Of a stretch of 64,000 nt of DNA, positions 1 to 64,000 are shown piece after piece. The notes beneath the pieces are model-generated. The model was not told the origin of the DNA. It worked only from the letters and a program-made list of their open reading frames with translations, and made no database searches. The translations under genes were made by a program, and so were the position numbers. The stretch lies in the NCBI GenBank assembly GCA_942492115.1, contig CALODL010000010.1, forward strand, positions 1,635 through 65,634, given 5' to 3'. The stretch comes from an uncultured Planctomycetota bacterium. Its GTDB lineage: Bacteria > Planctomycetota > Phycisphaerae > UBA1845 > CAIVHJ01. How positions within the stretch are numbered: position 1 is the stretch's first letter; every line of letters begins with the position of its first letter.

Positions 1-158
1 CACCATTGTCAACGATTGGGCAGCAGAATCCAGGTTCTATGCCGACTTCAAACGTCGTCGCCCCGCTGACGGGTCAGGACGCCACCGCCGGCGACAGTGC
101 CGGAACGGGCTTCCCGCCTTCAACAGCCGTTGTCGGCACATCGAATTCGAATGGCTGC

Positions 159-2095
159 TCACCATGAACGCACGAGACGCGCCGAATTGAAGCACACGAA
201 TGTACTCGACACGACGTGCAGGATCAGAGCGAACCACAGGGGCAGATCTGCCCCAGGCTGACCACCGCGGCTTCGGCCAGAACGATATACGCGATGCCGA
301 AGAGCAGGTTTTGCCAGATCACGCGCATGGTCGCACGGCTGAGTTTGACGAGGAATGGCAGGCGCGCGACAAATCGCTGCTCATCAGGGCTATGCTGGCC
401 GAATTGATCGCCACATCGCTGCCCGCGGCTCCATGGCGATACCGAGGTCACCCGCAGCCAATGCCGGAGCATCGTTGACTCCATCGCCTACGACCGCCAC
501 TTTATGGCCCCTTTCTTTCAGGGCCGACACGATATCGAGTTTTTCTGATGGCAGGACCTCTGCGTACACAGCAGTGCAACCCAGCTCGTTGCCAACACGA
601 TTGGCCACTGCTGTACGGTCACCGGTCACCATGGTGAGGTTGTTGATGCCAAGTTTGGGCAAGTCGATCAGCGCCGCGCGGGCTTCAGGACGCGTGCGAT
701 CCTCGAGCCCGATCCACCCGATGCAGGTCTTCTCGCGCACGACATACAACACACTGAGCCCTTCGGATTCCTGATAATCCGGATTGTCGAGGAGGCTCAT
801 GTCCGCGCCGTGTTCGCGCAACCAGGTCGCGCGGCCGACCATGACCTCGCGACCATCCACTGTGCCGCTAACGCCCAGACCGGCGGTCTCCTTGAAATTC
901 TTGACCTCGGTGATAGACAACTTGGCGCGACGGGCGACGGCTACGACAGCCCGAGCAATCGGATGCCGACTGGCATTCTCGACAGCAGCCGCGTACTTCA
1001 GCAACTCACCTCCATCGATACCCGGACCAGGCTTCATCTGGCTGACCGACAGTTCCCCGGTGGTCAATGTACCTGTCTTGTCCAACACCATCGCTGTCAG
1101 ATTGCGGGCATGTTCCAGACTGACCATACTCTTGATCAGAATACCGAGACGTGCGGCACACGACAGAGCAGCAACCATGGCTGTCGGTGTCGCAAGGATC
1201 AACGCACAGGGGCAGGCAACTACGAGCATCTTGATGGCGGTGCGAATGCCGGTGCCATCATCCATGGTGAAATACCATACGATCAGGGCCAGCATCAGAA
1301 TCGTTGGCGTGTACCACCCTGCATATTGATCGATGACCTTCATGAGCGGAATGCGCGTCCGTTCGGCATTCATGATGAGTTCCTGGACACGTCCCAGAGT
1401 CGTGTCACTCCCCGCCTTGGTCACCTCGACCTCGAGCAGGCCTGTCACGTTTACCGTACCGCCGAAGACTTCATCGCCGACCTGTTTGTCGACGGGCAGC
1501 GACTCGCCGGTAATATTCGCCTGGTTGATCGTCGACATTCCACTGACGATCTGACCATCGGCCGCGATGTTGTCACCGGGGCGAACTCGGATGCGATCGC
1601 CGGGCACCAGCGTCTTGGCCGCAACTTCGACTTCAGAGCCCTCGACGATCTTGTGCGCCTTCTCGGGAGTCAACTTGATGAGCGATTCGATAGCCGCGCG
1701 GCCCCCATGGCGGCGCGCGACTCGATCAGCTCGACGATGATCATGAAGAAGGCGATCAGGCCGGCCTCCTGGTACTCACCGATCGCGATCGCAGCCCCAA
1801 CGGCCATGGCCACCAACTCGTCCATGTGCATGACGCCATGCCACAGGTTCTTCAAGGCGGTCCAGATCAGTGGCAGTCCAAGAAGCAGGGCGCCCGCCAG
1901 GGCCATGAAGTCCGCGTGCGTGTTACGCTCAACCTGCTCGCCCGAGATCTGAACGAGTTGGGTCTGATCCGGGTAGATCAACGGTGCCAGGTATGACAAG
2001 AAAACCAGCACCCCGCCCAGCATCATGGTGAACAGCAGGAGGCGGGCGGAAAGGTTCTGCTTCTGCAGGGACTCGTGGACGTGGTCGTGGGCCAT
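159..2095 (-). pseudogene. Heavy-metal translocating P1B-type ATPase (CadA/ZntA/CopA-like), interrupted by at least 4 single-base frameshifts
   Basis: ORF 1670-2095 is the His-rich N-terminus and TM helices (MAHDHVHE...), ORF 390-1673 is the actuator/P-domain ('VLDKTGTLT', 'VGDGVNDAPALAA') and ORF 224-484 carries 'LSRATMRVIWQNLLFGIAY'. These are consecutive pieces of one ATPase in different frames. Manual translation across the junctions restores continuity at ~1690 (G5 run), ~440 (GG vs GGG), ~370 (GCGCGC) and ~230 (C4 vs C5), and the restored tail '...LWFALILHVVSS...NSARLVRSW' ends at ~159. Confidence 0.6.
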
Positions 2096-2369
2096 CGCAT
2101 GCTCCAGCTCAGTGAGCCAGCTCTAATGTTTCTAATCCAAATAATGCGCGCACGCGGCAGCGGGGACGCAGCCAATGCCATATACTACGTCAGTGAGCCC
2201 GCCCGGGTTCACCGGTCGTCATATGGGCCCGAGTCGCCTCATTGACCCGCCCGGGGCGACCGCTATACTGGAACTATATCCGTGAAGCGCACAAGCTTAA
2301 GTACAACATACCCCACGGGCCGACGGGCCGCGTGGCTGGTCCATCCGTCCAAGAGAGGGAGATGATTCG

Positions 2370-4569
2370 ATGAACCGGGAGCATCTGCGGACTGCGTGCG
2401 GTGCGGCTGTCGCCTTGGTGCTGTGTTTGCTCACAGCCCCTCCAGCTTCGGCCCAGACTTCCGCTGACGAGAACCGGGATCTGTTCGCCAACTTCCTGCA
2501 CAATGCCGTTCTGGGCAAGTTTGATCGCGCCGATGCCTTCGCGCAGAAACTCATCGATAACAACCCCGACCCGCTCGAGGTCATGCGCTATGCCGACGAA
2601 CATCGCAACGCGCTCAAGACGCTCATCCTGCTGGTCAATAATGAGGTCGTCAGCGACAGCGCCAAGACGATCCTGGGGATCATTCGTGAAGGCGAAAGCT
2701 TGCAACGTCAGGACCCCGAACGCATCAAGCTGAACATCGAGAAGCTATCGAACGACCCCCTCGCCGAATTCAATGCCATCAACCGCCTCAAGGAATCGGG
2801 CGAATACGCAGTCCCGTGGCTGGTGGCAACATTGCTCGATTCGAACAAGAAGGACCTGCACAACCGCATCGTCCGGATGTTGCCCAAGATGGGCAAGGAC
2901 GCCGTGACACCTTTGACGACCGCCCTGGCAATGACGGACGACGAGACGCGCGTACTCATCATTCGCGCCCTCGGTCAGATTGGCTACCCGCAGGCCGCTC
3001 CCTTTCTACTTGCCGCCGGAGCAGCCCCCGATATCTCACCCGAGATGCGCATGATCGTCGAAGAGGCCCTGCTGGACATGGGCTACACCGGCCCACGCGA
3101 CCCTTCTGCCGCGTTCCTGGCCCTTGCTCGACAGTATTACGTCAACCACGGCTCAGTACGTCCCGATCCGCGTAACGCAACGGCCAACTCCTGGTACTGG
3201 AACAACAACAGCCTGGAGCGTATCGCCGTGCCGGTGGAGATATTCGACGAAGTCATGGCCATGCGCAGCTGCGAGCGTGCCCTGGACCTCGACGCAAACA
3301 GTGGAGAAGCGATTGCGATTGGGCTGGGCTCCAATATCCGGCGTGAAGCAGATCTCGGCATGATCGTTGAGTCGGACGAGCCCAGTGAGCTGGCCGCCCT
3401 GGATACCACCAAACCGGACGATTTCCCGCGTAGCTGCCTACTTCGCGCGTGCCGCCGGACCGCGTTATTGCCACCGCGTTCTCGATCTGGCTCTGCAATA
3501 TCGCGAACCGGCTGTCGCCCTTGGTGCAATCGCCGCGCTGCGGACCGTCGCCGGCGCCAGTAGCCTGGTCGGCAGTGAGGACTTCAAGCAGCCACTCGCT
3601 TCGGCGTTGACCTTTCCGGACATGGTCGTGCGCATCAAGGCCGCCCTGGCCCTGGCGAACGCCATGCCGACAAGGCCGTTCAGCAGTGCCCACCGCGTAG
3701 TGCCCTCACTCGCCGAGGGCCTTGCCCAGCAAGGTGGTGACAACCTGCTGGTCATCGATCCCGACCCGCGTAACCTCAATCGGATCATGAGCGCCATCCG
3801 CTCCAATGGCTCGAACGCCATCGGTGAGACGACGTTCTACGGAGCACTCGAACGGGCCCGTGTCGATATGCCCGGGGTGTCAGGCATCTTGCTCGCCAGT
3901 GACGTGTTTTCGCCCCAGCTTCCTGCGGCCATCGCCACGTTGCGGGCCGACAATATCTATCGCATGACTCCGGTCGTCATCCTGATGCGTGATGGCGAGA
4001 CACCCGAGATCAAGGACCTGCTGGCCCAGGATGATGGCCTGGCAGCAATCGAGTCCGACGCGGATGCAGACAGCCTGGCGGCCGCATGGACCGATCTCTC
4101 GGAAGCAGTTGGCCAAACCCGCCTGCACAGCGAGTCCGCCCTCGAGCTGGCACTGGCCTGCGCCAAGGCGCTGCACGATCTCGCCATAGCGCACTCCGAG
4201 ATCCTCGACTTCCGCGTCGCAGAAGGAGCACTGATCGCCGCCGCCGCCAGCCCGGAGGAGGCACTGCAGACGGAGGTGGTCAAAGTTCTGGCCATGTTAC
4301 CCAGCAGCTCGGCACAACAAGCCATCGCGCGACTGGCGCTGTCCGAGGATGCCTCAGGCAGCCTCCGAATCACAGCATTCGGGGCCCTGGCGGATTCGGC
4401 AAAAATCAACGCCAATCTGTTGTCCGAGGGTCAGGTCGACCGCCTGATTTCGATCACCCTCGACGAGGACGATCTCGCCCTGCGCACTGCAGCCAGCCGG
4501 GCACTGGGCGCGCTGAACTTGCCGAGCAATAAGGCGGGTGCAATCATCGAGAAGTACGAACGCGGCTAG
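2370..4569 (+). CDS. Secreted HEAT/PBS-lyase-repeat protein (~730 aa), read across one frameshift near 3415-3425
   Basis: GAGAGGGAGA RBS before the ATG at 2370; N-terminal signal peptide (ALVLCLLTAPPASAQ). ORFs 2370-3563 and 3367-4569 overlap in different frames. Repeats of the HEAT type (AAxALGxIG...) run through both, and the frame switches between '...TKPDDFPR' and 'VAAYFARAAG' at a CGCG/CGCGG site. Confidence 0.6.
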
Positions 4570-4599
4570 GGCGGTCACGTTATCGACCAGATACGACGC

Positions 4600-4649
4600 G
4601 CGAGTCGTTTGAGGCGCCCAATGCCCCTCTGACGACTCGCGTTTTTTTT
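4600..4649 (+). terminator. Putative intrinsic terminator downstream of the HEAT protein gene
   Basis: GCGAGTCGT ... ACGACTCGC inverted repeat followed by a T8 run. The loop is long (~23 nt), so confidence is moderate. Confidence 0.45.
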
Positions 4650-4720
4650 GGGGTTCTTCACGAAATTCCGGGCTGGGCCTTCGCACATGATCCTGTGACG
4701 CACACGTGACGAGGGTTCGA
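4642..4720 (+). repeat. Copy A of a conserved ~80-nt post-terminator element (TTTTTTTGGGGTTCTTCACGAAATTCCGGGCTGGGCCTTCGCACATGATCCTGTGACGCACACGTGACGAGGGTTCG)
   Basis: About 88% identical to 16062-16145. Both copies begin at the T-run of a terminator downstream of a + strand gene. Confidence 0.6.
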
Positions 4721-4800
4721 GGCATTGGCCGCTGCGGGGGGAAAGCGGTGGGTGGCGTCGGGATTACCCGCGAGGAACATCGCTCTGTATAATCCTCGCC

Positions 4801-6984
4801 ATGTCAGAACTCCCATTACGACCGACGTGGCCGACTCTCATCGCGCTGTTCTTGAGCACGCTGGCAGCGGCACAGAACCCGCTCCCGGCCGAACCCGAAT
4901 CACTCCCGCGTAATACACCGCGAGAGCTGTTCCGCAGCTTTCTGATTTCTGCCTGGAATGTCGAGTCCAATCCGGCATCGAAGGTCCCGCTGGCGCTGGA
5001 ATGTCTTGATACGTCCGAAATCGCCTACGAGGACTACCAGGTCGAGGGGCTCAAGAAGGTCCAGCAACTCGCAACTATCCTCGATGAATTCCCGGCCTTT
5101 GACCTGCTCAAGATCCGCGATGACAACAGGCATGCGACCGAGAGATACGCCATACCGGATCTACCGGGCCGCGTGCTGGTGCTCACCCGCACCGACGCCT
5201 TCGACGATCAGTGGGTCTTCGATCTCGATACCGTCAATGCCCTCGAAGAACTCAGTGCAGCGGTCATCGAGGCCCGCAAGAGCCGATCCGAAGCCACCGA
5301 CGAGCAACTGGCCGCTGTTCCGGCTGCGCGGCGTACACCGCGGGCAACCATGGATACGTTCCTCAAAGCTGCGGCTGAACAGCGTTACGCAGAGGCTGCA
5401 GAATGCTTCGACCTCAGCAGTATCCAGGCAGCCATTCGCGACGAAGAAGGCCGGACGATGACCGACACAATGCTGTTCTGCATCAGTCGCCTGGGGCCGG
5501 TTGTTTTGCAGACGATCCCGCGTGACCCGGTTTACAAACCGTCGCCTTACCCATGGCGAACACGTGACCAATACAGCATTTCGTTGAACCGTATCGAGAG
5601 TGGTGACGATGCCGGACAGTGGAAGTTCTCGGCCAGGACCGTCGCGACCCTCCGAGACCTGGCAACCGTCCTGGGGGATGCCGCCCCGACCACGATGGGG
5701 ACTCAGACGACGACCGCCGTCAAAGTTCCGTGGGGCATCCGGCTGCGCCAGGCCATTCCGGACAGCCTCGAGCGCGAGCACTTCTTCATCGAGGACTGGC
5801 AGTGGCTCGCGTTGTTGAGCCTCGTGACCCTCGGCGTAGTCGGCGAGTTCATCGTCGCGCTCATCCTCGGCTACATGGTCAAGTTGTACTATGAGAGAGT
5901 CAGCAGTACGAGCATGGAGAAGCGCTTACGGCGACAGTTCGTACGTCCGATCGGCTGGCTGGCCATGGCATTGCTGTGGTGGATCGGATTGCGTTTTCTT
6001 GATCTCGACCACAGTGTACTTGCCGTCCTGCTCGGGGCCGTCAAGTTCTTTGCCGCAGTCGCCGGCGTGTGGAGCTGCTACCGCCTGGCCGATTTGATCG
6101 CCGGAATGCTCGAAAGCCGGGCCTCACGAACGACCAGCAAGTATGACGATCTGCTCGTCCCACTCATCCGCAAGTCGCTCAAGATTTTCGTTACCGTGTT
6201 CGGGGTCGTGTTCATCGCCGACACCATGGACTGGAAGATCCACACCCTGCTCACCGGCCTCGGCATTGGCGGACTGGCAGTTGCCTTCGCCGCGCGAGAA
6301 ACCCTGGGTAACATCCTCGGCTCCTTGACCGTTCTGCTCGACCGCCCCTTCCACATCGGGGACTGGGTCAAGATTGGAAACACCGAGGGCACCGTTGAAG
6401 CTGTCGGATTCCGCAGCACCCGCATCCGCACGTTCTACAACTCGGTGATCACGATTCCCAATTCCGATTGCGTGAACCATGCCATCGACAATATGGGTTC
6501 ACGAACCTACCGTCGATACAGCTGTCATATTTCGGTCGTGTATGCCACGACACCCGATCAGCTCGAAGCGTTTTGTGAAGGAATCCGTGAGTTGATTCGG
6601 CGGCACCCCTACACCAGGAAAGACTACTTCCATGTGTACGTGCACAATTTCGCTGCATCTTCGATCGACATCCTGCTGTATTGCTTCTGGCACGCCCCGG
6701 ACTGGGGCACGGAATTGCGCGAGCGGCAGCGTCTGCTCATCGACATCAAACGCCTGGCCGAGGGCCTCGGCGTCGATTTCGCGTTCCCGACCCAAACGCT
6801 TCACCTTCAGCAGGACGCGGCATCTCGTGCCATTCCGGAGCTGGGTGAAACGCCAGCACAAACGGGTATTCGTGATGCTCGGCGCATCGTCCAGGAGAAC
6901 CTCGGCCCACCGGGCAAGCCGCCGCCGCCGGTGACCTTCGAAATACGCCCATTCATAGGTGGCGAGGACGACGGCGGCGCTTGA
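4801..6984 (+). CDS. Large MscS-family mechanosensitive channel (MscK/YbiO-like: periplasmic N-domain + TM + MscS core)
   Basis: 727-aa ORF with an N-terminal signal peptide and multiple TM helices. The MscS core is recognisable: 'GIGGLAVAFAARETLGNILGSLTVLLDRPFHIGDWVKIGNTEGTVEAVGFRSTRIRTFYNSVITIPNS'. Confidence 0.85.
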   Translation: MSELPLRPTWPTLIALFLSTLAAAQNPLPAEPESLPRNTPRELFRSFLISAWNVESNPASKVPLALECLDTSEIAYEDYQVEGLKKVQQLATILDEFPAFDLLKIRDDNRHATERYAIPDLPGRVLVLTRTDAFDDQWVFDLDTVNALEELSAAVIEARKSRSEATDEQLAAVPAARRTPRATMDTFLKAAAEQRYAEAAECFDLSSIQAAIRDEEGRTMTDTMLFCISRLGPVVLQTIPRDPVYKPSPYPWRTRDQYSISLNRIESGDDAGQWKFSARTVATLRDLATVLGDAAPTTMGTQTTTAVKVPWGIRLRQAIPDSLEREHFFIEDWQWLALLSLVTLGVVGEFIVALILGYMVKLYYERVSSTSMEKRLRRQFVRPIGWLAMALLWWIGLRFLDLDHSVLAVLLGAVKFFAAVAGVWSCYRLADLIAGMLESRASRTTSKYDDLLVPLIRKSLKIFVTVFGVVFIADTMDWKIHTLLTGLGIGGLAVAFAARETLGNILGSLTVLLDRPFHIGDWVKIGNTEGTVEAVGFRSTRIRTFYNSVITIPNSDCVNHAIDNMGSRTYRRYSCHISVVYATTPDQLEAFCEGIRELIRRHPYTRKDYFHVYVHNFAASSIDILLYCFWHAPDWGTELRERQRLLIDIKRLAEGLGVDFAFPTQTLHLQQDAASRAIPELGETPAQTGIRDARRIVQENLGPPGKPPPPVTFEIRPFIGGEDDGGA

Positions 6985-7042
6985 TCCAGCAGTTCGTGCG
7001 GCCGAAGCGCCGAAGGTGCGCGTTATGCGTCGACGTCCGATA

Positions 7043-7312
7043 TCACGCCCCGTCCGGCGTGGCCGAGGCAACCAGGCCGTTGACCACCGCGCCCAGAATG
7101 GATTCCAGGCCGTCGCTCGCAGCACCGCTCGCATCCCCCGAGAACAACCCACCCATGAGCGAGGTGACCCCTACGCCCAGACCCGGGAGGGCCACCTGGC
7201 GGAATTCACGGGCTGTTTCTCCTGTAAAGCACAAACTCACGTTGAGTGTCCCGGCTGCACACGCCACAAGGGCGATTCGATTCAACTTGCACCATGTTTG
7301 ATTGACTGTCAT
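7043..7312 (-). CDS. Small hypothetical secreted Gly/Ala/Ser-rich protein (89 aa), divergent from the sigma-54 activator gene
   Basis: AGGAGG lies 7 nt upstream of ATG(ACAGTC). The N-terminus resembles a signal peptide (MTVNQTWCKLNRIALVACAAG) and the mature part is low-complexity. It could be a spurious GC-rich ORF. Confidence 0.25.
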   Translation of the reverse strand: MTVNQTWCKLNRIALVACAAGTLNVSLCFTGETAREFRQVALPGLGVGVTSLMGGLFSGDASGAASDGLESILGAVVNGLVASATPDGA

Positions 7313-7512
7313 CACCATACCTCCTGTGGCCCATGTCATCGGACACCCGGGACCATCCCCATGACCTGCGCGGCCCCGCGGATTCGAGCGGCCGGCGGCA
7401 CAGCGCAGATCCTGCCGGCGAAGGACGCTCGAGCCTCCATGGTTGCTTGGCCGGCGTTGCGGTGGTAAATATTACCCACATTTCCAACTACCTTTGATAT
7501 GGACGCAACGAT

Positions 7513-9012
7513 ATGAGCTTGTCCACCTCCGGCCTACCTCCACAAACGCTATCCGCTCTCCTCGATGCCACGGCGGCCATCACATCGAGCCTCGACCTGC
7601 CCGTCGTCCTCCAGGCCATCAGTCAGTCCGCCGCAGCCGTGATGCGCGCCGAAGCGTCCAGTGTCATGCTGCTCGACAAGCGGCGCCAGAAACTGATTTT
7701 CGAAGCCGCCGTCGGCGATCGTTCCGATGCCTTGCGTGGTGAAGAGTTCGATGCTGATCTCGGCATCGCAGGGAGGGTGTGCCGTACGGGTAAGCCGGAA
7801 CTGGTTCTCGATGTGCGCCAGAACAAACATTTCTTCAAGGGAATCGACGACAAGAGCAGCTTCCAGACCCGCGGCATGGCTGCCGCTCCTCTGGTCCACC
7901 AGGGCGAAATCGTGGGCGCAGTCGAAGTCATCAATCGCATCGGGGCGGAGAACTTTACTGAAGAGGATCTCGACCTCCTGATGATTTTCGCCAACCTCGC
8001 CGCGGCCGGAGTGCGCAATGCGCAGGCCCATCACGAACTGATCAAGGAAAACGAAGGGCTCCGCTCGAGCATGCGACAGAGCGACCACGTGGTCGGACGC
8101 TCCGAAGCAATCTGTCAGGTCCAGCAGTTGTGCAACCGCGTCGCCCCCACCAACGCGTCCGTGCTGTTGCTGGGCGAAACGGGCGTCGGCAAGGAGTTGT
8201 TTGCCCGTTTCGTGCACAACCACTCCAAGCAGGCCGATCGACCGTTTATCGCTATCAACTGTGCGGCACTCGCCGAAACACTGCTGGAGAGCGAGTTGTT
8301 CGGCCACGAAAAGGGCTCGTTCACCGGAGCTGTCAGCCAGAAGATCGGACGTTTCGAGATGGCTGACAAAGGCACGTTGTTCCTCGATGAAATAGGGGAG
8401 ATCAGCCCATCCGTGCAAGTCAAACTGCTGCGCGTCCTCCAGGAACGTGAATTTGTTCGTGTCGGCGGCACTAAGACGACTTCGTGCGACGTGCGAATCA
8501 TCGCTGCGACCAACCGTGATCTCGAAAAAGAGATGAAAGAAAACAACTTCCGCGAGGATCTGTACTACCGCTTGAATGTCTTTCCGATCAACATTCCCCC
8601 ATTGCGCGAACGTCGTGAGGACATTCCCCAGTTGGTCGAACACTTCATCGTTCGAGCTGCGACCGATCTCAAAGTCGAGAAACCCGAAGTCGACGACGAG
8701 TGTCAGGCGCTCCTCGTCAGCCACAACTGGCCGGGCAATATTCGTGAGTTGCAAAACGTCATCGAACGGGCCGTTCTGATGGCAGATGGTGGTGTCGTTC
8801 GTGTCGAACACCTGCCCGCGCAAATAGCCGGCAGTCAGGCCAAAGAGGCCACGGCTGGCGATGCCAGCCTGTGGGGCTATGAAAAAGCCATGATCATCAA
8901 GGCGTTGGAGTCCAGCAACTGGAACCAGTCGGGGGCCGCTCGAGAATTGGGGATCAGCCGCGACAACTTGCGCTACCGAATCAAGAAATACAGCATCACG
9001 AAGCCAAGTTAG
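7513..9012 (+). CDS. Sigma-54-dependent transcriptional activator (GAF sensor - AAA+ sigma-54 interaction domain - Fis-type HTH)
   Basis: Walker A 'GETGVGKE', the GAFTGA-type loop '[15 protein letters not shown]', '[16 protein letters not shown]', and a C-terminal HTH '[19 protein letters not shown]'. Confidence 0.9.
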
Positions 9013-9013
9013 A

Positions 9014-10303
9014 TCATGACGCAGTCGCGATGGTTTCCAGTGGAGTGCCGTGCGCCGAGAGTCGTTGGGCCCGTGCCATCCGATCAGCCCAGACGAACAC
9101 GCCCAGAGGGAGCAGGATGAGCGGCTGAACGCCGATCCACTGGGCCACGCCATAGATCGGGAACATCCCAAACCCGATGATGAGTAACACACGACCAGCA
9201 ACTGACAGTCCTCCCTCCAGCGCCAACTGCTGGTCGACCAGTAGAACTACCGGCAGGATCAGTAGCGCGACCTCGTAGTACTGGGCATGGGGACTGATGA
9301 GCAGCATGCCTGCGCACACCTGAGCCCAGCGTGCAGCCAATCTCGACCCATCCGCCATCGTGCCGCGCCACTGCCACAGCAAGCGCACGATGATCAGGCC
9401 CACCGCGCCCCATGACGCCCACGTCCACAGCCTGGCGGCCTGGGCACGCCCGGCGACTTCGAGAACTTGGACCACTGAGAAATCGACGGCCTCGGTGATC
9501 GAGATGTGCGAGAAACCGCTCACCACGCGCTCGTGCTGACGATAGACACCGCCGATGGCGGATATCATCTCACCGGGCCATCCCCAGCCGCAGCCGACGG
9601 CACCGACTGCGTAGAGCACGCCCCCCACAAGGACGGCCGTCAACACTGTCCGCCACTGGCGCTGCATCGCAAGCAAGCCGATGAACGGCAGTGCGTATTG
9701 CGGCTTGAATAACAACAGGCCCAGAGCCATGCCGGCCAGCACCGCCTGACCGCGGACACAGGCCTGATATGCCACCACGAGCAACAACAGGGTCAGCGCA
9801 GCGTTTTGACCGCCCGTGACCGTCTGGCTCATGGGAAACCACAGCATTCCGATCATCGCAACGATGTTCCGATGCGGATAGAGGGCCGACAAGTGCCGTG
9901 CGAGGAGGAATATGGCGCAAGCGTACGCCGCGATCATTCCAATGGTATTGACGTGTAACGCCGCGAGATAAGGCAGGCGTGCGAGCACGCTGTAAGCCAC
10001 TGCAACTGGAGCCGGGTTAATGTAGTACGCCAGACCATCGAGATGCTCTGGCGCGAGTACCGCGTCCTGTGTCCTGCGCTGACGATGAATGTCGTAGAGC
10101 TCTGTGCCGTGTCCCTCCGCGACGATACGACCTGCCAGATAGAAGGCCATGAAGTCCCGCCCGACCACGACTCCATCATCGACGACGAGGCGCGGCAACG
10201 TCGCGTAGAACAGTACGAGGGCCAACAGCCACCCGGCGACTCCACTGACGCCCACAAGTCGCAACACCGCGGGTGAGGTCAAACGCATGATCACGGCAGA
10301 CAT
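9014..10303 (-). CDS. Polytopic GT-C-fold membrane protein, DUF2029/GT87-like (polyprenol-phosphate-sugar dependent glycosyltransferase candidate)
   Basis: 429 aa with about 10 predicted TM helices. An N-terminal loop DF motif ('VVGRDFMAFYLAG') and 'GGQNAALTLLLL', 'FKPQYALPF', 'ISPHAQYYEVALLILPV' are shared with the paralog at 10443-11780. Confidence 0.55.
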   Translation of the reverse strand: MSAVIMRLTSPAVLRLVGVSGVAGWLLALVLFYATLPRLVVDDGVVVGRDFMAFYLAGRIVAEGHGTELYDIHRQRRTQDAVLAPEHLDGLAYYINPAPVAVAYSVLARLPYLAALHVNTIGMIAAYACAIFLLARHLSALYPHRNIVAMIGMLWFPMSQTVTGGQNAALTLLLLVVAYQACVRGQAVLAGMALGLLLFKPQYALPFIGLLAMQRQWRTVLTAVLVGGVLYAVGAVGCGWGWPGEMISAIGGVYRQHERVVSGFSHISITEAVDFSVVQVLEVAGRAQAARLWTWASWGAVGLIIVRLLWQWRGTMADGSRLAARWAQVCAGMLLISPHAQYYEVALLILPVVLLVDQQLALEGGLSVAGRVLLIIGFGMFPIYGVAQWIGVQPLILLPLGVFVWADRMARAQRLSAHGTPLETIATAS

Positions 10304-10442
10304 GCCAGTTGTATCGACTCACGGACCCCATCCCAGCACTATCAGGATGTGCGGCCACCGCGTCTGCAGAGTTATGAGACGCCGACAGAGTGAACCATGA
10401 TAGAAGCGGCGATGCACCTCGTGATCCGGGGACAGCTGGTCG

Positions 10443-11780
10443 ATGTCATGGACGTCTACGAGGGATCCGTTCATGCAGTCACCTACGCACATATCCGTCG
10501 GGCGCCATCAGCAGATGAAACGACTGATGCACATGGCCACGTCGACGCCGATCCTCCTGGCTTTCGGGCTGCTACTGGCGTCTGGAAGTATATGGACCAT
10601 GGGCCGCTACGTCTCATCACTCGATGGTGTAACCGACGCCCAGGGTCAGCTCGTCGCGGGTGACTTTCTCGCGTTCTATACCGGCGGTACCATCGTGGGC
10701 TCGGGTCACGGCCCAGCCCTGTACGATCTGTCCTACCAGCACGACATCGAGCATACTCTGATCGGTGTACCAGACTCTCCATGGCAACCGTACGTCAATC
10801 CGCCCTTGCTCGCCCTGGCCTTGAGTTGGGTCAACGGTGTGCCATTCGCCACGGCAATGCGTTTGTTCTGCGCCGCAATGTGCGCTGCCGCAGCCGGAAG
10901 TCTGGTATTGGCCGGCAGGAGCCTGCCGGCGCTGCGCGGCGATAGAATGCGGTGGCTGGCCGTGTGCTTACTGGTGCTGTCATTCCATCCCATTGCACGC
11001 ACAATGCTGGGGGGACAGAACACCCCGTTGACACTTGTCCTGCTGACCGGTGTCTTCGCAGGACTCCATCACCGCCACAGCGCACTGGCCGGCGTGTGCC
11101 TGGGGTTGCTCAGTTACAAGCCACAGTTCGCGTTGTTCATTGGCCTTGTGGTCCTGGGGCAACAGCGCTGGCGTGTAGCCGTGTGGGCCATCGCCATCGG
11201 CCTCGCCCACTACGTGGTCGCCGGGGTGGTATGCGGGTTCGATTGGCCATGGGCCATGCTCGATGCTTTGGCGATCTATCAACCACTCGAGGCGGCATCC
11301 AGCTACTACACACACATTGCGATCCTTCCCGTTTGCAACCACAGCTTGCCAGCGCCATGGAACCACCTCGTCGCCGCGACGGCAATCACGGCGGTCATTG
11401 GACTGTTTGTCGTCGCCGTTCTACGAGCCCGGCACTCCGACAAGCTCGTGTTCGGTGCCGCCGTGTGCGTAACGATGCTGATCAGCCCGCACCTGCAGTT
11501 CTATGACGTTGGTGTGCTCGTGCTCCCCGTACTCATCGGTCTAGATGATCTGTGCGCACGGGGCCAGCAACCATCCGAATCCCTGCGGGGCCTGTTGTGC
11601 GCGGGATACCTCGCATTCCCAATCTATGCGTTCAGCCATATGCTTGGTTTCCAACCCCTGATCCTATGGCCCCTGGGCGTGTTCCTGTGGCTGTGCCACC
11701 GGCTGTGGACCGCAGGACAGCCCAGTGTCATACCCGCCAGCAACCCGAGCATCGACCACTGCGAGAGGGTGCCAGGATGA
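10443..11780 (+). CDS. Paralogous DUF2029/GT87-like GT-C membrane protein (start uncertain: 10443, 10473 or 10515)
   Basis: 'GDFLAFYTGG', 'GGQNTPLTLVLL', 'YKPQFALFIG', 'ISPHLQFYDVGVLVLPVL'. Its stop overlaps the next gene's start (ATGA at 11777-11780). Confidence 0.55.
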   Translation: MSWTSTRDPFMQSPTHISVGRHQQMKRLMHMATSTPILLAFGLLLASGSIWTMGRYVSSLDGVTDAQGQLVAGDFLAFYTGGTIVGSGHGPALYDLSYQHDIEHTLIGVPDSPWQPYVNPPLLALALSWVNGVPFATAMRLFCAAMCAAAAGSLVLAGRSLPALRGDRMRWLAVCLLVLSFHPIARTMLGGQNTPLTLVLLTGVFAGLHHRHSALAGVCLGLLSYKPQFALFIGLVVLGQQRWRVAVWAIAIGLAHYVVAGVVCGFDWPWAMLDALAIYQPLEAASSYYTHIAILPVCNHSLPAPWNHLVAATAITAVIGLFVVAVLRARHSDKLVFGAAVCVTMLISPHLQFYDVGVLVLPVLIGLDDLCARGQQPSESLRGLLCAGYLAFPIYAFSHMLGFQPLILWPLGVFLWLCHRLWTAGQPSVIPASNPSIDHCERVPG

Positions 11781-12565
11781 GTGACACCATTATCGTTGTG
11801 CCCTGCTACAACGAAGAAAGCAGGTTGGATCTCACGCCGTTCGTTCAGCATGCTCAGCGGTTTTCGCGGACGCGGTTCCTGTTCGTCGACGACGGCAGCA
11901 GCGACGATACGTCCGATCTCATTCTGACGGCCGGGGTCGCGCGTACCGAGCAGATCGACTTGCTGACGATGCCACAAAACATGGGCAAAGCCGAAGCCGT
12001 GCGCCATGGATTCCAGGAGGCATTCAGCTCGGCTCCACGCTTTGTCGGATTCTGGGATGCCGACCTGGCAACCCCACTCGATGCCATTCCAGAATTCCAG
12101 TCCGTTCTCGAAGGCTCATGCGATCTCGACATGGTCTTCGGAGCACGCGTGCAGTTGCTCGGCAGGTCGATCGAACGCCACATGTGGCGCCACTACGTTG
12201 GGCGGGTGTTTGCCACAGCCGTCTCGATGGTGCTGCGGCTGCCGGTTTATGACACACAATGCGGGGCCAAGTTGTTTCGCAACGATGGCCGACTGGTGGA
12301 AGCCTTTGAAACACCGTTCCTGGCGCGGTGGGTTTTCGACGTCGAGATCATCGCCCGCTACATGAACATGCATCGCCGTGACCATCGACCTGCAGTGGAG
12401 GGCTGCATCTATGAGCTGCCTCTCGACCACTGGGAAGACGTTGCGGGCTCGAAGCTCAAACCGTCCGATTTTCTGACTGCAGCGTTGGACCTCGCGCACA
12501 TCGCGTGGACCTATCAACTGAGTCCAGCGCTGGCCGACCCGCATGCGTGGCCTGCGAAAGGCTGA
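11777..12565 (+). CDS. GT2 polyprenol-phosphate sugar synthase (Dpm1/Ppm1/GtrB-like)
   Basis: 'IIVVPCYNEE', 'FVDDGSSDDT' (DxD) and 'FWDADLATP' (DAD). No C-terminal TM segments. The ATG at 11777 overlaps the upstream stop, consistent with translational coupling. The ORF track starts at 11552, but the conserved region begins at MSDTIIVV. Confidence 0.75.
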   Translation: MSDTIIVVPCYNEESRLDLTPFVQHAQRFSRTRFLFVDDGSSDDTSDLILTAGVARTEQIDLLTMPQNMGKAEAVRHGFQEAFSSAPRFVGFWDADLATPLDAIPEFQSVLEGSCDLDMVFGARVQLLGRSIERHMWRHYVGRVFATAVSMVLRLPVYDTQCGAKLFRNDGRLVEAFETPFLARWVFDVEIIARYMNMHRRDHRPAVEGCIYELPLDHWEDVAGSKLKPSDFLTAALDLAHIAWTYQLSPALADPHAWPAKG

Positions 12566-12957
12566 CTGTGGAAGAATTGGATCGGATGAGGCCCACGCAG
12601 GGGCGGGTTGCGGGGACTGTCGCCGCCCGACGGGCAGTGACCTACGGTGTGACCAGGCCCATGAGGCCGGCCACCATGACCATCGCGAGGGCAATCACAC
12701 CGACTACGAGAACATTCTCGATCGCGGTGCCGGCGACTTGTTCAATCCATAATCGCTTCATGGGTCCTGCCGAATCCCCCGGACAGCTGGTATGGTTCAC
12801 GTTACCTTAGTGTAGGCAACTGACCACCGAGGATCAACGCCCTATTGAACCCGCAGCCCTCTTGGCGGTATGCTCGCGTCGCATTGACGCCCGGCACTGC
12901 CGTGCACCTGGCGTAGTGAGCGTCCCGGCTCCCCTGAATCAGCATTAGGAACGTGTC

Positions 12958-14394
12958 ATGTTCGAATCTCTGTCGCAGAAACTGGGTGATGTCTTCAAGG
13001 GGCTGCGTGGCCGCGGGAAAATCACCGAAGAGAATGTTGGCGAAGCGCTGCAGGCCATTCGGACGGCGCTGCTGGAAGCCGACGTGCACGTCGATCTCGT
13101 GCGTGAATTCTGCGATGAGGTGAAGAACAAAGCCATCGGCATGGAGATCCTGGATACGCTCCAGCCGGATCAGGTGATGGTCAAGGTCGTTCACGACGAG
13201 CTGGTTCGCTTGATGGGGCCGGTCGATCCCCGCATCCCCTACGTCTCACCCGGCCCGACGATCCTGTTGCTCGCCGGCCTGCAAGGCTCTGGAAAGACGA
13301 CCACCTGCGGCAAACTGGCGCGCATGATCGCGGCCAAGGGCAAGCGTCCACTCCTGGTTGCAGCCGACCTCAAGCGCCCGGCAGCCATTGACCAACTCGA
13401 AGTTCTCGGGGAACAACTCAGTATCCCCGTTCACACTGAGCGCAATCACCAGAACCCCGTGCGTGTTTGTCGCAACGCCATCAGCGTCGCCCGCAAAACG
13501 GACCGTGATGTCGTCATCCTCGATACCGCGGGCCGGCTGGCCATCGACGATGACCTCATGGCCGAAGTTGCCAAGATCGCCTCCACCACGCAACCGCATC
13601 AGGTTTACCTCGTCATAGATGCGATGACCGGCCAGGACGCCGTCGCCACGGCCAGGGCGTTCAACGAACGCCTGGAGCTGGATGGAGTCATCCTGACCAA
13701 GTTCGACTCTGATACCCGTGGCGGTGCTGCTCTGTCGGTCAAGAAGATCACGGGCAAGCCGATCAAGTTCATCGGTGTCGGTGAGAAACTCGAGAACATT
13801 GAAGCGTTCCACCCCGACCGCATTGCAGGCCGGATCCTCGGTATGGGCGATGTCCTGACCCTTGTCGAGCAGGCCCAACAACAATTCGAGGCCGACGAAG
13901 CCGAGCAGATCCAGAAGAAGATGGCCAAGGGTTCCATGACCCTCGACGACTTCCTCGATCAGTTTCGCAAGGTTCGCAAGATGGGACCGATGAAAGGCCT
14001 GCTGAAAAAGCTGCCCGGCATGGGCAACATGGCCGACGACATGGATGTCGATGAGGGCGAGCTCAAACGCATGGAAGCCATCGTGCTGTCCATGACGCGC
14101 CGGGAGCGGCACAATCCGTCGATCCTCGATGCCTCCCGTCGCCGTCGGATCGCCCGCGGCTGCGGTTGCGAGCCCCAGGACGTCTCCGGGTTGGTCAAGC
14201 AATTCACCCAGATGCGCGATCTGATGAAGAAAATGGCCAGCATGAGCATGGTCGACCGCATGAAATCCCTGGCCGGGCTCTCCCAGGCCGCCGCCGCCGG
14301 GCAGGCCCTGGGTAAGAAGGTCAAGGGCGGCACCACCAAGATTCGCAAGGTGTCTAATAAAGACAAGCGACGTAAGCGTAAGAAGCGTAGATAG
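12958..14394 (+). CDS. ffh: Signal recognition particle protein Ffh
   Basis: NG domain ('GLQGSGKTTTCGKLA', 'DTAGR', 'TKFDSDTRGG'), an M domain with a Met-rich segment, and a Lys/Arg tail. Confidence 0.95.
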   Translation: MFESLSQKLGDVFKGLRGRGKITEENVGEALQAIRTALLEADVHVDLVREFCDEVKNKAIGMEILDTLQPDQVMVKVVHDELVRLMGPVDPRIPYVSPGPTILLLAGLQGSGKTTTCGKLARMIAAKGKRPLLVAADLKRPAAIDQLEVLGEQLSIPVHTERNHQNPVRVCRNAISVARKTDRDVVILDTAGRLAIDDDLMAEVAKIASTTQPHQVYLVIDAMTGQDAVATARAFNERLELDGVILTKFDSDTRGGAALSVKKITGKPIKFIGVGEKLENIEAFHPDRIAGRILGMGDVLTLVEQAQQQFEADEAEQIQKKMAKGSMTLDDFLDQFRKVRKMGPMKGLLKKLPGMGNMADDMDVDEGELKRMEAIVLSMTRRERHNPSILDASRRRRIARGCGCEPQDVSGLVKQFTQMRDLMKKMASMSMVDRMKSLAGLSQAAAAGQALGKKVKGGTTKIRKVSNKDKRRKRKKRR

Positions 14395-14414
14395 TAACGT
14401 CAGAAGCCGGGCGC

Positions 14415-14442
14415 TTGCCTGCCTGTGCGATTTTGCTACAAT
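14415..14442 (+). promoter_or_regulatory. Candidate sigma-70-type promoter for rpsP-trmD-rplS (TTGCCT-16nt-TACAAT)
   Basis: -35 TTGCCT at 14415-14420 and -10 TACAAT at 14437-14442. An AAGGAG RBS at 14487-14492 lies 6 nt before the TTG start of rpsP. Confidence 0.4.
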
Positions 14443-14498
14443 GATTTGTCTTCATTTGACTTAAGAGGACAGCGTTCTACTTATCCAAGGAGCTTTGC

Positions 14499-14801
14499 TT
14501 GGTCAGGTTGCGATTAAAACGTTTGGGGCGGCGTCATCGCCCGTTCTACAGGATCGCCGTGGTCGATCAGCGCCGTGCGCGGGACAGCAGGGTCATCGAA
14601 GAGCTAGGTCACTTTGACCCGATCAATAAGGAAGAAGACAAGCAGGTCGTCCTGAATGATGACCGGGCCAAGTATTGGTTGAGTGTTGGGGCACAGCCTT
14701 CCGAGCGCGTGCACAGCATCCTCCGCCAGCGCGGCTTGGTCACCACTCATTTCCGCAACGAGAGCAAGAAGCAGCAGGCTCAGGCCAAAGCCGAAGCCTG
14801 A
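14499..14801 (+). CDS. rpsP: 30S ribosomal protein S16 (TTG start, Lys/Ala-rich C-terminal extension)
   Basis: 'VRLRLKRLGRRHRPFYRIAVVDQRRARDSRVIEELGHFDP'. Confidence 0.9.
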   Translation: MVRLRLKRLGRRHRPFYRIAVVDQRRARDSRVIEELGHFDPINKEEDKQVVLNDDRAKYWLSVGAQPSERVHSILRQRGLVTTHFRNESKKQQAQAKAEA

Positions 14802-14851
14802 TCTCAGGCTGGTCGATCTGCTATCTGCTTGCGTGAACTGGATGGTCGCCG

Positions 14852-15562
14852 ATGCGGATCGACGTGCTGACATTGTTTCCAGAGGTCTTCGAGACCTACC
14901 TCGAAACAAGCATCATCGGTCGAGCCCGGTCATCGGGAATCCTTGAAGTTGTTCTGACGCAAATCCGGGACTTCGCCACGGACAAACATCGGCGTGTCGA
15001 TGATCGCCCCTTTGGCGGCGGGCCTGGAATGGTCATGATGTGTCCCCCACTGTTCGATTGCGTCGAACAGGTGGAATCGGCAGGAGAAACGCCCCACCGG
15101 ATTCTGTTGAGTCCCCAGGGGCGGCCGTTGAGTCAGGAGCGGGTCGCCGAGCTTGCCGACAAGCAACGCCTGCTTTTGATCTGTGGGCACTACGAAGGCT
15201 TTGACGAACGGATCCGATTGGGTCTCAATGCTGAGGAGGTTTCGATTGGCGACTACGTGCTTTCGGGCGGTGAGCTGCCCGCACTCGTCCTGATCGATGC
15301 TGTCACGCGACTGTTGCCTGGTGCCCTGGGCGACGATGCCTCCGCTGAAAACGATTCATTCTCCCGCGGCCTGCTGGACCACCCACAGTACACGCGGCCC
15401 AGGGAGTTCAACGGTATGGAGGTCCCGGAGATTCTGCTCTCCGGAGACCATGCGAAGATAGAACTGTGGCGCCGCGAGCAATCACAAGCCCGCACGCGCG
15501 AGCGACGCCCTGAGTTGTTGGCCGATAGTACGACCGATCCCGAACCCGGAGCAGAACCATGA
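14852..15562 (+). CDS. trmD: tRNA (guanine37-N1)-methyltransferase TrmD
   Basis: '[14 protein letters not shown]', '[15 protein letters not shown]', '[21 protein letters not shown]'. Confidence 0.95.
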
Positions 15563-15996
15563 GAAATCAAATCATCAGCCTGGTCGAAGCAAAGCACCAG
15601 AGAGACATCCCCGAGTTTCGGGTTGGTCAGAGTGTCAGCGTCAATGTCCGCATCAGGGAAGGCGAGAAGGAACGCATCCAGGCGTTCAGCGGCGTCGTCA
15701 TCGCGCGCAAGGGAACCGGCCTCGGCGAAACGTTCAAAGTGCGGCGTATCGTCGCCAATAAGGGCGTTGAACGAACCTTCCTGCTCCACTCACCATTCAT
15801 TGCCAGCATCGAGGTCACCCGCACCGGCAAGGTTCGCCGGGCCAAGCTGTACTACCTGCGTGATCGCGTCGGCAAGTCCCGCAAACTGCGTGAGAAGCGT
15901 ATCAGCCAGGCCGGCCGTGCAGCCGCTGCCGAGGCACGAAAGACCGCGCGAAGCAAAGCCTCTGGCGAACCGCGGGAATTGGCCGCGGTGGAATAG
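15559..15996 (+). CDS. rplS: 50S ribosomal protein L19 (with a basic C-terminal extension)
   Basis: '[49 protein letters not shown]'. Its start overlaps the trmD stop (ATGA). Confidence 0.95.
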
Positions 15997-16024
15997 ACCC
16001 GCACCATCGACACGAACGACTTCC

Positions 16025-16068
16025 GCTGCCGGATCGAGCCGCACAGGCTGCCGATCCGGCAGTTTTTT
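16025..16068 (+). terminator. Rho-independent terminator after rplS
   Basis: Perfect 11-bp inverted repeat CTGCCGGATCG / CGATCCGGCAG followed by T7. Confidence 0.8.
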
Positions 16069-16145
16069 TGGGGGTGGTTCTTCACGACATTCCGGGATGG
16101 GCCTGCGCACATGATCCTGTTGACGCACGCGTGGCGGAGGGTCGA
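16062..16145 (+). repeat. Copy B of the conserved post-terminator element (TTTTTTTGGGGGTGGTTCTTCACGACATTCCGGGATGGGCCTGCGCACATGATCCTGTTGACGCACGCGTGGCGGAGGGTCG)
   Basis: About 88% identical to 4642-4720. A second T9 run follows at ~16201-16209, so the element may be the 5' part of a ~140-nt transcript. Confidence 0.6.
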
Positions 16146-16296
16146 TGGCTCGAGCCCGCCGTCGGGGAGGACGTCCGGTCCCGCAAACCCGTGCCGAGCT
16201 TTTTTTTTGCGCTCACCTCCCCCACCGTCGTCTTGACTACTGGAGCGACCACATCCCACGGCCATGTTTCAGGTCGCTCCTCTGGAGCCCTGGACG

Positions 16297-16662
16297 ATGA
16301 GTGAACATCTCCAAGTCGGACAGTACGGCGAAAACGCAGCCGCAGCGTATCTCGAGAGCCGCGGCTACCGCATCGTGGCACGCAACTACCGTTGCCCGAT
16401 CGGAGAGTTAGACATCGTTGCTGCGCGCGATGGCGTTCTGACATTCGTGGAGGTCAAAACGCGGGCCCACCCAGCCGCGTTGCCGGAGGAGTCCGTGCGG
16501 CTTGCCAAGCGACGGACACTGACCCGTCTGGCCCTCAGCTTCGTCAAACGTTACAAGCTCCACCACCTGCCATGTCAGTTCGATGTGCTGGCGATCAACC
16601 GCCCCGGCAGTGGAACACAACACATCGAGCATTTCGAGAATGCTTTCGAGGCCTGCGACTGA
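16297..16662 (+). CDS. YraN/UPF0102 family endonuclease
   Basis: 'GQYGENAAAAYLESRGYRIVARNYRCPIGELDIVAARDGVLTFVEVKTR'. Confidence 0.8.
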   Translation: MSEHLQVGQYGENAAAAYLESRGYRIVARNYRCPIGELDIVAARDGVLTFVEVKTRAHPAALPEESVRLAKRRTLTRLALSFVKRYKLHHLPCQFDVLAINRPGSGTQHIEHFENAFEACD

Positions 16663-16743
16663 ACCGTACACGGGGCGGGGTGGGTCGATATCCGCTCCTC
16701 GGACGACTCCAACCCATCGCCGAATTGGAGTATGCTGCTCCGA

Positions 16744-17519
16744 TGGAGTTAATCGACACCCATTGTCACCTGACCTCGGATGCCCTCTATCCGACACTCA
16801 AATCGGTGTGGACCCGCGCCGTGACGGCCAGGGTCGGGACGATGATCACAGTCGCCACCCATGGAGCTGACGCCGGCAGGTGCATCGCCGTAGCCGACCA
16901 TTACGACGGTGTCTTCGCAACCATTGGAGTCCATCCACACGAGGCCATTCACTGCACCGCAGGACATCTGCGACGTCTTCAAGAATTGCGTCACAACGTC
17001 CACACGGTGGCCTGGGGCGAGATCGGACTCGATTATCATTACGATTTCTCGCCACGAAAGGTCCAGCACGACGTGTTTGCGGCACAACTGGGCCTCGCAT
17101 ACCACACGGGCCTCCCTGTCGTCATCCATTGCCGCGAAGCGGTCGACGATACGGTGGCCATGCTCGAACAGCACGGTTACGGCGGACGCGACGTGGTGTT
17201 CCACTGCTTCACGGGCACACCGGGAGAGGCCACACGCATTCGCAATGCCGGCTGGCGCCTGTCCTTTACGGGAGTGGTGACATTCAAGAACAGCACCGCC
17301 CTTCAGGGCATTGCCCGCGACTACCCGCTTGACGAACTGATGCTCGAAACCGATGCGCCCTATCTAACACCGGTACCGCACCGCAACATCCGCCCCAATG
17401 AGCCGTCCATGCTCATCCACACGGCCCGGTTCCTCGCGCAGCTGAAGGGAATCACCGTCGAAGAAATTGCTGAGCGCACCACTGCCAATGCACGGGCGTT
17501 CTTCAACCTGCCCACCTGA
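16744..17519 (+). CDS. TatD family metal-dependent DNase/hydrolase
   Basis: 'MELIDTHCHL', 'GEIGLDYHY', 'VVIHCREA' and 'ETDAPYLTPVPHR'. The ORF track starts at 16392, but homology begins at MELIDTHCHL. Confidence 0.9.
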
Positions 17520-17540
17520 ACGGGGACCACATCGTGCGGT

Positions 17541-18515
17541 TTACAATCGGCGTTGCGTGATGAACTCGGCCATGCTTTGGAGGGCTTCGCGCGCTGGCGA
17601 TGGCGGCAGCACACCCAATTGCTCGATGGCAGATTGAACTCGCTGGCAGGCCGCTTCACGGGCGTGTTCAATATGATCGCTCAGCTCGGCCACGACTTCG
17701 TCACGCGACGTCGAGCTGAGCCAGGTCTGTAGCTTGGGCCGTTCGGCGGGTGATGCCTGTGCCAGGAAGCTGATGACCGGCAACGTGGGCTTGCCCCGGG
17801 CCAGATCCAGGCCCAGCGACTTGCCGACCTCATCTTCGCTTCCCACCACATCGAGAACGTCATCGACGATCTGGAAGGCAATCCCAGCATCCATTCCATA
17901 AGACTCCATCGCGCTCTGCACGCGGGGCTCGGCTCCCGCGTACCTGGCTCCAAGCAGACAGGCCGTGCTGGTCAAGGCTGCGGTCTTGCGGGAAACGATC
18001 GTCATGTAGTCTTCGACGGTCAAATCCCAGTTCATGCGATGACTGACCTGAAGAAGCTCACCCTCGCAAACGGTGTTGGTGCAGGATGCTATGGTCCGGG
18101 CGGCGTACTGCGAATCAAGGCTGCTGCACAAGTGGTAGGCATGACTGATAAGGTAGTCGCCGATCAAAACCGCCGTCTCGTTCGTGGTCATCGCACAGAG
18201 GGTTGGTAAATTGCGCCGAACGTCGGCCTCGTCCAGCACGTCATCGTGCACCAGAGTGGCCATGTGAACCATCTCGACGACCGCCGCGAGCGTGATATGT
18301 TCGCGGGTTACGCGGCCACAAGCCCGCGCGGACAGCAGCAGGAGGATTGGACGCATCATCTTGCCGCGGTAGCGGCGAATGTGATCGCAGAGTTCCTGAA
18401 CAAAGTGCAGGTCCCCGCGGAGTTCCTCATCGAACAGTGCCTCGACCGCGCGTAGATCGTCTTCGATCATTGCTGTCGCCTGGCTGAGCGCTTGGATGGC
18501 TGGAATCGAGCTCAT
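17541..18515 (-). CDS. Polyprenyl diphosphate synthase (IspB/heptaprenyl-octaprenyl type)
   Basis: First and second Asp-rich motifs 'LVHDDVLDEADVRRN' and 'GIAFQIVDDVLD'. Confidence 0.9.
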   Translation of the reverse strand: MSSIPAIQALSQATAMIEDDLRAVEALFDEELRGDLHFVQELCDHIRRYRGKMMRPILLLLSARACGRVTREHITLAAVVEMVHMATLVHDDVLDEADVRRNLPTLCAMTTNETAVLIGDYLISHAYHLCSSLDSQYAARTIASCTNTVCEGELLQVSHRMNWDLTVEDYMTIVSRKTAALTSTACLLGARYAGAEPRVQSAMESYGMDAGIAFQIVDDVLDVVGSEDEVGKSLGLDLARGKPTLPVISFLAQASPAERPKLQTWLSSTSRDEVVAELSDHIEHAREAACQRVQSAIEQLGVLPPSPAREALQSMAEFITQRRL

Positions 18516-18915
18516 TCATCCTCCATCTGGACTGCCGGACGGACTCGGTCCAGTGTGTGTGGCATTCTAACGATCCGCCCCGTCGGTTTTCCAACGCTTT
18601 CAAAAGATTTGAAAGTCTTGGACTACAACAGTTAACGGCCCACTGTGCCCCCTTCAAATCAGGGCGACTGTTTATAAGGTGGCGGTCGATAAACAGGGGG
18701 TAGATTGGTGGCTCAGGAGGAGCCGTTAGTGACTCAAATCGTGTGCATCGTGGCAACGCTGACTTGCGTAGCGGCAATCGCCGGCTCATCCGGGGCACTG
18801 CTTCGCGAGACCTCCTGTCGACCTTGCAATTGTCTCATTCGCCGTGATGCCCGGGCTGCCCCCAGTGTGGCACGTATCGGCGTCACGACTCGCTCGTTCA
18901 ACAGGAGATCTGACG

Positions 18916-20505
18916 ATGGCGATCTATGATTCCGATGGTGATCGCGGCCCATCGCCCCAGCGGCTGCCAGGAGCCAGGTTGGCCGGCGTCATCGGGACGC
19001 TGCTCAGTATCGTGGTGGGCATTCTGGCGCTGTATTGGTTCGTCTTCCGCATCGAGGTGCGCGAAGGCGAAGTACTGGTGCTGGTCAACAAGACCGGTCG
19101 GCGCCTTCCCGCCGAACTGGCCACCGATTATGGCGACCAGGTTGTACTCTACCCCGACCTCGTCGCTGCGCTCGCAGAGCACAGCGGCATGACGCCTGAA
19201 AAGGTCCTCGATTCCTACAAAGGGATTCGATACGATCCGCTGCCCACTACACGATATTTCTTCAACCCATATTCCTACAAACGCGTACGTATGCCGATGA
19301 CCGAAATCGGTCAGGACGAGGTTGGCGTGCTCATCAGACGCTACGGCAAGCCATTGCCCAGTCCGAAGACCGTCGCGACCGCCGCGGACGAACGCGGGCC
19401 TGTCGCCCAATTCATCGAACAAGGCTATTGGCCTGTCAATCTTCTGGCCTACGAAGTCCAGAAGTTCCCCGTCATGCAGATTCCGGAGGGACACGCGGGT
19501 GTGGTCACACTTCTGAGCGGCAGTGACCCGGAGACTCACAATACATATACCGTCGCACCGGGTGAAAAGGGGGTCCAGCGCACAACGCTGCCACCGGGAC
19601 GTGTGCCATACAATCCGTACCTTCGAAAAATAGAGATCGTCGATATTCGCAGCCACAAGTACGACATGCTCGACGAGGATGCCATTCGCTTTCCGTCCAA
19701 CGACGGTTTCACGATCACGCTCGAAGGTACCATCGAATGGGCCATCATGCCTGACCAGGTTGCAGAAGTGACCGTGGCATACGGTGACGAGCAGGACATT
19801 CTCAACAAGGTTATCCTGCCCAATGCCCGCAGCATCTCACGCATCCAGGGTTCGAAACTCAAGGCCCGCGAGTTCATCAGCGGCAAACTGCGGCAGCAGT
19901 TCCAGGAGCGCCTGCTCGCCGAACTGCGTGGTGAGTGCCGCCAGCAGGGCATCAACATCAAGGCAGCCCTCGTCCGTGAGATTCAGCCCCCCTCGGAAAT
20001 TGCCGGCCTCATTAGCCACCGCGAACAGGCCGACCAGGAGATCGAGCGGTCGACCAACCAGATGGAAGAGGCGAAGGCCGAAGTCATGCTGGTCGAGCAA
20101 CGCGAGCTGCAATCACGCAATCGTGATTTGGGCAACGCCCGCCGCGATGTCGTTGGCTTGATCAAGAAGGCTGAACAGCGCCAGACGGTTGCTGTCACAC
20201 AGGCCAATCGTGAGCTCGAGGTCAGTCGACTCCACCTCGAAGCCGCCGAAAAGGAAGCCGCGGCGTTGCGTTCGCGCGGCCAGGCGGAGGCCAACGTCGT
20301 GCTGTTCGAGTACCAGGCCAGAGCGGAACCACTCGAGTCTGCTGTCGCAGCCTTTGGCGGCGGAGAGGCCTATGCCCAGTTGTTTTTCCTTGAAAAAATC
20401 GCACCTTCGATTCAAACCATCCTGACCAACACCGACGGGAACTTCGCGGAGATCTTCAAGCAGTTCCAGTCATTCCCGGCCTCAACACCGACCGGAGGTG
20501 AATAG
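18916..20505 (+). CDS. SPFH/band-7 domain membrane protein with N-terminal TM, an inserted domain and a C-terminal coiled coil (flotillin/HflK-like)
   Basis: TM 'VIGTLLSIVVGILALYWFVF', SPFH core '...RFPSNDGFTITLEGTIEWAIMPDQVAEV...', and a long coiled coil (EQADQEIERSTNQMEEAKAEV...). Start taken at MAIYDSDG. Confidence 0.7.
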   Translation: MAIYDSDGDRGPSPQRLPGARLAGVIGTLLSIVVGILALYWFVFRIEVREGEVLVLVNKTGRRLPAELATDYGDQVVLYPDLVAALAEHSGMTPEKVLDSYKGIRYDPLPTTRYFFNPYSYKRVRMPMTEIGQDEVGVLIRRYGKPLPSPKTVATAADERGPVAQFIEQGYWPVNLLAYEVQKFPVMQIPEGHAGVVTLLSGSDPETHNTYTVAPGEKGVQRTTLPPGRVPYNPYLRKIEIVDIRSHKYDMLDEDAIRFPSNDGFTITLEGTIEWAIMPDQVAEVTVAYGDEQDILNKVILPNARSISRIQGSKLKAREFISGKLRQQFQERLLAELRGECRQQGINIKAALVREIQPPSEIAGLISHREQADQEIERSTNQMEEAKAEVMLVEQRELQSRNRDLGNARRDVVGLIKKAEQRQTVAVTQANRELEVSRLHLEAAEKEAAALRSRGQAEANVVLFEYQARAEPLESAVAAFGGGEAYAQLFFLEKIAPSIQTILTNTDGNFAEIFKQFQSFPASTPTGGE

Positions 20506-20507
20506 CC

Positions 20508-22202
20508 ATGAAGAAACTCATTCCCATCCTTTTCGTTGCCGCGCTCGGCAGCGTAGGAGCCATCAGTGCCCTGGTGTGGACGACATGCCGTATCTACGTT
20601 CCCGTTGACCAGTGCGCTGTCCTGACCCGCAAGACAGGAGAGCGGTTGCCGACTGGCCAGATCGTGGCCACTGAGCCACACCAGAAAGGCATCCAGATGG
20701 AAGTTCTCGGGCCAGGCAGGCATTTCTACGACCCCATCCGCTGGGAATGGCGCCTCGAACCACTGACGGTCATTCCAGCCGGTGCCCCCAAGACCTGGCA
20801 GTGGATCCACTCGCTCGACGCCCGGCAACGCGACGAGCTCCGAGCGGGAACTTTCAAGTTCAAGGGCGAGTTCCCCGAGATTGGTGTGGTTACGCGCAAG
20901 GTTGGCAGTGCCCCACCGTCATCGAGCGATGACAGCGATGACGGACAGACGATCGTATCCATGGATTCGGGCCATCGTGGTATTCTCCGCGAGGTCCTGA
21001 CACCGGGAACATACAAACTCAATCCCTATGTCTACGATGTCCAACTTCACCCGGCAACAGTTATTCCTGCGGGGTTCGTCGGCGTGGTCACCAATCTCGT
21101 CGGACATACCCCGGGGCGCTCGGCAACCCCCAGCGCTGACGCCGAACCGTCGCCTTACGAAGTCCGCCCTCTGGCGCTCCCCGGAGAGCGTGGAACGTTG
21201 CGTAATGTCCTGCAACCGGGCGTGTATTTCATCAACCCCAAGATACAGAAAGTCACCCTCATCGAAATCGGATACAACGAGTACTCCGAACTCGGGACCA
21301 AGGCGACCGAGGACCCCATTAGTTTCCCGTCCGATACCGGTTACATGATCCAGGTCGGCGTCACGGTCGTCTGGGGCATCGATCCGCAGCATGCCGCGGA
21401 GGTCATCAACGAATTCGGTAACATCGATCGTGTACTCGATAAGGTCATCAAGCCACAATTACGTTCGATCTGTCGCAACATCGGGTCGACTTATGCCGCG
21501 CGCGATTTCATTCAGGGCGAAAAACGGGAGATGTTCCAGAAGGATCTGACCGACGAAATGCGGCGGGTCTGTGGCTCGAAGAACGTCGATATTCTCCTGG
21601 CGCTGGTTCGCGAAATAGAGGTGTTGTCCCCCGACCGTGGCGGCGAGGTCACCGAGGACTTGCGGCGCACGATACAGGAGAGTTTCGTAGCTGTTGAGAA
21701 CCGCCTGACCAAGGAAAAGCAAACCGAAGCTGCAACGGTTCGCGCCCAACTCGAAGAAACACAGAAGAAGATCGATATTGCCCGCGAGAACATCCAGGCA
21801 GAAACGCGCCTGCAGGTGGCCGGAATCGGCGCGGAGGGCGAGAAATCCTCGGCAGAAATCGACGCTCATACGGCCCTCGAAGTGGCCGGAATACAGCAGC
21901 AAGTTGCCCAATTGGATGCCCAGCGCACCGAGATCCTCGGACAAGCGAACGCCGATGTCACCAAGATGAAGAAAGGCGCCGAGGCCGAAGGATACGCCAT
22001 GCTGGTGAATGCTCTGGGCAGCCCGAAGGCGTACAACCTGTACACCTTCGCGCAGAACTTCGAACCGCAATCGATTCAGATGTTCTACGCGGGCGACGGC
22101 ACCTTGTGGACCGATCTCAAACGCTTCGAAGATGTCGGCGCCGCCAGGCTCATGGAACAGACCTCTCAACCGGCCCCTCGGCTTCCGCGAAACGGCGAGT
22201 GA
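20508..22202 (+). CDS. Second SPFH/band-7 domain membrane protein (paralog of the upstream gene; an HflK/HflC-like tandem pair)
   Basis: TM 'LIPILFVAALGSVGAISALVW', SPFH core 'ISFPSDTGYMIQVGVTVVWGIDPQHAAEV', and a C-terminal coiled coil. It starts 3 nt after the upstream stop. Confidence 0.7.
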   Translation: MKKLIPILFVAALGSVGAISALVWTTCRIYVPVDQCAVLTRKTGERLPTGQIVATEPHQKGIQMEVLGPGRHFYDPIRWEWRLEPLTVIPAGAPKTWQWIHSLDARQRDELRAGTFKFKGEFPEIGVVTRKVGSAPPSSSDDSDDGQTIVSMDSGHRGILREVLTPGTYKLNPYVYDVQLHPATVIPAGFVGVVTNLVGHTPGRSATPSADAEPSPYEVRPLALPGERGTLRNVLQPGVYFINPKIQKVTLIEIGYNEYSELGTKATEDPISFPSDTGYMIQVGVTVVWGIDPQHAAEVINEFGNIDRVLDKVIKPQLRSICRNIGSTYAARDFIQGEKREMFQKDLTDEMRRVCGSKNVDILLALVREIEVLSPDRGGEVTEDLRRTIQESFVAVENRLTKEKQTEAATVRAQLEETQKKIDIARENIQAETRLQVAGIGAEGEKSSAEIDAHTALEVAGIQQQVAQLDAQRTEILGQANADVTKMKKGAEAEGYAMLVNALGSPKAYNLYTFAQNFEPQSIQMFYAGDGTLWTDLKRFEDVGAARLMEQTSQPAPRLPRNGE

Positions 22203-22216
22203 TCCCCTGTACACAC

Positions 22217-22248
22217 GGCGCGCTCCGACGACGACCCCGGAGCGCGCC
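22217..22248. terminator. Hairpin between the convergent SPFH and lpdA genes (candidate bidirectional terminator)
   Basis: Perfect 11-bp inverted repeat GGCGCGCTCCG / CGGAGCGCGCC with a 10-nt loop and no T-run. Confidence 0.35.
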
Positions 22249-22341
22249 GGCTACCCCTGCGGCAATAGCTTTGCGGATCCCGCGACAGAACAACGACGTC
22301 AACATCAGGGGGGAGGGGTGCTACGCCATCGCCTCATTCAA

Positions 22342-23748
22342 TTAATGAACCGCCCCAACACCGAACATGTCCGCGACATCCTGGTAGGTTTCCGAAAGAG
22401 TTGGATGCGGGTGGATGGTCGCAGCGATGTCTTCAGCAACGGCGCCCATCTCGATGGCGACGGCGGCTTCGGCGATCATTTCACCGGCGTGCGGCCCGGT
22501 GATGCCCACACCGATCAAGCGTTGGCTGTCGGCGTCGACGATGATCTTGGTCAGACCGTCAGGGCGACCAAGAGACACGGCGCGACCGCTGCCGCCCCAC
22601 GGCATCTTCTTGACCTTGATGTTGAGTCCTTGAGCCTTGGCCTCGTTCTCGGTCAAGCCGGCCCACGCCACCTCGGGATCAGTGAACACAACCGCAGGAA
22701 TGACGACGTTGTCGAACTCGGCGTTACCGCCGGCAATGACGTCCGCGGCGACCTTGCCTTCACGGATGGCTTTGTGGGCGAGCATCGGGTTACCGATGGC
22801 GTCGCCGATGGCGAAGATGCGCTTGTCTGCAGTACGCATCTGGCTGTCGACCTGGATGAAGCCGCGCTCGTCGACGACCACGGCGGTCTTGTCGAGACCG
22901 AGCTCATCCGTGTTCGGGCGCCGCCCGACACTCACCAGGATGCGATCGAACTTCGTCGTCGGAGGCGGGCTCTTGCCGTCGTATTCGACTGTGACGGCCT
23001 TGCCCGCATCGCTCACTTTGGTCACTTTGGTGCCAAGGTGAATCCCACCGGTGAACATATCCTTGAGTCGCTTGCCCAGTGGGCGCGCAAGGTCCGAATC
23101 GAGACCGGCCAGAATGCTGTCCATCATCTCGACGACCGTGACCCGACTACCGAGCGCGGCGTAGACCTGGCCCAGCTCGAGACCGATGTAGCCCCCGCCG
23201 ATGACGAGCAGATCGGCCGGGATGTCCTCGAGCTCCAGGGCACCCGTAGAGTCCATGACCCGCGGGCTGTCGATGCTCACCCCGGGAATGGCCACGGGAC
23301 GACTGCCCGTGGCGATGATCGCACGACGGAACTTGATGCGGTCGACATCGCTATCGTGCAAGCGCATTTGCTTGCCGCTCTCGAACACAGCGCGGCCCTT
23401 GATGACGTCGATCTTGGCATTCTTGCACAAAGTCGCTACGCCACCACTGAGGCGCTCGATGACACCGGTCTTGTAAGCCCGCATGCGCTCGAGGTCGATC
23501 TTGGGCTTGCCAAAGCTCACACCTTTGTCGGCGGCGGTTTCAGCATCGTGAATCAGGGCTCCGATGTGCAGGAATGTCTTTGATGGAATACAGCCGACAC
23601 GCAGGCAAACGCCGCCCAGCTGAGGATTGTCCTCGATGAGGGTCACCTTCTGGCCTTGGGCGGCCGCGCGCAATGCGGCAGTGTAGCCTCCGGGACCACC
23701 GCCGATGACGACCTGATCCGACTCTTGAGTGAATTCACCTACGACCAT
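22342..23748 (-). CDS. lpdA: Dihydrolipoyl dehydrogenase (E3)
   Basis: 'VIGGGPGGYTAALRAAAQGQKVTLIE', the redox disulfide 'GGVCLRVGCIPSK', and C-terminal 'HPHPTLSE'. Confidence 0.95.
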   Translation of the reverse strand: MVVGEFTQESDQVVIGGGPGGYTAALRAAAQGQKVTLIEDNPQLGGVCLRVGCIPSKTFLHIGALIHDAETAADKGVSFGKPKIDLERMRAYKTGVIERLSGGVATLCKNAKIDVIKGRAVFESGKQMRLHDSDVDRIKFRRAIIATGSRPVAIPGVSIDSPRVMDSTGALELEDIPADLLVIGGGYIGLELGQVYAALGSRVTVVEMMDSILAGLDSDLARPLGKRLKDMFTGGIHLGTKVTKVSDAGKAVTVEYDGKSPPPTTKFDRILVSVGRRPNTDELGLDKTAVVVDERGFIQVDSQMRTADKRIFAIGDAIGNPMLAHKAIREGKVAADVIAGGNAEFDNVVIPAVVFTDPEVAWAGLTENEAKAQGLNIKVKKMPWGGSGRAVSLGRPDGLTKIIVDADSQRLIGVGITGPHAGEMIAEAAVAIEMGAVAEDIAATIHPHPTLSETYQDVADMFGVGAVH

Positions 23749-23866
23749 CAGCGTGACCCCTGCCGTTTCTCAACATATTCCGTGTGGTGTCCATGAGCGT
23801 GTTGCCCGAATCGCACGAGGGCTTGCTCGACGACGCTGCGCGCCACCGCTGAGCGCCCACGCGGCA

Positions 23867-25156
23867 TTAGTCCTCGAGCAGCAACCGACCAGGCACCTCG
23901 AGATAACCCATCACTTCAGAGCAAAAACGTGCTGCGTCGGCGCCGTCGATGACCCGGTGGTCGAATGACATGTTCATGGGCAGCATATAGCGGGCGACAA
24001 TTTCGCCGTTGCGCACAACCGGCTTCATGTCTGCCTTGCCGAGTCCGAGGATTGCGACCTCGGGATAGTTGATGATCGGCGTCGAGACCAATCCGCCAAG
24101 CGACCCGATATTGGTCAGCGTGAACGTGCCGCCTCGAAGGTCTTCGATTGCAAAGTTGCCCTCGCGGGCCCGTTCGCCAAGCTGGGTCAACTCGCCAGCC
24201 AACTCGCGAATCGACTTGCGGTCGACGTCACGAATCACAGGAACGATCAAACCGCGCGGCGTGTCCACGGCTATGCCAAAATTGAAGTATTCTTTGTAAA
24301 TGATCTCGTTGGCCTTGTGATCGAAGCTCGCATTGAACACCGGGTAGTGCCGCATGGCCGCACAGCAGGCCTTGAGGACGAACGGCAACAGCGTCAACTT
24401 GGGATCATTTTCGGAGCGGCGGGAATTGTGATCCTTACGCAGCTGATCGAGCATGGTGATGTCGGCCATGTCGTGATGCGTAACGTGGACATTGATCGCT
24501 TCCGAACGGACCATCTGATTCGAAATGGCCTTGCGAATCTGCGGAATCGCCTCGCGGCGAATCGATCCCCATTTGGTGAAGTCGGGTAGATCGCTATCTG
24601 GAGGCATGGACACCGTCGACGGAGTTGAAACCGCGGCTGCCGCGGCTGGTCGCGTGGCCGCGCTGGCGCTTCCACCGGTGCCGTCGAGATCGCCGCGTGT
24701 AATCCGACCGCCCGGACCGGAGCCCTGGATCGTGGCCAGGTCGATCCCGCGTTCCTTGGCCAGTCGCCGCACGACCGGAGAGGCCGCGACTCTGGCGGGC
24801 GTGCCCGATCGAGCTGGAGACGTCGCGGCAGGCGCCGCGGCAACTGTCGTTGGCGCGGGCGCCGCAGCTGGCGGCGAGGCCGGCGCTGACCGAGCGGGGG
24901 CCGGCGCTGCAGCGGCCGCCCCATCGCCGAACGTGACCAGCACGGCGCCAACATTGACCGTCTGCCCCGCGTCGACATGGATCTTGCCGATTTTGCCGGA
25001 ATGTGGCGAAGGAATCTCGACCGCCGCCTTGTCGGTCTCGACCTCCATCAGTGGCTGGTCCTCTGAGACCGAGTCACCTTCTTTGACCAGGATCTGAATG
25101 ATCTGCGCTTCGTGGATTCCTTCACCCAGATCGGGAAGGAGAAATTCTTCTGCCAT
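23867..25156 (-). CDS. Dihydrolipoamide acyltransferase (E2) of a 2-oxoacid dehydrogenase complex
   Basis: Lipoyl domain 'VETDKAAVEIPSP', an Ala/Pro linker, an E3-binding domain and a catalytic domain 'SFDHRVIDGADAARF'. Start set at MAEEFLLPD because the longer ORF would overlap E1-beta by 70 nt. Confidence 0.9.
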   Translation of the reverse strand: MAEEFLLPDLGEGIHEAQIIQILVKEGDSVSEDQPLMEVETDKAAVEIPSPHSGKIGKIHVDAGQTVNVGAVLVTFGDGAAAAAPAPARSAPASPPAAAPAPTTVAAAPAATSPARSGTPARVAASPVVRRLAKERGIDLATIQGSGPGGRITRGDLDGTGGSASAATRPAAAAAVSTPSTVSMPPDSDLPDFTKWGSIRREAIPQIRKAISNQMVRSEAINVHVTHHDMADITMLDQLRKDHNSRRSENDPKLTLLPFVLKACCAAMRHYPVFNASFDHKANEIIYKEYFNFGIAVDTPRGLIVPVIRDVDRKSIRELAGELTQLGERAREGNFAIEDLRGGTFTLTNIGSLGGLVSTPIINYPEVAILGLGKADMKPVVRNGEIVARYMLPMNMSFDHRVIDGADAARFCSEVMGYLEVPGRLLLED

Positions 25157-25221
25157 GATTCGTTTCCGAGACTCTAAGTTCGAGTTCGTCAGCGCCTGCG
25201 TCCGTGCACACACCAACTGGA

Positions 25222-26202
25222 TTAGTAGTTCATCGTATCCTGCACGGCCTTGATAATTCGATCTGCGTCCGGCAGATAGATCTGTTCGCAAGCAAAGTAT
25301 GGGAAGTGGATATCGAAACTGGTCACCCGTTTGATGGGTGCCTCGAGATACCCGAAAGCCTTTTCGTTCAGTCGCGCGATGATCTCGGCCGCCACACCGC
25401 AGGTGCGGTTTCCTTCGTTGATGATAACCGCACGGCCGGTCTTCTCGACCGAAGCGACCAGCGTCGCGTCATCCATCGGTGAGATGGTCAGCAGGTCGAC
25501 AACCTCGGCATTGATATCGTGCAGGTCGGCAAGGTCCTCGGCCGCCTCCAGGGTGGCGCGCATTGATGCACCATACGAGATCAACGTGATATGCTCGCCC
25601 GGTCGAACGACCTCGGACTTGCCGATCGTCATCTGCTCGGGCGCCTCGGGGACCTCTTCGCGAAAGGCCCTGTATACGGCCTTGGGTTCATAGAACACCA
25701 CGGGATCAGGATCGTTGATCGCAGCTGCCAGTAGCGCCCGCGCGTTACGCGGCCCCGACGGGATAACCACTTTCAAGCCCGGAATGTGGGCCCAGAACGC
25801 CTCCTTGCTTTCGGAGTGATGCTCGACTGCGCGGATGCCGCCGCCGTACGGAGCGCGCAGCACCATGGGCACGGTATAGCGCCCGCGAGTCCGATTGCGA
25901 AACCGGGCCATGTGCTGCTCTATTTGGTGAAAACCCTGGTAAATGAACCCCGAGAACTGAATCTCGGTCACCGGCTTCAAACCGTAGAGGGCCATCCCAA
26001 TGCTCGTCCCGATGATGCCGGCCTCCGCCAGAGGCGAGTCGAGCACGCGATCGGAACCAAACTTGTCCAGCAACCCCTCGGTCACGCGGAACACGCCCTC
26101 GTCCTGACCGACATCCTCGCCGCACACGACAACGAGTTCGTCATCTTGCATGCACTGATGCAACGCCAGGTTGAGGGCTTTGACCATTGTCAATTCGGGC
26201 AT
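25222..26202 (-). CDS. 2-oxoacid dehydrogenase E1 component beta subunit (transketolase-like)
   Basis: 'MPELTMVKALNLALHQCMQDDELVVVCGEDVG'. Confidence 0.95.
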   Translation of the reverse strand: MPELTMVKALNLALHQCMQDDELVVVCGEDVGQDEGVFRVTEGLLDKFGSDRVLDSPLAEAGIIGTSIGMALYGLKPVTEIQFSGFIYQGFHQIEQHMARFRNRTRGRYTVPMVLRAPYGGGIRAVEHHSESKEAFWAHIPGLKVVIPSGPRNARALLAAAINDPDPVVFYEPKAVYRAFREEVPEAPEQMTIGKSEVVRPGEHITLISYGASMRATLEAAEDLADLHDINAEVVDLLTISPMDDATLVASVEKTGRAVIINEGNRTCGVAAEIIARLNEKAFGYLEAPIKRVTSFDIHFPYFACEQIYLPDADRIIKAVQDTMNY

Positions 26203-26217
26203 GGATCGTTTCCTGCT

Positions 26218-27303
26218 CTAACTTTTCTTGGCCGCGAGAATCTCCAGGAACTCTTTCTTCTGTTCCTGCAGCTCGACGGGCATTTCTGCGTAGGTGTAGT
26301 CAAACATCTTCTCGGGCGCCGGAACGCACTTGGCTTCGAAGCGCTCTATTCCACGACGAACCTCTTCCTGCGCATCCTTGCGGATCTCCTCGATCATGGC
26401 GTCGTCGATATCGCCCTTCTTCAGCAGATAACGCTCGAAACGGAGGATCGGGCACTTCTTCTGCCACAACTTGACCTCCTCATCGGAACGGTATTTCTTG
26501 GGATCGTCAGCAGTGGTGTGCATTTCCATCCGGTAGGTATAGGCTTCGATCATTGTCGGCCCGCCGCCTCTGCGGGCCTTGTCCACGGCTTCGCGCGTCG
26601 CGCTCATCATCGCAAAAATATCATTGCCATCGACTTTGATCCCATCGAAGCCGAACGCCAGGCTCTTCTGGGCGATCGTCTGGGCCGCAGTCTGCTTGTC
26701 GCGCGGCAGCGAAATCGCGTACTGATTGTTCTCACACACGAACACGATCGGAGCTTTGTAAACCCCCGCAAAATTGAACGCCTCGAGGACGTCACCCTCC
26801 GAAGTCGAGCCATCGCCGAACGCGGTCAGCACGATCGAATCCTTCTTGCGGATCTTCATGGCCATGGCAATGCCGACGCCAAGTATGGGGTGCGAGCCAA
26901 CAGGAATGGCCACCGGAAGATCATTTACGCCTTCCGGCGTGCATGCCCCCTCCTCATAACCGTTCCAGAACAACAGGATCTGTTCCATGGTCCATCCGCG
27001 CCACAGTTGTGCGCCGGGGGCCCTGTAGGATGGGGCCACCCAGTCTTCCTTGCGCAGCGGCTGGATGTATCCAATCTGCGTGGCCTCCTGACCCCAGCAC
27101 GGAGCAAACGTGCCGAGCTTGCCCTGACGCTGCATCTTGATCATGCGGGCGTCGAGCTCACGAGTAAGCACCATGAAGCGATAGAGCCTGATCAGCTCAT
27201 CGCTGTTGAGCTTCGGGTCAAGGGCCGGATCGACGTGACCGTCTACGTCGAGGATAGACATCTCCTCGACCCTATGTGATAGCGAAAGTGTCTTTCTAGG
27301 CAC
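26218..27303 (-). CDS. 2-oxoacid dehydrogenase E1 component alpha subunit (TPP-dependent)
   Basis: 'GQEATQIGY' and the TPP-binding 'GDGSTSEGDVLEAFNFAGV'. The start could instead be at MSILD (27261). Confidence 0.9.
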   Translation of the reverse strand: MPRKTLSLSHRVEEMSILDVDGHVDPALDPKLNSDELIRLYRFMVLTRELDARMIKMQRQGKLGTFAPCWGQEATQIGYIQPLRKEDWVAPSYRAPGAQLWRGWTMEQILLFWNGYEEGACTPEGVNDLPVAIPVGSHPILGVGIAMAMKIRKKDSIVLTAFGDGSTSEGDVLEAFNFAGVYKAPIVFVCENNQYAISLPRDKQTAAQTIAQKSLAFGFDGIKVDGNDIFAMMSATREAVDKARRGGGPTMIEAYTYRMEMHTTADDPKKYRSDEEVKLWQKKCPILRFERYLLKKGDIDDAMIEEIRKDAQEEVRRGIERFEAKCVPAPEKMFDYTYAEMPVELQEQKKEFLEILAAKKS

Positions 27304-27435
27304 CGGATTCGTCCTTCACGTTTTCTGCGCAAGATGTTGGGCGTCAGAGCCATCGGCGATGTCGCGCCAACGCCGAAGAGCCCTCCTCAGGAAGGCGAGC
27401 CTATACCATACAGGCGGCCCGTCCACCCGTCCAGA

Positions 27436-27954
27436 TCAGCGGTCAGTCGCTGCGGATTTGATGTGCTCGAAGGGGTTACGACACGCCTCACAGTAATGTG
27501 TGGCGCGGCAGCGGGTCGGGCCGAAAGGACTGTCGACACGGGTGGAACTGGATCCGCAGAATGGACACGGCACGGCAGAATCGGCGGGAAGCCCCAATTG
27601 GACAAGCTCGGGGGCCGCGACCGTCACACCATGCCCGGCCAGGCGTGCCCGACCGTCCGCGGAAATGCGAGCCGCACTCCATGGCGGGTCGAACACGTGA
27701 CGCAGGACCACCTCCTGCACATCGTTCAATTGACCGACACGCTCTTTGATCAACCCATCGATCATGTCCAGCGCCGGACAACCCGTATAAGTCGGCGTGA
27801 TGTCGATCGCAATCGTTCCATCGCGGCAATCAACGCGCACGACAATCCCAAGATCAACGATGCTGATCGGCATCTCCGGATCGTCAATCGATCGCAAAAC
27901 TTCCCATACGGTACTCTCTTGAACAGACATGGTCTTGAGCAGACGGGCTACCAT
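27436..27954 (-). CDS. paaD: 1,2-phenylacetyl-CoA epoxidase subunit D (PaaD; DUF59 Fe-S assembly-like domain + C-terminal Zn ribbon)
   Basis: 'DDPEMPISIVDLGIV...ITPTYTGCPA...' followed by 'CPFCGSS...CEACRNPFE'. Confidence 0.8.
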   Translation of the reverse strand: MVARLLKTMSVQESTVWEVLRSIDDPEMPISIVDLGIVVRVDCRDGTIAIDITPTYTGCPALDMIDGLIKERVGQLNDVQEVVLRHVFDPPWSAARISADGRARLAGHGVTVAAPELVQLGLPADSAVPCPFCGSSSTRVDSPFGPTRCRATHYCEACRNPFEHIKSAATDR

Positions 27955-28751
27955 TCGGCGCCGGGGTCCAACTGAAACACTTCACTGACTTCGGCCAGTA
28001 ACTCGGTCAACGCCGGATCATGCTGACCGAGGCGCCCGGGGTCACTGAGACAGAGGGCTGCCGCAGGTACAGGAATCCGCGCCCTTTTGCACAGTCGGGT
28101 GATGTCATCGTACCAGCCATCGGCCAGCTTCTGCGCGGGGCCAACCAGGATCTGGTCTGTGGCCAGCGCCTCCTGGCCCTCGACCGGAGCAAACAGCCCA
28201 CCCGCAAGCGGCCACAAGCGTTCAACGGCCCGGTGCACGCGCTCGGCGGCTTCTCCGCCCGATTGGCCCAGGCGCGTCATCCAGCCATCAAAATGTTCAA
28301 TGTGGAACGAAACCTCCTGCATCATCTTTCCAGCCAGTTCGGCCACCGGCCGGAACGCCGATGCCTGCAAAGCCGCCAGTCGATGGCGATCCGCATGGTC
28401 GAAGAAACACTGCCGGGCCACTGCCATGGCCCAGTCGAACTCGTCCTCCGGTTCGACGATTGAGGCATTCAGTCTTTCGTGTGCCGGGCGCGCGTACGCC
28501 AGTTGATTGGCCTCGGCGACGAGGTCCGTCCCTCCATCGATGGCCGCAACGAGTTTGAACAGCTCCTGCGCGTGAGCCACCTCGTCCTGGGCGATGTTGG
28601 AAAAAGCGATGTCCGCTTCGAGGAACGGTCCCAGTCCGGTCCACTCGCCGTTATGATGCCCCAATAGAAATTTGTCATCTGCCAGGGCCAGCAGCACTCG
28701 GCGAACAGCATCTCGCGCATGGTGTGGTATGTCATTGGACGTTTTGAACAT
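27948..28751 (-). CDS. paaC: 1,2-phenylacetyl-CoA epoxidase subunit C (PaaC)
   Basis: 'LALADDKFLLGHHNGEWTGLGPFLEADIAFSNIAQDEVAHA', matching the PaaC signature. Confidence 0.8.
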   Translation of the reverse strand: MFKTSNDIPHHARDAVRRVLLALADDKFLLGHHNGEWTGLGPFLEADIAFSNIAQDEVAHAQELFKLVAAIDGGTDLVAEANQLAYARPAHERLNASIVEPEDEFDWAMAVARQCFFDHADRHRLAALQASAFRPVAELAGKMMQEVSFHIEHFDGWMTRLGQSGGEAAERVHRAVERLWPLAGGLFAPVEGQEALATDQILVGPAQKLADGWYDDITRLCKRARIPVPAAALCLSDPGRLGQHDPALTELLAEVSEVFQLDPGAEW

Positions 28752-28947
28752 ACAGGCAGTCTATCAGACGCTCGAATCGTTGGCCAAACCGACACGGTCG
28801 AAGACACATGCCAGACACGCATGGATACCCCTGTCTGTTCTACCGGCTCGTCATCGTCCCGGTGATCGACATACGCCGGATGTTCATATTTACGCAGTCG
28901 GCGCCGCGATTGTGTGATTTTTCGCCAGGCACGATTGGACTCAGACC

Positions 28948-30171
28948 ATGCATTTCGTGACCCATCTTGAATCAGCCCTCGATCAGACGCGGTTCGCCGC
29001 AAACACGATCCACACACTGCACAAGGACCGTCCACTGTGGGTGCGTTACGACCTCGATGCAATCGGTGCCGCGGTGTCCCCCGGCACATTGAGCGGCCGC
29101 CGCCCGGATCTATGGCGTTATCACGAGCTCCTGCCGGCCGCACCGGCAGAAGCTGTTTCGCTTGGCGAAGGGATGACGCCCCTGCTGCGGGCAGAACGCC
29201 TGGGCCGTGACATCGGGCTCAACGCGCTGTGGATCAAGGACGAATCGCAACTCCCGACCGGGTCGTTCAAGAGTCGCGGCATGGCCATGGCCGTCACCAT
29301 GGCGCACAAGTTCGGAATCAGGCGGGTGGCCGCACCCACTGCAGGAAACGCGGGCGGAGCTCTGGCTGCCTACGGGGCCGCGGCGGGCATGGACGTCTAT
29401 CTGTTCATGCCCCGCGATACGCCGACGGCCATCCAGGCGGAGTGTGTCGGATACGGGGCGCGCGTGTTTCTCGTCGACGGACTGATCACCGACTGCGGAC
29501 GGCTCGTCCGTTCGGGAATCGACTCTGCAGGCTGGTTCGACATGGCCACACTCAAAGAGCCCTATCGCATCGAAGGCAAGAAGACGATGGGGCTCGAGCT
29601 CGCCGAACAGTTCGACTGGCACCTGCCCGATGTCATTGTCTATCCAACGGGCGGCGGCACGGGCTTGATCGGCATGTGGAAGGCCTTCCAGGAACTGCAC
29701 ACGCTGGGCTGGCTCAAGAACGATGCGTTTCCCCGCATGATTGCTGTCCAGAGCACGGGCTGCGCGCCCATCGTCCGGGCGTTCGACGCGGGTGAGCGCT
29801 TCGCCACACCCTGGTCGCCCGCCACGACAACGTCCTGGGGCATACGCGTTCCAGCCGCGGTGGGTGACTTCATGATTCTCGACGCCATCCGTGAGTCGAG
29901 GGGGCGTGCGGTTGCCGTGCCCGAAGTGGAGTTGCATGACTGGGCTCACCGATCCTCTGCGGCCGAGGGTATTTCGATGTGTTCCGAGAGTGGTGCCTGT
30001 GTGGCTGCCGCCCGCCAGCTCGTCGCCGACGGGGTCATCGGCCAGGACGAGAGAGTCGTCGTGTTCAACACCGGATCGGCCCTGAAGTACCACGACGGCA
30101 CAGTCCCCGAACTGCCGGTATGGGCTGCGGATGCCGAGCCGGACTACGCACGTCTCGTTGAGACGGACTGA
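28948..30171 (+). CDS. Threonine synthase-like PLP-dependent enzyme (tryptophan synthase beta superfamily)
   Basis: 'WIKDESQLPTGSFKSRGMAMAV' (PLP-lysine motif) and 'GNAGGALAAYGAAAGMDVYLFMP'. Confidence 0.8.
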   Translation: MHFVTHLESALDQTRFAANTIHTLHKDRPLWVRYDLDAIGAAVSPGTLSGRRPDLWRYHELLPAAPAEAVSLGEGMTPLLRAERLGRDIGLNALWIKDESQLPTGSFKSRGMAMAVTMAHKFGIRRVAAPTAGNAGGALAAYGAAAGMDVYLFMPRDTPTAIQAECVGYGARVFLVDGLITDCGRLVRSGIDSAGWFDMATLKEPYRIEGKKTMGLELAEQFDWHLPDVIVYPTGGGTGLIGMWKAFQELHTLGWLKNDAFPRMIAVQSTGCAPIVRAFDAGERFATPWSPATTTSWGIRVPAAVGDFMILDAIRESRGRAVAVPEVELHDWAHRSSAAEGISMCSESGACVAAARQLVADGVIGQDERVVVFNTGSALKYHDGTVPELPVWAADAEPDYARLVETD

Positions 30172-31278
30172 TCAACTGGCGCTCTTGAGTGCTTTGATCG
30201 TCTCGAACGCCCCCTGAACGAGAAGTGTGTCGCCGGGAGCCAGAAGGGTATTCGGCGCCGGAAAGACAGCTGGCTCGCCATCGGCGGGACGGCGCTCCGC
30301 GACGCCAATGCCGTGTTGCACCATGAGATCCGCCACGGTCTTACCCTGTAATGGGCCGTGCGCCTGGACATGCCAGCGTTTCATGACCACCAGTTGCCGC
30401 CCCACCATGAAACTACCGACGATCGAACGGTCGATGGCGGCCGTAGCGAACGCTGGCGCCGACATCGCCGACTGTGACATGGCGATGTGAATGTCGAATC
30501 CCTCGCGGATCTTGTCGGCCATGTTCTGGTCGAACATCCGCAACACGACACGCACCTCGGGATTCAGTTTGCGGGCGTCGAGCGCAATCTCCAGGTTGGC
30601 CAGATCGTCATTGGTCGCCAGGATGATACTGCGGGCGCCGGCAATATTGGCCTCCTGGAGCAGCACATCACGGCGACCATCACCAATGAGCAGCGGCGAG
30701 CCATCCCGACGAACCTCCTCGATGAACTGCTTGTCCGCGTCACTCTCGATCACGACGACCTGCTCTCCCAGGTGCCGTAACAAACAAAACGTGCGGTAGC
30801 CCAGTTTCCCAAGTCCGACGAGGATCACGTGATTGGACATCGATGCTGCCATGATGTTGCACCAGCTTCTTTCGTAACGCAGGCGATTGCCCATCATCAG
30901 CGCCAGGTCCACAACGCCTTCTATAATGACGGTCAACCCCAGAATGGGCACGACGAAGAACAACGCCCTTAGAACAACGTGTCGCGGGAAAGCCTCTGGC
31001 GGCTCGCCGAAAACCAGGCACCAGGTAAAGTACGTTGCTTCGAGCAGGGAGTGGTTTTTCTCGGGTTCCAGGTATTTGAACAGCAGGCCGCCGCCCAGGA
31101 GAATTGTAAACATGACCGCGAACCGCACGCGGAAGTGGCGGAACGCGGTCCGCAGGAAGCACCACTCGCGCCACAGGCGTTCGCCCCGGCCCGGAGGCGG
31201 CGGAACAAGTGGCAGACCATCGACACGATTGGGCACGGCAGACTCCGAGAGTGGTCGGAGGCGACGGTGACACGTCAC
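30172..31278 (-). CDS. Kch/MthK-like ion channel with RCK (TrkA-N) and TrkA-C domains and a non-canonical pore loop
   Basis: N-terminal 2-TM + re-entrant segment 'TWCLVFGEPPEAF', Rossmann 'ILVGLGKLGYRTFCLLRHLGEQVVVIESD', and a C-terminal TrkA-C domain. Start uncertain. Confidence 0.7.
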   Translation of the reverse strand: MTCHRRLRPLSESAVPNRVDGLPLVPPPPGRGERLWREWCFLRTAFRHFRVRFAVMFTILLGGGLLFKYLEPEKNHSLLEATYFTWCLVFGEPPEAFPRHVVLRALFFVVPILGLTVIIEGVVDLALMMGNRLRYERSWCNIMAASMSNHVILVGLGKLGYRTFCLLRHLGEQVVVIESDADKQFIEEVRRDGSPLLIGDGRRDVLLQEANIAGARSIILATNDDLANLEIALDARKLNPEVRVVLRMFDQNMADKIREGFDIHIAMSQSAMSAPAFATAAIDRSIVGSFMVGRQLVVMKRWHVQAHGPLQGKTVADLMVQHGIGVAERRPADGEPAVFPAPNTLLAPGDTLLVQGAFETIKALKSAS

Positions 31279-31324
31279 CGCCGCCCATCGCGCCGCTGCT
31301 TATAGCGTGCCTCGGTGGTTCGAA

Positions 31325-32677
31325 TCAACCCTTGATCTGTGCCGCGGCGGTATCCGAGCCGTTTGTCGTGCTACCACTCGATACGCGACCGGCAATTGAT
31401 TTGGTCAGTTCCTGGAGATCGATACCCAACACACTCTCGACGGCCGCAACCGAGTCACGCAACATCCGCACACGGCTCATGGCCGCACCAGAGATGGCTT
31501 CGCCGTGTCCGCCATCGATCACCGTAATCTCCCCAAGCTCGACACTCGAGACAGAGTTCGACAATTGCCGGACCACGTCGGGCAGCATCTCGGCCAGCAT
31601 GACCTTGAGTGCCTCGGGGTGTCGCTGGATGGCCTGACCAATGCTCTCGATCGCCGTCGCGCGGGCTTTGCCCTCTTCCAGGATCGAAGCCGCCTGGCCT
31701 TCGGCTGCAGCCTTGGACACATCGCGCGCGGCCTGGGCAGCTTTGACATCGGAGGCTTGCAATCTCGCCTCTTCGGCCTCGGCCATGGCCAGCTGCATCA
31801 GCTTTTCCTGGCCTGCCGCATCGCGGTCGAGATCTGCCTTGCGGATGCGCAATGCCGTCTCTGATTCAGCAATCGCCTGTTCGGCGGACAACCTGGCCTG
31901 CTCGGCCTTCTGGCGACTGACCGCTTCGGTCGCGCGGGCCTCACTGTCACGTTCGGCCTGAGCCTGACGTGAGAACGACTGGGCCTGGGCTTCCTTGATT
32001 TCGGCTTCACTCTTGCGTTCGGCTTCATACTGCCGGGCTTCGGCCCGAACTTTGGCTGACGCCTTACGGGCAATGGAGTCGAGATACTCGCCCTCGTCAT
32101 GGACATTCTGAATATTGACACTGTCTATGACCATACCCAGCTTACGGAAGTCGTCGGTCACCTCGTTCATGACGGTCGCAACGAACTTGTCGCGATCCTC
32201 GACGATTTCCTCGGGGGTCATCTTGCCGATCACCGCACGCAGGCCACCTTCGAGGGTCTCGCGGGCCACACGCTGGAGTTCGGCAACCGGCTGATCCAGG
32301 AACCGCTCGATGGCGTTGCCGCGCATCGCCGGCTCGGACGAGACCTTGACATTGGCCACACCGGTCACGGCCACCGGGATCATGTTGCCGCCGCCTGATT
32401 GCGCGGTCACCTCCAACGCCACCTGCATATTCCGCAAACTCAGGCGGGAAACCTTCTCGAGCAAAGGAATGACTACCGTGCGGCCGCCGATCAGAGTGCG
32501 GTATCCGTTACCGTCGGCCTTGCGTCCACTGATCACAAGCAGCTCACTCGGGTTCCCCACGACCATACACTTAACAACGAGGAGGATGAACGCTATGGCG
32601 GCACCAAGAAGCACCCCACCGATAACCAAACCGGAATTGGCGCTATTTGCTTGTGCGATTAGCGTGTACATGCTCAT
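31325..32677 (-). CDS. Flotillin-like SPFH protein (YqiK/FloT family)
   Basis: N-terminal TM, SPFH domain, and a long Ala/Glu-rich coiled coil ('EAQAQSFSRQAQAERDSEARATEAVSRQKAEQARLSAEQAIAE'). Confidence 0.85.
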   Translation of the reverse strand: MSMYTLIAQANSANSGLVIGGVLLGAAIAFILLVVKCMVVGNPSELLVISGRKADGNGYRTLIGGRTVVIPLLEKVSRLSLRNMQVALEVTAQSGGGNMIPVAVTGVANVKVSSEPAMRGNAIERFLDQPVAELQRVARETLEGGLRAVIGKMTPEEIVEDRDKFVATVMNEVTDDFRKLGMVIDSVNIQNVHDEGEYLDSIARKASAKVRAEARQYEAERKSEAEIKEAQAQSFSRQAQAERDSEARATEAVSRQKAEQARLSAEQAIAESETALRIRKADLDRDAAGQEKLMQLAMAEAEEARLQASDVKAAQAARDVSKAAAEGQAASILEEGKARATAIESIGQAIQRHPEALKVMLAEMLPDVVRQLSNSVSSVELGEITVIDGGHGEAISGAAMSRVRMLRDSVAAVESVLGIDLQELTKSIAGRVSSGSTTNGSDTAAAQIKG

Positions 32678-33365
32678 GGGTACCTCCTGGAGTTGAATTG
32701 GCTACGAACTCGTACTCTTCACGCGATATGACTTCAGCAACACCATTGTTGTAAGCAACAATGACGACGCGGTCTCCAACCTCGAACGAATCGTCGGAAC
32801 GACGGGCCATGGCGGGAATGAACCGTTCCGCCCTGGCAACTTCTGCGCTGACCTCACCCGTGCGCCCCGGAGCGACGGCGACACTCACGCGCGCGGCCCG
32901 GTCGACATAGTCCTCGTGCCGTGTTGCGCTGTTGCCACCTGTCTTCTTGATGATACGGAACAGCTGCTGAACGACCTGACCACCCACGATACCGGCCCCC
33001 CCCGCAACGATGGCGATCCACGGCGGTGCAACGTCGGTCATGAACACCAGTGCCGTCCCAATCCCGCCCATGATGGCCAGAAAGAAAATCCCGAACCGCA
33101 ATGACAGCCACGTGGACAATCCAAATGCCGAGTCTCCGGCGCCATCGACGAACAAGTCGCCGTCCGCATCCGCATCGACGTCCAGGTCGATGTCCACATC
33201 ACCCAGGTCACCCGCATCGGCACCGTCCGCATCACCACCTGCGGCCACGGAGAACATCAGCAACCCGCCCCCGAGGACCAGGCTGGCAATGTAGACCGTC
33301 GGCATCACGGCCCACATACCCTCCCCGTCGATCGCACTCAGTAGATCAATGATCATCATGTGCAC
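32643..33365 (-). CDS. NfeD-like membrane protein (YqiJ family; TM region + C-terminal OB-fold), partner of flotillin
   Basis: Multiple TM helices and a C-terminal beta-domain 'FEVGDRVVIVAYNNGVAEVISREEYEF'. Its 3' end overlaps the flotillin start. Confidence 0.75.
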   Translation of the reverse strand: MHMMIIDLLSAIDGEGMWAVMPTVYIASLVLGGGLLMFSVAAGGDADGADAGDLGDVDIDLDVDADADGDLFVDGAGDSAFGLSTWLSLRFGIFFLAIMGGIGTALVFMTDVAPPWIAIVAGGAGIVGGQVVQQLFRIIKKTGGNSATRHEDYVDRAARVSVAVAPGRTGEVSAEVARAERFIPAMARRSDDSFEVGDRVVIVAYNNGVAEVISREEYEFVANSTPGGTHEHVHANRTSK

Positions 33366-33673
33366 TCCAGGTCAGACCCCGTTAGCTTACAACGCCTTTC
33401 GGACCCGGGCATTAGCAAGAATGTGATTCGAATCTGCTATTGCCGTCCCGCCGTCCTGCACAATCCGACGATCGGATCCGCGGCCCTCAACGCAATGTCA
33501 ACTTACCCTGGTAGTTGAGTTTCGGCCATTCCAACGGCCAAGTGCGTTTATACCTGCCCTGCGGCCGAAAATACCTGGTCCTACGCGTTTTGGTTGATAT
33601 CGTTGCTGTCATTTCCAGCCGTAGACGGCCAGGCAGATGTGAACGGACGCACACGATTGCAGCGCCGGTGACC

Positions 33674-34069
33674 TCAGTAGGCTTCTTTGAGGTCTTCTTT
33701 TTCGTATTCCTTGAGCGCCGGTTCCTTCTGGAAACGCTGCCACAGGCTGCGGACCCCCTGGTAGTCTCGCGCGTAACGGTAGGCGTGCGGAATGGCCTTG
33801 TTGATCGGGGCCGTAGTATCAGTGGTCTCACCGATCTCAGAACGTTCGACGACCCAGATGTTGACGCAAGCCTCGTCCTGGCCGTAGTGCTCACGAGCCA
33901 GTTCCACAGCAGCCTCCCGATCCGGCGCCTGCAACGCACCGGCGTGGATGTGGGGAGAACCGTGCGTCTTGCGCGTAAACACTTCGAACAACTTCATGTC
34001 CGGTTCGGGCGTCAACGGCTCGGATGCCTGGGACGCTCCACCGATTTGTCTGATTCTGGAAAGAGGCAT
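33674..34069 (-). CDS. paaB: 1,2-phenylacetyl-CoA epoxidase subunit B (PaaB)
   Basis: 'KLFEVFTRKTHGSPHIHAGALQAPDREAAVELAREHYGQDEACVNIWVV' parallels PaaB. The start was chosen at MPLSR; MKLFEV at 33997 is the alternative. Confidence 0.75.
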   Translation of the reverse strand: MPLSRIRQIGGASQASEPLTPEPDMKLFEVFTRKTHGSPHIHAGALQAPDREAAVELAREHYGQDEACVNIWVVERSEIGETTDTTAPINKAIPHAYRYARDYQGVRSLWQRFQKEPALKEYEKEDLKEAY

Positions 34070-34095
34070 GACTGATCGAGTCCGTTCAGAATTGC

Positions 34096-35109
34096 TTAGT
34101 TCTGGTGTGTCATGATCGCCTGACGCACCCAAATCCCTTGCTCATAGCTGAAGCGCCGGAGAGCCACACGGTCCTTGTTCAGCGGGCCATTGCCGCGAAT
34201 GACGCGGTAGAACTCGTCCCAATCGGGCGTGCTGAAGCCCCAGTGCCCGGTCTTGTCATCACGCACGGACAGGGGATCCTCGACGAGGTTCGGGTTGGGC
34301 TGTGACGGATCGTCCATGACCGGCCCCGGCAGATTGACTTTGAGCCCCAGTGCCTTGGCCGCAGGGGTGAAGCGGTCGACGAACTTCTGCCGCAACGTGT
34401 CGTTGGTCGCGGTCTTGATGCGCCAGCGCATCATGAGCGAACCGTGGGTCGATTCCTTGTCGGGCGGCCCGAAGAACATCAGGCACGGCCACCACCAGCG
34501 GTCGAAGGCAGACTGCATCATGGCCTTCTGGCGCGCCGTGCCGCTCATGAGCGTGAGAACCATTTCCTCACCGGACTTGAAATGGAAGGCCTCTTCCATG
34601 TTGATGCGTTTCATCGTCCGGATATAGGGCCCGTAGCTGCCCTCGGCGAGGGACTTCTGGTTCATGATTGCCGCACCATCGACCAGCCACTGGATCGCGC
34701 ACACATCCGCCCACGTGGGCGCGGGATAATTGAATACATTGTGGTACTTCGTGCGCCCTTCGCACAAGTCGCGCAGCATTTCATCACGCGGCTTGCCGAG
34801 ATCCTCGGACACGCGGTAGAGCATCTGACCGTGGCCGACCTCGTCCTGGACCTTGGCCATGAGGGCCAGTTTCCGGCGCAACGAAGGTGCACGATTGATC
34901 CACTCTCCTTCAGGTAGTGCGCCCACGATTTCGGAATTGGCGTGGTGCTCGGCAACACGGAGCATTCCGAGGCGATAGTCCTCGGGCATGTAGTCTTCAC
35001 GTTCGATCAATTCCCCCCGTGACACACGCTCCTCGAATTGCATCAACTGATGCGGATCTTCGGGATGCTTCAGGTCCTGAGGGGGCTCATAGCCAGCACT
35101 GACGCTCAT
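34096..35109 (-). CDS. paaA: 1,2-phenylacetyl-CoA epoxidase catalytic subunit A (PaaA, ferritin-like di-iron)
   Basis: 'EDYMPEDYRLGMLRVAEHHANSEIVGALPEGEWINRAPSLRRKLALMAKVQDEVGHG' and 'WLVDGAAIMNQ'. An AAGAGGA RBS precedes the ATG at 35107-35109. Confidence 0.9.
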   Translation of the reverse strand: MSVSAGYEPPQDLKHPEDPHQLMQFEERVSRGELIEREDYMPEDYRLGMLRVAEHHANSEIVGALPEGEWINRAPSLRRKLALMAKVQDEVGHGQMLYRVSEDLGKPRDEMLRDLCEGRTKYHNVFNYPAPTWADVCAIQWLVDGAAIMNQKSLAEGSYGPYIRTMKRINMEEAFHFKSGEEMVLTLMSGTARQKAMMQSAFDRWWWPCLMFFGPPDKESTHGSLMMRWRIKTATNDTLRQKFVDRFTPAAKALGLKVNLPGPVMDDPSQPNPNLVEDPLSVRDDKTGHWGFSTPDWDEFYRVIRGNGPLNKDRVALRRFSYEQGIWVRQAIMTHQN

Positions 35110-35439
35110 GGGAATCCTCTTCACAAGGCCTTGGAGTACACAATCCATTTTATGTGATGAGCGTCCAACCGGCCACCCCCCTCGTCCTGCTCTGCGGAGA
35201 TAGCGCTCACCCTTGCACGGGGCGCGCCTCGCCAGACATGGGCCGTGTCTCTCTGCGCTGGCCTGTGCAAATTGCTCAGCCCGTCGACCGCACCTCACGG
35301 GCCAGGAGACACCTGCGCTGCTGACCGCGCGGCCGTGCCCGCGGGCGCGATCGGCAGCAGCGTTTGCTGGACATCAGTCGCTATTGGGGATTAAATGAGC
35401 GCCAGCGTTGGCAACTTCATCCCTTACAGGAATTGACCC

Positions 35440-37143
35440 ATGCGTTCATCGCTCGCCATCGGTTTCCCGGTGCTGCTGGTTCTCAGCAGCGTAGTGGAAA
35501 GTTCCTCAAACGCTCATGTGCTGTTGCAAGTCCTCGAAGAAGAACTGCAGTACGCGACCGAGAACCTCAAGACCGAGGATGGCACCGCCCCATACTACCT
35601 GGCATACACGATCACGGATGTCACGAGCCACTCGATCGGAGCTGAGCTGGGTGCGCTGTACAACGATGACACCGGACACCAGCGCCTGCTCGACGTCGAT
35701 GTCCGCGTTGGGGACTACACGGTCGACAACACTCACAAACTCCGCAGCGGCGGTATGGGCTTCGATCCGTCCGATTTCATGGGGCGCGGAGCCACCCCGG
35801 TCAGCATCGAAAACGATTCCAGCGCTATCAAGCAGGCTATCTGGCTCGCTACGGATCGGAAGTTCAAGAGTGCCGTCAAGAAGTACCAGCGGGTACTGAC
35901 CAACCTCAAGACCAAGGTTGAAGAGGAGGACAAGGCTGCTGACTTCTCGAAGGAACCGCCGAGCAACTTCACTGAAGAACCGATCGAATTCAATCTCGAT
36001 CACGCGGCGTGGGCTGATCGGCTGCGACGCGTGTCGAGACTGGCTCAGACATATCCACTCATCTACAAGTCATCGGTCGCACTGCGTGCATCGGCCGAGA
36101 ATCGCTTCATGGTCAGCAGTGAAGGCACGCGATTGCAAACCAGCCGTCCGCTGTTGCGTGTCGTGGTCTCGGCCTCGACCCGCGCCGAAGATGGCATGAA
36201 CCTCAACCAATCGCACATCTTCAACACCGCCACAGGGGATGCACTCCCCACCGAAGAAGAACTTGCCACGGCCTTCAAGAAAGTCATCGAGCAGGTTCTT
36301 GCGCTGCGCGAGGCGCCACTGGTCGAGCCCTACACGGGTCCGGCAATCCTGCTCAACCGAGCCAGCGGCGTGTTCTTTCACGAAATCTTTGGCCATCGCA
36401 TCGAAGGGCATCGCCAGAAGGATGTGGATGAGGGCCAGACATTCACGAAAATGATCGACCAGGAAGTATTGCCCCAGTTCCTGACGGTGCGCGACGATCC
36501 CACGCGACCCCGCTTCGGCGAGATCGACCTTCGCGGATTTTACAAGTACGACGACGAAGGCGTGCCCGCGCAAAACGTCACCCTGGTGGACAACGGCATC
36601 CTCAAGACCTTCCTGCTGTCTCGCTCGCCGGTCCAGGATTTTGTGCGGTCCAACGGCCACGGGCGGCGTGAGCCGGGCCAACGATGCGTGGCCCGCCAGG
36701 GTAATCTCATCGTCGAATCGACCAAGCGCGTGTCGTTCAGCACATTACGAGAACTGCTCATTGAGGAATGCAAGCAGCAGGACAAGCCCTATGGCCTGTT
36801 GTTCGAGGACATCACCGGCGGATTCACGACGACGCGACGACGCGGAGCACAATCGTTCAAGGTGCTGCCCGTCGTAGTCTATCGAATCTACGCGGACGGG
36901 CGCCCCGACGAACTCGTCCGCGGTGTCGACATCGTTGGCACACCACTGAGTTGCTTCTCCAAAATTACGCACACTGCCGACGACGACGCGGTATTCAACG
37001 GATCCTGCGGAGCAGAGTCGGGGTGGGTCCCGGTCTCGGCCATTTCTCCCAGTGTGCTGGTATCTCAAATCGAGATCGAGAAACGGCAGCGGGCGCAAGA
37101 CAAGCTACCACTCCTCGATCCGCCGATCGCCGAAGTGCAATGA
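35440..37143 (+). CDS. Secreted TldD/PmbA-family metallopeptidase (peptidase U62)
   Basis: Signal peptide and 'FHEIFGHRIEGH' (HExxxH). Family-typical length of 567 aa. Confidence 0.8.
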   Translation: MRSSLAIGFPVLLVLSSVVESSSNAHVLLQVLEEELQYATENLKTEDGTAPYYLAYTITDVTSHSIGAELGALYNDDTGHQRLLDVDVRVGDYTVDNTHKLRSGGMGFDPSDFMGRGATPVSIENDSSAIKQAIWLATDRKFKSAVKKYQRVLTNLKTKVEEEDKAADFSKEPPSNFTEEPIEFNLDHAAWADRLRRVSRLAQTYPLIYKSSVALRASAENRFMVSSEGTRLQTSRPLLRVVVSASTRAEDGMNLNQSHIFNTATGDALPTEEELATAFKKVIEQVLALREAPLVEPYTGPAILLNRASGVFFHEIFGHRIEGHRQKDVDEGQTFTKMIDQEVLPQFLTVRDDPTRPRFGEIDLRGFYKYDDEGVPAQNVTLVDNGILKTFLLSRSPVQDFVRSNGHGRREPGQRCVARQGNLIVESTKRVSFSTLRELLIEECKQQDKPYGLLFEDITGGFTTTRRRGAQSFKVLPVVVYRIYADGRPDELVRGVDIVGTPLSCFSKITHTADDDAVFNGSCGAESGWVPVSAISPSVLVSQIEIEKRQRAQDKLPLLDPPIAEVQ

Positions 37144-37168
37144 GCCTGACCTTCCCAGGAGTCCTGAA

Positions 37169-38914
37169 ATGACCGTCTGTTCACTGACATTGTCCCTGGC
37201 CCTTCTGGCACAAACAGCGGACCCGTCATCCGACATCATCGCCGACAACGATGTCGTCATGCGGGCACTGGTCGATGAGATGCAACGGTCCATGACGCTG
37301 CAGATGGAAGATCTGCAAAAGCCTTATTTCATACAATACACCGTCGATGACGACATCACATACCAGATGTCCGCGAGCTACGGGGCCATCACGACATTCA
37401 ATCGCGACCGCTCGCGTTCATTCCTCGGCCAGGTCCGCGTCGGCTCGCCGGAACTGGACAATACGAATTTTGCAGGCGGACGCATGTTCCGTTTTGGTGG
37501 TGGGAGCGGCGGCCGAGCGGCCCTGCCACTTGATGACGACTACATGGCCATTCGGCAGGCCATCTGGTGGGCCACGGACAACATGTACAAGCAGGCTGTC
37601 GAGACCCTGACTCGCAAGCAAGCCTACATGGAAGACAAGCAGCTCGAGGACCGGCCCGATGACCTTGTGCCGTCCAAGCCCTCCGAACATCTCGACCCGG
37701 GCGCTGAAGTCCATTTTGACCAAGCTGCCTGGCGCGCCCATGTCAAGACGCTGTCCGCGGTCTTTTCGCAGTATCCCATCGTCCAGGACTCCAACGTCCG
37801 CCTGCTGATCGGTGGCGGTAACACCTATGTGGCCAATTCGGCAGGCACACGGGTGCGCAAGAACGACCATGGCGTGCTACTGATCATAACGGCCGAGACG
37901 CAGGCCGAAGACGGTATGCGCATATCAGATGGCTTGTCTTATTCGGGCGAGACGACAAACGATCTCCCGGCAGTCGAAGCGATCCTCAAGGATATCGCCA
38001 ACATGGTCACAGGACTCGATGCCGCGCGAAACGCGCCGTACCTCGAAAGCTACAGTGGGCCAGTTCTGTTCGACGGTCACGCATCGTGCCAGATGTTCCA
38101 GTCGCTGATCTCGACTGCCATCGCCGGCAGCGTCGAACCCGTCGGCTCGCAGCGTCGGTCGATGAGCGCCAGCGGCAACATGGAGAAAAAACTCAACAAA
38201 CGCATCCTGCCCAAGTCGTTCCAGATCTATGATGATCCGACTATCAAGAAACACGGCGACCATTTGCTGTTTGGCCACTATGTTTACGATGACGAGGGTG
38301 TGCCTGCAGAACGGGTGACGATTGTCGAGAACGGTGTGCTCAAGTCCCTGGTCATGTCACAGGTTCCCACGAAGAAACTGACCGGCAGCAACGGTCATGC
38401 ACGCCGCAGCGGCGACGGCGGGCTGGCGCGGGCGGCTATCGCGAACCTGTTCATCGTCGATGACAAGGGTAAGTCAATGGACGAACTCAAAGCCGAGCTC
38501 ATCGAAGCGGCCGAAGATGCCGACCTCGAGTACGGCATCCTGATCAAATCCTTGAGGTCGGCCGGCATCGCTTCGAGCCAATCAGATCTCATGTCGTTTT
38601 TCATGCGCGCCCAACGTCGCGGGGCGCCGTCTCTGGGCGATCCGGTGTTCGCGTACAAAGTCTATGTCGAGGATGGCCGCGAAGAACTCATTCGTGGTCT
38701 GGAGTTCGCCCCCGTGGAAGCTCGAGAGTTGAAGAACATCATGGCCGCTGGCAACACGCAGGTCGTGCATAATTATGTCGGGTTCGGCACGACGGGGACG
38801 ACCCCGGCCACGTCGATCATCGCCCCGGCGGTACTCTTCGAGGAGTTGGAACTGGCCAAGATCGAGCAAGAGAAGGACAAGCTACCGATCCTGAAAGCAC
38901 CTGTCGCACGCTAG
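37169..38914 (+). CDS. Second secreted TldD/PmbA-family protein (tandem partner)
   Basis: AGGAG RBS before MTVCSLTLSLALLAQ (signal peptide). PmbA/TldD-like throughout; paired with the upstream gene as in TldD/TldE heterodimers. Confidence 0.8.
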   Translation: MTVCSLTLSLALLAQTADPSSDIIADNDVVMRALVDEMQRSMTLQMEDLQKPYFIQYTVDDDITYQMSASYGAITTFNRDRSRSFLGQVRVGSPELDNTNFAGGRMFRFGGGSGGRAALPLDDDYMAIRQAIWWATDNMYKQAVETLTRKQAYMEDKQLEDRPDDLVPSKPSEHLDPGAEVHFDQAAWRAHVKTLSAVFSQYPIVQDSNVRLLIGGGNTYVANSAGTRVRKNDHGVLLIITAETQAEDGMRISDGLSYSGETTNDLPAVEAILKDIANMVTGLDAARNAPYLESYSGPVLFDGHASCQMFQSLISTAIAGSVEPVGSQRRSMSASGNMEKKLNKRILPKSFQIYDDPTIKKHGDHLLFGHYVYDDEGVPAERVTIVENGVLKSLVMSQVPTKKLTGSNGHARRSGDGGLARAAIANLFIVDDKGKSMDELKAELIEAAEDADLEYGILIKSLRSAGIASSQSDLMSFFMRAQRRGAPSLGDPVFAYKVYVEDGREELIRGLEFAPVEARELKNIMAAGNTQVVHNYVGFGTTGTTPATSIIAPAVLFEELELAKIEQEKDKLPILKAPVAR

Positions 38915-38938
38915 ACCCGGGAACCACTGGAACAACCC

Positions 38939-39235
38939 ATGGCGGATACACCACCCTACGAATCCGTGTGCATCTACATCGCACATGTCCTTGTCGATCG
39001 CGCCGATGGACCGACCAAGATCTATTGTTTCGTCCCGGCGCCGTCGGAATCCGCGGCCGACGTACGGCTCCGCGAGGCACTCGCGAGCCGCAACCTCAAG
39101 TACAAAGCGACGGAATTCATTAAGTCATACTGGGACTACGAATGGGATACCAAGAAGCTCCAGAAGCAATATGATCGTCTCGCCGAAGAGGCATACAAGT
39201 CGCGTGAAGTGACCATCGCTGACCTGGATGCATGA
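38939..39235 (+). CDS. Hypothetical protein (98 aa)
   Basis: Intact ORF between the TldD pair and the thiolase. No recognisable motif. Confidence 0.45.
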   Translation: MADTPPYESVCIYIAHVLVDRADGPTKIYCFVPAPSESAADVRLREALASRNLKYKATEFIKSYWDYEWDTKKLQKQYDRLAEEAYKSREVTIADLDA

Positions 39236-39292
39236 GCAACCGGAACAGGCCACCAACCGCACACCCACGAATGCATACCGAGGACACCGCAC

Positions 39293-40489
39293 ATGAGAAG
39301 AGCAGCAATTGTCACCGCCCTGCGCACGCCGATCGGCCGTTATGGAGGCGCATTGAGCGCAGTGCGCCCAGACGACCTTGCGGCCCTGGTCATCCGCAGT
39401 GTTGTCGAGCGCAGCGGCATCAACTCGGCTCGAATCGATGACATTTATTTCGGCGCCGCCAACCAGGCTGGCGAGGATAACCGCAACGTGGCGCGGATGG
39501 CAGCACTGCTCGCCGAACTCCCCGAGTCAATCCCCGGCAGTACCGTTAACCGGCTGTGTGCCTCCAGCCTGGATGCCATCAACATCTGTGCCCGCATGAT
39601 CGAAGCCAACCATGGCGACATCATGATCGCAGGAGGCGTGGAGAGCATGTCGCGGGCCCCGTTCGTCGTGGCCAAGGGAACGACTGCGTTCTCGAGAACC
39701 GCCGAGATGTACGACACCACAATAGGCTGGCGCTTCACGAACCCCAGGCTGGCTCAGATGCACCAGCCGTTCTCGATGGGTGAAACAGCAGAGAACGTGG
39801 CGCAGCGTTATGAACTGACCCGCCTCGAACAGGATGAATTTGCAGTCACCAGCCAGGCCCGCTGTGCGACGGCGGTCAGAGCCGGTCGTTTTCTCGACGA
39901 GATCGTCGCCGTACCCGTGCCCCAGCGTAAGGGCGATCCCGTGATCGTCGAAAAGGATGAGCATCCACGTCCCGACACGACCCTCGAAGCTCTGGGGAAA
40001 CTTCGACCCGCCTTTGCCAGAGACGGTACGGTCACGGCCGGCAACGCCTCCGGTGTCAACGATGGCGCTGCAGCACTGCTGCTGGTCGAAGAGGAGCTGG
40101 CCCGCGAACAGGGTTTCGAGATCCTTGCGATCGTTGGCCCGTCGGCATCCGCTGGAGTCACTCCTGATATGATGGGGCTTGGTCCAATACCGGCTACCCG
40201 CAAAGCCCTCGACCGCGCCGGACTGACCGTTGACGACCTCGACGTCATCGAACTCAACGAGGCGTTCGCTTCCCAGTCGCTGGTCTGTCTGCGCGAACTG
40301 GGACTCGACCCGGAAAAGGTCAATCCCAACGGGGGTGCCATCGCCCTCGGTCATCCACTGGGTTGCAGCGGTGCACGCATTGCGACGACTTTGATTCACG
40401 AAATGAACCGCGGTAACGCCAAACGCGGACTGGCGACGATGTGCGTTGGCGTCGGCCAGGGTGTTGCGACATTGTTCTACCGCGACTGA
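39293..40489 (+). CDS. Acetyl-CoA C-acyltransferase (thiolase; PaaJ/beta-ketoadipyl-CoA thiolase-like)
   Basis: 'AAIVTALRTPIGRYGGAL', 'NRLCASSLDAI', and C-terminal 'GHPLGCSGARI'/'CVGVGQGVA'. Confidence 0.9.
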   Translation: MRRAAIVTALRTPIGRYGGALSAVRPDDLAALVIRSVVERSGINSARIDDIYFGAANQAGEDNRNVARMAALLAELPESIPGSTVNRLCASSLDAINICARMIEANHGDIMIAGGVESMSRAPFVVAKGTTAFSRTAEMYDTTIGWRFTNPRLAQMHQPFSMGETAENVAQRYELTRLEQDEFAVTSQARCATAVRAGRFLDEIVAVPVPQRKGDPVIVEKDEHPRPDTTLEALGKLRPAFARDGTVTAGNASGVNDGAAALLLVEEELAREQGFEILAIVGPSASAGVTPDMMGLGPIPATRKALDRAGLTVDDLDVIELNEAFASQSLVCLRELGLDPEKVNPNGGAIALGHPLGCSGARIATTLIHEMNRGNAKRGLATMCVGVGQGVATLFYRD

Positions 40490-41709
40490 GCACGATTCAC
40501 AGCGGCACCGTATCGATCTGCCGGCGCAAATCGGTCGTCGTCGACTGTCTCGTTCAGAGCCGTCAGCACGGCTCCCACGCGCGCATGGCCCAATGCAGCC
40601 GCCCATTCCAGGAGCCCGCGCGGATAGTTCGTGCCCTTCTGCATGGCCAGGTCGATGTCCGCATCTGTCGCCACCCCTTCTTGAGCTGCAAGGGCCGCCT
40701 CATTCATCAGGGCGCACAGAATGCGCGCAAAGACATATCCTGACTCGGCCTTGATGGAGTAACCACCGGCCCTGGCAAGGTCGGACAACGCTGCACGAAC
40801 GGCCACGGGAATGTCGAACCCGCGACACTCGGAACGCAATCCGAGTTTGACCTCGTCGCCACGATAGACGTACACACCCTCACCGGTCTTGCGGCCCAGC
40901 TTGCCCTGTTGAACGAGCGACGCCTGGATCGGCGACGGCTTGAAGCGTGACGGCTCGCCTGACTGGACGTACACGCTGCAGGTCACAGCGTAGTTGATGT
41001 CGATCCCCACGAGGTCCATCAACTCGAATGGTCCCATGCGGAACCCGCCGACCTCTTTCATCACCAGATCGATGCTGAACGGATCACCGCGGCCCTCTTC
41101 GACGATACGCAGGGCCTCGAGATAGTATGGCCGCGCCACGCGGTTGACAATGAAGCCGGGCGTATCCTTGACCCGCACCGCGGTCTTGCCCCAGGCGACG
41201 GCGAGATCAAACACGCGCTGTACGGCAGCGGGCTGTGTGCCGCGTCCGGCGATGACTTCGACCAGAGGCATCAGTGGTGCCGGATTGAAGAAATGCATGC
41301 CACATACGCGCTCCGGAGCGCCCAACTGTTCTCCAAGTTGACTGACCGACAGGGACGACGTGTTGCTGGCAATGACCCCCGTCGGCCCCAGAAGACGCAG
41401 CACTTTCGACAACACGGCAACCTTGGCTTCCATCTTCTCGACAATGGCCTCGATCACCACGGTGCAATCGGCAAGGTCCTGGGGCGCGCCACTTGGATGC
41501 AGCCGCGCTGCGCAGGCCTCTGCCTGCTCGACCGTAAGCTTGCCCTTCTCGACCAGCCGCGCAAACCGCTTGGCGATGCCGGCGATCGCCCGTTCAGCCG
41601 TCGCCAGGTCAACCTCCAGAACCCGAACAACATGGCCGCACGTCGCCGCCACCTGCGCAATCCCCGCCCCCATGGTTCCACCGCCAATGACTCCGATGAT
41701 TTCGCTCAT
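40477..41709 (-). CDS. 3-hydroxyacyl-CoA dehydrogenase (PaaH-like, with a duplicated C-terminal domain)
   Basis: 'IGVIGGGTMGAGIAQVAA' NAD-binding motif, 'GFIVNRV', and a second C-domain repeat. Confidence 0.9.
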   Translation of the reverse strand: MSEIIGVIGGGTMGAGIAQVAATCGHVVRVLEVDLATAERAIAGIAKRFARLVEKGKLTVEQAEACAARLHPSGAPQDLADCTVVIEAIVEKMEAKVAVLSKVLRLLGPTGVIASNTSSLSVSQLGEQLGAPERVCGMHFFNPAPLMPLVEVIAGRGTQPAAVQRVFDLAVAWGKTAVRVKDTPGFIVNRVARPYYLEALRIVEEGRGDPFSIDLVMKEVGGFRMGPFELMDLVGIDINYAVTCSVYVQSGEPSRFKPSPIQASLVQQGKLGRKTGEGVYVYRGDEVKLGLRSECRGFDIPVAVRAALSDLARAGGYSIKAESGYVFARILCALMNEAALAAQEGVATDADIDLAMQKGTNYPRGLLEWAAALGHARVGAVLTALNETVDDDRFAPADRYGAAVNRAQSR

Positions 41710-41781
41710 GTCCGTGGTAACCCTCGCATGGTACGGTGTGGTGATGCAGCCCAGTCATCGGGCTCTCGACGCCCCCTCGGT

Positions 41782-42605
41782 CTACATCTGCAGGATGTCG
41801 CGCGCAACTAACTCCCCCTTGAACTCCGGCGTGCGCTTCTCGATGAACGCCCGCACTCCTTCGAAGTGATCCTTGGTCTTGCCGGCCGTCTCCTGAACAA
41901 ACGCCTCGGCCTCGAGTTGCTCCTCGAGCGTATTGTCGAACGTCTGGTTCAGCAGGCGCTTGGTCAATCCTAAGGCCCGCGTCGGCATCGCCGCCAGTTG
42001 ATGCGCCCAGGCATGCGCGGCGTCACTCAATTCGTCATCGGCAACGACCTTGTTGGTCAACCCGAGGCGCAGGGCGTCGGCCGCATTCACCCGGTCTCCC
42101 GTGAAACACAACTCCATGGCCTGCCCCAAACCGACAAGCCGCGGTAACGTAAAAGTGCTGCCGCTGTCAGGAATCAGGCCTACATTGACGAACACCTCGA
42201 TCAGCTTAGCGCCCTCCGCCATGACCCGCAGATCACAGGCCAACGCCAGACTGCATCCGGCGCCTGCTGCTACGCCGTTGATGGCTGCGATAATGGGTTT
42301 CTCGATTTGCCGCATCTTGAGGATGACCGGGTTGTACCCTTGCGCAGGCGCTTGCCGAGCACCGGCACGAAGTCCCCGACATACTGGCCCTCCAGATCCT
42401 TGAGGTCCTGACCCGAACAGAATGCCTTACCTGCCCCAGTGATGACCACGGCGCGTACCGCTGCATCCTTGTCACTATTCTTGAGCGCCGCAAGCAACTC
42501 GTCAGTCATGCGCTCGTTGAAGGCATTGAACACATCGGGACGGTTGAGCGTTATGGTTGCCACACTGCCATCAACCAGGTACGTAATCGTTTCGTAGTCA
42601 GCCAT
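41782..42605 (-). CDS. Enoyl-CoA hydratase/isomerase (crotonase family), interrupted by a 1-bp indel at ~42318-42326 (GGG run)
   Basis: ORF 42270-42605 (N-terminal half, 'ITGAGKAFCSGQDLK') and ORF 41782-42315 ('MRQIEKPIIAAINGVAAGAG') join as '...LGKRLRKG|YNPVILKMRQIEKP' if one G is added. Confidence 0.7.
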
Positions 42606-42619
42606 AGGAGATCTCCGAG

Positions 42620-43390
42620 CTACTTGCCCTTGAATTGTGGCCGCCTCTTTTCAAAAAAGGCCCGCATGCCTTCTTTCTGGTCCTCGGACGCAAACAGCAT
42701 ATAGAACAGTTTTCGCTCATACTCGAGGCCGTCGGACAACGACATTTCGAACGCCTTCAGCACTGACTCTTTGGCCAGCCTCAACGCCAGTGGTGGCTTG
42801 GTACACAGCTCGCGAGCCACTCCCAGGGCGACGTCATAGAAATTCTCTTTGGGCACAACACGAGAGACCAGGCCGGCGTCACGCGCTTCATGGGCCGTCA
42901 AGAAGCGCCCCCCCAGCACCACGTCCATAGCAATGGCCTTACCGACCGCGCGGGTCATACGCTGCGTTCCTCCGGCACCAGGGATCACCCCAATATTGAT
43001 CTCGGGCTGACCGAACCGCGCCGATTCCGAAGCGATGATGATGTCACACAGCATGGCCAGCTCGCAACCGCCGCCGAGGGCATAGCCACTGACGGCAGCG
43101 ACGATGGGCTTCGAGATACGCTTGATGCGCTCCCACCGTGCGAACTGATTGCGCTCGTACATATCGAAGGCCGACGCCTCGGCCATGTCCTTGATATCTG
43201 CTCCCGCAGCCCACACGCGTTCGCTTCCAGACAGCAGGATGGCATAGATCTCCGGATCATTGTCGTATGCGTCGAGCTGATCGACGAGTTGTTTCATGAG
43301 GTCGAGACTGAGTGCGTTGAGCACATCTGGCCGGTTAAGCTTGATGATGCCCACGTGACCATCGCGTTCTGCCAGGATGGGCTCGGACAT
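42620..43390 (-). CDS. Enoyl-CoA hydratase (crotonase family, PaaF-like)
   Basis: 'AAGADIKDM', 'ISKPIVAAVSGYALGGGCELAMLCDIIIA', and C-terminal 'EGMRAFFEKRRPQFKGK'. Confidence 0.85.
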   Translation of the reverse strand: MSEPILAERDGHVGIIKLNRPDVLNALSLDLMKQLVDQLDAYDNDPEIYAILLSGSERVWAAGADIKDMAEASAFDMYERNQFARWERIKRISKPIVAAVSGYALGGGCELAMLCDIIIASESARFGQPEINIGVIPGAGGTQRMTRAVGKAIAMDVVLGGRFLTAHEARDAGLVSRVVPKENFYDVALGVARELCTKPPLALRLAKESVLKAFEMSLSDGLEYERKLFYMLFASEDQKEGMRAFFEKRRPQFKGK

Positions 43391-43422
43391 GACGTTTCCT
43401 CCGTTTCGTGAACGACAACAAC

Positions 43423-44259
43423 TCACGGTTGCGGTCGCAGCGCATCATAATCGACGCGGCGTTTTTCGTTGAATGCCTCGAGGCCGGCATGGACCTCTGG
43501 AGCACGATTGTGCACGGCAAGCCAGTCACGGGCGTGGCCGATGGTCATGCTCCAGGAGAAATCTTTCCAGAAGTTGAGCTGTTGCTTGGTGTAGCGCATG
43601 CACTCGGGAAGTTTCTCGGCCAGTCGCGTACACATGTCATCGACCTCCGCATCCAGGGAGGCTCGTGGAACGACACGATTGACCAGCCCCCAATCCAGTG
43701 CCTGGGCTGCCGGAATCTCGTCACAGAGCATGAGCACTTCACGAGCGCGGCGATCACCGATCATCAACGGCAGCCACTGCGTTGCCCCAGCCGCCGCGAC
43801 GCTACCCATGGCCGCACCGACCTGTTTGATATAGATGTCGTCGCACGCCACGGCCAGATCACACGACATGTTGAATTCGTTGCCTCCCCCCACGACGATG
43901 CCGTTGAGCCGCGCCACCGTCGGTTTCCCGATCCCGCGTAGCAGTTCGTGTGCGCGGCAGAACTCGCCCATCCACTTCCAGTACTCATTGGGTGCGTCGA
44001 CGTATTCCCTCTGTTGCTCTTTGAGATCGGCCCCTGTACAAAACGCCCGGTCGCCAGCGCCGGTCAGGACCACCACTGCCACACTGTCGTCCCACGAGGC
44101 ATCGAGAAAAGCCTGCTGCAGCTCCTGCAGGGTCGGCAAGTCTACACAATTCAACACGGCAGGACGATTGATGGTCACCGTGGCTCGGCGCCCATCCTTG
44201 ACGTAGATGATGTTCTTGAAATCGAAGTCCGCAGGGTCACGCGGTGCGGTCGAAGTCAT
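43423..44259 (-). CDS. MenB/BadI-like crotonase-superfamily enzyme (enoyl-CoA hydratase/isomerase or CoA-ester ring hydrolase)
   Basis: 'VARLNGIVVGGGNEFNMSCDLAVA' and 'AVHNRAPEVHAGLEAFNEKRRVDY', resembling the MenB/BadI branch. Confidence 0.8.
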   Translation of the reverse strand: MTSTAPRDPADFDFKNIIYVKDGRRATVTINRPAVLNCVDLPTLQELQQAFLDASWDDSVAVVVLTGAGDRAFCTGADLKEQQREYVDAPNEYWKWMGEFCRAHELLRGIGKPTVARLNGIVVGGGNEFNMSCDLAVACDDIYIKQVGAAMGSVAAAGATQWLPLMIGDRRAREVLMLCDEIPAAQALDWGLVNRVVPRASLDAEVDDMCTRLAEKLPECMRYTKQQLNFWKDFSWSMTIGHARDWLAVHNRAPEVHAGLEAFNEKRRVDYDALRPQP

Positions 44260-44283
44260 GTCCTGACGCTCCTGTCCACAGGG

Positions 44284-44676
44284 TTACTGATGGCGTTCGA
44301 TAAGACTGTCGAGAACTCTCTTGGGCAGGACACGTTGATGCTGTACCCCACGACCAATAAGTCGCTCGCCATCATATGCTCGCACATCACAGATTACGCG
44401 TTTCCCGTCGACTGCAGTGCACAAGGCCTCGACACGCACGACCTTGCCGACCGGCGTCGGCGCCAGGTGGTCGATCGACAGGTGCGTACCGATCCCCTCT
44501 TCGTCCGCGTCGAGATGGGGGGCCAGCACCTTCCTGGCCGCCAGTTCCATGTGGTGCGCCAGCGACCACGTGGAGTACACCCGGTGCACGATGATCCCGT
44601 CAAACGCCGGACACATGTCGGGCGTGACTTCGATCTCGACCGTAGCACTCACGCCAGGCTGCAGGGCTGCGTGCAT
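44284..44676 (-). CDS. Hotdog-fold acyl-CoA thioesterase (PaaI/FlK-like)
   Basis: 130-aa ORF with a hotdog-like pattern ('VHRVYSTWSLAHHMELAARK...', 'GKRVICDVRAYDGERLIGRG'). Confidence 0.65.
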   Translation of the reverse strand: MHAALQPGVSATVEIEVTPDMCPAFDGIIVHRVYSTWSLAHHMELAARKVLAPHLDADEEGIGTHLSIDHLAPTPVGKVVRVEALCTAVDGKRVICDVRAYDGERLIGRGVQHQRVLPKRVLDSLIERHQ

Positions 44677-44687
44677 GGTAGCCCCTC

Positions 44688-46700
<2,013 letters not shown>

Positions 46701-46989
46701 GTGTAGTGGTTTCCTTGGATCACTGGTTCATGAACGGGCATGAATCCAAACTGTAAGAAGGCGACCTGCTAAAATGGCTGCCTGCCAACCTTGATGGTTC
46801 GACGTCAGCACTACGACGTGTACAAGTCGCTAGATTGTCAATAGGATGCGGCCGTCGGCGCCTGGAATCTTGGGGCGGTAGTGTCCCAGAAATCACAGGG
46901 CCGGTCAAGAAATGGCCGACGGTAATGAAGTACCCAATTTGACATGTTGTCACGGCTGCGGTTTGCGCGAAGTGACGTCCAGGCGAGCG

Positions 46990-47650
46990 ATGAACAAGCG
47001 CACTATGAACAGGGCTCTGGCCGATGAACGGTTCGTGCGTCGTGCACGACGCGCCTTGTCCGCTCATGATGCGATCATGTCGCGGATCATCAAGACTGTG
47101 GGTGCGTTTCGCCCCAATACAGTCGACGGTGTTTTCGAGGCACTCGTGCTGTCCATCGTACATCAACAGGTATCGATGAAGGCAGCGCAGACGATCTGCC
47201 GACGCGTGCGCGATCTCTGTCCCGCGCCGGTGTATTACGGTCTCCGCGATGACACAATGTTCCCTGGACGACCTGCGCGGCGCCGGATTGTCACGCCCCA
47301 AGGCTGCTTACGTCCACAACGTATGCGCTCATTTCGCCGACAGGCGAGTGAACCCTCGTCGACTGCCCCATCTGTCCGACGCAGACATCATCACCTGCCT
47401 CAGCGCCATCAAGGGAGTTGGGGTGTGGACCTCAGAAATGATTCTCATCTTCACCCTGCAGCGTCCCGACGTGTGGCCGGTCGATGACCTCGGCTTGCGC
47501 CAGGCACTGCACCATGCTTACCAGGTACCCCGGGAGGCCACGCGGGATCGTCTCGTGCAAGCCGGTGAGCGTTTCCGCCCCTATCGCAGTATCGCAACAT
47601 GGTACTTGTGGAGCAGCCTGAACACGGGGATCACGCCTGGATTCACATGA
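46990..47650 (+). CDS. HhH-GPD DNA glycosylase (AlkA/Mag-like), interrupted by a frameshift near 47255-47275
   Basis: ORFs 46912-47487 and 47249-47650 overlap in different frames. The second carries the HhH-GPD core 'LSAIKGVGVWTSEMILIF...RPDVWPVDDLGLRQAL'. Confidence 0.6.
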
Positions 47651-47717
47651 TCGTCCGGCATTTCGTCCGTCGTTCCGCTATGCTGATGAAGTTGAGACGG
47701 AGGCACGTCTGGCCCCC

Positions 47718-48563
47718 ATGCAACGTCACGTGAGCATCCATACCGATCTGCCGTGCACGAGATGCACGTACAATCTGCGCGGCCTGGCGCGCTGCGGTTC
47801 ATGCCCAGAGTGCGCCGCCCCCATCGAGCACTCGACGCGGGGGGTGCTGCTCAAGTACAGCGATCCGCGATGGTTGGCGACGGTGCGCTGGGGAATCGCT
47901 CTGACGCTGTGGAACATCCCAATCCGAACCGTCGTGTTGCTCCCCATCCTGCTGCCACCGACCATGTCATTCGGAGTGGCGATTGCAGCTGCGGTCTTGA
48001 CCCTTGCCGGTACCGCTTGCCTGCTCTGCCGCGAGCCCAGAGCAGTACTCTATCGCGCCACGCTGCCGTGGCGCGCCGCCATCATCGTGTGTGCCACCGT
48101 TGAACTGCTGAGCGGACTCGGCCCTCTCGTCATTGCTCTCCTCCCCCATGCCCATTGGATGCACTGGCTGTGTGCCGTGTCTTTTGCCGCAGGACTGATC
48201 GCTCGGCTGCAATACCTCCATCGTTACGACCATCGCATCTCGGATGCCGACCTCGTATTGAGCACGGCCGTCCTGCTGTGGCTCATCGGTGTCGCAATGC
48301 TCTGCCTCGCGCCGCTCATATTCATGACCCTGATTCGTGCCACGCACCAGTTCGGGCCGTTCCCCGAGGAACTCATGTGGACGGTGATGATCATTGCGGC
48401 ACTGCTGTGGATCGTCATCGCGCTGGTGCGGTACCTGGCGGGCTTCCGGCGTGGCCAGCGCGAAGCCGCTTTGGTTGCCATCGCTCTGGCCGAGCGCCCA
48501 GCCGAAACTGAGGACGGCACATCGGTTCCGGCCCAAGGGCGGTCAAGGCCACCTCCGGCGTGA
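47718..48563 (+). CDS. Hypothetical membrane protein with an N-terminal zinc ribbon (CxxC...CxxC) and ~6 TM helices
   Basis: 'CTRCTYNLRGLARCGSCPEC' followed by hydrophobic helices. Confidence 0.5.
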   Translation: MQRHVSIHTDLPCTRCTYNLRGLARCGSCPECAAPIEHSTRGVLLKYSDPRWLATVRWGIALTLWNIPIRTVVLLPILLPPTMSFGVAIAAAVLTLAGTACLLCREPRAVLYRATLPWRAAIIVCATVELLSGLGPLVIALLPHAHWMHWLCAVSFAAGLIARLQYLHRYDHRISDADLVLSTAVLLWLIGVAMLCLAPLIFMTLIRATHQFGPFPEELMWTVMIIAALLWIVIALVRYLAGFRRGQREAALVAIALAERPAETEDGTSVPAQGRSRPPPA

Positions 48564-48618
48564 ACGCTGGCAGGTCATATCGGCAAGACAGCACGGCATG
48601 GGCATTCCGCTGACTTGG

Positions 48619-51600
48619 CTACCGTTCGCGTCGGTGCACGACTTCGATGTGCGCTGCCGTAACCTCTTCAATCGCGATGTAGCCGTGCGCTGACGTCGGA
48701 AACAATACCGTACGCGCAGAGGCATCGTCGGGATCGTAAGCAAGCGACACGATGAAAGTGCCCCGTGCATCTTTGCTGGCCCGCAGCGTCAGTGTGGCGA
48801 GGTATGCACCGTCCAATGCATTCACACCTGGACGATCAAGCCCTGCTACCAACTGCCGCGTGCGCAGGTTGTAGGCATCCCACCAGGCGCCGGGATCGAA
48901 TACATGATCATCATGCTCCTGAACGGCCAAATCGATGAGATCGAGTGCCCCCGCCGTGCCACCGAGCACCTCGAAATGGAGTTGATAACCTCGTAAGTCA
49001 AAGACTGCAGCATCCAGGCGTACGGTCACCTCCACGGTACCGCCCGGGCGAACGGCGGGGCTCTGCGGGTCCAGACGTACGGCAGTGGTCCCAACGACCT
49101 CGGGGGTGATCATCGGCGACGGACCGCCATCCAACGGGCAACTGCACGACGACGCCCCCTCGAAAGCGTTCAAGGCGGCAAATGCATCGTTGCCGTCACA
49201 CACACCATCTGGTTCGCAGCTACCAAACTGACCACCGCAATCCACATTAAAGGCCACTGGAGCCTCCACCTCACACGGGAATGATGCCGGCGGCGGTGTG
49301 TTGGGATCGACGTCAGCGAAACAGTTCAACGCCAGAAAGCGATCGTTACCATCTGCGGTCCCATCAGGTGCACACGCGCCGAACTGGCCGCCCATGTCGC
49401 CGAATACGACTTCGGTTGCCTGGCACACACCCGCTCCGCACAGCCACCACACGCAGCCATCGTCGCGCACCCCATTGTTGTCCAGATCGGCGCAGTCGGA
49501 CACGATCGTACAGTCACCCCCTCCACAACCGATGGCATCTTCATCGAGTTCGTCATCGCAGTCATCATCGATACCGTCGCACGTCGCATCCTCTGCCGCC
49601 GGTTCGCCCGGCATACAGTCATCGATGACCACACCCTCGACACAGACGGTCATGCCACTGGCCATACACGCGCCTATCCCACAGAGGGTCTTACTGGCTT
49701 CGAAGTCCTCATCGAAGATGGCATCACAGTCATCATCGATGCCATCACACGTCGCGTCATCCACGGCCGGAGTACCCGGGACGCAACTGTCGGTCGGGAC
49801 ACCGTCAACACAACCCGACAGCCCCTCGGACGCACACGCACCCACGCCGCACGTCGTCGCCGTGCTCATCACATCCTCGTCGGTCAGACCGTCGCAATCA
49901 TCGTCGACCCCGTCGCACGTCGCATCGTCCACGGCCGGAGTGCCCGGGACGCAACTGTCGGTCGGGACACCGTCAACACAGCCCGACAACCCCTCGGACG
50001 CACACGCACCCACGCCGCACGTCGTCGCCGTGCTCATCACGTCCTCGTCGGTCAGACCGTCGCAATCATCGTCGACCCCGTCGCACGTCGCGTCGTCCAC
50101 GGCCGGAGTGCCCGGGACGCAACTGTCGGTCGGGACACCGTCAACACAGCCCGACAGCCCTTCGGACGCACACGCACCCACGCCGCACGTCGTCGCCGTG
50201 CTCATCACGTCCTCGTCGGTCAGACCGTCGCAATCATCGTCGACCCCGTCGCACGTCGCGTCGTCCACGGCCGGAGTACCCGGAACGCAGCTGTCGGTCG
50301 GGACACCGTCAACACAGCCCGACAGCCCTTCGGACGAACACGCGCCCACACCGCACGTCGTCGCCGTGCTCATCACGTCCTCGTCGGTCAGACCGTCGCA
50401 ATCATCGTCGACCCCGTCGCACGTCGCGTCGTCCACGGCCGGAGTACCCGGAACGCAGCTGTCGGTCGGGACACCGTCAACACAGCCCGACAGCCCTTCG
50501 GACGCACACGCGCCCACACCGCACGTCGTCGCCGTGCTCATCACGTCCTCGTCGGTCAGGCCGTCGCAATCATTGTCGACCCCGTCGCACGTCGCGTCGT
50601 CCACGGCCGGAGTACCCGGAACGCAGCTGTCGGTCGGGACACCGTCAACACAGCCCGACAGCCCTTCGGACGCACACGCACCCACGCCGCACGTCGTCGC
50701 CGTGCTCATCACGTCCTCGTCGGTCAGACCGTCGCAGTCCTCGTCCACTCCGTCACACAGCGTGTCACTGACCGCTGCACCCGCGAACGGGTCACATGAA
50801 TCCTCGACAGCACCCGCCACACACGTCAGCACACCGGTGTTGCCGGCACAGGCTCCTACGCCACACTCTGATGGACTGGACACATAATCTTCATCGAACG
50901 AACCATCACAATCGTCATCGAGGCCATCGCATGTCGGATCGGTTGGCGCGGGTGGAGAATGGTCACACACCCCTGCCACACAGGTATCGAGGGTGCAGTC
51001 GTCAAAGTCATCACACAAACTGTCGTCGGGCACGCCCACGCAGGACCCGTCGGTACAGGTATCGACGGTGCACACGAGACCATCATCACATGGCAACGTG
51101 TTGTCCGTCGCGACGCAATTCCCGGCCCCGTCACACGCATCATCGGTACATGGATTGGTGTCGGCCGTACACGGGGTTCCCGCAGAACTGGCCACATTGC
51201 TACACACACCTGCGGTACAGGAATCATCAGTGCACTCGAGACCATCGGCGCAATCGGCCGGGGTCACGACATCGAGGGTCGCAACCAGACTGGTCGCATC
51301 CCCACAGGAGTTGGTCACGACCACGTCGTAATCACCCGCATCGGCAGGTCCCACTGGATCGATGAGCAACGTCGGTTGATCTGCTCCAGGAATCGGTGTG
51401 CCCTGGAATCGCCATGCATAGGTCAACGGCACGCTGCCACTCGGCGTGACGTCCAACACCACGCTGTCGCCCGAGCACACGCTGGAAGATTCAGGTGGAG
51501 TGACAATCACCGGCGGCACACATGGCCCCGTGATGCAGAAGCGCTCGAAAGAAAACACCTGCGCTGCCGGCGCATTGCGGTGAGTCGCAAACAGACCCGC

Positions 51601-54600
51601 GAACGTCACGGGGCCCGTCATCCCATCCGGTAGAACCACGCCATTGAACAGGTCGGAGGTCATCACGACGGTGCCGACCGGCACAGCGGCGCCACCATTC
51701 ACGGCATAGGCGGCGGTCACCTCCTGGGTCGTTGGATCGAGTGACATCGACAGAACGACGTCGTCACCGCTGACCGCGATGTTCTCGATCTCGACCCCAC
51801 CGGGGCTGCTCCCGCCCTCCTCTCCACGGACCTCGACGTCATAGTTCCCGGGGGTCGATGAGAAAACAATGAGTTTGACGTAGGTGTCCTCATCGAGAAA
51901 GACCCACCCACCTGCCTGCGCAAACCCGCGCGTCGCGACGGGCAAGTTGTTGAGCGCAATGTCAACATTCAGTTCGGACGTCGCATCGACGGCCACACCG
52001 AGTCCATTGTCCAGTGAGTTGTTGGAGGTGAACTGGATGCCGGCCGTCGTCGTTAGCGCCAGCTCACCACTCACGATGTCCACATCGATTTGCCCGGGCA
52101 GATACCCGGCCGCGTTCGATGGCGGATCGACCATGGTGAATCCCGTGCCGTCCCCATCGACATCCTCCAAGCCCCCCTCGTCCATCTCCCAGTCGAGCTT
52201 GAACGGCAGGCTGACGGGCACATCGACGCAGTCGAGCATTGAAATCGGGTTGCACCCGGCACCTGGCGTCACTTGTAAGGTGACCATGAGTGTCGCGTCG
52301 GCGTAGCCACTGGATGTGGCCGTTACCGTCGCCGTGTACGCCCCCGGCGCCAGGCCATCGGTCGCGACTTCTACATCGAACGGGATGTCGGCCGTGACCT
52401 GCGCCGCGACCGTCAACCAAGTCGGCTCCAGACCGGTCGCATCGTCAACCGCCGCAATGTCCGCAGTCGGGGATTGTCCGTCGTTGGCGGTGACCGTGGT
52501 GCTGGCCGAGTCGATATTGCTGCCTTCTTCCATCATGAACGGCAGGAGCGCGGGTGAGAACGCCAATGCAGGCGGAGCAGCGGGCTCCGCAAGGCAGAAA
52601 TCCTCGAAGACGAAATCGAGTGTCGAGCCGTTGCGCTGCGTTGCGAATACACCCGCGAAACTGACTGGGCCGGTCATGCCGTCGGGCAAAGTGACGCCAG
52701 AGAACAGGGCATTGTTCACGGTGATCGCATCAACCAGCATCTCGCCACCACCGTTGACCTGCACAAGCCCACTGACCTCGGAAGTTTGCGGATCGAGGAC
52801 CATCGTCAGCTTGACGTGATCACCAGGTACGACGATGCTCGCGGTAGCAGAACTCTCGACGAACTGATTGCTCTGCTCGTAGAGAATCTCGACCTTGTAG
52901 CTGCCGGTGACGTCCGAAACGACGACCAACTTGATGTAGTGCGATTCATTCAGGAAGAACCACACGCCCGCCTGCTCGAACTGACCGCTGACGGCAGGCA
53001 GGTTGATTATCGTTGTTTCAATGCGCGTGTCCTGGGCGCTGGCATCCCAGGCGACGCCCAGGCCATTATCCAGAGAATTGGGATTGTTGGCCGTCTCGCC
53101 GAACTGAATCCCGGGCGTCGTTGTGATCGTGAGTGTTCCCGCTCCAGTGTCGACGGCCAGATTGTTCGGCAGGTATCCGGCCCCATTGCTCGGCGGATCA
53201 ACCATGGTGAAGCCGGTCCCCACGCCAGAATTGTCCACCAGACCGTCTTCCGAAGCGTCCCAGTCAAGCTTGTGCGGCAGCGTAACCGGCACGTCGGCGC
53301 AGACGGGTTGGGCCAACACAGCGCAATCGCCGGATGGAGCCAACTGCACGTTCATGACCACGAAATCAAAGTCCTGGTAGTCGCCATGAAATGCGTCCTC
53401 GAAGGCGACGAAATAGGCGTATGGCACAACGAAACCCTGGCGGTCCTTCAACGGGTAAACCCTTGCGGAATGCGCTGACTGCGCTGGATTGAGCGCGATG
53501 TTAAGATCGTCTTCGGTGTAAGCCGTGTGCGAAGGGCTGGTGATGTAGAATCCGAATGCCCCAGGCCCAGGATCGAATGTCGTCACCCCGGAAGTCATCT
53601 CGGGAAACAGCGTCTGGTGCTCCGCCGGACTCGATGCGCCGCTGAGTACCCCCACTTGCGTGAGGGACGGGGCTGCGCCGTTCGGCCCGTAGTACCCATA
53701 GGGCAGCGCGAATGCTGGAGAATAACGTGCGACCGGCACCATGACCACGTCACCGGATCCGGACTTTGTGAACAGTGATGCGGGCACTTCGTCACCAATG
53801 GGTGCTGCGTCGACGCCCAGCTCCAGCTCCGTTCCCCCGACGTCGATAGCATGCCCCAACGTCTGAACAACATCGTGCAACGTAGGTTCATTGGAGCCCT
53901 CGAGGCCGTCGGCACTGAGGCCGTGAACACCCACCTGAACGACGGCCTCATTGGGGTCGTCGCTGGCGATCTCAACAGCGGCGCTGAATGTGCCAACGGC
54001 TGTCGCACCGGGCGAAAAAGCGATATCGATCATCACTTCCGCGCCGGGTATCAGCGTCACGGGGGTGGTCGGCGGGGTCACGATGGTGAACTCACCCGCA
54101 TCAGCGCCGGTCAATGCCACGGTTGCAATCTCGAGATCTGCCGTGCCGGTGTTGGATAGAGTCAAAACCTGCGCTGGCGTGACTGTATCCTTAAGGCCGC
54201 TGTACACCAGGTCAGATGCCGACAAGCCAATATCCGGTACACCGGATCCGCCGAGAGGACGACACAACGTGATTTTGGATGCCCCGAATTCAGATACATA
54301 AAGATGCCCATTGTCGAGGTTCTCGACGACATCGAGCGGGTTATTGAAACCGGTGAGACCCGTGATCCCCGTCTGCGATGCCACGATCTCCAAACCGCTG
54401 CCACTTGGCGTCAGGGCCATGAGATCATCTCCGCTGCTGTAGCGGACGACCAGCAATGCCCCCTGAAGGTCACCGGCTGAACGATACTCGATGATCCCAT
54501 TCGGCGATTTGTGCGTACCAAAATCGAAGACCGCCCCACGGTAGTTGCTGTCCGGCAGGGTCCCCTCGGGATATTCGGTGACCTCGAGTGGATCTACTGC

Positions 54601-55575
54601 TGCCGTCGGATTCGCGCCGCTCATGGCAAACTCGCAGCGCTGCGGATTGGGATGACCGTAGTAACCACCGGGTTCGATGCGCAGCAGATAGTCCGGTTGA
54701 ATCGACACACCGACCAGGCCGGTCACGGCCGGCCCGCCGTATGAACTGCCGTCGGCGCAGGCCGCACCCACCACGCCTTCGGGGGTATTGCCATTGGGAG
54801 CAGAACCGTTGTTCGGTATGTACAGGTGACCGTTGCCATGCCACACCAGATCGTAGGCGTTGCGCAGCCCGCTGGCATGGATGGTCAGAGCAGCGCCCGG
54901 CGCATAGGGATCATACGTGCCCGGCAGCTCGGTCATGACGTCGAGTGGCGGAGTCGCCACGCCCAGCGTGTCGAAGCGCAACACCGCCGCGGACAGTCCC
55001 CGTTCTGCACGGTCAGCCCACGCGGGGTCGGGTGCGCCCATCGCGGAATTGGATCCCTGCACGACATACAATGCTCCGTCGGGCCCGAATACCATGCTGT
55101 TGGTCGTGTGGTCGCGACTCGAGCGCGGCAGGCCGACAATGAAGTCCTGGACGTTCTGCAAGTGGCTGCCACTCAAACGGGTGATCTTGCCGGTCCAGTC
55201 CGCCATTTCAGAAAAACCGTATTCGCTGTGGCTGACCCAGGCAATGAGGTTCTGTGGTGTAGAGGCTGGATCGAAAGCCAATCCGATCGCCAGACGATCT
55301 GCTCCCTCGGCAACTTGCAGCGCATCAAGGATCTCGACTGCCCCCAGGATGCCATCTGAATCGATGGACCAGCGCCGCACCTGCCCCTCGAGCGTCAAGC
55401 CATAGAGCTGCCCATCCGGTCCGATCGTCAGACTCGTATACTGTGCTCCTGCGGACGTAGGCAACGATACCTGTTCAAAAGTCGCGCCGTCTGCGCCGGC
55501 CAGGGCAGCCAGGCACGACATCATCCCCACGACCGCTGGCCTGATAGCAATGTTCACGAACGTTCCCTCCTGCAC
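48619..55575 (-). CDS. Giant secreted multidomain protein (2318 aa): SGDH-like beta-propeller, choice-of-anchor-D/ASH-like domain, two ConA/LamG-like modules, Ig-like domain, ~10 Cys-rich 'CDGxDDDCDGxxDED' repeats, two dockerin-like repeats, C-terminal beta-domain
   Basis: Single uninterrupted ORF. N-terminal domain motifs 'FGPDGALYVVQGSNSAMG' and 'GLRNAYDLVWHGNGHLY' (glucose/sorbosone dehydrogenase-like). Two internally duplicated ~330-aa modules. Cys-rich repeats of the Myxococcus-type pattern. 'GGQFGACAPDGTADGNDRFLALNCF' occurs twice (dockerin-like Ca loops). Confidence 0.9.
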   Translation of the reverse strand: MQEGTFVNIAIRPAVVGMMSCLAALAGADGATFEQVSLPTSAGAQYTSLTIGPDGQLYGLTLEGQVRRWSIDSDGILGAVEILDALQVAEGADRLAIGLAFDPASTPQNLIAWVSHSEYGFSEMADWTGKITRLSGSHLQNVQDFIVGLPRSSRDHTTNSMVFGPDGALYVVQGSNSAMGAPDPAWADRAERGLSAAVLRFDTLGVATPPLDVMTELPGTYDPYAPGAALTIHASGLRNAYDLVWHGNGHLYIPNNGSAPNGNTPEGVVGAACADGSSYGGPAVTGLVGVSIQPDYLLRIEPGGYYGHPNPQRCEFAMSGANPTAAVDPLEVTEYPEGTLPDSNYRGAVFDFGTHKSPNGIIEYRSAGDLQGALLVVRYSSGDDLMALTPSGSGLEIVASQTGITGLTGFNNPLDVVENLDNGHLYVSEFGASKITLCRPLGGSGVPDIGLSASDLVYSGLKDTVTPAQVLTLSNTGTADLEIATVALTGADAGEFTIVTPPTTPVTLIPGAEVMIDIAFSPGATAVGTFSAAVEIASDDPNEAVVQVGVHGLSADGLEGSNEPTLHDVVQTLGHAIDVGGTELELGVDAAPIGDEVPASLFTKSGSGDVVMVPVARYSPAFALPYGYYGPNGAAPSLTQVGVLSGASSPAEHQTLFPEMTSGVTTFDPGPGAFGFYITSPSHTAYTEDDLNIALNPAQSAHSARVYPLKDRQGFVVPYAYFVAFEDAFHGDYQDFDFVVMNVQLAPSGDCAVLAQPVCADVPVTLPHKLDWDASEDGLVDNSGVGTGFTMVDPPSNGAGYLPNNLAVDTGAGTLTITTTPGIQFGETANNPNSLDNGLGVAWDASAQDTRIETTIINLPAVSGQFEQAGVWFFLNESHYIKLVVVSDVTGSYKVEILYEQSNQFVESSATASIVVPGDHVKLTMVLDPQTSEVSGLVQVNGGGEMLVDAITVNNALFSGVTLPDGMTGPVSFAGVFATQRNGSTLDFVFEDFCLAEPAAPPALAFSPALLPFMMEEGSNIDSASTTVTANDGQSPTADIAAVDDATGLEPTWLTVAAQVTADIPFDVEVATDGLAPGAYTATVTATSSGYADATLMVTLQVTPGAGCNPISMLDCVDVPVSLPFKLDWEMDEGGLEDVDGDGTGFTMVDPPSNAAGYLPGQIDVDIVSGELALTTTAGIQFTSNNSLDNGLGVAVDATSELNVDIALNNLPVATRGFAQAGGWVFLDEDTYVKLIVFSSTPGNYDVEVRGEEGGSSPGGVEIENIAVSGDDVVLSMSLDPTTQEVTAAYAVNGGAAVPVGTVVMTSDLFNGVVLPDGMTGPVTFAGLFATHRNAPAAQVFSFERFCITGPCVPPVIVTPPESSSVCSGDSVVLDVTPSGSVPLTYAWRFQGTPIPGADQPTLLIDPVGPADAGDYDVVVTNSCGDATSLVATLDVVTPADCADGLECTDDSCTAGVCSNVASSAGTPCTADTNPCTDDACDGAGNCVATDNTLPCDDGLVCTVDTCTDGSCVGVPDDSLCDDFDDCTLDTCVAGVCDHSPPAPTDPTCDGLDDDCDGSFDEDYVSSPSECGVGACAGNTGVLTCVAGAVEDSCDPFAGAAVSDTLCDGVDEDCDGLTDEDVMSTATTCGVGACASEGLSGCVDGVPTDSCVPGTPAVDDATCDGVDNDCDGLTDEDVMSTATTCGVGACASEGLSGCVDGVPTDSCVPGTPAVDDATCDGVDDDCDGLTDEDVMSTATTCGVGACSSEGLSGCVDGVPTDSCVPGTPAVDDATCDGVDDDCDGLTDEDVMSTATTCGVGACASEGLSGCVDGVPTDSCVPGTPAVDDATCDGVDDDCDGLTDEDVMSTATTCGVGACASEGLSGCVDGVPTDSCVPGTPAVDDATCDGVDDDCDGLTDEDVMSTATTCGVGACASEGLSGCVDGVPTDSCVPGTPAVDDATCDGIDDDCDAIFDEDFEASKTLCGIGACMASGMTVCVEGVVIDDCMPGEPAAEDATCDGIDDDCDDELDEDAIGCGGGDCTIVSDCADLDNNGVRDDGCVWWLCGAGVCQATEVVFGDMGGQFGACAPDGTADGNDRFLALNCFADVDPNTPPPASFPCEVEAPVAFNVDCGGQFGSCEPDGVCDGNDAFAALNAFEGASSCSCPLDGGPSPMITPEVVGTTAVRLDPQSPAVRPGGTVEVTVRLDAAVFDLRGYQLHFEVLGGTAGALDLIDLAVQEHDDHVFDPGAWWDAYNLRTRQLVAGLDRPGVNALDGAYLATLTLRASKDARGTFIVSLAYDPDDASARTVLFPTSAHGYIAIEEVTAAHIEVVHRRER
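49575..50760. repeat. 168-bp tandem repeat array inside the giant gene (about 6 near-identical core units at 49744-50752, flanked by degenerate units)
   Basis: Period-168 recurrence of 'GTCGCACGTCGC' at 49912, 50080, 50248, 50416 and 50584. Each unit encodes a 56-aa 'CDGVDDDCDGLTDEDVMSTATTCGVGACASEGLSGCVDGVPTDSCVPGTPAVDDAT'. Units differ by 0-3 nt. Confidence 0.85.
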
Positions 55576-56276
55576 AACAGGTCATCCGTCGCGACGATAC
55601 GACGTACACCATAAGTGCACTGAGCGCGTCGATCACTCATATGACAACCCGCGCCCTTGATCCCGTGTAACCGAATGTGTTTCGAAAATGTCTGTCCGCG
55701 TGACACAGTGGCATTGCCGATCACGAAAGCGCGAGCATGACTTGACGGACGCACTACCCCACGCCCGCAGAGGTCACTGCGCCAGGGCGAATTCCAGTAG
55801 TTGGACCCGTATATCGAGCTTTGAATCGTCGCCTGAGCCATCGTACGTCGGACGCGCGGAAACTTGCAATACGCAGACGCCCCCGCGTTGTGCCACAGGT
55901 TTGAGCGGGCCGCGACCGCTTGGGGGTCGGGAGCCGGAACGTACTGCAAATACTCGACCTGCATCGCCTGATCAGGACAGCCGCCCGTTCGGACTTCACG
56001 GATTCCCTTTCTCATTTTCTGAGGGGCCGCGCTCCGGCCGACCGCTGCCGATCGCCCCCGCCGGTCCCGTCATCCGGTCGGATGGCGCGTCATTCGGGAC
56101 CTCCAACGGCTCAAACCGTTCGGGCGCACGCCTCAAACGCACCGCGAACACCATGACTATCATTAAGTTAGATCAAGAGGGGAACCGATATAGCTGAGGT
56201 AGATTCACCAAAGAATGTTGTGGTAACCTGACACGCTCATCCTGGGGGCAGGACCAGCTATTTGGAGCAGTAACAG

Positions 56277-56936
56277 ATGAATAAGACTCAATATGCAACC
56301 ATGACCGTCATGACCGCCGCATTGTTGGCCCTGACCGGATGCGGCAACCAAGGCGGTGGGGGTGGCTCGAGTACATGCGCCTCAGCCACGATCACTGGTA
56401 ACGGCGCCAACAACGCCTTCACTGCGATGGCTGCGACGCAATGCAATGTCGAGTTTGAAGGAACCACATTGATCATCGACCTGCTCGAGTTGAACGACAC
56501 AGGTGCAAGCCCGCGCGTCCGTTTCACGCTGCGCGACCTCAGCATGGCTGATCTCATCGATGGGGCCAGCTTCCCGTTGACTCGCGATGATGACGAACTG
56601 CCCGAACCCGCGATCTACCAGGAGTTCATCGGCGCGACGATGGACGAAAACATGAACGCCGACGGCCCATTCTGGACGTCGAATGCCGGCTCGCTCGACA
56701 TCACCGTTGACGACACCGGCGAGGTCTCAGCGTCATTCGACTTCACCGCCGATAACCCGCGGCCCGACATGCCGTCCACGGCCACAGGCACGGTCACGGT
56801 CGATGGCGGCCCGATGGTTCTGTTCGCCGGGACCACTGGAGGCGGTGGTGGATGTGGCGCGTTTGGTGCAGGCGGTATCGCTTTGATGATGATGTGCCTG
56901 ACCATCACCTCCCGTCGAATGCGCCGTCGACGGTAA
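56277..56936 (+). CDS. Lipoprotein with a Gly-rich C-terminal TM/Arg-cluster tail (possible second sorting signal)
   Basis: Lipobox 'LLALTGCGNQ' and C-terminal 'TTGGGGGCGAFGAGGIALMMMCLTITSRRMRRRR*'. Confidence 0.65.
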   Translation: MNKTQYATMTVMTAALLALTGCGNQGGGGGSSTCASATITGNGANNAFTAMAATQCNVEFEGTTLIIDLLELNDTGASPRVRFTLRDLSMADLIDGASFPLTRDDDELPEPAIYQEFIGATMDENMNADGPFWTSNAGSLDITVDDTGEVSASFDFTADNPRPDMPSTATGTVTVDGGPMVLFAGTTGGGGGCGAFGAGGIALMMMCLTITSRRMRRRR

Positions 56937-56981
56937 CGTCCACAGTGCAAAACGAGCCTGCGTGTGAAGCCACATGTGGGC

Positions 56982-57015
56982 TTTTTTTTGGTTCTTCACG
57001 CATTTTGCGGGACCG
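56982..57015 (+). repeat. Partial third copy of the post-terminator element (TTTTTTTTGGTTCTTCACGCATTTTGCGGGACCGG)
   Basis: Shares 'T-run + GGTTCTTCACG..ATT..CGGG' with copies A and B, immediately after the lipoprotein stop. Similarity fades after ~30 nt. Confidence 0.35.
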
Positions 57016-57160
57016 GACGTCCTCCCAGACCGCGGGCTCGAGCCCTTGGCCGCAGTTGATCCGCACTCACCGCAGGCAAGACTGCACAATCTCTTCGCGG
57101 TGTTCGAGGAGGATGGTGCGAAATTCGCCCCTATCGCCCGTCGGTAGGCCACGTCCTCAT

Positions 57161-58111
57161 TCAGTTAACCTTTTTGCGCACCTTTGGTTTAGGCGGAACA
57201 CGTCGTTGAGGAGCTGGCGACCGCGGCAGCGACGGTCCCACGGGCGAGTCAGCCGGGCGCGTCAGTGGATGCGGATACGCTGCGTCCAATGCCGGTGCTT
57301 CGTGGAACACTTCGGTGCGACCACTACGCACGGCGATGCGCATGATGCGGGGGTTCATGCGCTGCCCCACCGGATCACGGTCCTGGCGCATGAACAGAAT
57401 CTCCGTCGCGTCAGCTGAGAACACGGGACGCGTGTCGCAGTGTTCACCAGTCGTGAGCATCTTCACGTAATCGGAATCGAGCTCTTTCACACGCAGCCCG
57501 CCGTTGGACACAAAAGCGAGGAGATGCCCATCCGGAGCCACTGCAACCTCGACGGCCGTCGTAATCGTGCCATCGCGATCGTAGGCAATCCGCTGGACGC
57601 GTCGGGTGTCGGGATCGAAGCGGTAGATGTGGGAGAGTGCGTCTGTATCGTTCTCGAACAGCAGCCCCCGTGAGTCGGGCATCCAGGCCGGAAGCCTGCC
57701 GCGCGCGACCACATGGGAGATCCCTGTGCCTTCGTCGAGTGTATAGACACTCCAACCGGCCTGGGCGGTATAGCCGGAAAAAGCCAGCCGCATGCCATCC
57801 GGCGAGACGACTAGTCCATCCAGCATTTTCCAGCCGGCGGAGACGAGTCTGCGGCCGCTGCCGTCCAGCGCGACATACCACAAACTGGTATCGCCAGCGA
57901 AGTACACGCCACGGTTGTCCGCAGAGAAGGCTACGGCCGATGTGTCGGCGGTTCCCGGGATCGGACGGCGGCCGCCGCTGTCGTAATGGAGCACGATGGC
58001 CTTTGGCGTCACGACCGCTGCATACAGCGAATCGACCTGCTGCGTGCCGGCTTGAACGACGGGCATCTGAGCGCAGGTCGTCACCAAGATGTTGAGCACA
58101 AACAAGATCAT
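57161..58111 (-). CDS. Periplasmic PD40/TolB-like beta-propeller repeat protein
   Basis: Signal peptide 'MILFVLNILVTTCAQMPVVQAG' and repeated 'SPDG../..FSADG../..APDG' blade motifs. Last gene of the STK-sigma operon. Confidence 0.7.
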   Translation of the reverse strand: MILFVLNILVTTCAQMPVVQAGTQQVDSLYAAVVTPKAIVLHYDSGGRRPIPGTADTSAVAFSADNRGVYFAGDTSLWYVALDGSGRRLVSAGWKMLDGLVVSPDGMRLAFSGYTAQAGWSVYTLDEGTGISHVVARGRLPAWMPDSRGLLFENDTDALSHIYRFDPDTRRVQRIAYDRDGTITTAVEVAVAPDGHLLAFVSNGGLRVKELDSDYVKMLTTGEHCDTRPVFSADATEILFMRQDRDPVGQRMNPRIMRIAVRSGRTEVFHEAPALDAAYPHPLTRPADSPVGPSLPRSPAPQRRVPPKPKVRKKVN

Positions 58112-58151
58112 GAAAACTGTCCTGATCGATACGTGTGCTGAATGGTCCAGG

Positions 58152-58754
58152 CTACTCGAGAATGTCACCCAGCTCGTGCCGCAAGCGTTGCAACACGCGT
58201 GAACGAGCCACGCGCACCCCAACAGGACTCATGCCCAACTCATTAGCGACGTCAGCTGTCGGACGTCCATCCACGACCGTAGCCCAGAAAGCCGACCATG
58301 TGTTGTCCCTGAAGTGCTCTTGCACCTGCATGAGCGCTCTGCGCAATACACTGTTGAACGCTGTCTCTTCTTCGGACGCGTCGACCCTGATCTGCGCCTG
58401 GAACGGCACCTCTGACATACGACGTTGGATTTCGGTTCCACCCTGACCGGGTGGTTCTCGATCGCGACGGCGATAGAGGTCACACACCTTGCTGTACGTA
58501 ATCGTGCGCAGCCATCCGCGGAAGGTCCCGCCCTCACTGCGTACCTCGAACCGCGACAGGTTGGCCGCTGCAGCGTGGAACACCTCTTGAAATACGTCGG
58601 CAAGATCTGCCTCGGGCACCTGCCATCTGCGACACCAGTGGTACACCAGAGGCGCGTACAATTGTACGAGGCGCCCCCACGCCTCGGCATCGTTGGCCCG
58701 GGCGCGTTCCAGCAGGCTCGGTGAAGTCCTGGCGCTGTCCGTAATCCTGTTCAT
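58152..58754 (-). CDS. ECF (sigma-70 family) RNA polymerase sigma factor
   Basis: Region 2 'LVQLYAPLVYHWCRRW...ADLADVFQEVF' and region 4 'ANELGMSPVGVRVARSRVLQRLRHELG'. The ATG overlaps the kinase stop (ATGA at 58751-58754). Confidence 0.85.
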   Translation of the reverse strand: MNRITDSARTSPSLLERARANDAEAWGRLVQLYAPLVYHWCRRWQVPEADLADVFQEVFHAAAANLSRFEVRSEGGTFRGWLRTITYSKVCDLYRRRDREPPGQGGTEIQRRMSEVPFQAQIRVDASEEETAFNSVLRRALMQVQEHFRDNTWSAFWATVVDGRPTADVANELGMSPVGVRVARSRVLQRLRHELGDILE

Positions 58755-60559
58755 CGCCGCCCCAATCGTTCGAATACCGCGACGCTGACCGCCGAGATCA
58801 AACACGCGCTGGCAATCCCGATGATCCACACAAACGTTCCACGCAACCCGGCGCGCGTACGCGCCAGATCCCGTTCCAACGGATGAATGATCTCGAGCAC
58901 ACCGCGCACATCGCCGACCTTCCAGTCCGTCTTCGTGCTCGCAGGATGGCTGTTGTGGCATCCGATACACGACGCCTGCATCAACCGCGCGGTTGCATAC
59001 CGCAACGCATAGCGACCATCGACGTGCTCGAAGCGATAGACCGGGTCCGCGGGCACATTCCTCAGTGACATGAGAGCTGCGCGTTCGAATTCGTCACGCG
59101 GTCCGCCATCTGTCCGCGTTGTGAAAGGATAATCACTATACAGCCTCACTTGCATACCATATTCACTCTTACGCATGTCCTCACCCAGTGCAATGGTGAA
59201 TGTTGCCGGGAGCGGGATGGCACCGGCGCGACCGACGAAGTCATGGGTTACATCCACACCGGCGGCGTGCATCGGCGTGGCAACCGCAATGCTGTAGAGT
59301 GCATTCATTCGCTCGAGCATCTCAGCCTGCATTGCGGCGCTATCGAGCGCAGTTTGTTCCATGAGATGGCCAGACAATCTTGACAGATGCAGCAGTCCTC
59401 CCGCCAATCCGAGAACAACCGCGACGGTGAGCGAGGACACTACGGGATTGCGCCGACTCCAGCGCCACACACGCTCGGGAGCGCCAATCGGGCGGGCGGC
59501 GATCGGTTCACCAGCCAGAAAGCGCCGTTGATCGCATGCCAGGTCGCCAGCTGTCGCATAGCGCCGTGCCGGGCTCTTGGCCATGGCCTTGAGGCATATG
59601 GTCTCGAGATCTCGCGGAATACGATCGTTCAAGCGCCGCGGTGGCCTGGGATCCTCCTCCAGGACCTGCATGAGGACCATGCGCCGCTGACCACGAAAGG
59701 GCCGCTCGCCAGTGAGCAACTCATACATCATCACGCCAAGGCTGAACACGTCGCTGCGCGCATCGACAAAATGCCCTTCGCCTCGGGCCATCTCCGGGGA
59801 CATGTACGCTGGAGTGCCCATCACGTCGCCGGCACGGGTCACGGTGACCTCGCCCGCGTCGCGTTTGGCCAGACCAAAGTCCATGACATGCGGCTGACCG
59901 TTGGAATCGATCATGATATTGGCGGGTTTGATATCACGATGAATGATCCCGCGCGTGTGGGCGTAATGCAGGGCCTCGGACACTGTTAGCAGCAGATCAC
60001 AGACAACGCGCGGATCGCAGCGCTCATTGCGGATGCGATGCTCGAGTGTCTGCCCTGCGATATACTCACTCACCAGGTAGCACGTGCCGTCATCCGTCTC
60101 ACCGGCCTCGAACAATGCGACAATGTTCTGGTGCTTGAGTTGCGCCGCGCTGCGGGCCTCACGCAGAAAACGTTGGCGATCTTCATCTGTGCCCAGCACG
60201 TGGCTGCGGCAGACCTTGACGGCTACGATGCGTTCGAGCTGCGTATCGCGGGCTCGAAACACGTGGCCAAAGGACCCGCTGCCCAACTCGGACAGTAGCT
60301 CGAAGCGTCCGACACGCACAACCCCATCGCGCAATGCACGGGCCATGCGCCGGCCGGGATCGACGACAAGTTCTGCGCCTTCGGCCATTGCCGTCAGTGC
60401 CGCATCGAGCAACGGACGGGGTAGAGTCACTTCGTCGCTGACACCAGATGCTTCAAGACTCGACAGACGTTCGAACAGTTCGTCGGTCGGACGGTCGAGC
60501 TCACCAAGCGCGAGGGCACAGGATTCGCAAACCGCGACATGCTCGGCAATGACATGCAA
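58751..60559 (-). CDS. Hanks-type Ser/Thr protein kinase with an N-terminal CxxC segment, a TM-flanked periplasmic DUF3365/Tll0287-like domain carrying CxxCH, and a second C-terminal TM
   Basis: 'LGSGSFGHVFRA', 'VAVK', 'HRDIKPANIM', 'DFG', 'GTPAYMSPE'. TM1 'LTVAVVLGLAGGLLHL', then a periplasmic segment with 'CIGCHNSHP', then TM2 'FVWIIGIASACLISAVSVAVF'. Confidence 0.9.
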   Translation of the reverse strand: MHVIAEHVAVCESCALALGELDRPTDELFERLSSLEASGVSDEVTLPRPLLDAALTAMAEGAELVVDPGRRMARALRDGVVRVGRFELLSELGSGSFGHVFRARDTQLERIVAVKVCRSHVLGTDEDRQRFLREARSAAQLKHQNIVALFEAGETDDGTCYLVSEYIAGQTLEHRIRNERCDPRVVCDLLLTVSEALHYAHTRGIIHRDIKPANIMIDSNGQPHVMDFGLAKRDAGEVTVTRAGDVMGTPAYMSPEMARGEGHFVDARSDVFSLGVMMYELLTGERPFRGQRRMVLMQVLEEDPRPPRRLNDRIPRDLETICLKAMAKSPARRYATAGDLACDQRRFLAGEPIAARPIGAPERVWRWSRRNPVVSSLTVAVVLGLAGGLLHLSRLSGHLMEQTALDSAAMQAEMLERMNALYSIAVATPMHAAGVDVTHDFVGRAGAIPLPATFTIALGEDMRKSEYGMQVRLYSDYPFTTRTDGGPRDEFERAALMSLRNVPADPVYRFEHVDGRYALRYATARLMQASCIGCHNSHPASTKTDWKVGDVRGVLEIIHPLERDLARTRAGLRGTFVWIIGIASACLISAVSVAVFERLGRR

Positions 60560-60849
60560 CGCGGTGCTATCGAGTTTGCCGACTGCAAAGGCGGCCAGAG
60601 TGACGCCATCTGGACAGGTGTCGACCCCCAGGGCTCTGCTCCTTTAGGTTAGCGCCCGAACCAATGTGCATTCTACAGCATCAGCGGCTGGCTGATTGGC
60701 AGAAACTGAACGTCATCAACGCTTTGGGCTTTCCACAACGAGAATCCACGTGAGTGTAACGCTCCTTCGTTGTATAGGGTGGCCCGTAAGTCGTTTGTCA
60801 TTGCATCAATCTCACATTTGCACACGGAACACCATTGAAGGAGACCGCC

Positions 60850-62415
60850 ATGCACCCCGCAAACCGCCGTGAATTCCTTGCCGAGGTCGGGCGAGGCATG
60901 TTGGTCGCGAGCGTCGGAGCACCACTTGCATGCGAGCTGGGCCTGGCGCACGCGTTCGCAGGTGATACGAACTCCGCTCTGCGTTTCGGAACGCTCGAAC
61001 CGCTGGTCGCCCTCATGCAGGACACCCCCGTAGATCGACTCCAGCCCGCTCTCGTCGAGCAACTCGCACATGGGACGACGCTCCGCACCCTCATCGCCGC
61101 GGGTGCGCTGGCCAACGCACGGTCCTTCGGCGGACAGCACTATGTCGGCTACCACACGCTGATGGCGTTGATGCCAGCATACGATATGGCTCAACAGTTG
61201 CCTGCCGCCGAACAGGCTCTTCCTGTTCTCAAGGTGCTCTATCGCAACACGGATACGATCCAGCAGGAAGGGGGTCGGTCGAGCGAGGTCCTTGAGGAGA
61301 TCGACGATCATGATCACCCGGCCCCCACCGCAGAACGCCTTGTGGACCGGACGCGTGCCTGCGATATGGTCGGAGCCGAGCGCGTCTTCGCTGCGATGAT
61401 GAAACAGCAGGAAGCCTCGGAAGCCTACAACAACCTGCAGTTCATCGTGCAGGATGATATCGACGTTCACCGTGTCGTGCTCGCGTGGCGAGCATGGGAT
61501 ACGTTGCGTATTGCGGGTGCCGCGCACGCCCACACGCTCTTGCGCCAATCAGTCCGACATTGTGTCGATGTCGAACAGCGGCGCCTGGACCGCGGGAAAC
61601 CCGAACCACGCATTAGAACACTGCTACCCCAGTTGCTCAATCGCTATAAGCTCTTCGAGAAACCACTTGGCGCGCGCTCGGCGCCGGACGGTTGGGTGGA
61701 CAGTATGGCGCGCACCATCTTCTCGAGCACGCGCGCCCGGGCAGCCGATGCCGCAGCGGCAGCGCTGGCCGAAGGCATCGCTCCCGAGGCGGTCGGCGAA
61801 GCCATCTCGCTGGCGGCCAACATGCTGGTACTGTACGACCGCGGCCGCAGTCAGGACGAGAGCCCCGATAAGCCCGCGGGGAGCGTGCACGGCGCTTCGG
61901 TCGGTGTCCATGCATCGGACTCGGCCAACGCGTGGCGGCATATCGCGCGCGTCAGCAACACGCGCAACACTGCTGCAAGCCTCATCGTTGGTGCGTATCA
62001 CACTGCGGGGCAACACGGCCGTGTAGGAGATGTGCCGTGGGCCGGATCGGATCACGCGAAGATCCAGGCGGTTGATCCCGCCACATTACTGAAAGACGCC
62101 GAGCAGGCCATCCGTGATAACGACCAGGCCAGGGCCAGCACCATCGTTGCGCGCTACGGCACGCTCGAACTGCCCGCCGAGCCGATGTTCGGTATGTTGA
62201 TCAAGTACGGGGTCAGTGAGGATGGTGCATTGCATGCTGAGAAGTACTACCACACCGTGCGCGAGGAGTTCTACAGTACGCGTCCCGCATTCCGCTGGCG
62301 GCACGTGGTAGCACTGGCGCGGGTCACGGCCAGTGAATATGGTCTACCCGCTCCCGGAATGGCGCAGGCCCGGGCGCTGCTTGGTTTGAGCCCGGGGCAG
62401 TCTCTCGGGTCCTGA
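60850..62415 (+). CDS. Tat-signal (twin-arginine) exported all-helical protein of unknown function
   Basis: AAGGAG RBS 6 nt before the ATG at 60850. 'MHPANRREFLAEVGRGMLVASVGAPLA' is a Tat signal. No recognisable catalytic motif. Confidence 0.7.
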   Translation: MHPANRREFLAEVGRGMLVASVGAPLACELGLAHAFAGDTNSALRFGTLEPLVALMQDTPVDRLQPALVEQLAHGTTLRTLIAAGALANARSFGGQHYVGYHTLMALMPAYDMAQQLPAAEQALPVLKVLYRNTDTIQQEGGRSSEVLEEIDDHDHPAPTAERLVDRTRACDMVGAERVFAAMMKQQEASEAYNNLQFIVQDDIDVHRVVLAWRAWDTLRIAGAAHAHTLLRQSVRHCVDVEQRRLDRGKPEPRIRTLLPQLLNRYKLFEKPLGARSAPDGWVDSMARTIFSSTRARAADAAAAALAEGIAPEAVGEAISLAANMLVLYDRGRSQDESPDKPAGSVHGASVGVHASDSANAWRHIARVSNTRNTAASLIVGAYHTAGQHGRVGDVPWAGSDHAKIQAVDPATLLKDAEQAIRDNDQARASTIVARYGTLELPAEPMFGMLIKYGVSEDGALHAEKYYHTVREEFYSTRPAFRWRHVVALARVTASEYGLPAPGMAQARALLGLSPGQSLGS

Positions 62416-62507
62416 GGCTCTGACAACGATTCCGGCCAACGCGTTGACCTGCGCCCAACTCCCAGCATGCGGCACGACCTGAACGGAACCCATGGGCAGC
62501 GCGTTTT

Positions 62508-62780
62508 CTACTGGGGCTTGGTCACAGGTTCATACATACCCTGACCGCAATACCTCAACTTGCCTTGAGCCACCAGCGCGTCCCACACAGCACGTGGATA
62601 CTGACTCGGTGGCACGACCGCAACGATCGATGATTTCTTGCCGCCAGTCAGTGGCCCACGGCCCAGGCTCGACTCGGCCTCCAGCCGCATCAGCTTCAGT
62701 CGTTTCTTGAATGCCTTCATTGCTCGTTTGAGCTCGTCGGGATCAGGTCCGTCGATCGGCGTTGTGTCTGAATCTGACAA
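62508..62780 (-). CDS. Hypothetical small protein (90 aa, TTG start with AAGGAG RBS)
   Basis: AAGGAG lies 6 nt upstream of the TTG. Basic/helical N-terminus 'ELKRAMKAFKKRLKLMRLEAE'. Confidence 0.45.
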   Translation of the reverse strand: MSDSDTTPIDGPDPDELKRAMKAFKKRLKLMRLEAESSLGRGPLTGGKKSSIVAVVPPSQYPRAVWDALVAQGKLRYCGQGMYEPVTKPQ

Positions 62781-62886
62781 GTTGTTCTCCTTGTGGCATC
62801 AACTCGACGTCGCACCAGGCCCAACCCGACGGTGATGCACACACGACAATAACACAAAGTTGGCGACGGCAAGCATGAATAGTCGC

Positions 62887-63468
62887 CTACTTGGCATAGG
62901 GCTTCTCATGCCGGGCCATCATGTCGACGAACTCTCTGATGCGGCGTGTACGTGTGTCGGCCCGTTTGGCCGTCTGAATCTTGAACAATACGGCGTAGCG
63001 GTTGCGACTATCGAGTGTCGCAAAAAAAGCTTTGGCCTTACGGTTCTTGTTCAGCATGGCCTGCAGGTCCTCGGGGACCGAGGCGGTTCGCGGACCGTCG
63101 TAGGCTGCATTCCACCGTCCGTCCGCCCGGGCTCGATCGATTTCGGCCTGCCCGGCGGGCTGCATGCGCCCCTCCTCGATCAAGCGTGCGACCTTGTCGC
63201 GATTGACCTTCGACCACATGCTGCGGGCGCGACGCGGTGTGAACTTCTGCAGCCAGTAGCCGTCGTCGCGGCTCTTCTTCTGACCGTCGATCCACCCATA
63301 GCACAGCGCTACGTCGAGACCCTCGGCATATGTGATGGACGTATGGCCTGAGTCCTTACGGGCCAGTTGCATCCACACACCGTTGGCCGACGCATGATGC
63401 TTGCTGAACCACGACTCAGCATCACGGATACGCTTGAACAGCTTGACTTGATAGTCTGTCGATGACAT
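62887..63468 (-). CDS. YdeI/OmpD-associated family protein (DUF1801-like)
   Basis: 'WFSKHHASANGVWMQLARKDSGHTSITYAEGLDVALCYGWIDGQKKSRDDGYWLQKFTPRRARSMWSKVNRDKV', matching the YdeI/OmdA family pattern. Confidence 0.7.
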   Translation of the reverse strand: MSSTDYQVKLFKRIRDAESWFSKHHASANGVWMQLARKDSGHTSITYAEGLDVALCYGWIDGQKKSRDDGYWLQKFTPRRARSMWSKVNRDKVARLIEEGRMQPAGQAEIDRARADGRWNAAYDGPRTASVPEDLQAMLNKNRKAKAFFATLDSRNRYAVLFKIQTAKRADTRTRRIREFVDMMARHEKPYAK

Positions 63469-63499
63469 GGCCCCATCGTATCGGCCACGCGCAGAAGTC

Positions 63500-63898
63500 T
63501 CAAACTGGAGTGTTGCGCGACGAAGCCAGTACACGCCACCGCCGCCACAAGGATATGGCGACGCTCCACAGCGCGCCTGCAATGAACCCCAACATGCTGT
63601 TCAACAACACAATGTACGGCTGTGCAACATGCGCCAGATGTTCGCTGCTCGTAGCGTTGTCGCCCAGTATGAACATCCAGGTGAACAGAATGCCAGGAAG
63701 GTTGGCAATGCCCCGCGCCACGTTCTGTGGATCAGCCACCGCCCCGAGGACAACCGTGCTACCGACGAATACCAGCGCTCCACACACGCCCCCCCGCATG
63801 GCTCGGCGCCTGCATGCGGCCCCTCGACAGTCGGCCAGCAGCGCTTCGCGCTGTGCGCACTCAGGCGGCTTCTGCTTCAGCGTCATGGTGACCTCCAT
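63500..63898 (-). CDS. Hypothetical small membrane protein
   Basis: ATGGAGG...ATGACGCTGAAG start region and two hydrophobic helices ('VCGALVFVGSTVVLGAV', 'YIVLLNSMLGFIAGALWSVAISLW'). Weak support. Confidence 0.3.
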   Translation of the reverse strand: MEVTMTLKQKPPECAQREALLADCRGAACRRRAMRGGVCGALVFVGSTVVLGAVADPQNVARGIANLPGILFTWMFILGDNATSSEHLAHVAQPYIVLLNSMLGFIAGALWSVAISLWRRWRVLASSRNTPV

Positions 63899-64000
63899 TC
63901 CGCGCCTGGTGGCGGAACATGTCGTGACGGTGCCGGTTGAAGTCGTCACAGTAGAGTCTTTGTGCCAAATCGAAGAATCCGGCCCGGAGTTGCTCGACCG

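Follow-up and report, generated by a model that had tools for sequence, protein, structure and literature searches.

Eight small insertions or deletions break the reading frames of four otherwise well-conserved genes in the 64,000-nucleotide stretch of DNA analysed here (the window), part of a draft contig from a Phycisphaerae-like planctomycete: five in a P1B-type heavy-metal ATPase gene and one each in the adjoining HEAT-repeat gene, a paaG-like gene and an AlkA-type glycosylase gene. An ordinary finding, these indels look like local consensus errors of the deposited draft assembly far more than biology. It is likely that six of them stem from a single patch of poor assembly consensus, that the other two are isolated errors and that none is a mutation of the organism.

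A preliminary description had counted at least seven such events. All seven are confirmed, with their positions refined below, while an eighth, in the ATPase gene at approximately 164–168, had been overlooked. One small edit per break gives a product that matches its homologues across the junction, and every repaired junction is spanned by alignments to homologues and to solved structures. As had been claimed, recognisable genes are interrupted, with tblastn of homologues switching frame exactly at these sites, and the shifted-frame translations fit the same protein families, with Pfam, tblastn or PDB matches continuing past each break. The frames are already broken in the public record. The fragments (P0012, P0122, P0125, P0128, P0129 and P0130) are each called as a gene of their own on the 350,942-bp NCBI contig, with their frames disrupted as those of a pseudogene would be, and the window therefore reproduces the deposit.

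Five breaks in a heavy-metal ATPase gene

The P1B-type ATPase coding region (74–2095, minus strand; Pfam E1-E2_ATPase and Hydrolase) consists of six frame segments, and tblastn with its closest orthologue, P0121, passes through frames -1, -3, -2, -1, -3 and -1 in turn. Five edits generate a 2022-nt open reading frame encoding 673 amino acids with no internal stop, equal in length to P0121 and 90.2% identical to it; the ATPase orthologues are plain, unbroken open reading frames. Given the five frame corrections, the TGES, CPC, DKTGT, HP and GDGVNDAP motifs are all present, and the repaired protein aligns in a single stretch to PDB 3rfu and 7qbz. It shares all motifs and an end-to-end alignment with P1B-type ATPases (CopA, ZntA and CadA; PDB 3rfu, 4umv and 7qbz), whereas the deposited gene is split over six frame segments and the protein has merely a His-rich start (MAHDHVHES) instead of an N-terminal HMA domain. 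Cd2+/Zn2+-exporting ATPase is the name given to its homologues in several sources.

Three of the ATPase breaks are losses of one base. At break 1 (1699–1701, minus strand; previously placed at ~1690), the base is missing from coding GCC^CGC, beside a G5 run (plus-strand C5, 1702–1706). The DNA alignment pairs GCCCGG in the orthologue L003 with GCCGC in the window, and all homologues read G-A-R-A-A-I. At break 2 (431–432, minus strand; previously ~440), coding ATGG^GA has GG for GGG within the GIAMGAAGSD motif, and PDB 7qbz aligns GIAMGAAGSDVA without a gap. At break 4 (251–254, minus strand; previously ~230), coding CTGGG^GCA has lost a base from a 4-base run; L003 carries CTGGGAGCG, and tblastn switches frame between 239 and 248.

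Break 3 (362–368, minus strand; previously ~370) falls in a GCGCGCG run and can formally be written either as a 2-bp gain of GC or as a 1-bp loss. From the aligned sequences it is probably the gain, because no homologue has an additional residue here, all of them reading DLSRLPF or DLSKLPF; the L003 DNA alignment has a 2-base gap at this point, and assuming a 1-bp loss leaves a one-residue gap against 7qbz. The earlier reading of all events as 1-bp changes holds for most of them, but probably not for this one. Break 5 (164–168, minus strand) is one surplus base, coding CGTT[C]ATGGT, outside any run. It produces a false stop that had been taken for the end of the ATPase at ~159; the homologue C-termini, LVR(F/Y)GEQP...SPAVAS, run on in another frame to the true stop, a TGA at 74–76. 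The five indels sum to zero, leaving start and stop in one frame, an observation we dismissed given that it has a chance of approximately 1 in 3.

Single breaks in three further genes

Divergent from the ATPase gene lies a gene for a secreted HEAT-repeat protein (2370–4569, plus strand; ~733 amino acids once repaired), with Pfam HEAT_2 matches in both halves. Its homologues (716–759 amino acids) cover both halves of the broken gene, and in tblastn their matches leave frame +3 at 3434 and resume in frame +1 at 3433. The break (3431–3436, plus strand; previously ~3420) is one surplus base in CGT AGC [T] GCC, within AGCTG, where there is no homopolymer or GC repeat; at this junction the homologues read FPRSAYFARAAG or FPRALYF. 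Two HEAT homologues with 41–42% identity were the sole return from a scan of species-representative genomes.

The paaG-like enoyl-CoA hydratase/isomerase gene (41782–42605, minus strand; 274 amino acids once repaired) is a frameshifted crotonase gene in an otherwise intact phenylacetate-degradation set, its intact neighbours being paaA, B, C, D, H, I and J and two further crotonase genes. The Pfam ECH_1 match is split over two frames (positions 4–64 and 72–250), while the repaired protein aligns over 4–264 to 2ej5, 3hrx and E. coli PaaG (4fzw_C); JGI names the homologues 2-(1,2-epoxy-1,2-dihydrophenyl)acetyl-CoA isomerase. At the break (42336–42339, minus strand; previously ~42320), a Gly codon has lost its third base (AAG GG^ TAC; plus-strand CCC, 42337–42339). 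Homologues read LERSYNP or LRSTYHP at the junction where the window reads LRKGYNP, and tblastn with the homologue P0299 follows frame -3 to 42342 and frame -2 from 42336.

The fourth gene encodes an AlkA-type DNA-3-methyladenine glycosylase of the HhH-GPD family (46990–47650, plus strand, starting at 46990 or 47005; ~214 amino acids once repaired). Its Pfam HhH-GPD match (positions 28–101) is confined to the downstream frame. The unrepaired fragments match residues 25–81 of PDB 2h56 in one frame and 93–215 in another, and the repaired protein aligns to 2h56 over 17–207 with no gap. The match to 2h56 in the upstream frame stops at residue 81 (window ~47223), and one to 2yg8 in the downstream frame begins at window ~47237, placing one surplus base somewhere within GCGCCGGTGTATTACGG (47224–47240, plus strand; previously ~47265), a placement that can be made no finer.

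Distribution and sequence context of the breaks

A segment of 3273 nt covering two adjacent genes contains six of the eight events (p = 5.9e-5 under uniform placement), and this tight clustering fits a local quality problem. The G/C runs in the window number 67 of 5 bases, 12 of 6, 2 of 7 (both C7) and one of 8 (C8), and none of these 82 runs contains a frame break; no break lies in a tract longer than 4 bases or (GC)3. Concentration of errors at the longest homopolymers, the signature of 454, Ion Torrent or nanopore data, was looked for in the window and is absent. The preliminary description had located all events in G/C runs, which is true of part of them, at short runs of 2, 2, 3 and 4 bases, whereas three insertions are in or beside ordinary sequence. 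Its main reading, consensus error, is retained, but the homopolymer signature on which it was based is a weak ground, as the longest runs are untouched. The methylation motif CCATGG, which is found at two or three ATPase breaks or close to them, was considered as a cause and rejected: 37 other CCATGG sites are unbroken and the motif had been picked post hoc.

The metagenome run ERR9670067, accessed through Logan and the one independent source of sequence for this organism, contains short contigs 100% identical to the organism of the window, which points to a metagenome-derived genome; the underlying assembly is probably a metagenome-assembled genome. Logan copies were recovered for 2 of 12 intact genes tested, for 0 broken fragments and for 0 junctions, and with so few intact genes represented, a missing copy at a junction says nothing. 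Homologue searches with the ATPase C-terminus and with a chimaera of the four junction regions returned no near-identical fragment across the junctions, and no other records encoding the window's MscS-like protein, Ffh or the ATPase fragment P0012 were found. The only relative found to be at least 90% identical was P0121, which is intact and belongs to a different species. A search for papers on ERR9670067 found nothing.

Constraint on the ATPase and the origin of the breaks

Tests for decay and constraint apply to the ATPase only, as the genes with single events have no close sister sequence. In a relative-rate test with 13 outgroups, 10 replacements were specific to the window and 11 to P0121, and the alignment with P0121 and the 13 outgroups contained no window-specific change at otherwise invariant columns. 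The dN/dS ratio was 0.053 overall and 0.04–0.10 by segment. The ATPase showed no sign of relaxed selection, whether as a surplus of replacements, as altered invariant sites or as nonsense codons. Neutral decay with five indels predicts 8–56 extra detectable replacements for indel:substitution ratios from 0.35 down to 0.05, where ~0.35 is the highest bacterial ratio that we found (PMC8717266), and the observed replacement count has a probability of 0.018 at a ratio of 0.35, falling to 5e-18 at a ratio of 0.05.

Five ATPase indels with no relaxed constraint, together with the tight clustering over adjacent genes, favour consensus error. So does the nature of the other two genes, since paaG and a DNA-repair glycosylase have no reason to be dispensable and the rest of the paa set is intact. 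Comparing G/C-run lengths with an orthologue, a check that the preliminary description had proposed, lends support, as the orthologue run is exactly one base longer at ATPase breaks 1 and 2. We propose that a ~3.3-kb stretch (164–3436: the ATPase gene and the first half of the HEAT gene) was assembled from poor or thin data, which might have been a long-read patch beyond short-read polishing or a region of low coverage, and that it would have retained ~1 indel in every 550 bp; the single events in paaG and the glycosylase gene would be isolated leftover errors. In that case all four products, the Cd/Zn-type efflux ATPase, the HEAT protein, PaaG and the glycosylase, would work in the organism itself. 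Leftover indels that split open reading frames are a known problem of metagenome assemblies, and residual indel errors persist beyond the reach of short-read polishing (PMC9262707, PMC8812927, bioRxiv 10.1101/2021.08.23.457338). The window shares with the residual indels of long-read and hybrid (meta)genome assemblies the truncation of conserved genes, repair by single edits, otherwise pristine coding and patchiness. Against consensus error, the classic homopolymer signature is missing and three insertions lie in or beside ordinary sequence; literature cases concentrate in long homopolymers, while in the window the 5–8-base runs are intact and three of eight events are outside clear runs.

Five events in one gene also resemble a decaying pseudogene, and the indels may instead be real and very recent, with the ATPase, HEAT, paaG and glycosylase genes freshly inactivated and the ATPase–HEAT pair lost as one module. 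We consider this unlikely, though it is the strongest of the competing accounts. The ATPase carries five events and its conserved neighbour one, and according to the homologue lists the two genes adjoin on common contigs in several related genomes (contigs of 39,297, 588,940, 8,203 and 7,142 bp), a neighbourhood that makes joint real loss of a functional module conceivable. The events avoid the longest homopolymers, and two more intact crotonase genes adjoin paaG. With frameshift pseudogenes in neutral decay (PMC6054270) the window shares disrupted frames, several lesions per gene and the position of some lesions at short repeats, but its ATPase differs from them in having no relaxed constraint or nonsense codon and in keeping the orthologue length. 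Real loss is at odds with the absence of any replacement excess, invariant-site change or stop in the restored frame, and with a dN/dS of 0.05; five indels with no substitutions require an indel:substitution ratio above any bacterial measurement (PMC4978911; PMC8717266). Moreover, one frameshift is enough to kill a gene, so the other four would need to have accumulated almost at once.

Another reading is a localized burst of real frameshifts over 0.1–3.5 kb in one episode, for example through error-prone synthesis during the repair of a nearby DNA break, followed by hitch-hiking to fixation. Such synthesis is known from E. coli to produce many 1-bp indels where G/C runs are short. The events are tightly clustered, mostly ±1 changes at short G/C runs and unaccompanied by substitutions. 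However, this part of the window bears no sign of a DNA break or mobile element, the mechanism is an analogy from E. coli, the two distant events are left unexplained, and the burst would have to inactivate two conserved genes yet become the consensus. We regard such a burst as highly improbable, and it is scarcely more credible that the conserved, divergent ATPase–HEAT module preserves a substitution-free trace of indel-prone repair synthesis over a few kb. Bypass of the breaks by programmed ribosomal frameshifting or transcriptional slippage, or their use as phase-variable switches, has nothing in its favour beyond the existence of the frame breaks. No slippery heptamer or long A/T tract occurs at the eight sites, the runs are just 2–4 bases long and the orthologues are uninterrupted; to our knowledge, there is no precedent for five recoding events of differing kinds in one gene. 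Judged from the anatomy of the sites, recoding and phase variation are effectively excluded, with a negligible probability.

The frame breaks are thus most likely not a real feature of the organism, and their value is chiefly practical. The Cd/Zn-type ATPase, its HEAT neighbour, paaG and the AlkA-type glycosylase would be called pseudogenes or split open reading frames although the organism most likely has intact copies, and repaired frames are advisable for any metabolic or resistance inference from this genome. Several indels with no excess of substitutions are better evidence of consensus error than sequence context is, and a homopolymer rule of thumb would misjudge these eight sites. A codon-usage frame plot, Pfam searches and a structure–sequence check of PaaA found no further hidden frameshifts, and no tRNA genes or Rfam families were detected in the window. 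The remainder of the window can be trusted, with a long open frame alone vouching for the genes that have no family match (32643–33365, 38915–39232, 47718–48563, 56274–56936 and 60790–62415). The earlier caution that every gene call is suspect was too broad, as ~45 other genes are intact, with domain or structure matches from end to end.

Frame breaks in four genes

The P1B heavy-metal ATPase gene (74-2095, minus strand) runs through frames 2, 1, 0, 2, 1 and 2 on three-frame translation, and tblastn with its closest orthologue, P0121 (673 aa; encoded at locus L003 in the Logan assembly of run ERR12120954), followed the same path. On the minus strand, P0121 residues 1-132 matched positions 2095-1700, residues 131-555 matched 1706-432 and residues 556-578 matched 432-364 with 100% identity; the remainder reached down to 77, with one further switch pair resolved by another homologue, P0001 (370-239 and 248-168). 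DNA alignment with L003 placed the lesions, written for the coding strand, as one missing base at 1699-1701 beside a five-base run (GCC^CGC), one missing base at 431-432 (ATGG^GA), two extra bases at 362-368 (TCGCGC[GC]CTG), one missing base at 251-254 (CTGGG^GCA) and one extra base at about 166 (CGTT[C]ATGG). At the first two sites the L003 run exceeds that of the window by exactly one base. The frame switches reported for this gene in the preliminary description are thus real, but they number five rather than four, and the gene end placed at about 159 is a false stop made by the fifth break; the gene truly terminates at the TGA of 74-76.

Because the ATPase indels (-1, -1, +2, -1, +1) total zero bases, the start codon and true stop share a frame. 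After five edits the gene has 2022 nt without an internal stop and encodes 673 aa, the same length as P0121, with 90.2% identity. The repaired protein aligned in a single stretch with the solved P1B ATPases 3rfu and 7qbz across the first four junctions. CCATGG sites lie at or a few bases from two of the breaks (431, 1705), and a third break (161-170) adjoins CATGG; this is taken as a coincidence seen post hoc, as the window has 37 more CCATGG sites that are free of breaks.

In the HEAT-repeat gene (2370-4569, plus strand), tblastn matches to homologues (716-759 aa) leave one frame at 3434 and resume in the next at 3433, and these homologues read FPRSAYFARAAG or FPRALYF over the junction. The expected frame change is present, although the lesion is one extra base within AGCTG and involves no CGCG run. 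The paaG-like crotonase gene (41782-42605, minus strand) lacks one base of a glycine codon at 42336-42339, dividing its Pfam ECH_1 match between frames (4-64 and 72-250); once repaired, it aligned over 4-264 with 2ej5, and also with 3hrx and E. coli PaaG (4fzw_C). One extra base within 47224-47240 interrupts the AlkA-type glycosylase gene (46990-47650, plus strand), whose frames separately match residues 25-81 and 93-215 of 2h56; the repaired protein matches this structure without gaps. Homologues or structures therefore match on both sides of the breaks in all four genes, upholding the earlier claim that the proteins continue in the shifted frame.

The fragments are separate gene calls, residue for residue, on one 350,942-bp NCBI contig (ATPase, 427 and 141 aa; HEAT, 397 aa; crotonase, 111 and 177 aa; glycosylase, 191 aa), so the breaks are in the public record and did not arise from extraction of the window.

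Origin of the breaks

Six of the eight events fall at 164-3436 (p = 5.9e-5), five of them inside the 1.5 kb span holding the ATPase breaks (p = 8e-5, both under uniform placement). These probabilities rule out a uniform error process: the cause acted locally, and the cluster extends over the intergenic region into a second gene. The preliminary description had set all breaks in G/C runs. Five do involve runs of 2, 2, 3 and 4 bases or a (GC)3 tract, but at the remaining three sites bases were inserted into or next to ordinary sequence. By length, the window has 1255 three-base, 280 four-base, 67 five-base, 12 six-base, two seven-base and one eight-base G/C runs, and the reading frame stays unbroken at all those of at least five bases. 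Run context is thus only weakly meaningful, and the untouched long runs count against a technology whose error rate grows with run length, since these should go first.

With five lesions, the ATPase is the informative gene, as drift long enough for five indels should also have brought substitutions. In an alignment with 13 outgroup sequences, the window copy has 10 lineage-specific replacements against 11 in P0121, and no departures at columns invariant in the other ATPases. dN/dS against L003 is 0.053 overall (0.05, 0.04 and 0.10 in three segments). At indel:substitution ratios of 0.05, 0.1, 0.2 and 0.35, the last being approximately that of the most indel-rich bacterium found (PMC8717266), 56, 28, 14 and 8 extra detectable replacements are expected, and the probability of 10 or fewer replacements is 5e-18, 3.5e-8, 6e-4 and 0.018, respectively. 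A process yielding almost only indels fits these data much better than drift.

Consensus error from noisy reads is such a process, and it is known to split ORFs in hybrid and long-read assemblies, surviving beyond the reach of short-read polishing (PMC9262707, PMC8812927, bioRxiv 10.1101/2021.08.23.457338). The choice of victims also favours error, given a broken paaG amid an otherwise complete phenylacetate pathway and a cluster that crosses into a second gene. Judged from the sequence, the breaks probably stem from assembly consensus that was poor over one local stretch, with two isolated residual errors elsewhere. Genuine inactivation by very recent mutation is an unlikely alternative. In its favour, the missing homopolymer signature runs contrary to the simplest error model, and the ATPase and HEAT genes, adjacent in several relatives, could conceivably have been lost together as one functional module; against it, five ATPase indels came without an accompanying excess of replacements. 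We consider a localized burst of real mutations very improbable, and recoding or phase variation is in practice excluded by the anatomy of the sites. Both consensus error and recent inactivation are known, ordinary kinds of event; the useful yield is a corrected set of eight sites together with gene models in repaired form.

Intact genes and relatives

A codon-usage frame plot and five Pfam batches identified about 45 other genes with end-to-end domain matches. These include ffh, rpsP, trmD and rplS; genes for a TatD-family nuclease, a polyprenyl synthase and the 2-oxoacid dehydrogenase E1 alpha, E1 beta, E2 and E3 components; paaA, paaB, paaC and paaD; a gene each for a thiolase, 3-hydroxyacyl-CoA dehydrogenase, thioesterase, POT-family transporter and Ser/Thr kinase; two further crotonase genes; and a 2320-aa open frame. 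PaaA aligned with residues 7-302 of the 311 in E. coli PaaA. The earlier warning against every gene call was therefore too broad, and the window looks sound outside the eight sites.

The window is about 60% G+C and densely coding; searches across it found no tRNA genes or Rfam families. Homologues of its genes occur in Phycisphaerae and Planctomycetota metagenome-assembled genomes. The same organism is present in metagenome run ERR9670067, two Logan contigs of which are 100% identical to the window over 1557 and 943 bases (17094-18650 and 15163-16105), suggesting that the genome is itself metagenome-derived. No junction-near fragments were found in the protein collection, and only two of the 12 intact genes tested had a Logan copy. 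Run ERR12120954 contains a sister species with the same ATPase-HEAT arrangement, whose ATPase shows 90% protein identity and about 79% DNA identity. The two genes form a divergent pair (window 74-4569; L003 1-2381, which includes the HEAT gene start), and their homologues share contigs of 39,297, 588,940, 8,203 and 7,142 bp in several Phycisphaerae and Planctomycetota genomes. This conserved proximity suggests a functional link, annotated nowhere, between the heavy-metal ATPase and a secreted HEAT-repeat protein.

Other features of the window

Phenylacetate-degradation genes lie on both strands in three blocks separated by unrelated genes: paaD and paaC (27436-28751), paaB and paaA (33674-35298), and a set encoding thiolase, 3-hydroxyacyl-CoA dehydrogenase, PaaG, two more crotonases and one paaI-like thioesterase (39293-44676). 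Neither paaE nor paaK was seen in the window. The 2320-aa single open frame (48619-55581, minus strand) carries MopE-like copper-binding motifs, Ig-like domains and a concanavalin-like GH43_C2 domain, and it weakly matches glucose/sorbosone dehydrogenase. Two stretches of 500-700 bases (6985-7497 and 55582-56273) show weak coding signal and no family match on either strand; these may be regulatory, or may be genes that are degraded or went unrecognised. A GT2 gene (11549-12565) comes after two divergent GT87-family glycosyltransferase genes (9014-11780). Tandem SPFH/Band-7 paralogues of about 560 aa each (18844-22202) have a third, 450-aa relative 9 kb off (31325-32677), and directly upstream of the latter is an open frame without a family match (32643-33365), inside which lies the longest G/C run of the window, C8 at 32996-33003.

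Follow-up and report, generated by a model that had tools for sequence, protein, structure and literature searches.

Three related copies (A, B, and C) of a short non-coding repeat lie at unrelated loci within 64 kb of the genome of an uncultured Planctomycetota bacterium (the whole 64,000-nucleotide stretch analyzed here is referred to as the window). With a probability of ~0.85, we consider them to be old, decayed non-autonomous derivatives, i.e., MITEs or relics, of an ISL3-family IS. The first 21 nt of the element, GGTTCTTCACGnnATTCCGGG, are the terminal inverted repeat (IR) of a widespread ISL3-family IS group, and the outer 11-21 nt of the copies are, judging by sequence, the IR recognized by the ISL3 DDE transposase. 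With a single intact IR left on each, the copies have probably lost their mobility, and they probably have no dedicated cellular function. The preliminary description of this DNA had left three options for the repeat: the dispersed repeat or miniature mobile element stood, the IR being an ISL3 terminus, while the small RNA gene and the shared regulatory module found no support.

The starting observation was an ~80-nt element conserved at two loci, and this was borne out. Positions 4642-4720 (A) and 16062-16145 (B) share 72 identities over 85 alignment columns, i.e., 84.7% counting gaps, and their local alignment score of 103 compares with 13.4 +/- 2.4 (maximum 31) for random 84-mers from the window. 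BLASTN recovered the core of this pair (4652-4716 vs 16076-16142) at 89.6% identity over 67 nt with E=1e-18, a repeat finder returned it as family D11 with 93% identity over the first 45 nt, and gapped similarity reached ~4742 / 16171. In a window search, the 16-mer GGTTCTTCACGMMATT was exact at 4652 and 16076 and had one mismatch at 56990, with six hits at ≤3 mismatches vs 1.35 expected. The last of these positions belongs to copy C, where a third locus (56982-57015) had been said to share the first ~30 nt of the element. This similarity is real but short: GGTTCTTCACG is exact at 56990, and the first 11-13 nt of C are the same tip as in A and B.

A further match of C had been missed in the preliminary description: positions 57004-57044 (+ strand) are 95% identical over 41 nt to the reverse complement of the right part of B (16147-16187; E=8e-14), with an alignment score of 76 vs a null of 21.6 +/- 3.1. 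In addition, A and C match in the same orientation (4709-4732 vs 57030-57053) at 19/23 positions, with a score of 30 vs a null of 17.4 +/- 3.0 and 0/500 shuffles as high, the match consisting of the central core and TTGGCCGC. The alignment of the right part of A with that of B was not significant (p = 0.28). No larger duplicated segment including the flanking genes was found: similarity extends no farther left than the T-run and ends on the right at ~4742/16171, and the terminator hairpins differ. We dismissed a segmental duplication as the loci have unrelated neighbors, with a HEAT-repeat protein and an MscS-like channel at A, ribosomal protein L19 (rplS; Pfam) and YraN (UPF0102) followed by TatD at B, and a hypothetical 219-aa protein and a convergent PD40-repeat protein at C.

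These matches outline the structure of each copy (Table 1). Since the right part of B (- strand) is homologous to C (+ strand) and the positions of their tips coincide, B is, on alignment grounds, a two-armed unit made of an arm 1 with an intact repeat, the palindrome GGCTCGAGCC, and an inverted arm 2 with a decayed repeat. Its order from left to right is GGGGGT, the IR (16076-16096), arm 1, the palindrome (16146-16155), inverted arm 2, and the decayed right tip (16188-16199). This right tip (GCTCGGCACGGG) was placed, by manual alignment and with ~15/22 positions identical, where C has its repeat tip (GGTTCTTCACGCA). In C, the order is IR, arm 2, the central palindrome GGGCTCGAGCCC, and then TTGGCCGC, and its IR (GGTTCTTCACGCATTTTGCGG) has five mismatches to the 21-nt IR of A. 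A central palindrome of the form GG(G)CTCGAGCC(C) is common to B (16146-16155) and C (57033-57044) and degenerate in A (4712-4721). The arms beside the palindrome occur in varied combinations and orientations, which suggests rearrangement around it.

Right ends were harder to place. Neither A nor B had a significant right-hand IR in mismatch scans up to 7/21 or with the nhmmer IR profile, which gave no minus-strand hit, and no reverse-complement IR was present in the window copies at ≤5/21 mismatches. Positions 4773-4779 pair with the left tip of A in its MFE fold, but the IR profile gave no significant match to this right end. The same profile, which was built from 51 distinct IRs, hit only the left ends of A, B, and C in the window.

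Table 1 Features of the three window copies and full-length ISL3 elements bounded by the same IR.
Feature	Position	Strand	Basis or remark
Intrinsic-terminator hairpin after the HEAT-repeat gene (stop codon ends 4569)	4598-4641	+	Fold of 4590-4652
T8 tract of the HEAT-gene terminator; presumed A/T-rich insertion target	4642-4649	+	Read directly
Copy A, intact ISL3-type IR, GGTTCTTCACGAAATTCCGGG	4652-4672	+	Exact pattern match; IR profile E=4e-7
Copy A, part homologous to B (arm 1 and degenerate central core)	4652-4742	+	Alignments
Copy A, putative decayed right end (GGGATTACCCGCGAGGAAC), boundary uncertain	4743-4779	+	MFE pairing with left IR
Intrinsic-terminator hairpin after rplS (stop codon ends 15996)	16025-16062	+	Fold of 16015-16072
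T7 tract; left copy of the presumed target duplication of B	16063-16069	+	Read directly
Copy B, complete ~130-nt non-coding insertion	16070-16199	+	A-B alignment, B(-)/C(+) match, comparison with L078
T9 tract; right copy of the presumed target duplication of B	16200-16208	+	TTTTTTTTTGCGC aligns with ATTTTGCTTTGCGC of L078
Terminator hairpin after the 219-aa hypothetical gene (stop codon ends 56936)	56954-56981	+	Fold of 56940-56992
T8 tract adjoining copy C	56982-56989	+	Read directly
Copy C	56990-57053	+	Partly decayed IR, arm 2, palindrome, TTGGCCGC; IR profile E=0.11; right boundary tentative
L003, Verrucomicrobiota MAG, full-length ISL3 element	6078-7410, 1333 bp		Target duplication (direct repeat) ATTTATTT
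L014, Spirochaeta MAG, full-length ISL3 element	857-2180, 1324 bp		Target duplication A8
L034, Holophagaceae MAG, full-length ISL3 copy			
L022, Pseudomonas, full-length ISL3 copy			
L059, Pseudomonas, full-length ISL3 copy			

The assignment to ISL3 comes from a scan of one genome per species across Bacteria and Archaea with the pattern GGTTCTTCACGNNATTCCGGG. This yielded 76 exact matches in 72 loci from several phyla, where we estimated ~4 by chance, with hits in Pseudomonas and other Pseudomonadota, Phycisphaerae, Pirellulales, Holophagaceae, Gemmatimonadaceae, Verrucomicrobiota, Spirochaeta, Zixibacteria, Hydrogenedentota, and others. Within the window, A matches the IR at 21/21 positions and B matches as well, while C does so over its first 11-13 nt only. 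Three loci, in Bacteroidales, Rikenellaceae, and Anaerolineaceae (L002, L029, and L044), had GC-rich flanks without T or A runs and unusual middle dinucleotides; these probably belong to the ~4 matches expected by chance rather than to IS ends.

Inverted IR pairs bound five full-length elements of ~1.3-2.1 kb carrying an ISL3 transposase (Table 1). The 418-aa ORF of the Spirochaeta element matched DDE_Tnp_ISL3 (PF01610, 6e-66) as well as HTH_Tnp_ISL3 and Zn_ribbon_ISL3 (PF13542 and PF14690), and hit the NCBIfam model NF033550 “ISL3 family transposase” at 1e-101. Full-length relatives of this transposase were found by tblastn in the other four elements, and the Pseudomonas copy has relatives on plasmids that carry the annotation “ISL3 family transposase”. 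In 5/5 full-length copies, the transposase C-terminus (..FPGIP*/FPGNP*) lies inside the right IR, the TGA stop falling within CCGTGAAGAACC (CCG TGA AGAACC). This coding of the transposase C-terminus and stop by the right IR probably underlies the near-invariance of the 21-nt terminus across distant phyla.

The same termini also bound elements without a transposase. When the partner repeat was allowed ≤5 mismatches, we obtained 31 inverted IR pairs, mostly 150-900 bp apart (minimum 154 bp), non-coding, and flanked by 8-bp A/T-rich target duplications such as AAACTTCA, TGAACAAC, TTCTGTTT, and AACTTGTT. Elements of 150-900 bp are too short for a transposase and came from Pseudomonas, Gemmatimonadaceae, Phycisphaerae, and Pirellulales; some clustered in single Phycisphaerae MAGs, with L016, L025, and L041 in one and L005 and L064 in another.

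Target bias was evaluated on the 73 ends with enough flank, against a background drawn from the same loci. The 8 nt outside the IR contained ≥6 T at 26/73 ends (36%) and ≥6 A at 21/73 (29%), each vs a background of 0.28%, and ≥6 A+T at 56/73 vs 4.2%. A GC-rich hairpin stood directly before ~17/26 of the T-run ends, e.g., ccaccgagaggtggcttttttt with the element starting GGTTC immediately after it, and 40-mers upstream of T-run ends had an MFE of -13.5 kcal/mol vs -9.5 kcal/mol for random ones (p=0.0016). Given this flank bias and these upstream hairpins across the ends of the genome scan, starting in a terminator T-run is a general property of the ISL3 IS group and not a peculiarity of the window.

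Within the window, the layout is the same at all three loci: a + strand gene, a long GC-rich hairpin, a T-run, and then GGTTCTTCACG. That the copies begin in the T-run of a terminator following a + strand gene had been proposed at the outset, and a strong hairpin with a T-run indeed precedes all three. Folding energies were -30.5 kcal/mol for 4590-4652 (z = -5.6, with 0/200 shuffles as stable), -29.6 kcal/mol for 16015-16072 (z = -4.6), and -22 kcal/mol for 56940-56992 (z = -3.2). At 60.5% G+C, the window holds only four runs of T≥7, and these are the four tracts in Table 1, all of which flank elements; it holds one run of A≥7, at 63022-63028.

A comparison for B was provided by L078, a locus that keeps the gene order trmD-rplS-yraN-tatD and has an rplS-yraN spacer of 133 nt vs 267 nt in the window, i.e., 134 nt shorter. 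Neither an IR nor GGTTCTTCAC anywhere was found in L078. It represents an empty site for B, albeit from a distant relative (L19 79% identical) and as the sole empty site. Its T-rich tract ATTTTGCTTTGCGC, followed by GCGC, aligns with TTTTTTTTTGCGC at 16200-16213, which sets the right boundary of B at the second T-run. For A, the homologue search for an empty site reached a nearest HEAT protein 54% identical and a nearest MscS 48% identical. The nearest named homologues came from Phycisphaerae/Planctomycetota MAGs, in keeping with a probable Phycisphaerae-like planctomycete.

Target duplications in the window were less clear than those of the paired elements. A BLASTN check for copies and target duplications had been suggested in the preliminary description; its window part returned three copies, with a presumed duplication at B only, as the homopolymers T7 and T9 that flank it, and a homopolymer duplication is weak evidence. 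None was visible at A. The elements start 2-6 nt past the upstream terminator T-run, with 2 G-rich nt between T-run and IR at A and 6 nt (GGGGGT) at B, spacers that go beyond what a clean 8-bp T duplication would leave.

Searches for the source of the copies returned their termini only. When A, B, and C were compared by BLAST with the 72 IR-bearing loci, only the T-run and IR (≤30 nt) matched and no parent IS emerged, and no ISL3 transposase was detected in the 64-kb window (best tblastn E=5.8). The ~50 nt internal to A and B were found nowhere else in the 72 IR-bearing loci or in JGI metagenomes; the internal 20-mer GGCCTNCGCACATGATCCTG, when scanned against the metagenomes, had four hits, none with an ISL3 IR nearby, which we discarded as chance matches. 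A literature search on the 11-mer returned unrelated matches only, from other fields. An independent short-read assembly of the same organism (Logan contig L077, ERR9670067, 943 bp) is identical to the window across rplS and stops inside B at GGGCCTG, i.e., at the first difference between A and B. This hints at a repeat-induced assembly break and hence at more copies in the genome.

The following scenario would fit these observations. The window elements, at ~130 nt, have no transposase coding capacity, and a transposase from elsewhere in the genome, or one since lost, would have mobilized the ~130-nt composite in trans. ISL3 members form circular intermediates and are presumed to transpose by copy-out-paste-in (bioRxiv 10.1101/2023.06.07.543989). 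As A and B share arm 1 and the core that follows it, a short composite would have been mobilized as one piece on at least one occasion. In a genome with 60.5% G+C, long T-runs would be almost exclusively terminator U-tracts, and copies would consequently accumulate after terminators. An 8-bp duplication would remake the T-run beside the hairpin and leave termination and flanking genes intact, such that the insertion would be tolerated and nearly neutral, and the copies would have decayed afterwards.

Whether the copies moved as a MITE or are independent solo ends is less certain than their transposon origin. Undetectable right-hand repeats, the missing duplication at A, the G-rich spacers, and the absence of a transposase from the window suit old copies in decay, and they are compatible with the solo-end reading as well. 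On the solo-end reading, full-length ISL3 elements would have inserted independently and later lost their interiors and far ends, consistent with the single recognizable IR left per copy, with A having no target duplication, and with the same-strand similarity of C to A and B being the IR tip only. However, the ~100 nt shared by A and B span the passage from arm 1 into the core, an outcome rarely expected from two separate deletions; B forms a compact unit of 130 nt that lies between two T-runs and carries an IR-derived tip on either side; and no copy has a transposase fragment next to it. We favor the MITE moved as a unit, and regard independent solo ends as unlikely. A bolder reading, which we hold to be doubtful, is that the ISL3 clade and its MITEs recognize the intrinsic terminator itself, i.e., hairpin plus T-tract, rather than any A/T-rich 8-mer, perhaps through DNA structure or the transcription/replication machinery, and that relics have perhaps been co-opted, as with a -35 in A for a leaderless MscS mRNA; if true, terminator recognition would amount to a conserved “safe-haven” targeting across several phyla. 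A related possibility is that the MITE was domesticated, i.e., kept for its effect on neighbors via donation of a -35 or through terminator reinforcement or insulation. ISs are well known to create hybrid promoters (background in PMC13548323), and at A a perfect TATAAT (4788-4793) lies 7 nt upstream of the MscS-like ATG (4801), with a weak -35 (TTACCC, 4764-4769) at an 18-nt spacer, within the decayed right end. This -35 matches only 3/6 positions and was not called by the promoter scan, nothing comparable occurs at B or C, the right ends are decaying, against what purifying selection would maintain, and the element is missing in the syntenic relative, all of which makes domestication very improbable. 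A hybrid promoter for mscS with its -35 from the right end of A is possible, and the TATAAT spacing suggests that the mscS mRNA may be leaderless. A public NCBI protein matches the MscS-like ORF over its full 727 aa with the same start.

Nucleotide-level conservation in non-coding DNA at unrelated loci could also reflect a small RNA gene or cis-regulatory RNA, transcribed either through the upstream terminator or from a promoter of its own, or serving as a shared leader for downstream genes, and the T9 ~135 nt downstream in B can be read as its terminator. Several lines of evidence argue against this. Rfam returned nothing across the window at the gathering threshold and, for the A and B loci at E≤1, only ctRNA_pGA1 (21 bits vs a cut-off of 45) over the terminator hairpin itself. 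Compared with dinucleotide shuffles, neither strand of A or B folded any better (+ strand, z = -1.1 and +1.6; - strand, z = -0.4 and +0.4); with two or three copies, the set is too small for a covariation test. The promoter scan called no sigma-70-like promoter in or before the elements, and A has no terminator of its own. We rejected the T9 of B as a small-RNA terminator since it aligns with the ancestral T-tract of L078, and it appears better explained as a target duplication. The best-conserved part of the element is the transposase-binding IR common to ISs of several phyla, C lies between convergent genes and so cannot be a shared 5' leader, and L078 has the same gene order without the element. 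Taken together, this leaves an RNA gene or leader with next to no credibility. REP/BIME-like palindromes were likewise rejected, as the terminus is an IS inverted repeat.

One of the closest known systems is the clade of ISL3-family ISs with termini GGTTCTTCACGGAATTCCGGGG, with which the window copies share those termini (over 21 nt in A and B, and 11-13 nt in C) and the same A/T-rich 8-mer flank, often a terminator T-tract. They differ from full-length ISL3 ISs in their length of ~130 nt, the absence of a transposase, their single intact IR, and an interior unrelated to the ISs retrieved. ISL3-derived MITEs are another, being likewise short, non-coding, intergenic, and dispersed, with ISL3-type termini and lineage-specific interiors; an ISL3-related MITE of Methanosarcina acetivorans, for instance, is 179 bp long and present in six copies, with ISMac21 as its partner (PMC3852290). 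Typical MITEs nonetheless have two good IRs and a clean 7-8-bp duplication, whereas in the window copies the right IR is below detection and a duplication, itself a homopolymer, is present only at B, and these copies are also shorter, at ~130 nt, than any paired element we recovered (minimum 154 bp).

The position after terminators has precedents as well. Terminator-like sequences occur in excess directly before ISs (PMC13548323), and in Enterococcus faecium an rRNA-operon terminator carries an ISL3-associated insertion accompanied by an 8-bp duplication (PMC11702846). As in the window, the element there directly follows the hairpin and T-tract of the upstream gene, but those are autonomous ISs, for which protection of the transposase from read-through has been discussed, whereas the window copies are non-coding derivatives. 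Because non-coding derivatives hold the same position, a T-tract target preference is the simplest cause of the terminator position, rather than transposase regulation.

Intrinsic terminators are also followed closely by the insertion sites of class C bacterial group II introns. Like the window elements, these introns are mobile and use terminators as neutral landing sites; unlike ISL3 elements, they rely on a retrohoming ribozyme and a reverse transcriptase and have no terminal inverted repeats. By kind, the window copies are ordinary mobile-DNA debris rather than a novel RNA gene or a regulatory motif tied to terminators, which removes a false lead, and annotators should mask the element as transposon debris. 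A T-run followed by GGTTCTTCACG provides a sequence handle for both ISL3-type insertions and intrinsic terminators in poorly studied Planctomycetota, and the strong bias of this ISL3 clade and its MITEs to homopolymeric T/A targets translates, in GC-rich genomes, into terminator T-tracts.

Two other features of the window were recorded. On the - strand, 49537-50844 holds seven to eight tandem 168-bp repeats, ~90% identical, inside an ORF at 48619-55575; they encode 56-aa Cys/Asp-rich modules (..TCDGVDDDCDGLTDEDVMSTATTCGVGAC..) in a product of 2318 aa, the translation of which opens with a hydrophobic, signal-peptide-like stretch. Further along the same strand, an ECF-sigma-like ORF (58152-58970) overlaps a Ser/Thr-kinase-like ORF (58751-60559), both judged from their translations alone.

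Follow-up and report, generated by a model that had tools for sequence, protein, structure and literature searches.

Two divergently transcribed genes for membrane-bound glycosyltransferases and a third gene for a probable donor synthase stand side by side in the DNA of an uncultured planctomycete, which raises the question of which sugar carrier they use and what they glycosylate. The module lies in a window of 64 kb (the whole stretch of DNA that was analysed) and begins with GT87-A (9014-10303, minus strand), a polytopic GT-C glycosyltransferase of 429 aa. GT87-B (10443-11780, plus strand) is its paralogue of 445 aa, and GT2 (11777-12565, plus strand) is an ALG5-like protein of 262 aa that lacks a TM helix. 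Coordinates re-derived from the window place the three ORFs where an earlier note on this DNA had put them. The database copy of GT87-B (P0001, source NCBI) starts 10 codons later, at 10473, and is 435 aa long, while the database entry P0037 has the same sequence as GT2. It is proposed that the module constitutes a polyprenyl-phosphate-sugar pathway with Flp pilins as its most likely target, an overall reading to which we assign even chances.

The two GT87 genes are separated by a divergent intergenic region (10304-10442) which presumably holds both promoters. Its length of 139 bp agrees with the shared region of ~140 bp described in the earlier note. Promoter and terminator scans of the module region gave no match, neither a sigma-70-like nor a sigma-54-like site occurs in 10304-10442, and sigma-54-like sites are not enriched across the window. 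Because the scans gave no such site, we only infer the promoter role of this region.

The GT87 paralogues

By sequence, both membrane proteins are members of the GT87/DUF2029 family. In the HMM search that the earlier note had suggested, both score far over the PF09594 cutoff of 25 bits (GT87-A: E 8.7e-20, 71.9 bits; GT87-B: E 4.6e-20, 72.8 bits) and span the whole 237-position model. They are full-length paralogues which share 34% identity over 412 columns (E 2e-54). The AF2 model of GT87-A (pLDDT 94.5, pTM 0.93) has a GT-C fold, and a comparison with known structures, likewise suggested earlier, ranks PimE (9dm5/9dm7) first in the PDB (E 5e-5, TM 0.62-0.71), followed by PIG-M, ALG6, PIGU and ArnT. 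PimE is also the sole PDB sequence match of the GT87-A profile (E 2e-7).

Four residues of GT87-A (D50, Q166, K200 and H339) are invariant across 36 homologues and parallel D58, Q163, K195 and H322 of PimE (PMC12041525), and GT87-B carries all residues that are invariant in alignment A1. The invariant Asp is located after TM1 at the start of a short helix, in GRDFMAFY of GT87-A and AGDFLAFY of GT87-B; its correspondence to PimE D58 is by position only, the HMM alignment to PimE starting at residue 88. The invariant Gln (Q166) aligns directly with the GQ motif of PimE, and the invariant Lys (K200) is two positions off the PimE Lys in the HMMER alignment, which does not extend to the His region.

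Gene neighbourhoods and the acceptor

The neighbourhoods of GT87 genes were compared in ~170 related loci from Planctomycetota, Myxococcota, Binatia, Desulfobacterota, Acidobacteriota and Alpha- and Betaproteobacteria, with linkage counted in the A/B-clade loci of at least 8 kb (n=40) and another clade (n=56) serving as contrast. A GT2 gene lies within 3 kb of GT87 in 16/40 A/B-clade loci and in 0/56 of the other clade. The adjacency whose conservation the earlier note had proposed to check thus recurs in several phyla and with differing gene orders, GT2 being located upstream of, downstream of or convergent with GT87. GT87-B groups in a 'B-like' subclade which is usually GT2-adjacent (at least 16 loci, in varied orientations), and GT87-A groups in an 'A-like' subclade which in other genomes is found beside flp/tad genes. 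In L019, L024 and Burkholderia the GT87-adjacent slot is filled by a classical two-TM GtrB-type GT2, followed in Burkholderia by a GtrA gene.

An Flp-like pilin ORF of 39 aa (12642-12761, minus strand), which the earlier note overlooked, lies 77 bp beyond the end of GT2 and is convergent with it. Its product, MKRLWIEQVAG/TAIENVLVVGVIALAMVMVAGLMGLVTP, matches a custom Flp HMM (5e-16 in a search within the set of compared loci) and, aligned with 16 Flp pilins, keeps the Gly and the invariant Glu5 and has Tyr6 replaced by Asn. The ORF ends right after the hydrophobic helix and is probably truncated or degenerate; since both the exposed C-terminal tail and a Pfam match (at E<=0.01) are missing, its product would be a poor acceptor. 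Its place is taken by a full-length PF04964 flp gene in L002, L086 and L173, three loci with the same synteny. The 64-kb window contains no tadA, tadB or tadC.

Across the compared loci, flp or tadA/B/C/Z/E/G are present in the retrieved flanks of 15 of the 40 A/B-clade loci and of 4 of the 56 other-clade loci, a contrast which is weaker once lineages are collapsed (8/32 vs 4/56, p=0.026), and the distance between flp and GT87 is at most 3.3 kb in 13 of 17 flp matches. Gene orders include flp-flp-GT87 (L008), flp-GT87 (L173), flp-GT87-GT87-flp (L094) and GT87 x4-flp-flp-tadZ-tadA (L164). In Microvirga (L068) the GT87 gene is located within the tad operon, immediately ahead of flp and the prepilin peptidase gene, and in Burkholderia (RefSeq annotation) a GT87-GT87-GT2-GtrA operon is divergent from flp-flp-flp-tad. 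In Planctomycetota the flp/tad association is partly inherited synteny.

These recurrent neighbours make a Flp/Tad pilus protein a testable candidate target, and a better one than the giant Cys-rich protein which the earlier note had described as a neighbour and possible acceptor. The latter is encoded at 48619-55575 on the minus strand, 36 kb off and past housekeeping genes, and has no conserved linkage to the module. Judged from gene context, a Flp-type (Tad) pilin is the acceptor with a probability that we place just short of even.

The same enzymes might instead act on an envelope glycolipid or polysaccharide, in the way that PimE, MptC and AftC act on PIM/LM/LAM or ArnT on lipid A. Lipid A or LPS core, lipoglycans, hopanoids and other membrane lipids would then be candidates, and the flp neighbours would be co-regulated surface structures or inherited synteny. 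This reading is unlikely, even if several lines of evidence point towards it. The GT87 enzymes MptC/Rv2181 and AftC act on glycolipids and lipoglycans, and in ~60% of the A/B-clade loci neither flp nor tad genes occur within 10 kb. On the P0006 contig, GT87-GT87-PMT_2 stands right behind mevalonate, squalene-hopene cyclase and HpnCDE-like genes, but Flp and Tad genes follow on this contig too, 5.6-8 kb downstream. PimE acts on PIM (PMC12041525) and Burkholderia BCAS0296 is listed among 'other potential surface polysaccharides' (PMC3244429). However, lipid, LPS and polysaccharide genes do not recur next to the module across lineages, whereas flp/tad genes do, often in operon-like order with GT87.

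A general periplasmic O-glycosylation of many secreted or surface proteins, possibly large Cys-rich ones and not pilins specifically, is improbable. GT87 would in that case elongate sugars begun by a PMT/TMTC-like enzyme encoded elsewhere, much as PimE lengthens the O-mannose of many mycobacterial mannoproteins (PMC12757957). TPR-bearing multi-TM proteins adjoin GT87 in L001, L007 and L019, and a PF13231 PMT_2 protein adjoins the GT87 pair on the P0006 contig. The former carry WDD/YDD in their first loop, which we take to resemble PMT/TMTC-type GT-C enzymes, Pfam reporting TPR repeats only. The ALG5-like GT2 family is moreover distributed much more widely than this GT87 clade. Yet no PMT-like gene is located in or near the module and none was detected when the window was searched by BLAST, the giant Cys-rich protein is distant and unlinked, and the neighbour which does recur is specifically flp/tad.

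GT2 as a probable donor synthase

GT2 matches PF00535 (E 5e-15) and contains both motifs that had been quoted for it (FVDDGSSDD and FWDADL), and its residues D39 and D94-A95-D96 (DxD) are invariant across 35 homologues. Its ATG overlaps the TGA of GT87-B as the earlier note described (ATGA, 11777-11780), within ...CCAGGATGAGTG..., a stretch which also contains a Shine-Dalgarno-like GAGAGGG upstream of the ATG. Judging from this overlap, which is also found in locus L002 (4 nt), GT2 is translationally coupled to GT87-B.

GT2 is a putative polyprenyl-phosphate hexose synthase. ArnC, GtrB and DPMS occupy the top 7 places when its profile is searched against PDB sequences, and ArnC, GtrB and Dol-P-Man synthase the top 17 when its model is compared with PDB folds, DPMS ranking below ArnC and GtrB in both. 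The sequence matches span the N-terminal nucleotide-binding half only. All matches to NCBIfam equivalogs (ArnC, PpgS, PgfS, Dol-P-hexose transferase) remain at 14-44 bits, where cutoffs of 182-600 apply, which implies that GT2 is not one of those specific enzymes. A hydropathy scan of GT2 found no TM segment; the proteins in the GT2 position of L019, L024, L005 and Burkholderia have 2-3. The mycobacterial Ppm1 is a lipid-phosphate synthase without a TM helix. Human DPM1 likewise lacks one (PMC4973528).

The earlier note regarded GT2 as Ppm1/Dpm1-like, but by the names of its relatives it appears rather to be ALG5-like. More than 8000 homologues share 50-60% identity with it, and many of its relatives bear the IMG name 'dolichyl-phosphate beta-glucosyltransferase' and not that of a mannosyltransferase. 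These names, which are automatic annotations, tentatively suggest glucose as the sugar.

GT-C enzymes require lipid-linked donors, which argues against GT2 being a soluble, GpgS-like GT-A enzyme that acts on a small molecule or a lipid-linked oligosaccharide and whose coupling to GT87-B would not be that of donor and transferase. This is very improbable: the missing TM helix, the low equivalog scores, the confinement of PDB sequence matches to the N-terminal half and the almost equal fit of GpgS structures to the model (TM 0.64 vs 0.70, E 5e-10 vs 2e-13, a modest margin) would allow it, but ArnC, GtrB and DPMS lead both kinds of search, GpgS is absent from every sequence search and ranks further down the fold list, other lineages put a clear GtrB-type enzyme (with GtrA in Burkholderia) beside GT87, and TM-less lipid-phosphate synthases such as human DPM1 are known (PMC4973528). 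The clustering with GpgS that the earlier note had considered as an outcome was thus not seen, and the arrangement of donor synthase and GT-C transferase that it proposed is supported by the GT87 HMM and fold, the GT2 matches and the recurrent adjacency.

The proposed pathway and known systems

From the sequences and models it is very probable that GT2 loads a lipid carrier and that the GT87 pair uses the lipid-linked donor in the periplasm. As its family and fold suggest, the soluble or peripheral GT2 would work at the cytoplasmic face, where it would take a hexose from a nucleotide sugar and attach it to polyprenyl phosphate. The polyprenyl synthase at 17541-18515, which had been put forward as the source of the carrier, finds no support in this role: it is a trans-type (quinone-type) PF00348 enzyme that resembles hepta-, octa- and solanesyl-diphosphate synthases. 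Bacteria usually rely on a cis-prenyltransferase to make their sugar carrier. The lipid-linked sugar would then be flipped across the membrane by a flippase encoded outside the module: no GtrA-like gene is located between 9014 and 12958, and a BLAST search of the window with Burkholderia GtrA, a weak test, gave no match. In the periplasm, family, fold and conserved residues suggest that GT87-A and GT87-B would use this donor, with the invariant Asp of the first external loop possibly acting as the base and the invariant Lys and His holding the phosphate in a PimE-like manner. A Flp-type (Tad) pilin, as gene context suggests, would be modified either directly on Ser/Thr or by extension of a sugar set by another enzyme. 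To our knowledge, characterised GT87 enzymes lengthen glycans or glycolipids and none initiates on protein. PimE, itself a GT87 enzyme, offers a precedent for action on protein, where it lengthens O-mannose (PMC12757957). The two paralogues may catalyse successive steps or serve different pilins; the two acceptor specificities envisaged earlier remain one option, and sequential steps fit equally well with the tandem arrays of 2-4 GT87 copies in relatives.

The pairing of PimE (9dm5/9dm7) with Ppm1 offers a close comparison. PimE belongs to the same Pfam/CAZy family and is the best fold match and sole PDB sequence match, and the invariant Asp that the family keeps in its first external loop, like the Gln, Lys and His, parallels a PimE residue. 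PimE also uses a GT2-made polyprenyl-phosphate sugar as donor, a likeness for which the adjacent GT2 is the evidence in the window. However, identity in the fold alignments is 16-18%, the relatives of the window are Planctomycetota and not actinobacterial, and the acceptor cannot be PIM. Furthermore, the window GT2 is ALG5-like and translationally coupled to its transferase, whereas the ppm1 and pimE genes are unlinked.

In the GtrA/GtrB/GtrC, ArnC/ArnT, CsbB/YfhO and PpgS/Rv3779 systems, too, a GT2 makes a polyprenyl-phosphate monosaccharide which a GT-C enzyme transfers outside the cytoplasm, and the genes are clustered. GtrB and ArnC are closest in fold to the GT2 model, but their two C-terminal TM helices are absent from it, a GtrA or ArnE/F-type flippase gene is missing from the module, and where those systems have a single GtrC- or ArnT-type enzyme the module has two GT87 paralogues. 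The canonical form of the three-component system is represented by GT87-GT87-GT2-GtrA of Burkholderia. ALG5 with ALG6/ALG8 is reminiscent of the module in that the GT2 relatives are annotated as ALG5-type, on which annotation the likeness rests, and that ALG6 ranks high in the list of fold matches for GT87-A. ALG5 has a TM anchor at its N terminus. Bacterial sequences have been placed with ALG5 in a published phylogeny (PMC4973528).

By analogy, the nearest precedent for a modification of Flp as proposed here would be TfpW of Pseudomonas aeruginosa, a GT-C enzyme which glycosylates type IV pilin (bioRxiv 10.1101/2020.04.19.049825). Like the GT87 genes beside flp, it is encoded next to the pilin gene and depends on a lipid-phosphate sugar from adjacent genes, but it is a TPR-domain protein of another GT-C family, modifies a type IVa pilin and transfers D-arabinofuranose. 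A literature search found no publication tying GT87 to Flp/Tad pili, nor any TfpW-like system for Flp/Tad pilins, and glycan density was not seen in the Caulobacter Tad pilus (PMC10710030). The same architecture beside flp is found in Burkholderia cenocepacia BCAS0294-BCAS0301 (GtrA, GT2, two GT87 and Flp pilins), although its GT87 proteins share just 26-29% identity with their counterparts in the window, its GT2 is GtrB-type and GtrA is present. In the literature this region appears only in expression tables and as a possible surface-polysaccharide catalogue entry (PMC3244429).

More tentatively still, GT87 GT-C enzymes may be dedicated Flp/Tad pilin glycosyltransferases, present in tandem sets of 2-4 with a clustered GT2 as donor source, and the window a planctomycete version which unites the flp-linked (A) and GT2-linked (B) subfamilies. 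If true, GT87/GT2 sets would be a widespread, hitherto undescribed accessory glycosylation module that accompanies tad loci from Planctomycetota to Burkholderia.

Genes and predicted enzymes of the module

The module is composed of two GT87/DUF2029 membrane proteins, GT87-A and GT87-B, and a partner glycosyltransferase, GT2, whose three open reading frames lie exactly where the earlier note had placed them. GT87-A (9014-10303, minus strand, 429 aa) and GT87-B (10443-11780, plus strand, 445 aa) are divergently oriented, and the gap between them, put at about 140 bp, measures 139 bp. The two proteins are indeed paralogues which share 34% identity over their full length. In its database copy (P0001, NCBI) GT87-B begins at 10473, which leaves 435 aa. 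GT2 (11777-12565, plus strand, 262 aa) matches the Pfam family Glycos_transf_2, has the purine-rich sequence GAGAGGG immediately 5' of its start and overlaps the stop of GT87-B by ATGA, as had been read from the sequence. Scans of 8900-13100 for sigma-70 promoters and terminators gave no match. GT87-A is convergent with the gene of a GAF-sigma54-HTH enhancer-binding protein (7513-9012, plus strand) that ends 1 nucleotide before the GT87-A stop, and a neighbour of the same type is present in the related loci L002 and L174. This conserved activator led to the suspicion of a sigma-54 promoter in the divergent region, which was rejected: there is no site there, and the total of 29 in the window is below the shuffled mean of 34.

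Both GT87 proteins match PF09594 with about 72 bits, far above the cutoff of 25. An AlphaFold2 model of GT87-A built from 36 homologues (pLDDT 94.5, pTM 0.93) finds its best PDB matches in the cryo-EM structures of PimE (TM 0.62-0.71), followed by GPI mannosyltransferase I, ALG6, PIGU and ArnT, which all have the GT-C architecture that had been predicted for the pair. PimE is also the sole match of the family profile among PDB sequences (E 2e-7). The alignment of the 36 homologues has 11 invariant columns, among them those of D50 (first external loop), Q166 (GGQN), K200-P201 (KPQ) and H339 (SPH). Work on PimE identifies D58 as the catalytic base, K195 and H322 as binding the phosphate and Q163 as indispensable (PMC12041525). 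The glutamine of the window family, Q166, aligns directly with PimE, whereas the likeness of the aspartate, lysine and histidine is by position only.

The first 17 fold matches of the GT2 model (pLDDT 85) are ArnC, GtrB and archaeal Dol-P-Man synthase (E 2e-13 to 5e-10, TM 0.65-0.70). Glucosyl-3-phosphoglycerate synthase (GpgS) comes next (E 5e-10, TM 0.64), a modest margin, but sequence searches are led only by lipid-phosphate enzymes and GpgS is absent from them, so that GT2 does not group with non-lipid enzymes of this kind. Its family has more than 8000 matches at 50-60% identity in Planctomycetota, Chloroflexota, Myxococcota and Gemmatimonadota, for which a frequent IMG name is dolichyl-phosphate beta-glucosyltransferase, the function of ALG5. 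No TM helix is predicted in GT2 and no cutoff of the NCBIfam equivalogs is reached, which argues for an ALG5-like enzyme and not for the Ppm1/Dpm1 likeness proposed initially. Mycobacterial Ppm1 likewise has no TM helix. Human DPM1 is a further lipid-phosphate sugar synthase without one (PMC4973528).

Pairing of GT87 with GT2 and with flp and tad genes

The window was compared with 80 genomic and 80 metagenomic loci retrieved by the family profile, plus others, which were scanned by HMMs (GT87, ALG5-like GT2, Flp) and BLAST (Tad proteins). Counts took in HMM or BLAST matches only; ORF calls in high-GC loci included shadow ORFs. The closest syntenic loci are Planctomycetota MAGs. A GT2 gene lies within 3 kb in 16 of the 40 loci of at least 8 kb whose GT87 is akin to GT87-A or GT87-B (A/B clade), and is of the ALG5-like type in 10 of these 16; it is found in 0 of 56 loci of a distant, mostly alphaproteobacterial GT87 clade. 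The pairing noted in the window thus recurs across lineages in varied gene orders, with GT2 downstream of GT87 by a 4-nucleotide overlap (window, L002), upstream of it (L016, L030, L031) or convergent with it (L014, L033, L086, L099). When GT87 genes are sorted by similarity to A or B, it is the B-like genes that GT2 accompanies. GtrB/ArnC-type GT2 proteins with C-terminal TM helices are encoded 34-274 bp from GT87 in L019 and L024, 4.6 kb away in L005 and as the next gene of the operon in Burkholderia. Such replacement of the ALG5-like GT2 by a non-orthologous enzyme speaks for a shared function of the two types. In a distant clade (L036-L083; Bradyrhizobium, Afipia, Tardiphaga and Xanthobacteraceae) GT87 genes often occur as tandem pairs without GT2 nearby. 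Bradyrhizobium lipid A bears mannose residues, and these proteins could be lipid A mannosyltransferases.

An ORF of 39 aa that resembles Flp, the pilin of Tad pili, was overlooked in the earlier note and lies 77 bp past GT2 in convergent orientation (12642-12761, minus strand). Its sequence (MKRLWIEQVAG/TAIENVLVVGVIALAMVMVAGLMGLVTP) keeps the Gly and Glu5 of the processing signature and ends directly after the hydrophobic helix, without the exposed C-terminal tail that 16 other aligned pilins have. A Pfam search of the ORF gave no match, and no frameshift restores the tail, the downstream frames encoding nothing Flp-like. Judged by its sequence it is probably a truncated pilin, and since the tail is missing and there is no Pfam match it is a weak candidate acceptor. 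No tadA, tadB or tadC was found within the 64-kb window, and the genuine acceptor pilins of this organism would need to have their genes in another part of its genome.

In syntenic loci of relatives the place of this ORF, which lies between ffh and the glycosylation genes, is taken by genuine flp genes (PF04964). There is one in L002, three directly 5' of GT2 on the same strand in L086, one followed by an A-like GT87 in L173, and two each in L007 and L008, where the L008 pair abuts GT87. Beyond the synteny group L003 and L005 adjoin complete tad loci, the GT87 gene of L010 is separated by 2.3 kb from tadG, tadE and flp, L019 (Desulforhopalus) has flp and tadE, and the GT2-GT87 pairs of L016, L030 (Myxococcales) and L031 (Binatia) stand about 7.5 kb away from tadC-B-A. 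Two GT87 genes lie 5 kb from tadA in L040 (Acidobacteriota), the order in L094 is flp-GT87-GT87-flp with all four genes on the same strand, four GT87 genes in tandem precede flp-flp-tadZ-tadA in L164, and the Microvirga locus L068 reads TPR-GT87-flp-prepilin peptidase-tadZ-A-B-C-E-G. A large spermine/spermidine synthase-like membrane protein also recurs near GT87 and tad in Myxococcota, Binatia and Acidobacteriota (L005 13842-15056; L040 7464-9857; also L016, L030 and L031).

The clearest case is that of RefSeq-annotated Burkholderia pyrrocinia and Burkholderia sp. FXe9, in which an operon GT87-GT87-GT2-GtrA is divergent from flp-flp-flp-prepilin peptidase-cpaB-secretin-tadG-tadE-tadZ-cpaF. 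The module, with a GtrB-type GT2, is found in L170 (11950-16002), L171 and L169 (B. pyrrocinia, sp. FXe9 and B. cenocepacia) and is followed in all three by genes of aidA-like inclusion-body proteins. HMM scans of plasmid records recover the full module with the same layout in B. cenocepacia and the GT87 gene only in C. metallidurans. The counterpart of this layout in strain J2315 is the BCAS0292-BCAS0308 region, where BCAS0294-0297 adjoin three Flp genes and the equivalents include BCAS0294 (GtrA-like), BCAS0295 (glycosyltransferase), BCAS0296 and BCAS0299 (Flp subunit). In the literature searched, the BCAS0294-0299 genes appear in expression tables only (PMC3417382, PMC3244429).

Overall, flp or core tad genes are present in the flanks of 15 of the 40 A/B-clade loci (at least 8 kb) versus 4 of 56 loci of the other clade (Fisher p=4.6e-4), or 8/32 versus 4/56 with loci counted by lineage (p=0.026). 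The other clade is an imperfect null, since L068, L164 and L040 show the link too. With up to 10 kb scanned per side, 13 of 17 flp matches lie within 3.3 kb of GT87.

Proposed route and acceptor of the sugar

In the proposed route GT2 would attach a hexose to polyprenyl phosphate on the cytoplasmic side of the membrane, a protein encoded outside the module would flip the lipid-linked sugar, and GT87-A and GT87-B would transfer the sugar in the periplasm to Flp pilin residing in the inner membrane before its assembly. Flp pilin is the most likely acceptor, a reading supported by two precedents. TfpW, a GT-C protein encoded beside pilA, transfers a lipid-phosphate-derived sugar to type IVa pilin (bioRxiv 10.1101/2020.04.19.049825), and PimE, itself a GT87 enzyme, elongates mycobacterial protein O-mannose once PMT has started the chain (PMC12757957).

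The two GT87 paralogues had been taken to serve two acceptor specificities. This is possible, but relatives often have two to four GT87 genes in tandem, a pattern which, together with the extra multi-TM proteins of some loci, suits the stepwise building of a short glycan no less well. Among these extra proteins are multi-TM proteins beside GT87 (L001 3268-5469, L007 8215-9867, L019 6577-8451) with WDD/YDD in the first loop and C-terminal TPR repeats, the repeats being their only Pfam matches. We take the loop to resemble that of PMT/TMTC-type GT-C proteins and the architecture to be like that of TMTC and TfpW, and these proteins could be initiating protein O-glycosyltransferases. A further multi-TM protein of about 490 aa, with a first loop of the NDVDIYWQ type and no match in a Pfam search, follows an A-like GT87 in several loci (L006 7622-9088; L007 5404-6921 and 11319-12899; L173 7700-9166). 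In L008 it forms the C-terminal half of 9971-12706, being fused to GT87 in the 911-aa protein P0191. It has no counterpart in the window and may be another GT-C-like enzyme. In four alphaproteobacterial MAG loci (L020, L021, L023, L026) GT87 is flanked by FAD-oxidase and short-chain dehydrogenase genes, which presumably resemble DprE1 and DprE2; on this likeness, the neighbours suggest a lipid-phosphate donor of the arabinose type in these loci, not a hexose.

A glycolipid or polysaccharide is a plausible alternative acceptor. The characterised GT87 roles considered here concern glycolipids and lipoglycans, with the exception of PimE acting on protein O-mannose, and flp/tad genes were not seen nearby in about 60% of loci. 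On the contig of the database protein P0006, moreover, GT87-GT87 and a PF13231 PMT_2 gene stand immediately after, and on the same strand as, genes of the mevalonate pathway, of squalene-hopene cyclase and of HpnCDE-like proteins, a layout in which a link to isoprenoid lipids is possible. The same contig (JGI 3300056388) carries Flp-like and Tad genes 5.6-8 kb downstream of GT87-GT87-PMT_2. A general protein O-glycosylation system is also possible, but has no specific support within the window. A soluble, non-lipid role of GT2 is unlikely because analogous GtrB-type partners stand beside GT87 in other lineages.

Two further assignments of the earlier note did not hold. The giant Cys-rich protein (48619-55575, minus strand, 2318 aa; MopE-like Cys-rich metal-binding motifs, Ig-like domains and a ConA-like domain) had been regarded as a neighbouring candidate acceptor; it was rejected, since 36 kb of DNA with housekeeping genes, SPFH, PDH-E2 and POT-transporter genes among those intervening, separate it from the module. 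The polyprenyl diphosphate synthase (17541-18515, minus strand, PF00348) is an unlikely source of the carrier, being of the trans type and housed in a conserved ffh-rpsP-trmD-rplS-tatD block, as it is in L002 and L086. The usual bacterial sugar carrier is the product of a cis-prenyltransferase. The best NCBIfam likenesses of the synthase, all below cutoff, are encapsulin-cargo polyprenyl transferase, IdsA and hepta-, octa- and solanesyl-diphosphate synthases. Two adjacent long SPFH/Band_7 paralogues (553 and 564 aa) occupy 18844-22202 (plus strand), the first of which is also present in L002.

Possible bearing on Tad pili

The enzymology of a GT2 donor synthase and a GT-C transferase is of an already known kind. 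What appear to be new are the GT87 clade outside actinobacteria, with about 2,400 representatives in a profile search at E<=1e-30, its division into GT2-linked and flp-linked subfamilies, and the repeated placement of GT87/GT2 genes at tad loci. With the limit set at E<=1e-3, the profile search gives about 25,000 representatives. In the literature searched, the characterised GT87 enzymes are actinobacterial and act in cell-envelope synthesis, with a function assigned to no member outside actinobacteria, and full-text searches found no paper that ties GT87 or DUF2029 to Tad pili. In many bacteria Tad pili promote adhesion, biofilm formation and colonisation. In the literature searched, Flp glycosylation is hinted at only via RcpC in Aggregatibacter (PMC12307814) and no Flp-glycosylating enzyme is named. 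Glycan density was not seen in the Caulobacter Tad pilus (PMC10710030). The hypothesis is directly testable in tractable Burkholderia strains with equivalents of BCAS0294-0297 beside the three Flp genes. If true, the GT87 and GT2 module beside flp would provide the missing enzymes for Flp glycosylation, and pilin glycosylation by GT-C enzymes would reach beyond type IVa pili to Tad pili.

Follow-up and report, generated by a model that had tools for sequence, protein, structure and literature searches.

A planctomycetal phenylacetyl-CoA epoxidase gene cluster split by an old rearrangement and joined to a pyruvate-dehydrogenase-type operon

The closest described counterpart of the locus analysed here is the PaaABC(D)E epoxidase and the surrounding paa cluster of Escherichia coli and Pseudomonas; an earlier survey found paaABCD as a single operon in 25 of 25 clusters (PMC2653477). 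Our window, i.e. the whole 64-kb stretch of DNA under study, from a metagenome-assembled genome (MAG) of a Phycisphaerae-like planctomycete, shares with these systems homologs of PaaA-D, PaaF, PaaG, PaaH and PaaJ, but its cluster has no linked PaaE, PaaK, PaaZ, PaaX or PaaI-type thioesterase; in addition, paaAB lies apart from paaCD, and a pyruvate dehydrogenase (PDH)-type complex is embedded in the array. A second known kind of paa cluster carries a stand-alone PaaN (TIGR02288) and a crotonase-type hydrolase in place of the fused PaaZ. Relatives of the window resemble it in carrying PaaN_2 (770 bits, cut-off 579) together with crotonases and no MaoC-type hydratase domain, whereas the window itself has no PaaN gene, and its crotonases match the 'oxepin-CoA hydrolase, alternative type' model partially, none of them reaching the cut-off. 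In the haloarchaeal paa sets (NF041867-NF041869), the 'PaaE' model has a length of just 56 positions and hits the window's PaaD in its zinc ribbon, suggesting that haloarchaea, too, are without a PaaE of the reductase type among the genes that bear these curated names. The window differs from these sets in that its PaaB and PaaD fall well under the haloarchaeal cut-offs (48 versus 150 and 98 versus 180, respectively) and the zinc ribbon forms part of PaaD itself, which is the bacterial condition.

Two systems outside the classical pathway are comparable with the adjoining dehydrogenase genes. The heterotetrameric PDH complex of Bacillus and Geobacillus (1W85) has the same E1α-E1β-E2-E3 operon layout; in the window, however, the operon begins with E1α only 132 nt past paaD, and in relatives it has paa genes on both sides. 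In the phenylglycine operon of Streptomyces pristinaespiralis (PMC7089894), a PDH-type E1 (PglB/PglC) stands beside genes using phenylacetyl-CoA and is proposed to convert phenylpyruvate to phenylacetyl-CoA. The likeness is one of description, and there are differences: the operon belongs to secondary metabolism and holds E1 subunits only, and the activity itself is only proposed.

The four epoxidase genes named in the initial annotation, all on the minus strand, are genuine, paaA, paaC and paaD exceeding their NCBIfam cut-offs and paaB its Pfam cut-off. The paaA gene (34096-35109, 337 aa) encodes the di-iron catalytic subunit of phenylacetyl-CoA 1,2-epoxidase (TIGR02156, 396 bits, cut-off 280, as against 19 bits for the BoxB model); its product is 100% identical to a protein in a public collection (P0001) and shares 46% identity with E. 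coli PaaA. Motif residues E60, E90, H93, D144, E173 and H176, aligning with E. coli E42, E72, H75, D126, E155 and H158 and taken by us to be the di-iron ligands of the E. coli PaaAC structures, are all present and invariant in 34 planctomycetal homologs, and every one of the ~150 columns invariant across these homologs is kept. The bridging subunit is encoded by paaB (33674-34069, 131 aa), with a single PaaB domain (PF06243, 63 bits, cut-off 27); it scores 57 bits with the NCBIfam model, under the cut-off of 85, and is 61-64% identical to the 131-aa PaaB proteins of three relatives (L001, L006 and L012). The structural subunit gene paaC (27948-28751; TIGR02158, 181 bits, cut-off 133) specifies a protein 29% identical to E. 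coli PaaC, and PaaD (27436-27954; TIGR02159, 145 bits, cut-off 108) combines a DUF59/FeS_assembly_P domain with a zinc ribbon, both PF01883 and PF23451 matching. The gene map and these family matches also bear out the division of the epoxidase genes into paaAB and paaCD.

How old is this division? For comparison, 80 planctomycetal loci were gathered by PaaA similarity, all of them on MAG contigs, and the proportions given below are not those of an unbiased phylum sample. Most commonly, all genes from the thioesterase to E3 share a strand, in the order thioesterase-PaaF-PaaG-PaaH-PaaJ-PaaA-B-C-D-E1α-E1β-E2-E3, and PaaY and an aldehyde dehydrogenase of the PaaN type come next; because a single contiguous array is the commonest arrangement in relatives, the window's split is derived. 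Contiguous paaABCD was found at 39 of 66 evaluable loci, and split clusters, at 24 of 66, are common in the phylum; paaA alone is kept at 18 of 66, and on one 4.24-Mb contig paaA and paaBCD lie 2.4 Mb apart. In the PaaA tree, the window and four relatives (L006, L012, L013 and L014) form one clade, sister to clades with ABCD and E1. Synteny thus upholds the initial suggestion of an insertion into an ancestral paa operon, the window's clade being broken after paaB in all five members whereas its sisters keep ABCD. The split is an old rearrangement of an array that is contiguous in most relatives, and the locus is a known pathway in scattered form; in the relatives, the usual reductase gene is missing from this array throughout, and a PDH-type complex is, unexpectedly, part of it.

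We consider it probable that the window holds a rearranged planctomycetal paa cluster whose history and working are as follows. The ancestral layout, as reconstructed from relatives, would have had a hot-dog thioesterase, PaaF, G, H, J, A, B, C, D and E1α-E1β-E2-E3 on one strand and, beyond E3, paaY and an aldehyde dehydrogenase of the PaaN type on the other. Comparison shows that this array was then severed between paaB and paaC in the common ancestor of the PaaA clade to which the window belongs, that the thiolase gene was inverted and that a TldD/PmbA pair entered ahead of paaA; in the window, the gap holds genes for threonine synthase, an RCK membrane protein and a flotillin module. The epoxidase genes now stand in at least two separate same-strand blocks, one with paaAB and the other with paaCD and, after them, the E1-E3 genes; each block may, to judge from gene spacing, be one transcription unit.

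The gap between paaB and paaC measures 4,922 bp, not 5.7 kb as first estimated, and contains four unrelated genes, one of them on the opposite strand (block 28948-33365). On the minus strand are genes for a membrane protein of unassigned family (32643-33365), earlier called NfeD, a name that Pfam did not support, returning no match even at E<=1; a flotillin/Band_7 protein (31325-32677); and a 2-TM protein with RCK (TrkA_N/TrkA_C) domains and without a GYG filter (30172-31278). The plus-strand gene, previously described as thrC-like, is indeed a threonine synthase (28948-30171; NF006050, 555 bits). Homologous flotillin, membrane-protein and thrC genes also sit between paaB and paaC in L004/L006, where the insert differs in that the flotillin module is inverted and the RCK gene absent; since this insert is shared although PaaC of L004/L006 is only 49% identical to that of the window, it must be old. 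A single relative shares the window's inserted genes, and none of the four was found in the 80 other related loci scanned. The same split, with homologous flotillin, membrane-protein and thrC genes in the gap, recurs in an independent JGI contig and is covered jointly by two Logan contigs from another sample, and is therefore no assembly artefact. Around the insert, no mobile-element scars, flanking repeats or composition shift were found, GC content being uniform.

Upstream of paaA, the thiolase, 3-hydroxyacyl-CoA dehydrogenase, three crotonases and thioesterase initially placed at 39.3-44.7 kb are all present, with the qualification that one crotonase gene, the PaaG-like one, is frameshifted. 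In the window's clade, the cluster is headed by a POT/PTR2-family peptide transporter gene (44688-46700, minus strand; PF00854, 178 bits), with an ortholog of 80% identity in the same position in L006 and a PTR2 gene at the same place in the L001 cluster. Next on the minus strand is an FlK-type hot-dog thioesterase gene (44284-44676; PF22636, 110 bits), which leads the conserved array in many relatives; its product, for which neither an NCBIfam match nor BLAST similarity to E. coli PaaI was found, probably acts in the PaaI role. A BadI/MenB-like crotonase (43423-44259, minus strand; ECH_1, 172 bits; best NCBIfam match BadI, 169 bits, far under the cut-off) is a candidate ring-hydrolysing enzyme and, outside L006, occurs only in L012, L013, L026 and L038 among the 80 loci scanned. 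Then follow, on the same strand, a PaaF-like enoyl-CoA hydratase (42620-43426; NF007239, 318 bits, cut-off 371), the PaaG-like crotonase (41782-42605), predicted to be an isomerase or possibly an alternative oxepin-CoA hydrolase, and a PaaH-like 3-hydroxyacyl-CoA dehydrogenase (40477-41709; TIGR02279, 412 bits, cut-off 669). The PaaJ-like 3-oxoadipyl-CoA thiolase gene (39293-40489; NF006551, 584 bits, cut-off 605) is inverted, running on the plus strand against the remaining array; 42 of 70 relatives have the thiolase gene immediately before paaA and in its orientation.

The PaaF, PaaG, PaaH and PaaJ homologs share 45-58% identity with their E. coli counterparts and, like PaaB, all score under their NCBIfam equivalog cut-offs; the PaaF, PaaH and PaaJ reading frames find their best NCBIfam matches in the models for PaaF, PaaH and 3-oxoadipyl-CoA thiolase, and the β-oxidation-like steps that these three represent are present in the window (46%, 45% and 58% identity to E. 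coli, respectively). In the PaaG-like gene, a 1-nt frameshift near 42335 leaves the N-terminal (42270-42605) and C-terminal (41782-42315) halves in different frames (TIGR02280, 69 and 183 bits), while the intact L006 ortholog reads through '...LRKGYNPM...' at this site. The frameshift falls within a run of G residues and could reflect an error of assembly. The stretch from the lower-pathway genes to paaA holds, on the plus strand, a gene for a conserved 98-aa protein of no Pfam or NCBIfam family (38939-39235), an ortholog of which (47% identity) separates the thiolase gene from paaA in L004, L006 and L007, and a TldD/PmbA-type metallopeptidase gene pair (35440-38914; PF19289 in both reading frames) for which none of the 80 related loci has a homolog.

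PaaE, PaaK and PaaZ, reported as absent from the 64-kb window, were indeed found there neither by tblastn with the E. coli proteins (E<=10) nor by Pfam scans of the remaining reading frames, which contained no PaaE domains (FAD/NAD-binding, [2Fe-2S] ferredoxin) either. No PaaE was seen in the 80 related loci (1.22 Mb in total), and the data are consistent with a non-PaaE reductase serving the epoxidase. PaaK is linked to the cluster in one of the 80 loci (L027). Homologs of PaaN_2 and PaaY were likewise not found in the window, although relatives have both genes after E3, their PaaY-like protein scoring 284 bits, under the cut-off of 319.6, at 59% identity to E. coli PaaY. The window's ring-opening set thus has a frameshifted PaaG-like gene and no PaaZ or PaaN. 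In the pathway that we favour, phenylacetyl-CoA would be epoxidised by PaaA/PaaC/PaaB, with PaaD as a maturation factor, roles assigned by family membership, and the electrons would come from a reductase encoded elsewhere. Ring opening would need a PaaN-type dehydrogenase encoded outside the window, and the crotonases, PaaH and PaaJ would take the ring-opened product to acetyl-CoA and succinyl-CoA. Either a PaaK-type ligase encoded away from the cluster or the neighbouring 2-oxoacid dehydrogenase (OADH) complex, with phenylpyruvate as its substrate, could supply the phenylacetyl-CoA.

That complex is encoded by a PDH-type operon (22342-27303, minus strand) which, as the initial annotation had it, follows paaD on the same strand, family matches confirming E1α (26218-27303; TIGR03181, 443 bits, cut-off 411), E1β (25222-26202; 288 bits, under the cut-off of 321), E2 (23867-25291; 433 bits, under the cut-off of 722, with the true start probably ~140 nt inside the reading frame) and E3 (22342-23748; TIGR01350, 500 bits, cut-off 409). 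The closest solved E1 structure is the Geobacillus PDH (264 and 325 bits), with E1 of the Thermus and human branched-chain 2-oxoacid dehydrogenases moderately lower (221 and 204 bits); because the E1α scores of Geobacillus PDH (264 bits) and the Thermus enzyme (221 bits) are too close, the complex's substrate cannot be read from similarity. Of 38 related loci, 29 have an orthologous E1α gene no more than 3.5 kb downstream of paaD, usually at a distance of ~250 bp, and after E3 comes paaY directly in nine of nine evaluable loci and PaaN_2 in six of the nine. The operon is therefore a conserved partner of the paa genes rather than an unrelated neighbour.

Does this partner supply the pathway with its substrate? 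Perhaps it does, doubtful as we hold this to be: the complex would belong to the pathway by converting phenylpyruvate, from phenylalanine or peptides, to phenylacetyl-CoA, and since it would make the latter directly, a PaaK ligase would not be needed. This idea extends the rearranged-cluster explanation and does not exclude it. Besides the position of the genes between paaD and paaY and the rarity of linked PaaK, it draws on the E1α tree, in which all 28 paa-linked proteins fall in one clade apart from 78 unlinked homologs; shared planctomycetal ancestry, however, explains this monophyly equally well. In split clusters (the window, L004/L006 and L101), paaCD remains joined to E1-E3; a different type of OADH (fused E1αβ plus E2) directly follows paaABCD-paaN in Gemmataceae loci; and both the peptide transporter heading the cluster in the window's clade and the Streptomyces precedent fit the proposal. 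Against it, E1α exceeds the curated PDH equivalog cut-off of 411 (with 443 bits here and 413-414 bits in the main clade), the closest solved structure is a pyruvate dehydrogenase, and many other organisms have homologous operons of the same ~50% identity without paa neighbours (79 of 80 E1α-anchored metagenome loci), so that the complex may be no more than these bacteria's housekeeping PDH. Moreover, PaaK and OADH genes both occur near paaABCD in one further lineage, and a Phycisphaerae MAG has an unlinked PaaK-family ligase. More tentative still is the general proposal that in Planctomycetota the complex encoded between paaD and paaY/paaN serves specifically as an arylpyruvate dehydrogenase and the epoxidase works without a PaaE-type reductase. 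If true, entry into the paa pathway would be independent of ATP and ligase, the epoxidase electrons might come from the complex's flavoprotein E3 or an unlinked ferredoxin system, and the two electrons released by decarboxylation would equal the two needed for epoxidation.

Since the PaaG-like gene is frameshifted and PaaN and PaaY, which come after E3 in relatives, are missing from the window, the pathway could instead be degenerating in the source organism, the split being a further step to loss and the epoxidase no longer functional; the many relatives that retain paaA alone would fit such a course. We regard this as improbable: every other cluster reading frame is intact, PaaA retains all of its ~150 invariant columns, and the frameshift, sitting in a G run, may be an assembly error. 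Furthermore, a relative with just 49% PaaC identity to the window shows the same split alongside an intact PaaG ortholog, and the arrangement has therefore long been stable.

Least probable of all is the initial alternative that the ABCD proteins oxygenate another aryl- or acyl-CoA ester, which the atypical context without PaaK or PaaE, the FlK-type rather than PaaI-type thioesterase and the additional BadI/MenB-like crotonase might favour, but which is not supported, given the scores of PaaA, PaaC and PaaD above equivalog cut-offs (PaaA far above its BoxB score), the relatives' PaaN above its own cut-off and their PaaY-like protein, and a lower-pathway set in the window that fits PaaF, G, H and J.

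Profile searches bear out the paaA, paaB, paaC and paaD calls of the initial annotation and the split that it had described between paaAB and paaCD, all four genes lying on the minus strand: paaA (34096-35109; TIGR02156, 396 bits against a cut-off of 280), paaB (33674-34069; Pfam, 63 bits against 27, the NCBIfam cut-off not being reached), paaC (27948-28751; 181 bits, cut-off 133) and paaD (27436-27954; 145 bits, cut-off 108). PaaA of the window is 46% identical to its E. coli counterpart and 70-80% identical to its nearest named homologs, which come from MAGs of Phycisphaerae and other Planctomycetota; it keeps six motif residues, invariant in an alignment of 34 planctomycetal homologs, which we take to be the di-iron ligands. 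The gap between paaB and paaC spans 4,922 bp and holds four genes, encoding a flotillin, a membrane protein, an RCK-domain protein (30172-31278, minus strand) and, on the strand opposite to the paa genes, a threonine synthase (555 bits). The membrane protein had been labelled NfeD, a name left unconfirmed by zero Pfam matches even at E<=1, and the proposed 'Kch-like' channel does have RCK domains and two predicted membrane helices, but its inter-helix loop reads LVFGE and not the canonical, TVGYG-type potassium selectivity filter. A promoter and terminator scan returned sites no more numerous than in shuffled sequence.

How does this arrangement compare with that of relatives? A PaaA alignment used as query retrieved 80 planctomycetal MAG loci with flanks of up to 10 kb per side, against which the window's proteins and E. 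coli PaaE, PaaK and PaaZ were run with tblastn; a scan with PaaC as the single query recovered no relatives, because PaaC diverges fast. The dominant layout among the 80 loci runs on one strand in the order FlK-type thioesterase-PaaF-PaaG-PaaH-PaaJ-PaaA-PaaB-PaaC-PaaD-E1α-E1β-E2-E3. The four epoxidase genes are contiguous in 39 of the 66 evaluable loci; paaA stands alone in 18 and with paaB only in six, two have paaA, paaC and paaD with paaB not detected, and one has paaA-C with paaD not detected. On one 4.24-Mb contig, paaBCD lies ~2.4 Mb away from paaA. A Uma2-family endonuclease gene is found directly 3' of paaA in eight loci (L028, L029, L032, L034, L037, L041, L046 and L047), mostly without paaB-D, and an IS200-like Y1 transposase gene occupies the paaG-paaH gap in seven (L053, L058, L060, L061, L075, L078 and L080). 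The array has been disrupted repeatedly elsewhere in Planctomycetota, and scattering of paa genes is frequent there. Since paaABCD formed a single operon in 25 of 25 clusters of an early survey (PMC2653477), the paaAB/paaCD split is unusual against that picture but commonplace within the phylum. Of minor importance by itself, it shows that the genes of a multi-subunit enzyme, whose operon was 'invariably intact' in that survey, are often dispersed in planctomycetes.

A recent foreign insertion of the paaB-paaC block is rejected, since GC is uniform (~60% along the whole window) and homologs of the flotillin, membrane-protein and threonine synthase (thrC) genes occupy the same position in a distant relative. 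In this relative, the closest in synteny, a JGI contig (L004/L006), the order is thiolase, orf98, paaA, a 712-aa gene, paaB, flotillin, membrane protein, thrC, paaC, paaD and E1-E3, and two overlapping Logan contigs (L005, L007), derived from a different sample, concur; unlike in the window, the flotillin module is inverted, the RCK gene is missing and an additional gene sits in the paaA-paaB gap. That gene encodes 712-725 aa (L006 11371-13509, L007 2283-4460) and has no Pfam or NCBIfam match. The PaaC proteins of the window and of L004/L006 are just 49% identical, and the insertion is therefore old. A repeat search over 27-36 kb gave short chance matches only, with neither terminal repeats nor target-site duplications. 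By tblastn, the inserted genes and the TldD/PmbA pair upstream of paaA are absent from the other 80 loci. In a neighbour-joining tree rooted on E. coli, PaaA of the window groups with those of L006 and three further loci (L012, L013, L014), in all five of which the array breaks after paaB; the sister group of this clade comprises all other planctomycetal sequences, among which paaABCD followed by E1 is widespread. The split clade, the old shared insert and the repeated disruption elsewhere in the phylum support an insertion into an ancestral paa operon, the first alternative raised in the initial annotation, whose observation was correct and whose interpretation was right only in part: the split is an old, lineage-specific rearrangement of the gene array of a known pathway.

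The absence of PaaE, PaaK and PaaZ from the 64 kb, likewise noted earlier, holds in tblastn searches at E<=10 and when the remaining ORFs are scanned against Pfam. The 80 planctomycetal loci (1.22 Mb) yielded no PaaE and a single PaaK (L027); lack of a cluster-linked paaE is a trait of the whole group and not a peculiarity of the window. In the 2009 survey, 23 paaE genes were counted, two fewer than the 25 clusters, and four of the 23 lay apart from the cluster (PMC2653477). In L027 and a related JGI contig, a PaaK-family ligase gene follows paaN, its product having its closest named relatives in Chloroflexi; a second PaaK-family ligase occurs in a Phycisphaerae MAG in unrelated gene context. 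Clustering of unassigned ORFs brought out two more genes that recur beyond E3 in the opposite orientation: one encodes a PaaN-type aldehyde dehydrogenase (TIGR02288, 770 bits, cut-off 579), the presence of which as a stand-alone enzyme accounts for the lack of paaZ in relatives, and the other a PaaY-like hexapeptide protein (284 bits, cut-off 320; 59% identity to E. coli PaaY). Neither paaN nor paaY is in the window, so they must be located elsewhere or lost in this organism.

The most unexpected result concerns the PDH-type E1α-E1β-E2-E3 operon, which starts 132 nt past paaD in the window and had been taken for an unrelated neighbour; in relatives it is set between paaD and paaY/paaN. An E1α ortholog lies within 3.5 kb 3' of paaD in 29 of 38 loci, usually at ~250 bp, and E3 is followed by paaY in nine of nine evaluable loci and by the PaaN-type gene in six of nine. 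Might the linked complex be a dedicated phenylpyruvate-oxidising enzyme? This is a tentative idea, rather unlikely on balance, for which this adjacency speaks, as do the joining of paaCD to E1-E3 in split arrays such as those of the window, L004/L006 and L101 and the Gemmataceae loci, where another type of 2-oxoacid dehydrogenase, a fused 698-aa E1αβ plus E2, comes after paaABCD-paaN. A precedent, proposed only, is PglB/PglC, a PDH-like E1 suggested to convert phenylpyruvate to phenylacetyl-CoA (PMC7089894); a literature search for a catabolic phenylpyruvate dehydrogenase complex returned nothing else relevant. However, E1α passes the curated PDH model (in the main clade by a small margin only), and among solved structures Geobacillus PDH comes closest to it, followed at a short distance by the Thermus and human branched-chain enzymes. 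An E1α-anchored metagenome scan yielded 80 operons at ~50% identity on contigs of 46-73% GC, one only with paa neighbours; most were from other phyla, and just two belonged to the planctomycetal clade, one of them evaluable. In a tree, the 28 paa-linked E1α sequences all fall into a single clade, to the exclusion of 78 unlinked ones, but this monophyly fits plain vertical descent within the phylum as well as functional specialisation. Moreover, in one lineage PaaK and a 2-oxoacid dehydrogenase both lie near paaABCD, and a 'PaaK or 2-oxoacid dehydrogenase, never both' argument was dropped.

Weightier than the split is its context, a phylum-level group of paa clusters with a PDH-type complex mid-cluster, no linked reductase and a ligase almost never linked, which is worth pursuing phylum-wide; a literature search found no description of such planctomycetal clusters. 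If the complex did feed phenylpyruvate into the pathway, phenylalanine would reach phenylacetyl-CoA by a new entry route, the label 'pyruvate dehydrogenase' given to these E1/E2/E3 genes by automated annotation would mislead, and paaK-anchored surveys would be wholly blind to planctomycetal degraders of phenylacetate and phenylalanine.

Upstream of paaA, the window carries, one after another, the TldD/PmbA pair, a 98-aa ORF, a PaaJ-like thiolase (opposite strand), a PaaH-like dehydrogenase, three crotonases (PaaG-like, PaaF-like and BadI/MenB-like), an FlK-type thioesterase and a peptide transporter. The PaaG-like gene (41782-42605, minus strand) falls into two frames, with one nucleotide missing from a G run (AAGGG-TAC) near 42335, where the L006 ortholog is uninterrupted (...LRKGYNPM...); it is either a true pseudogene or an assembly error.

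PaaB of the window has one PaaB domain; in the main planctomycetal clade, a single ORF of ~200 aa encodes a tandem pair (L053 11040-11640; L055, L070, L085 and about 25 further loci), possibly a covalent counterpart of the PaaB dimer. In the same clade, an aspartase/fumarase-class lyase whose N terminus is extended by ~180 aa recurs 6-10 kb upstream of paaA beside a divergently oriented α/β-hydrolase (L058 1314-3314 and 13 further loci). The fused Gemmataceae-type E1α-β measures 698-702 aa and is accompanied by E2 (L040 14974-18251; L043 14517-17802; JGI 3300047160 contig); in L043, a protein with a homogentisate-dioxygenase-like N-terminal domain follows. Another close relative has a pterin-4a-carbinolamine dehydratase gene 3' of paaB (L001 11474-11764); this enzyme is the usual partner of phenylalanine hydroxylase, which hints at a tie to phenylalanine catabolism. 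Adjoining E3 in the window, at the site of paaY and paaN in relatives, are genes for two further SPFH/Band_7 proteins of 553 and 564 aa (18844-20505 and 20508-22202, plus strand), making three SPFH-domain genes in 14 kb, and a giant ORF (48619-55575, minus strand) encodes 2,318 aa with Ig-like, MopE-type metal-binding and concanavalin-like motifs.
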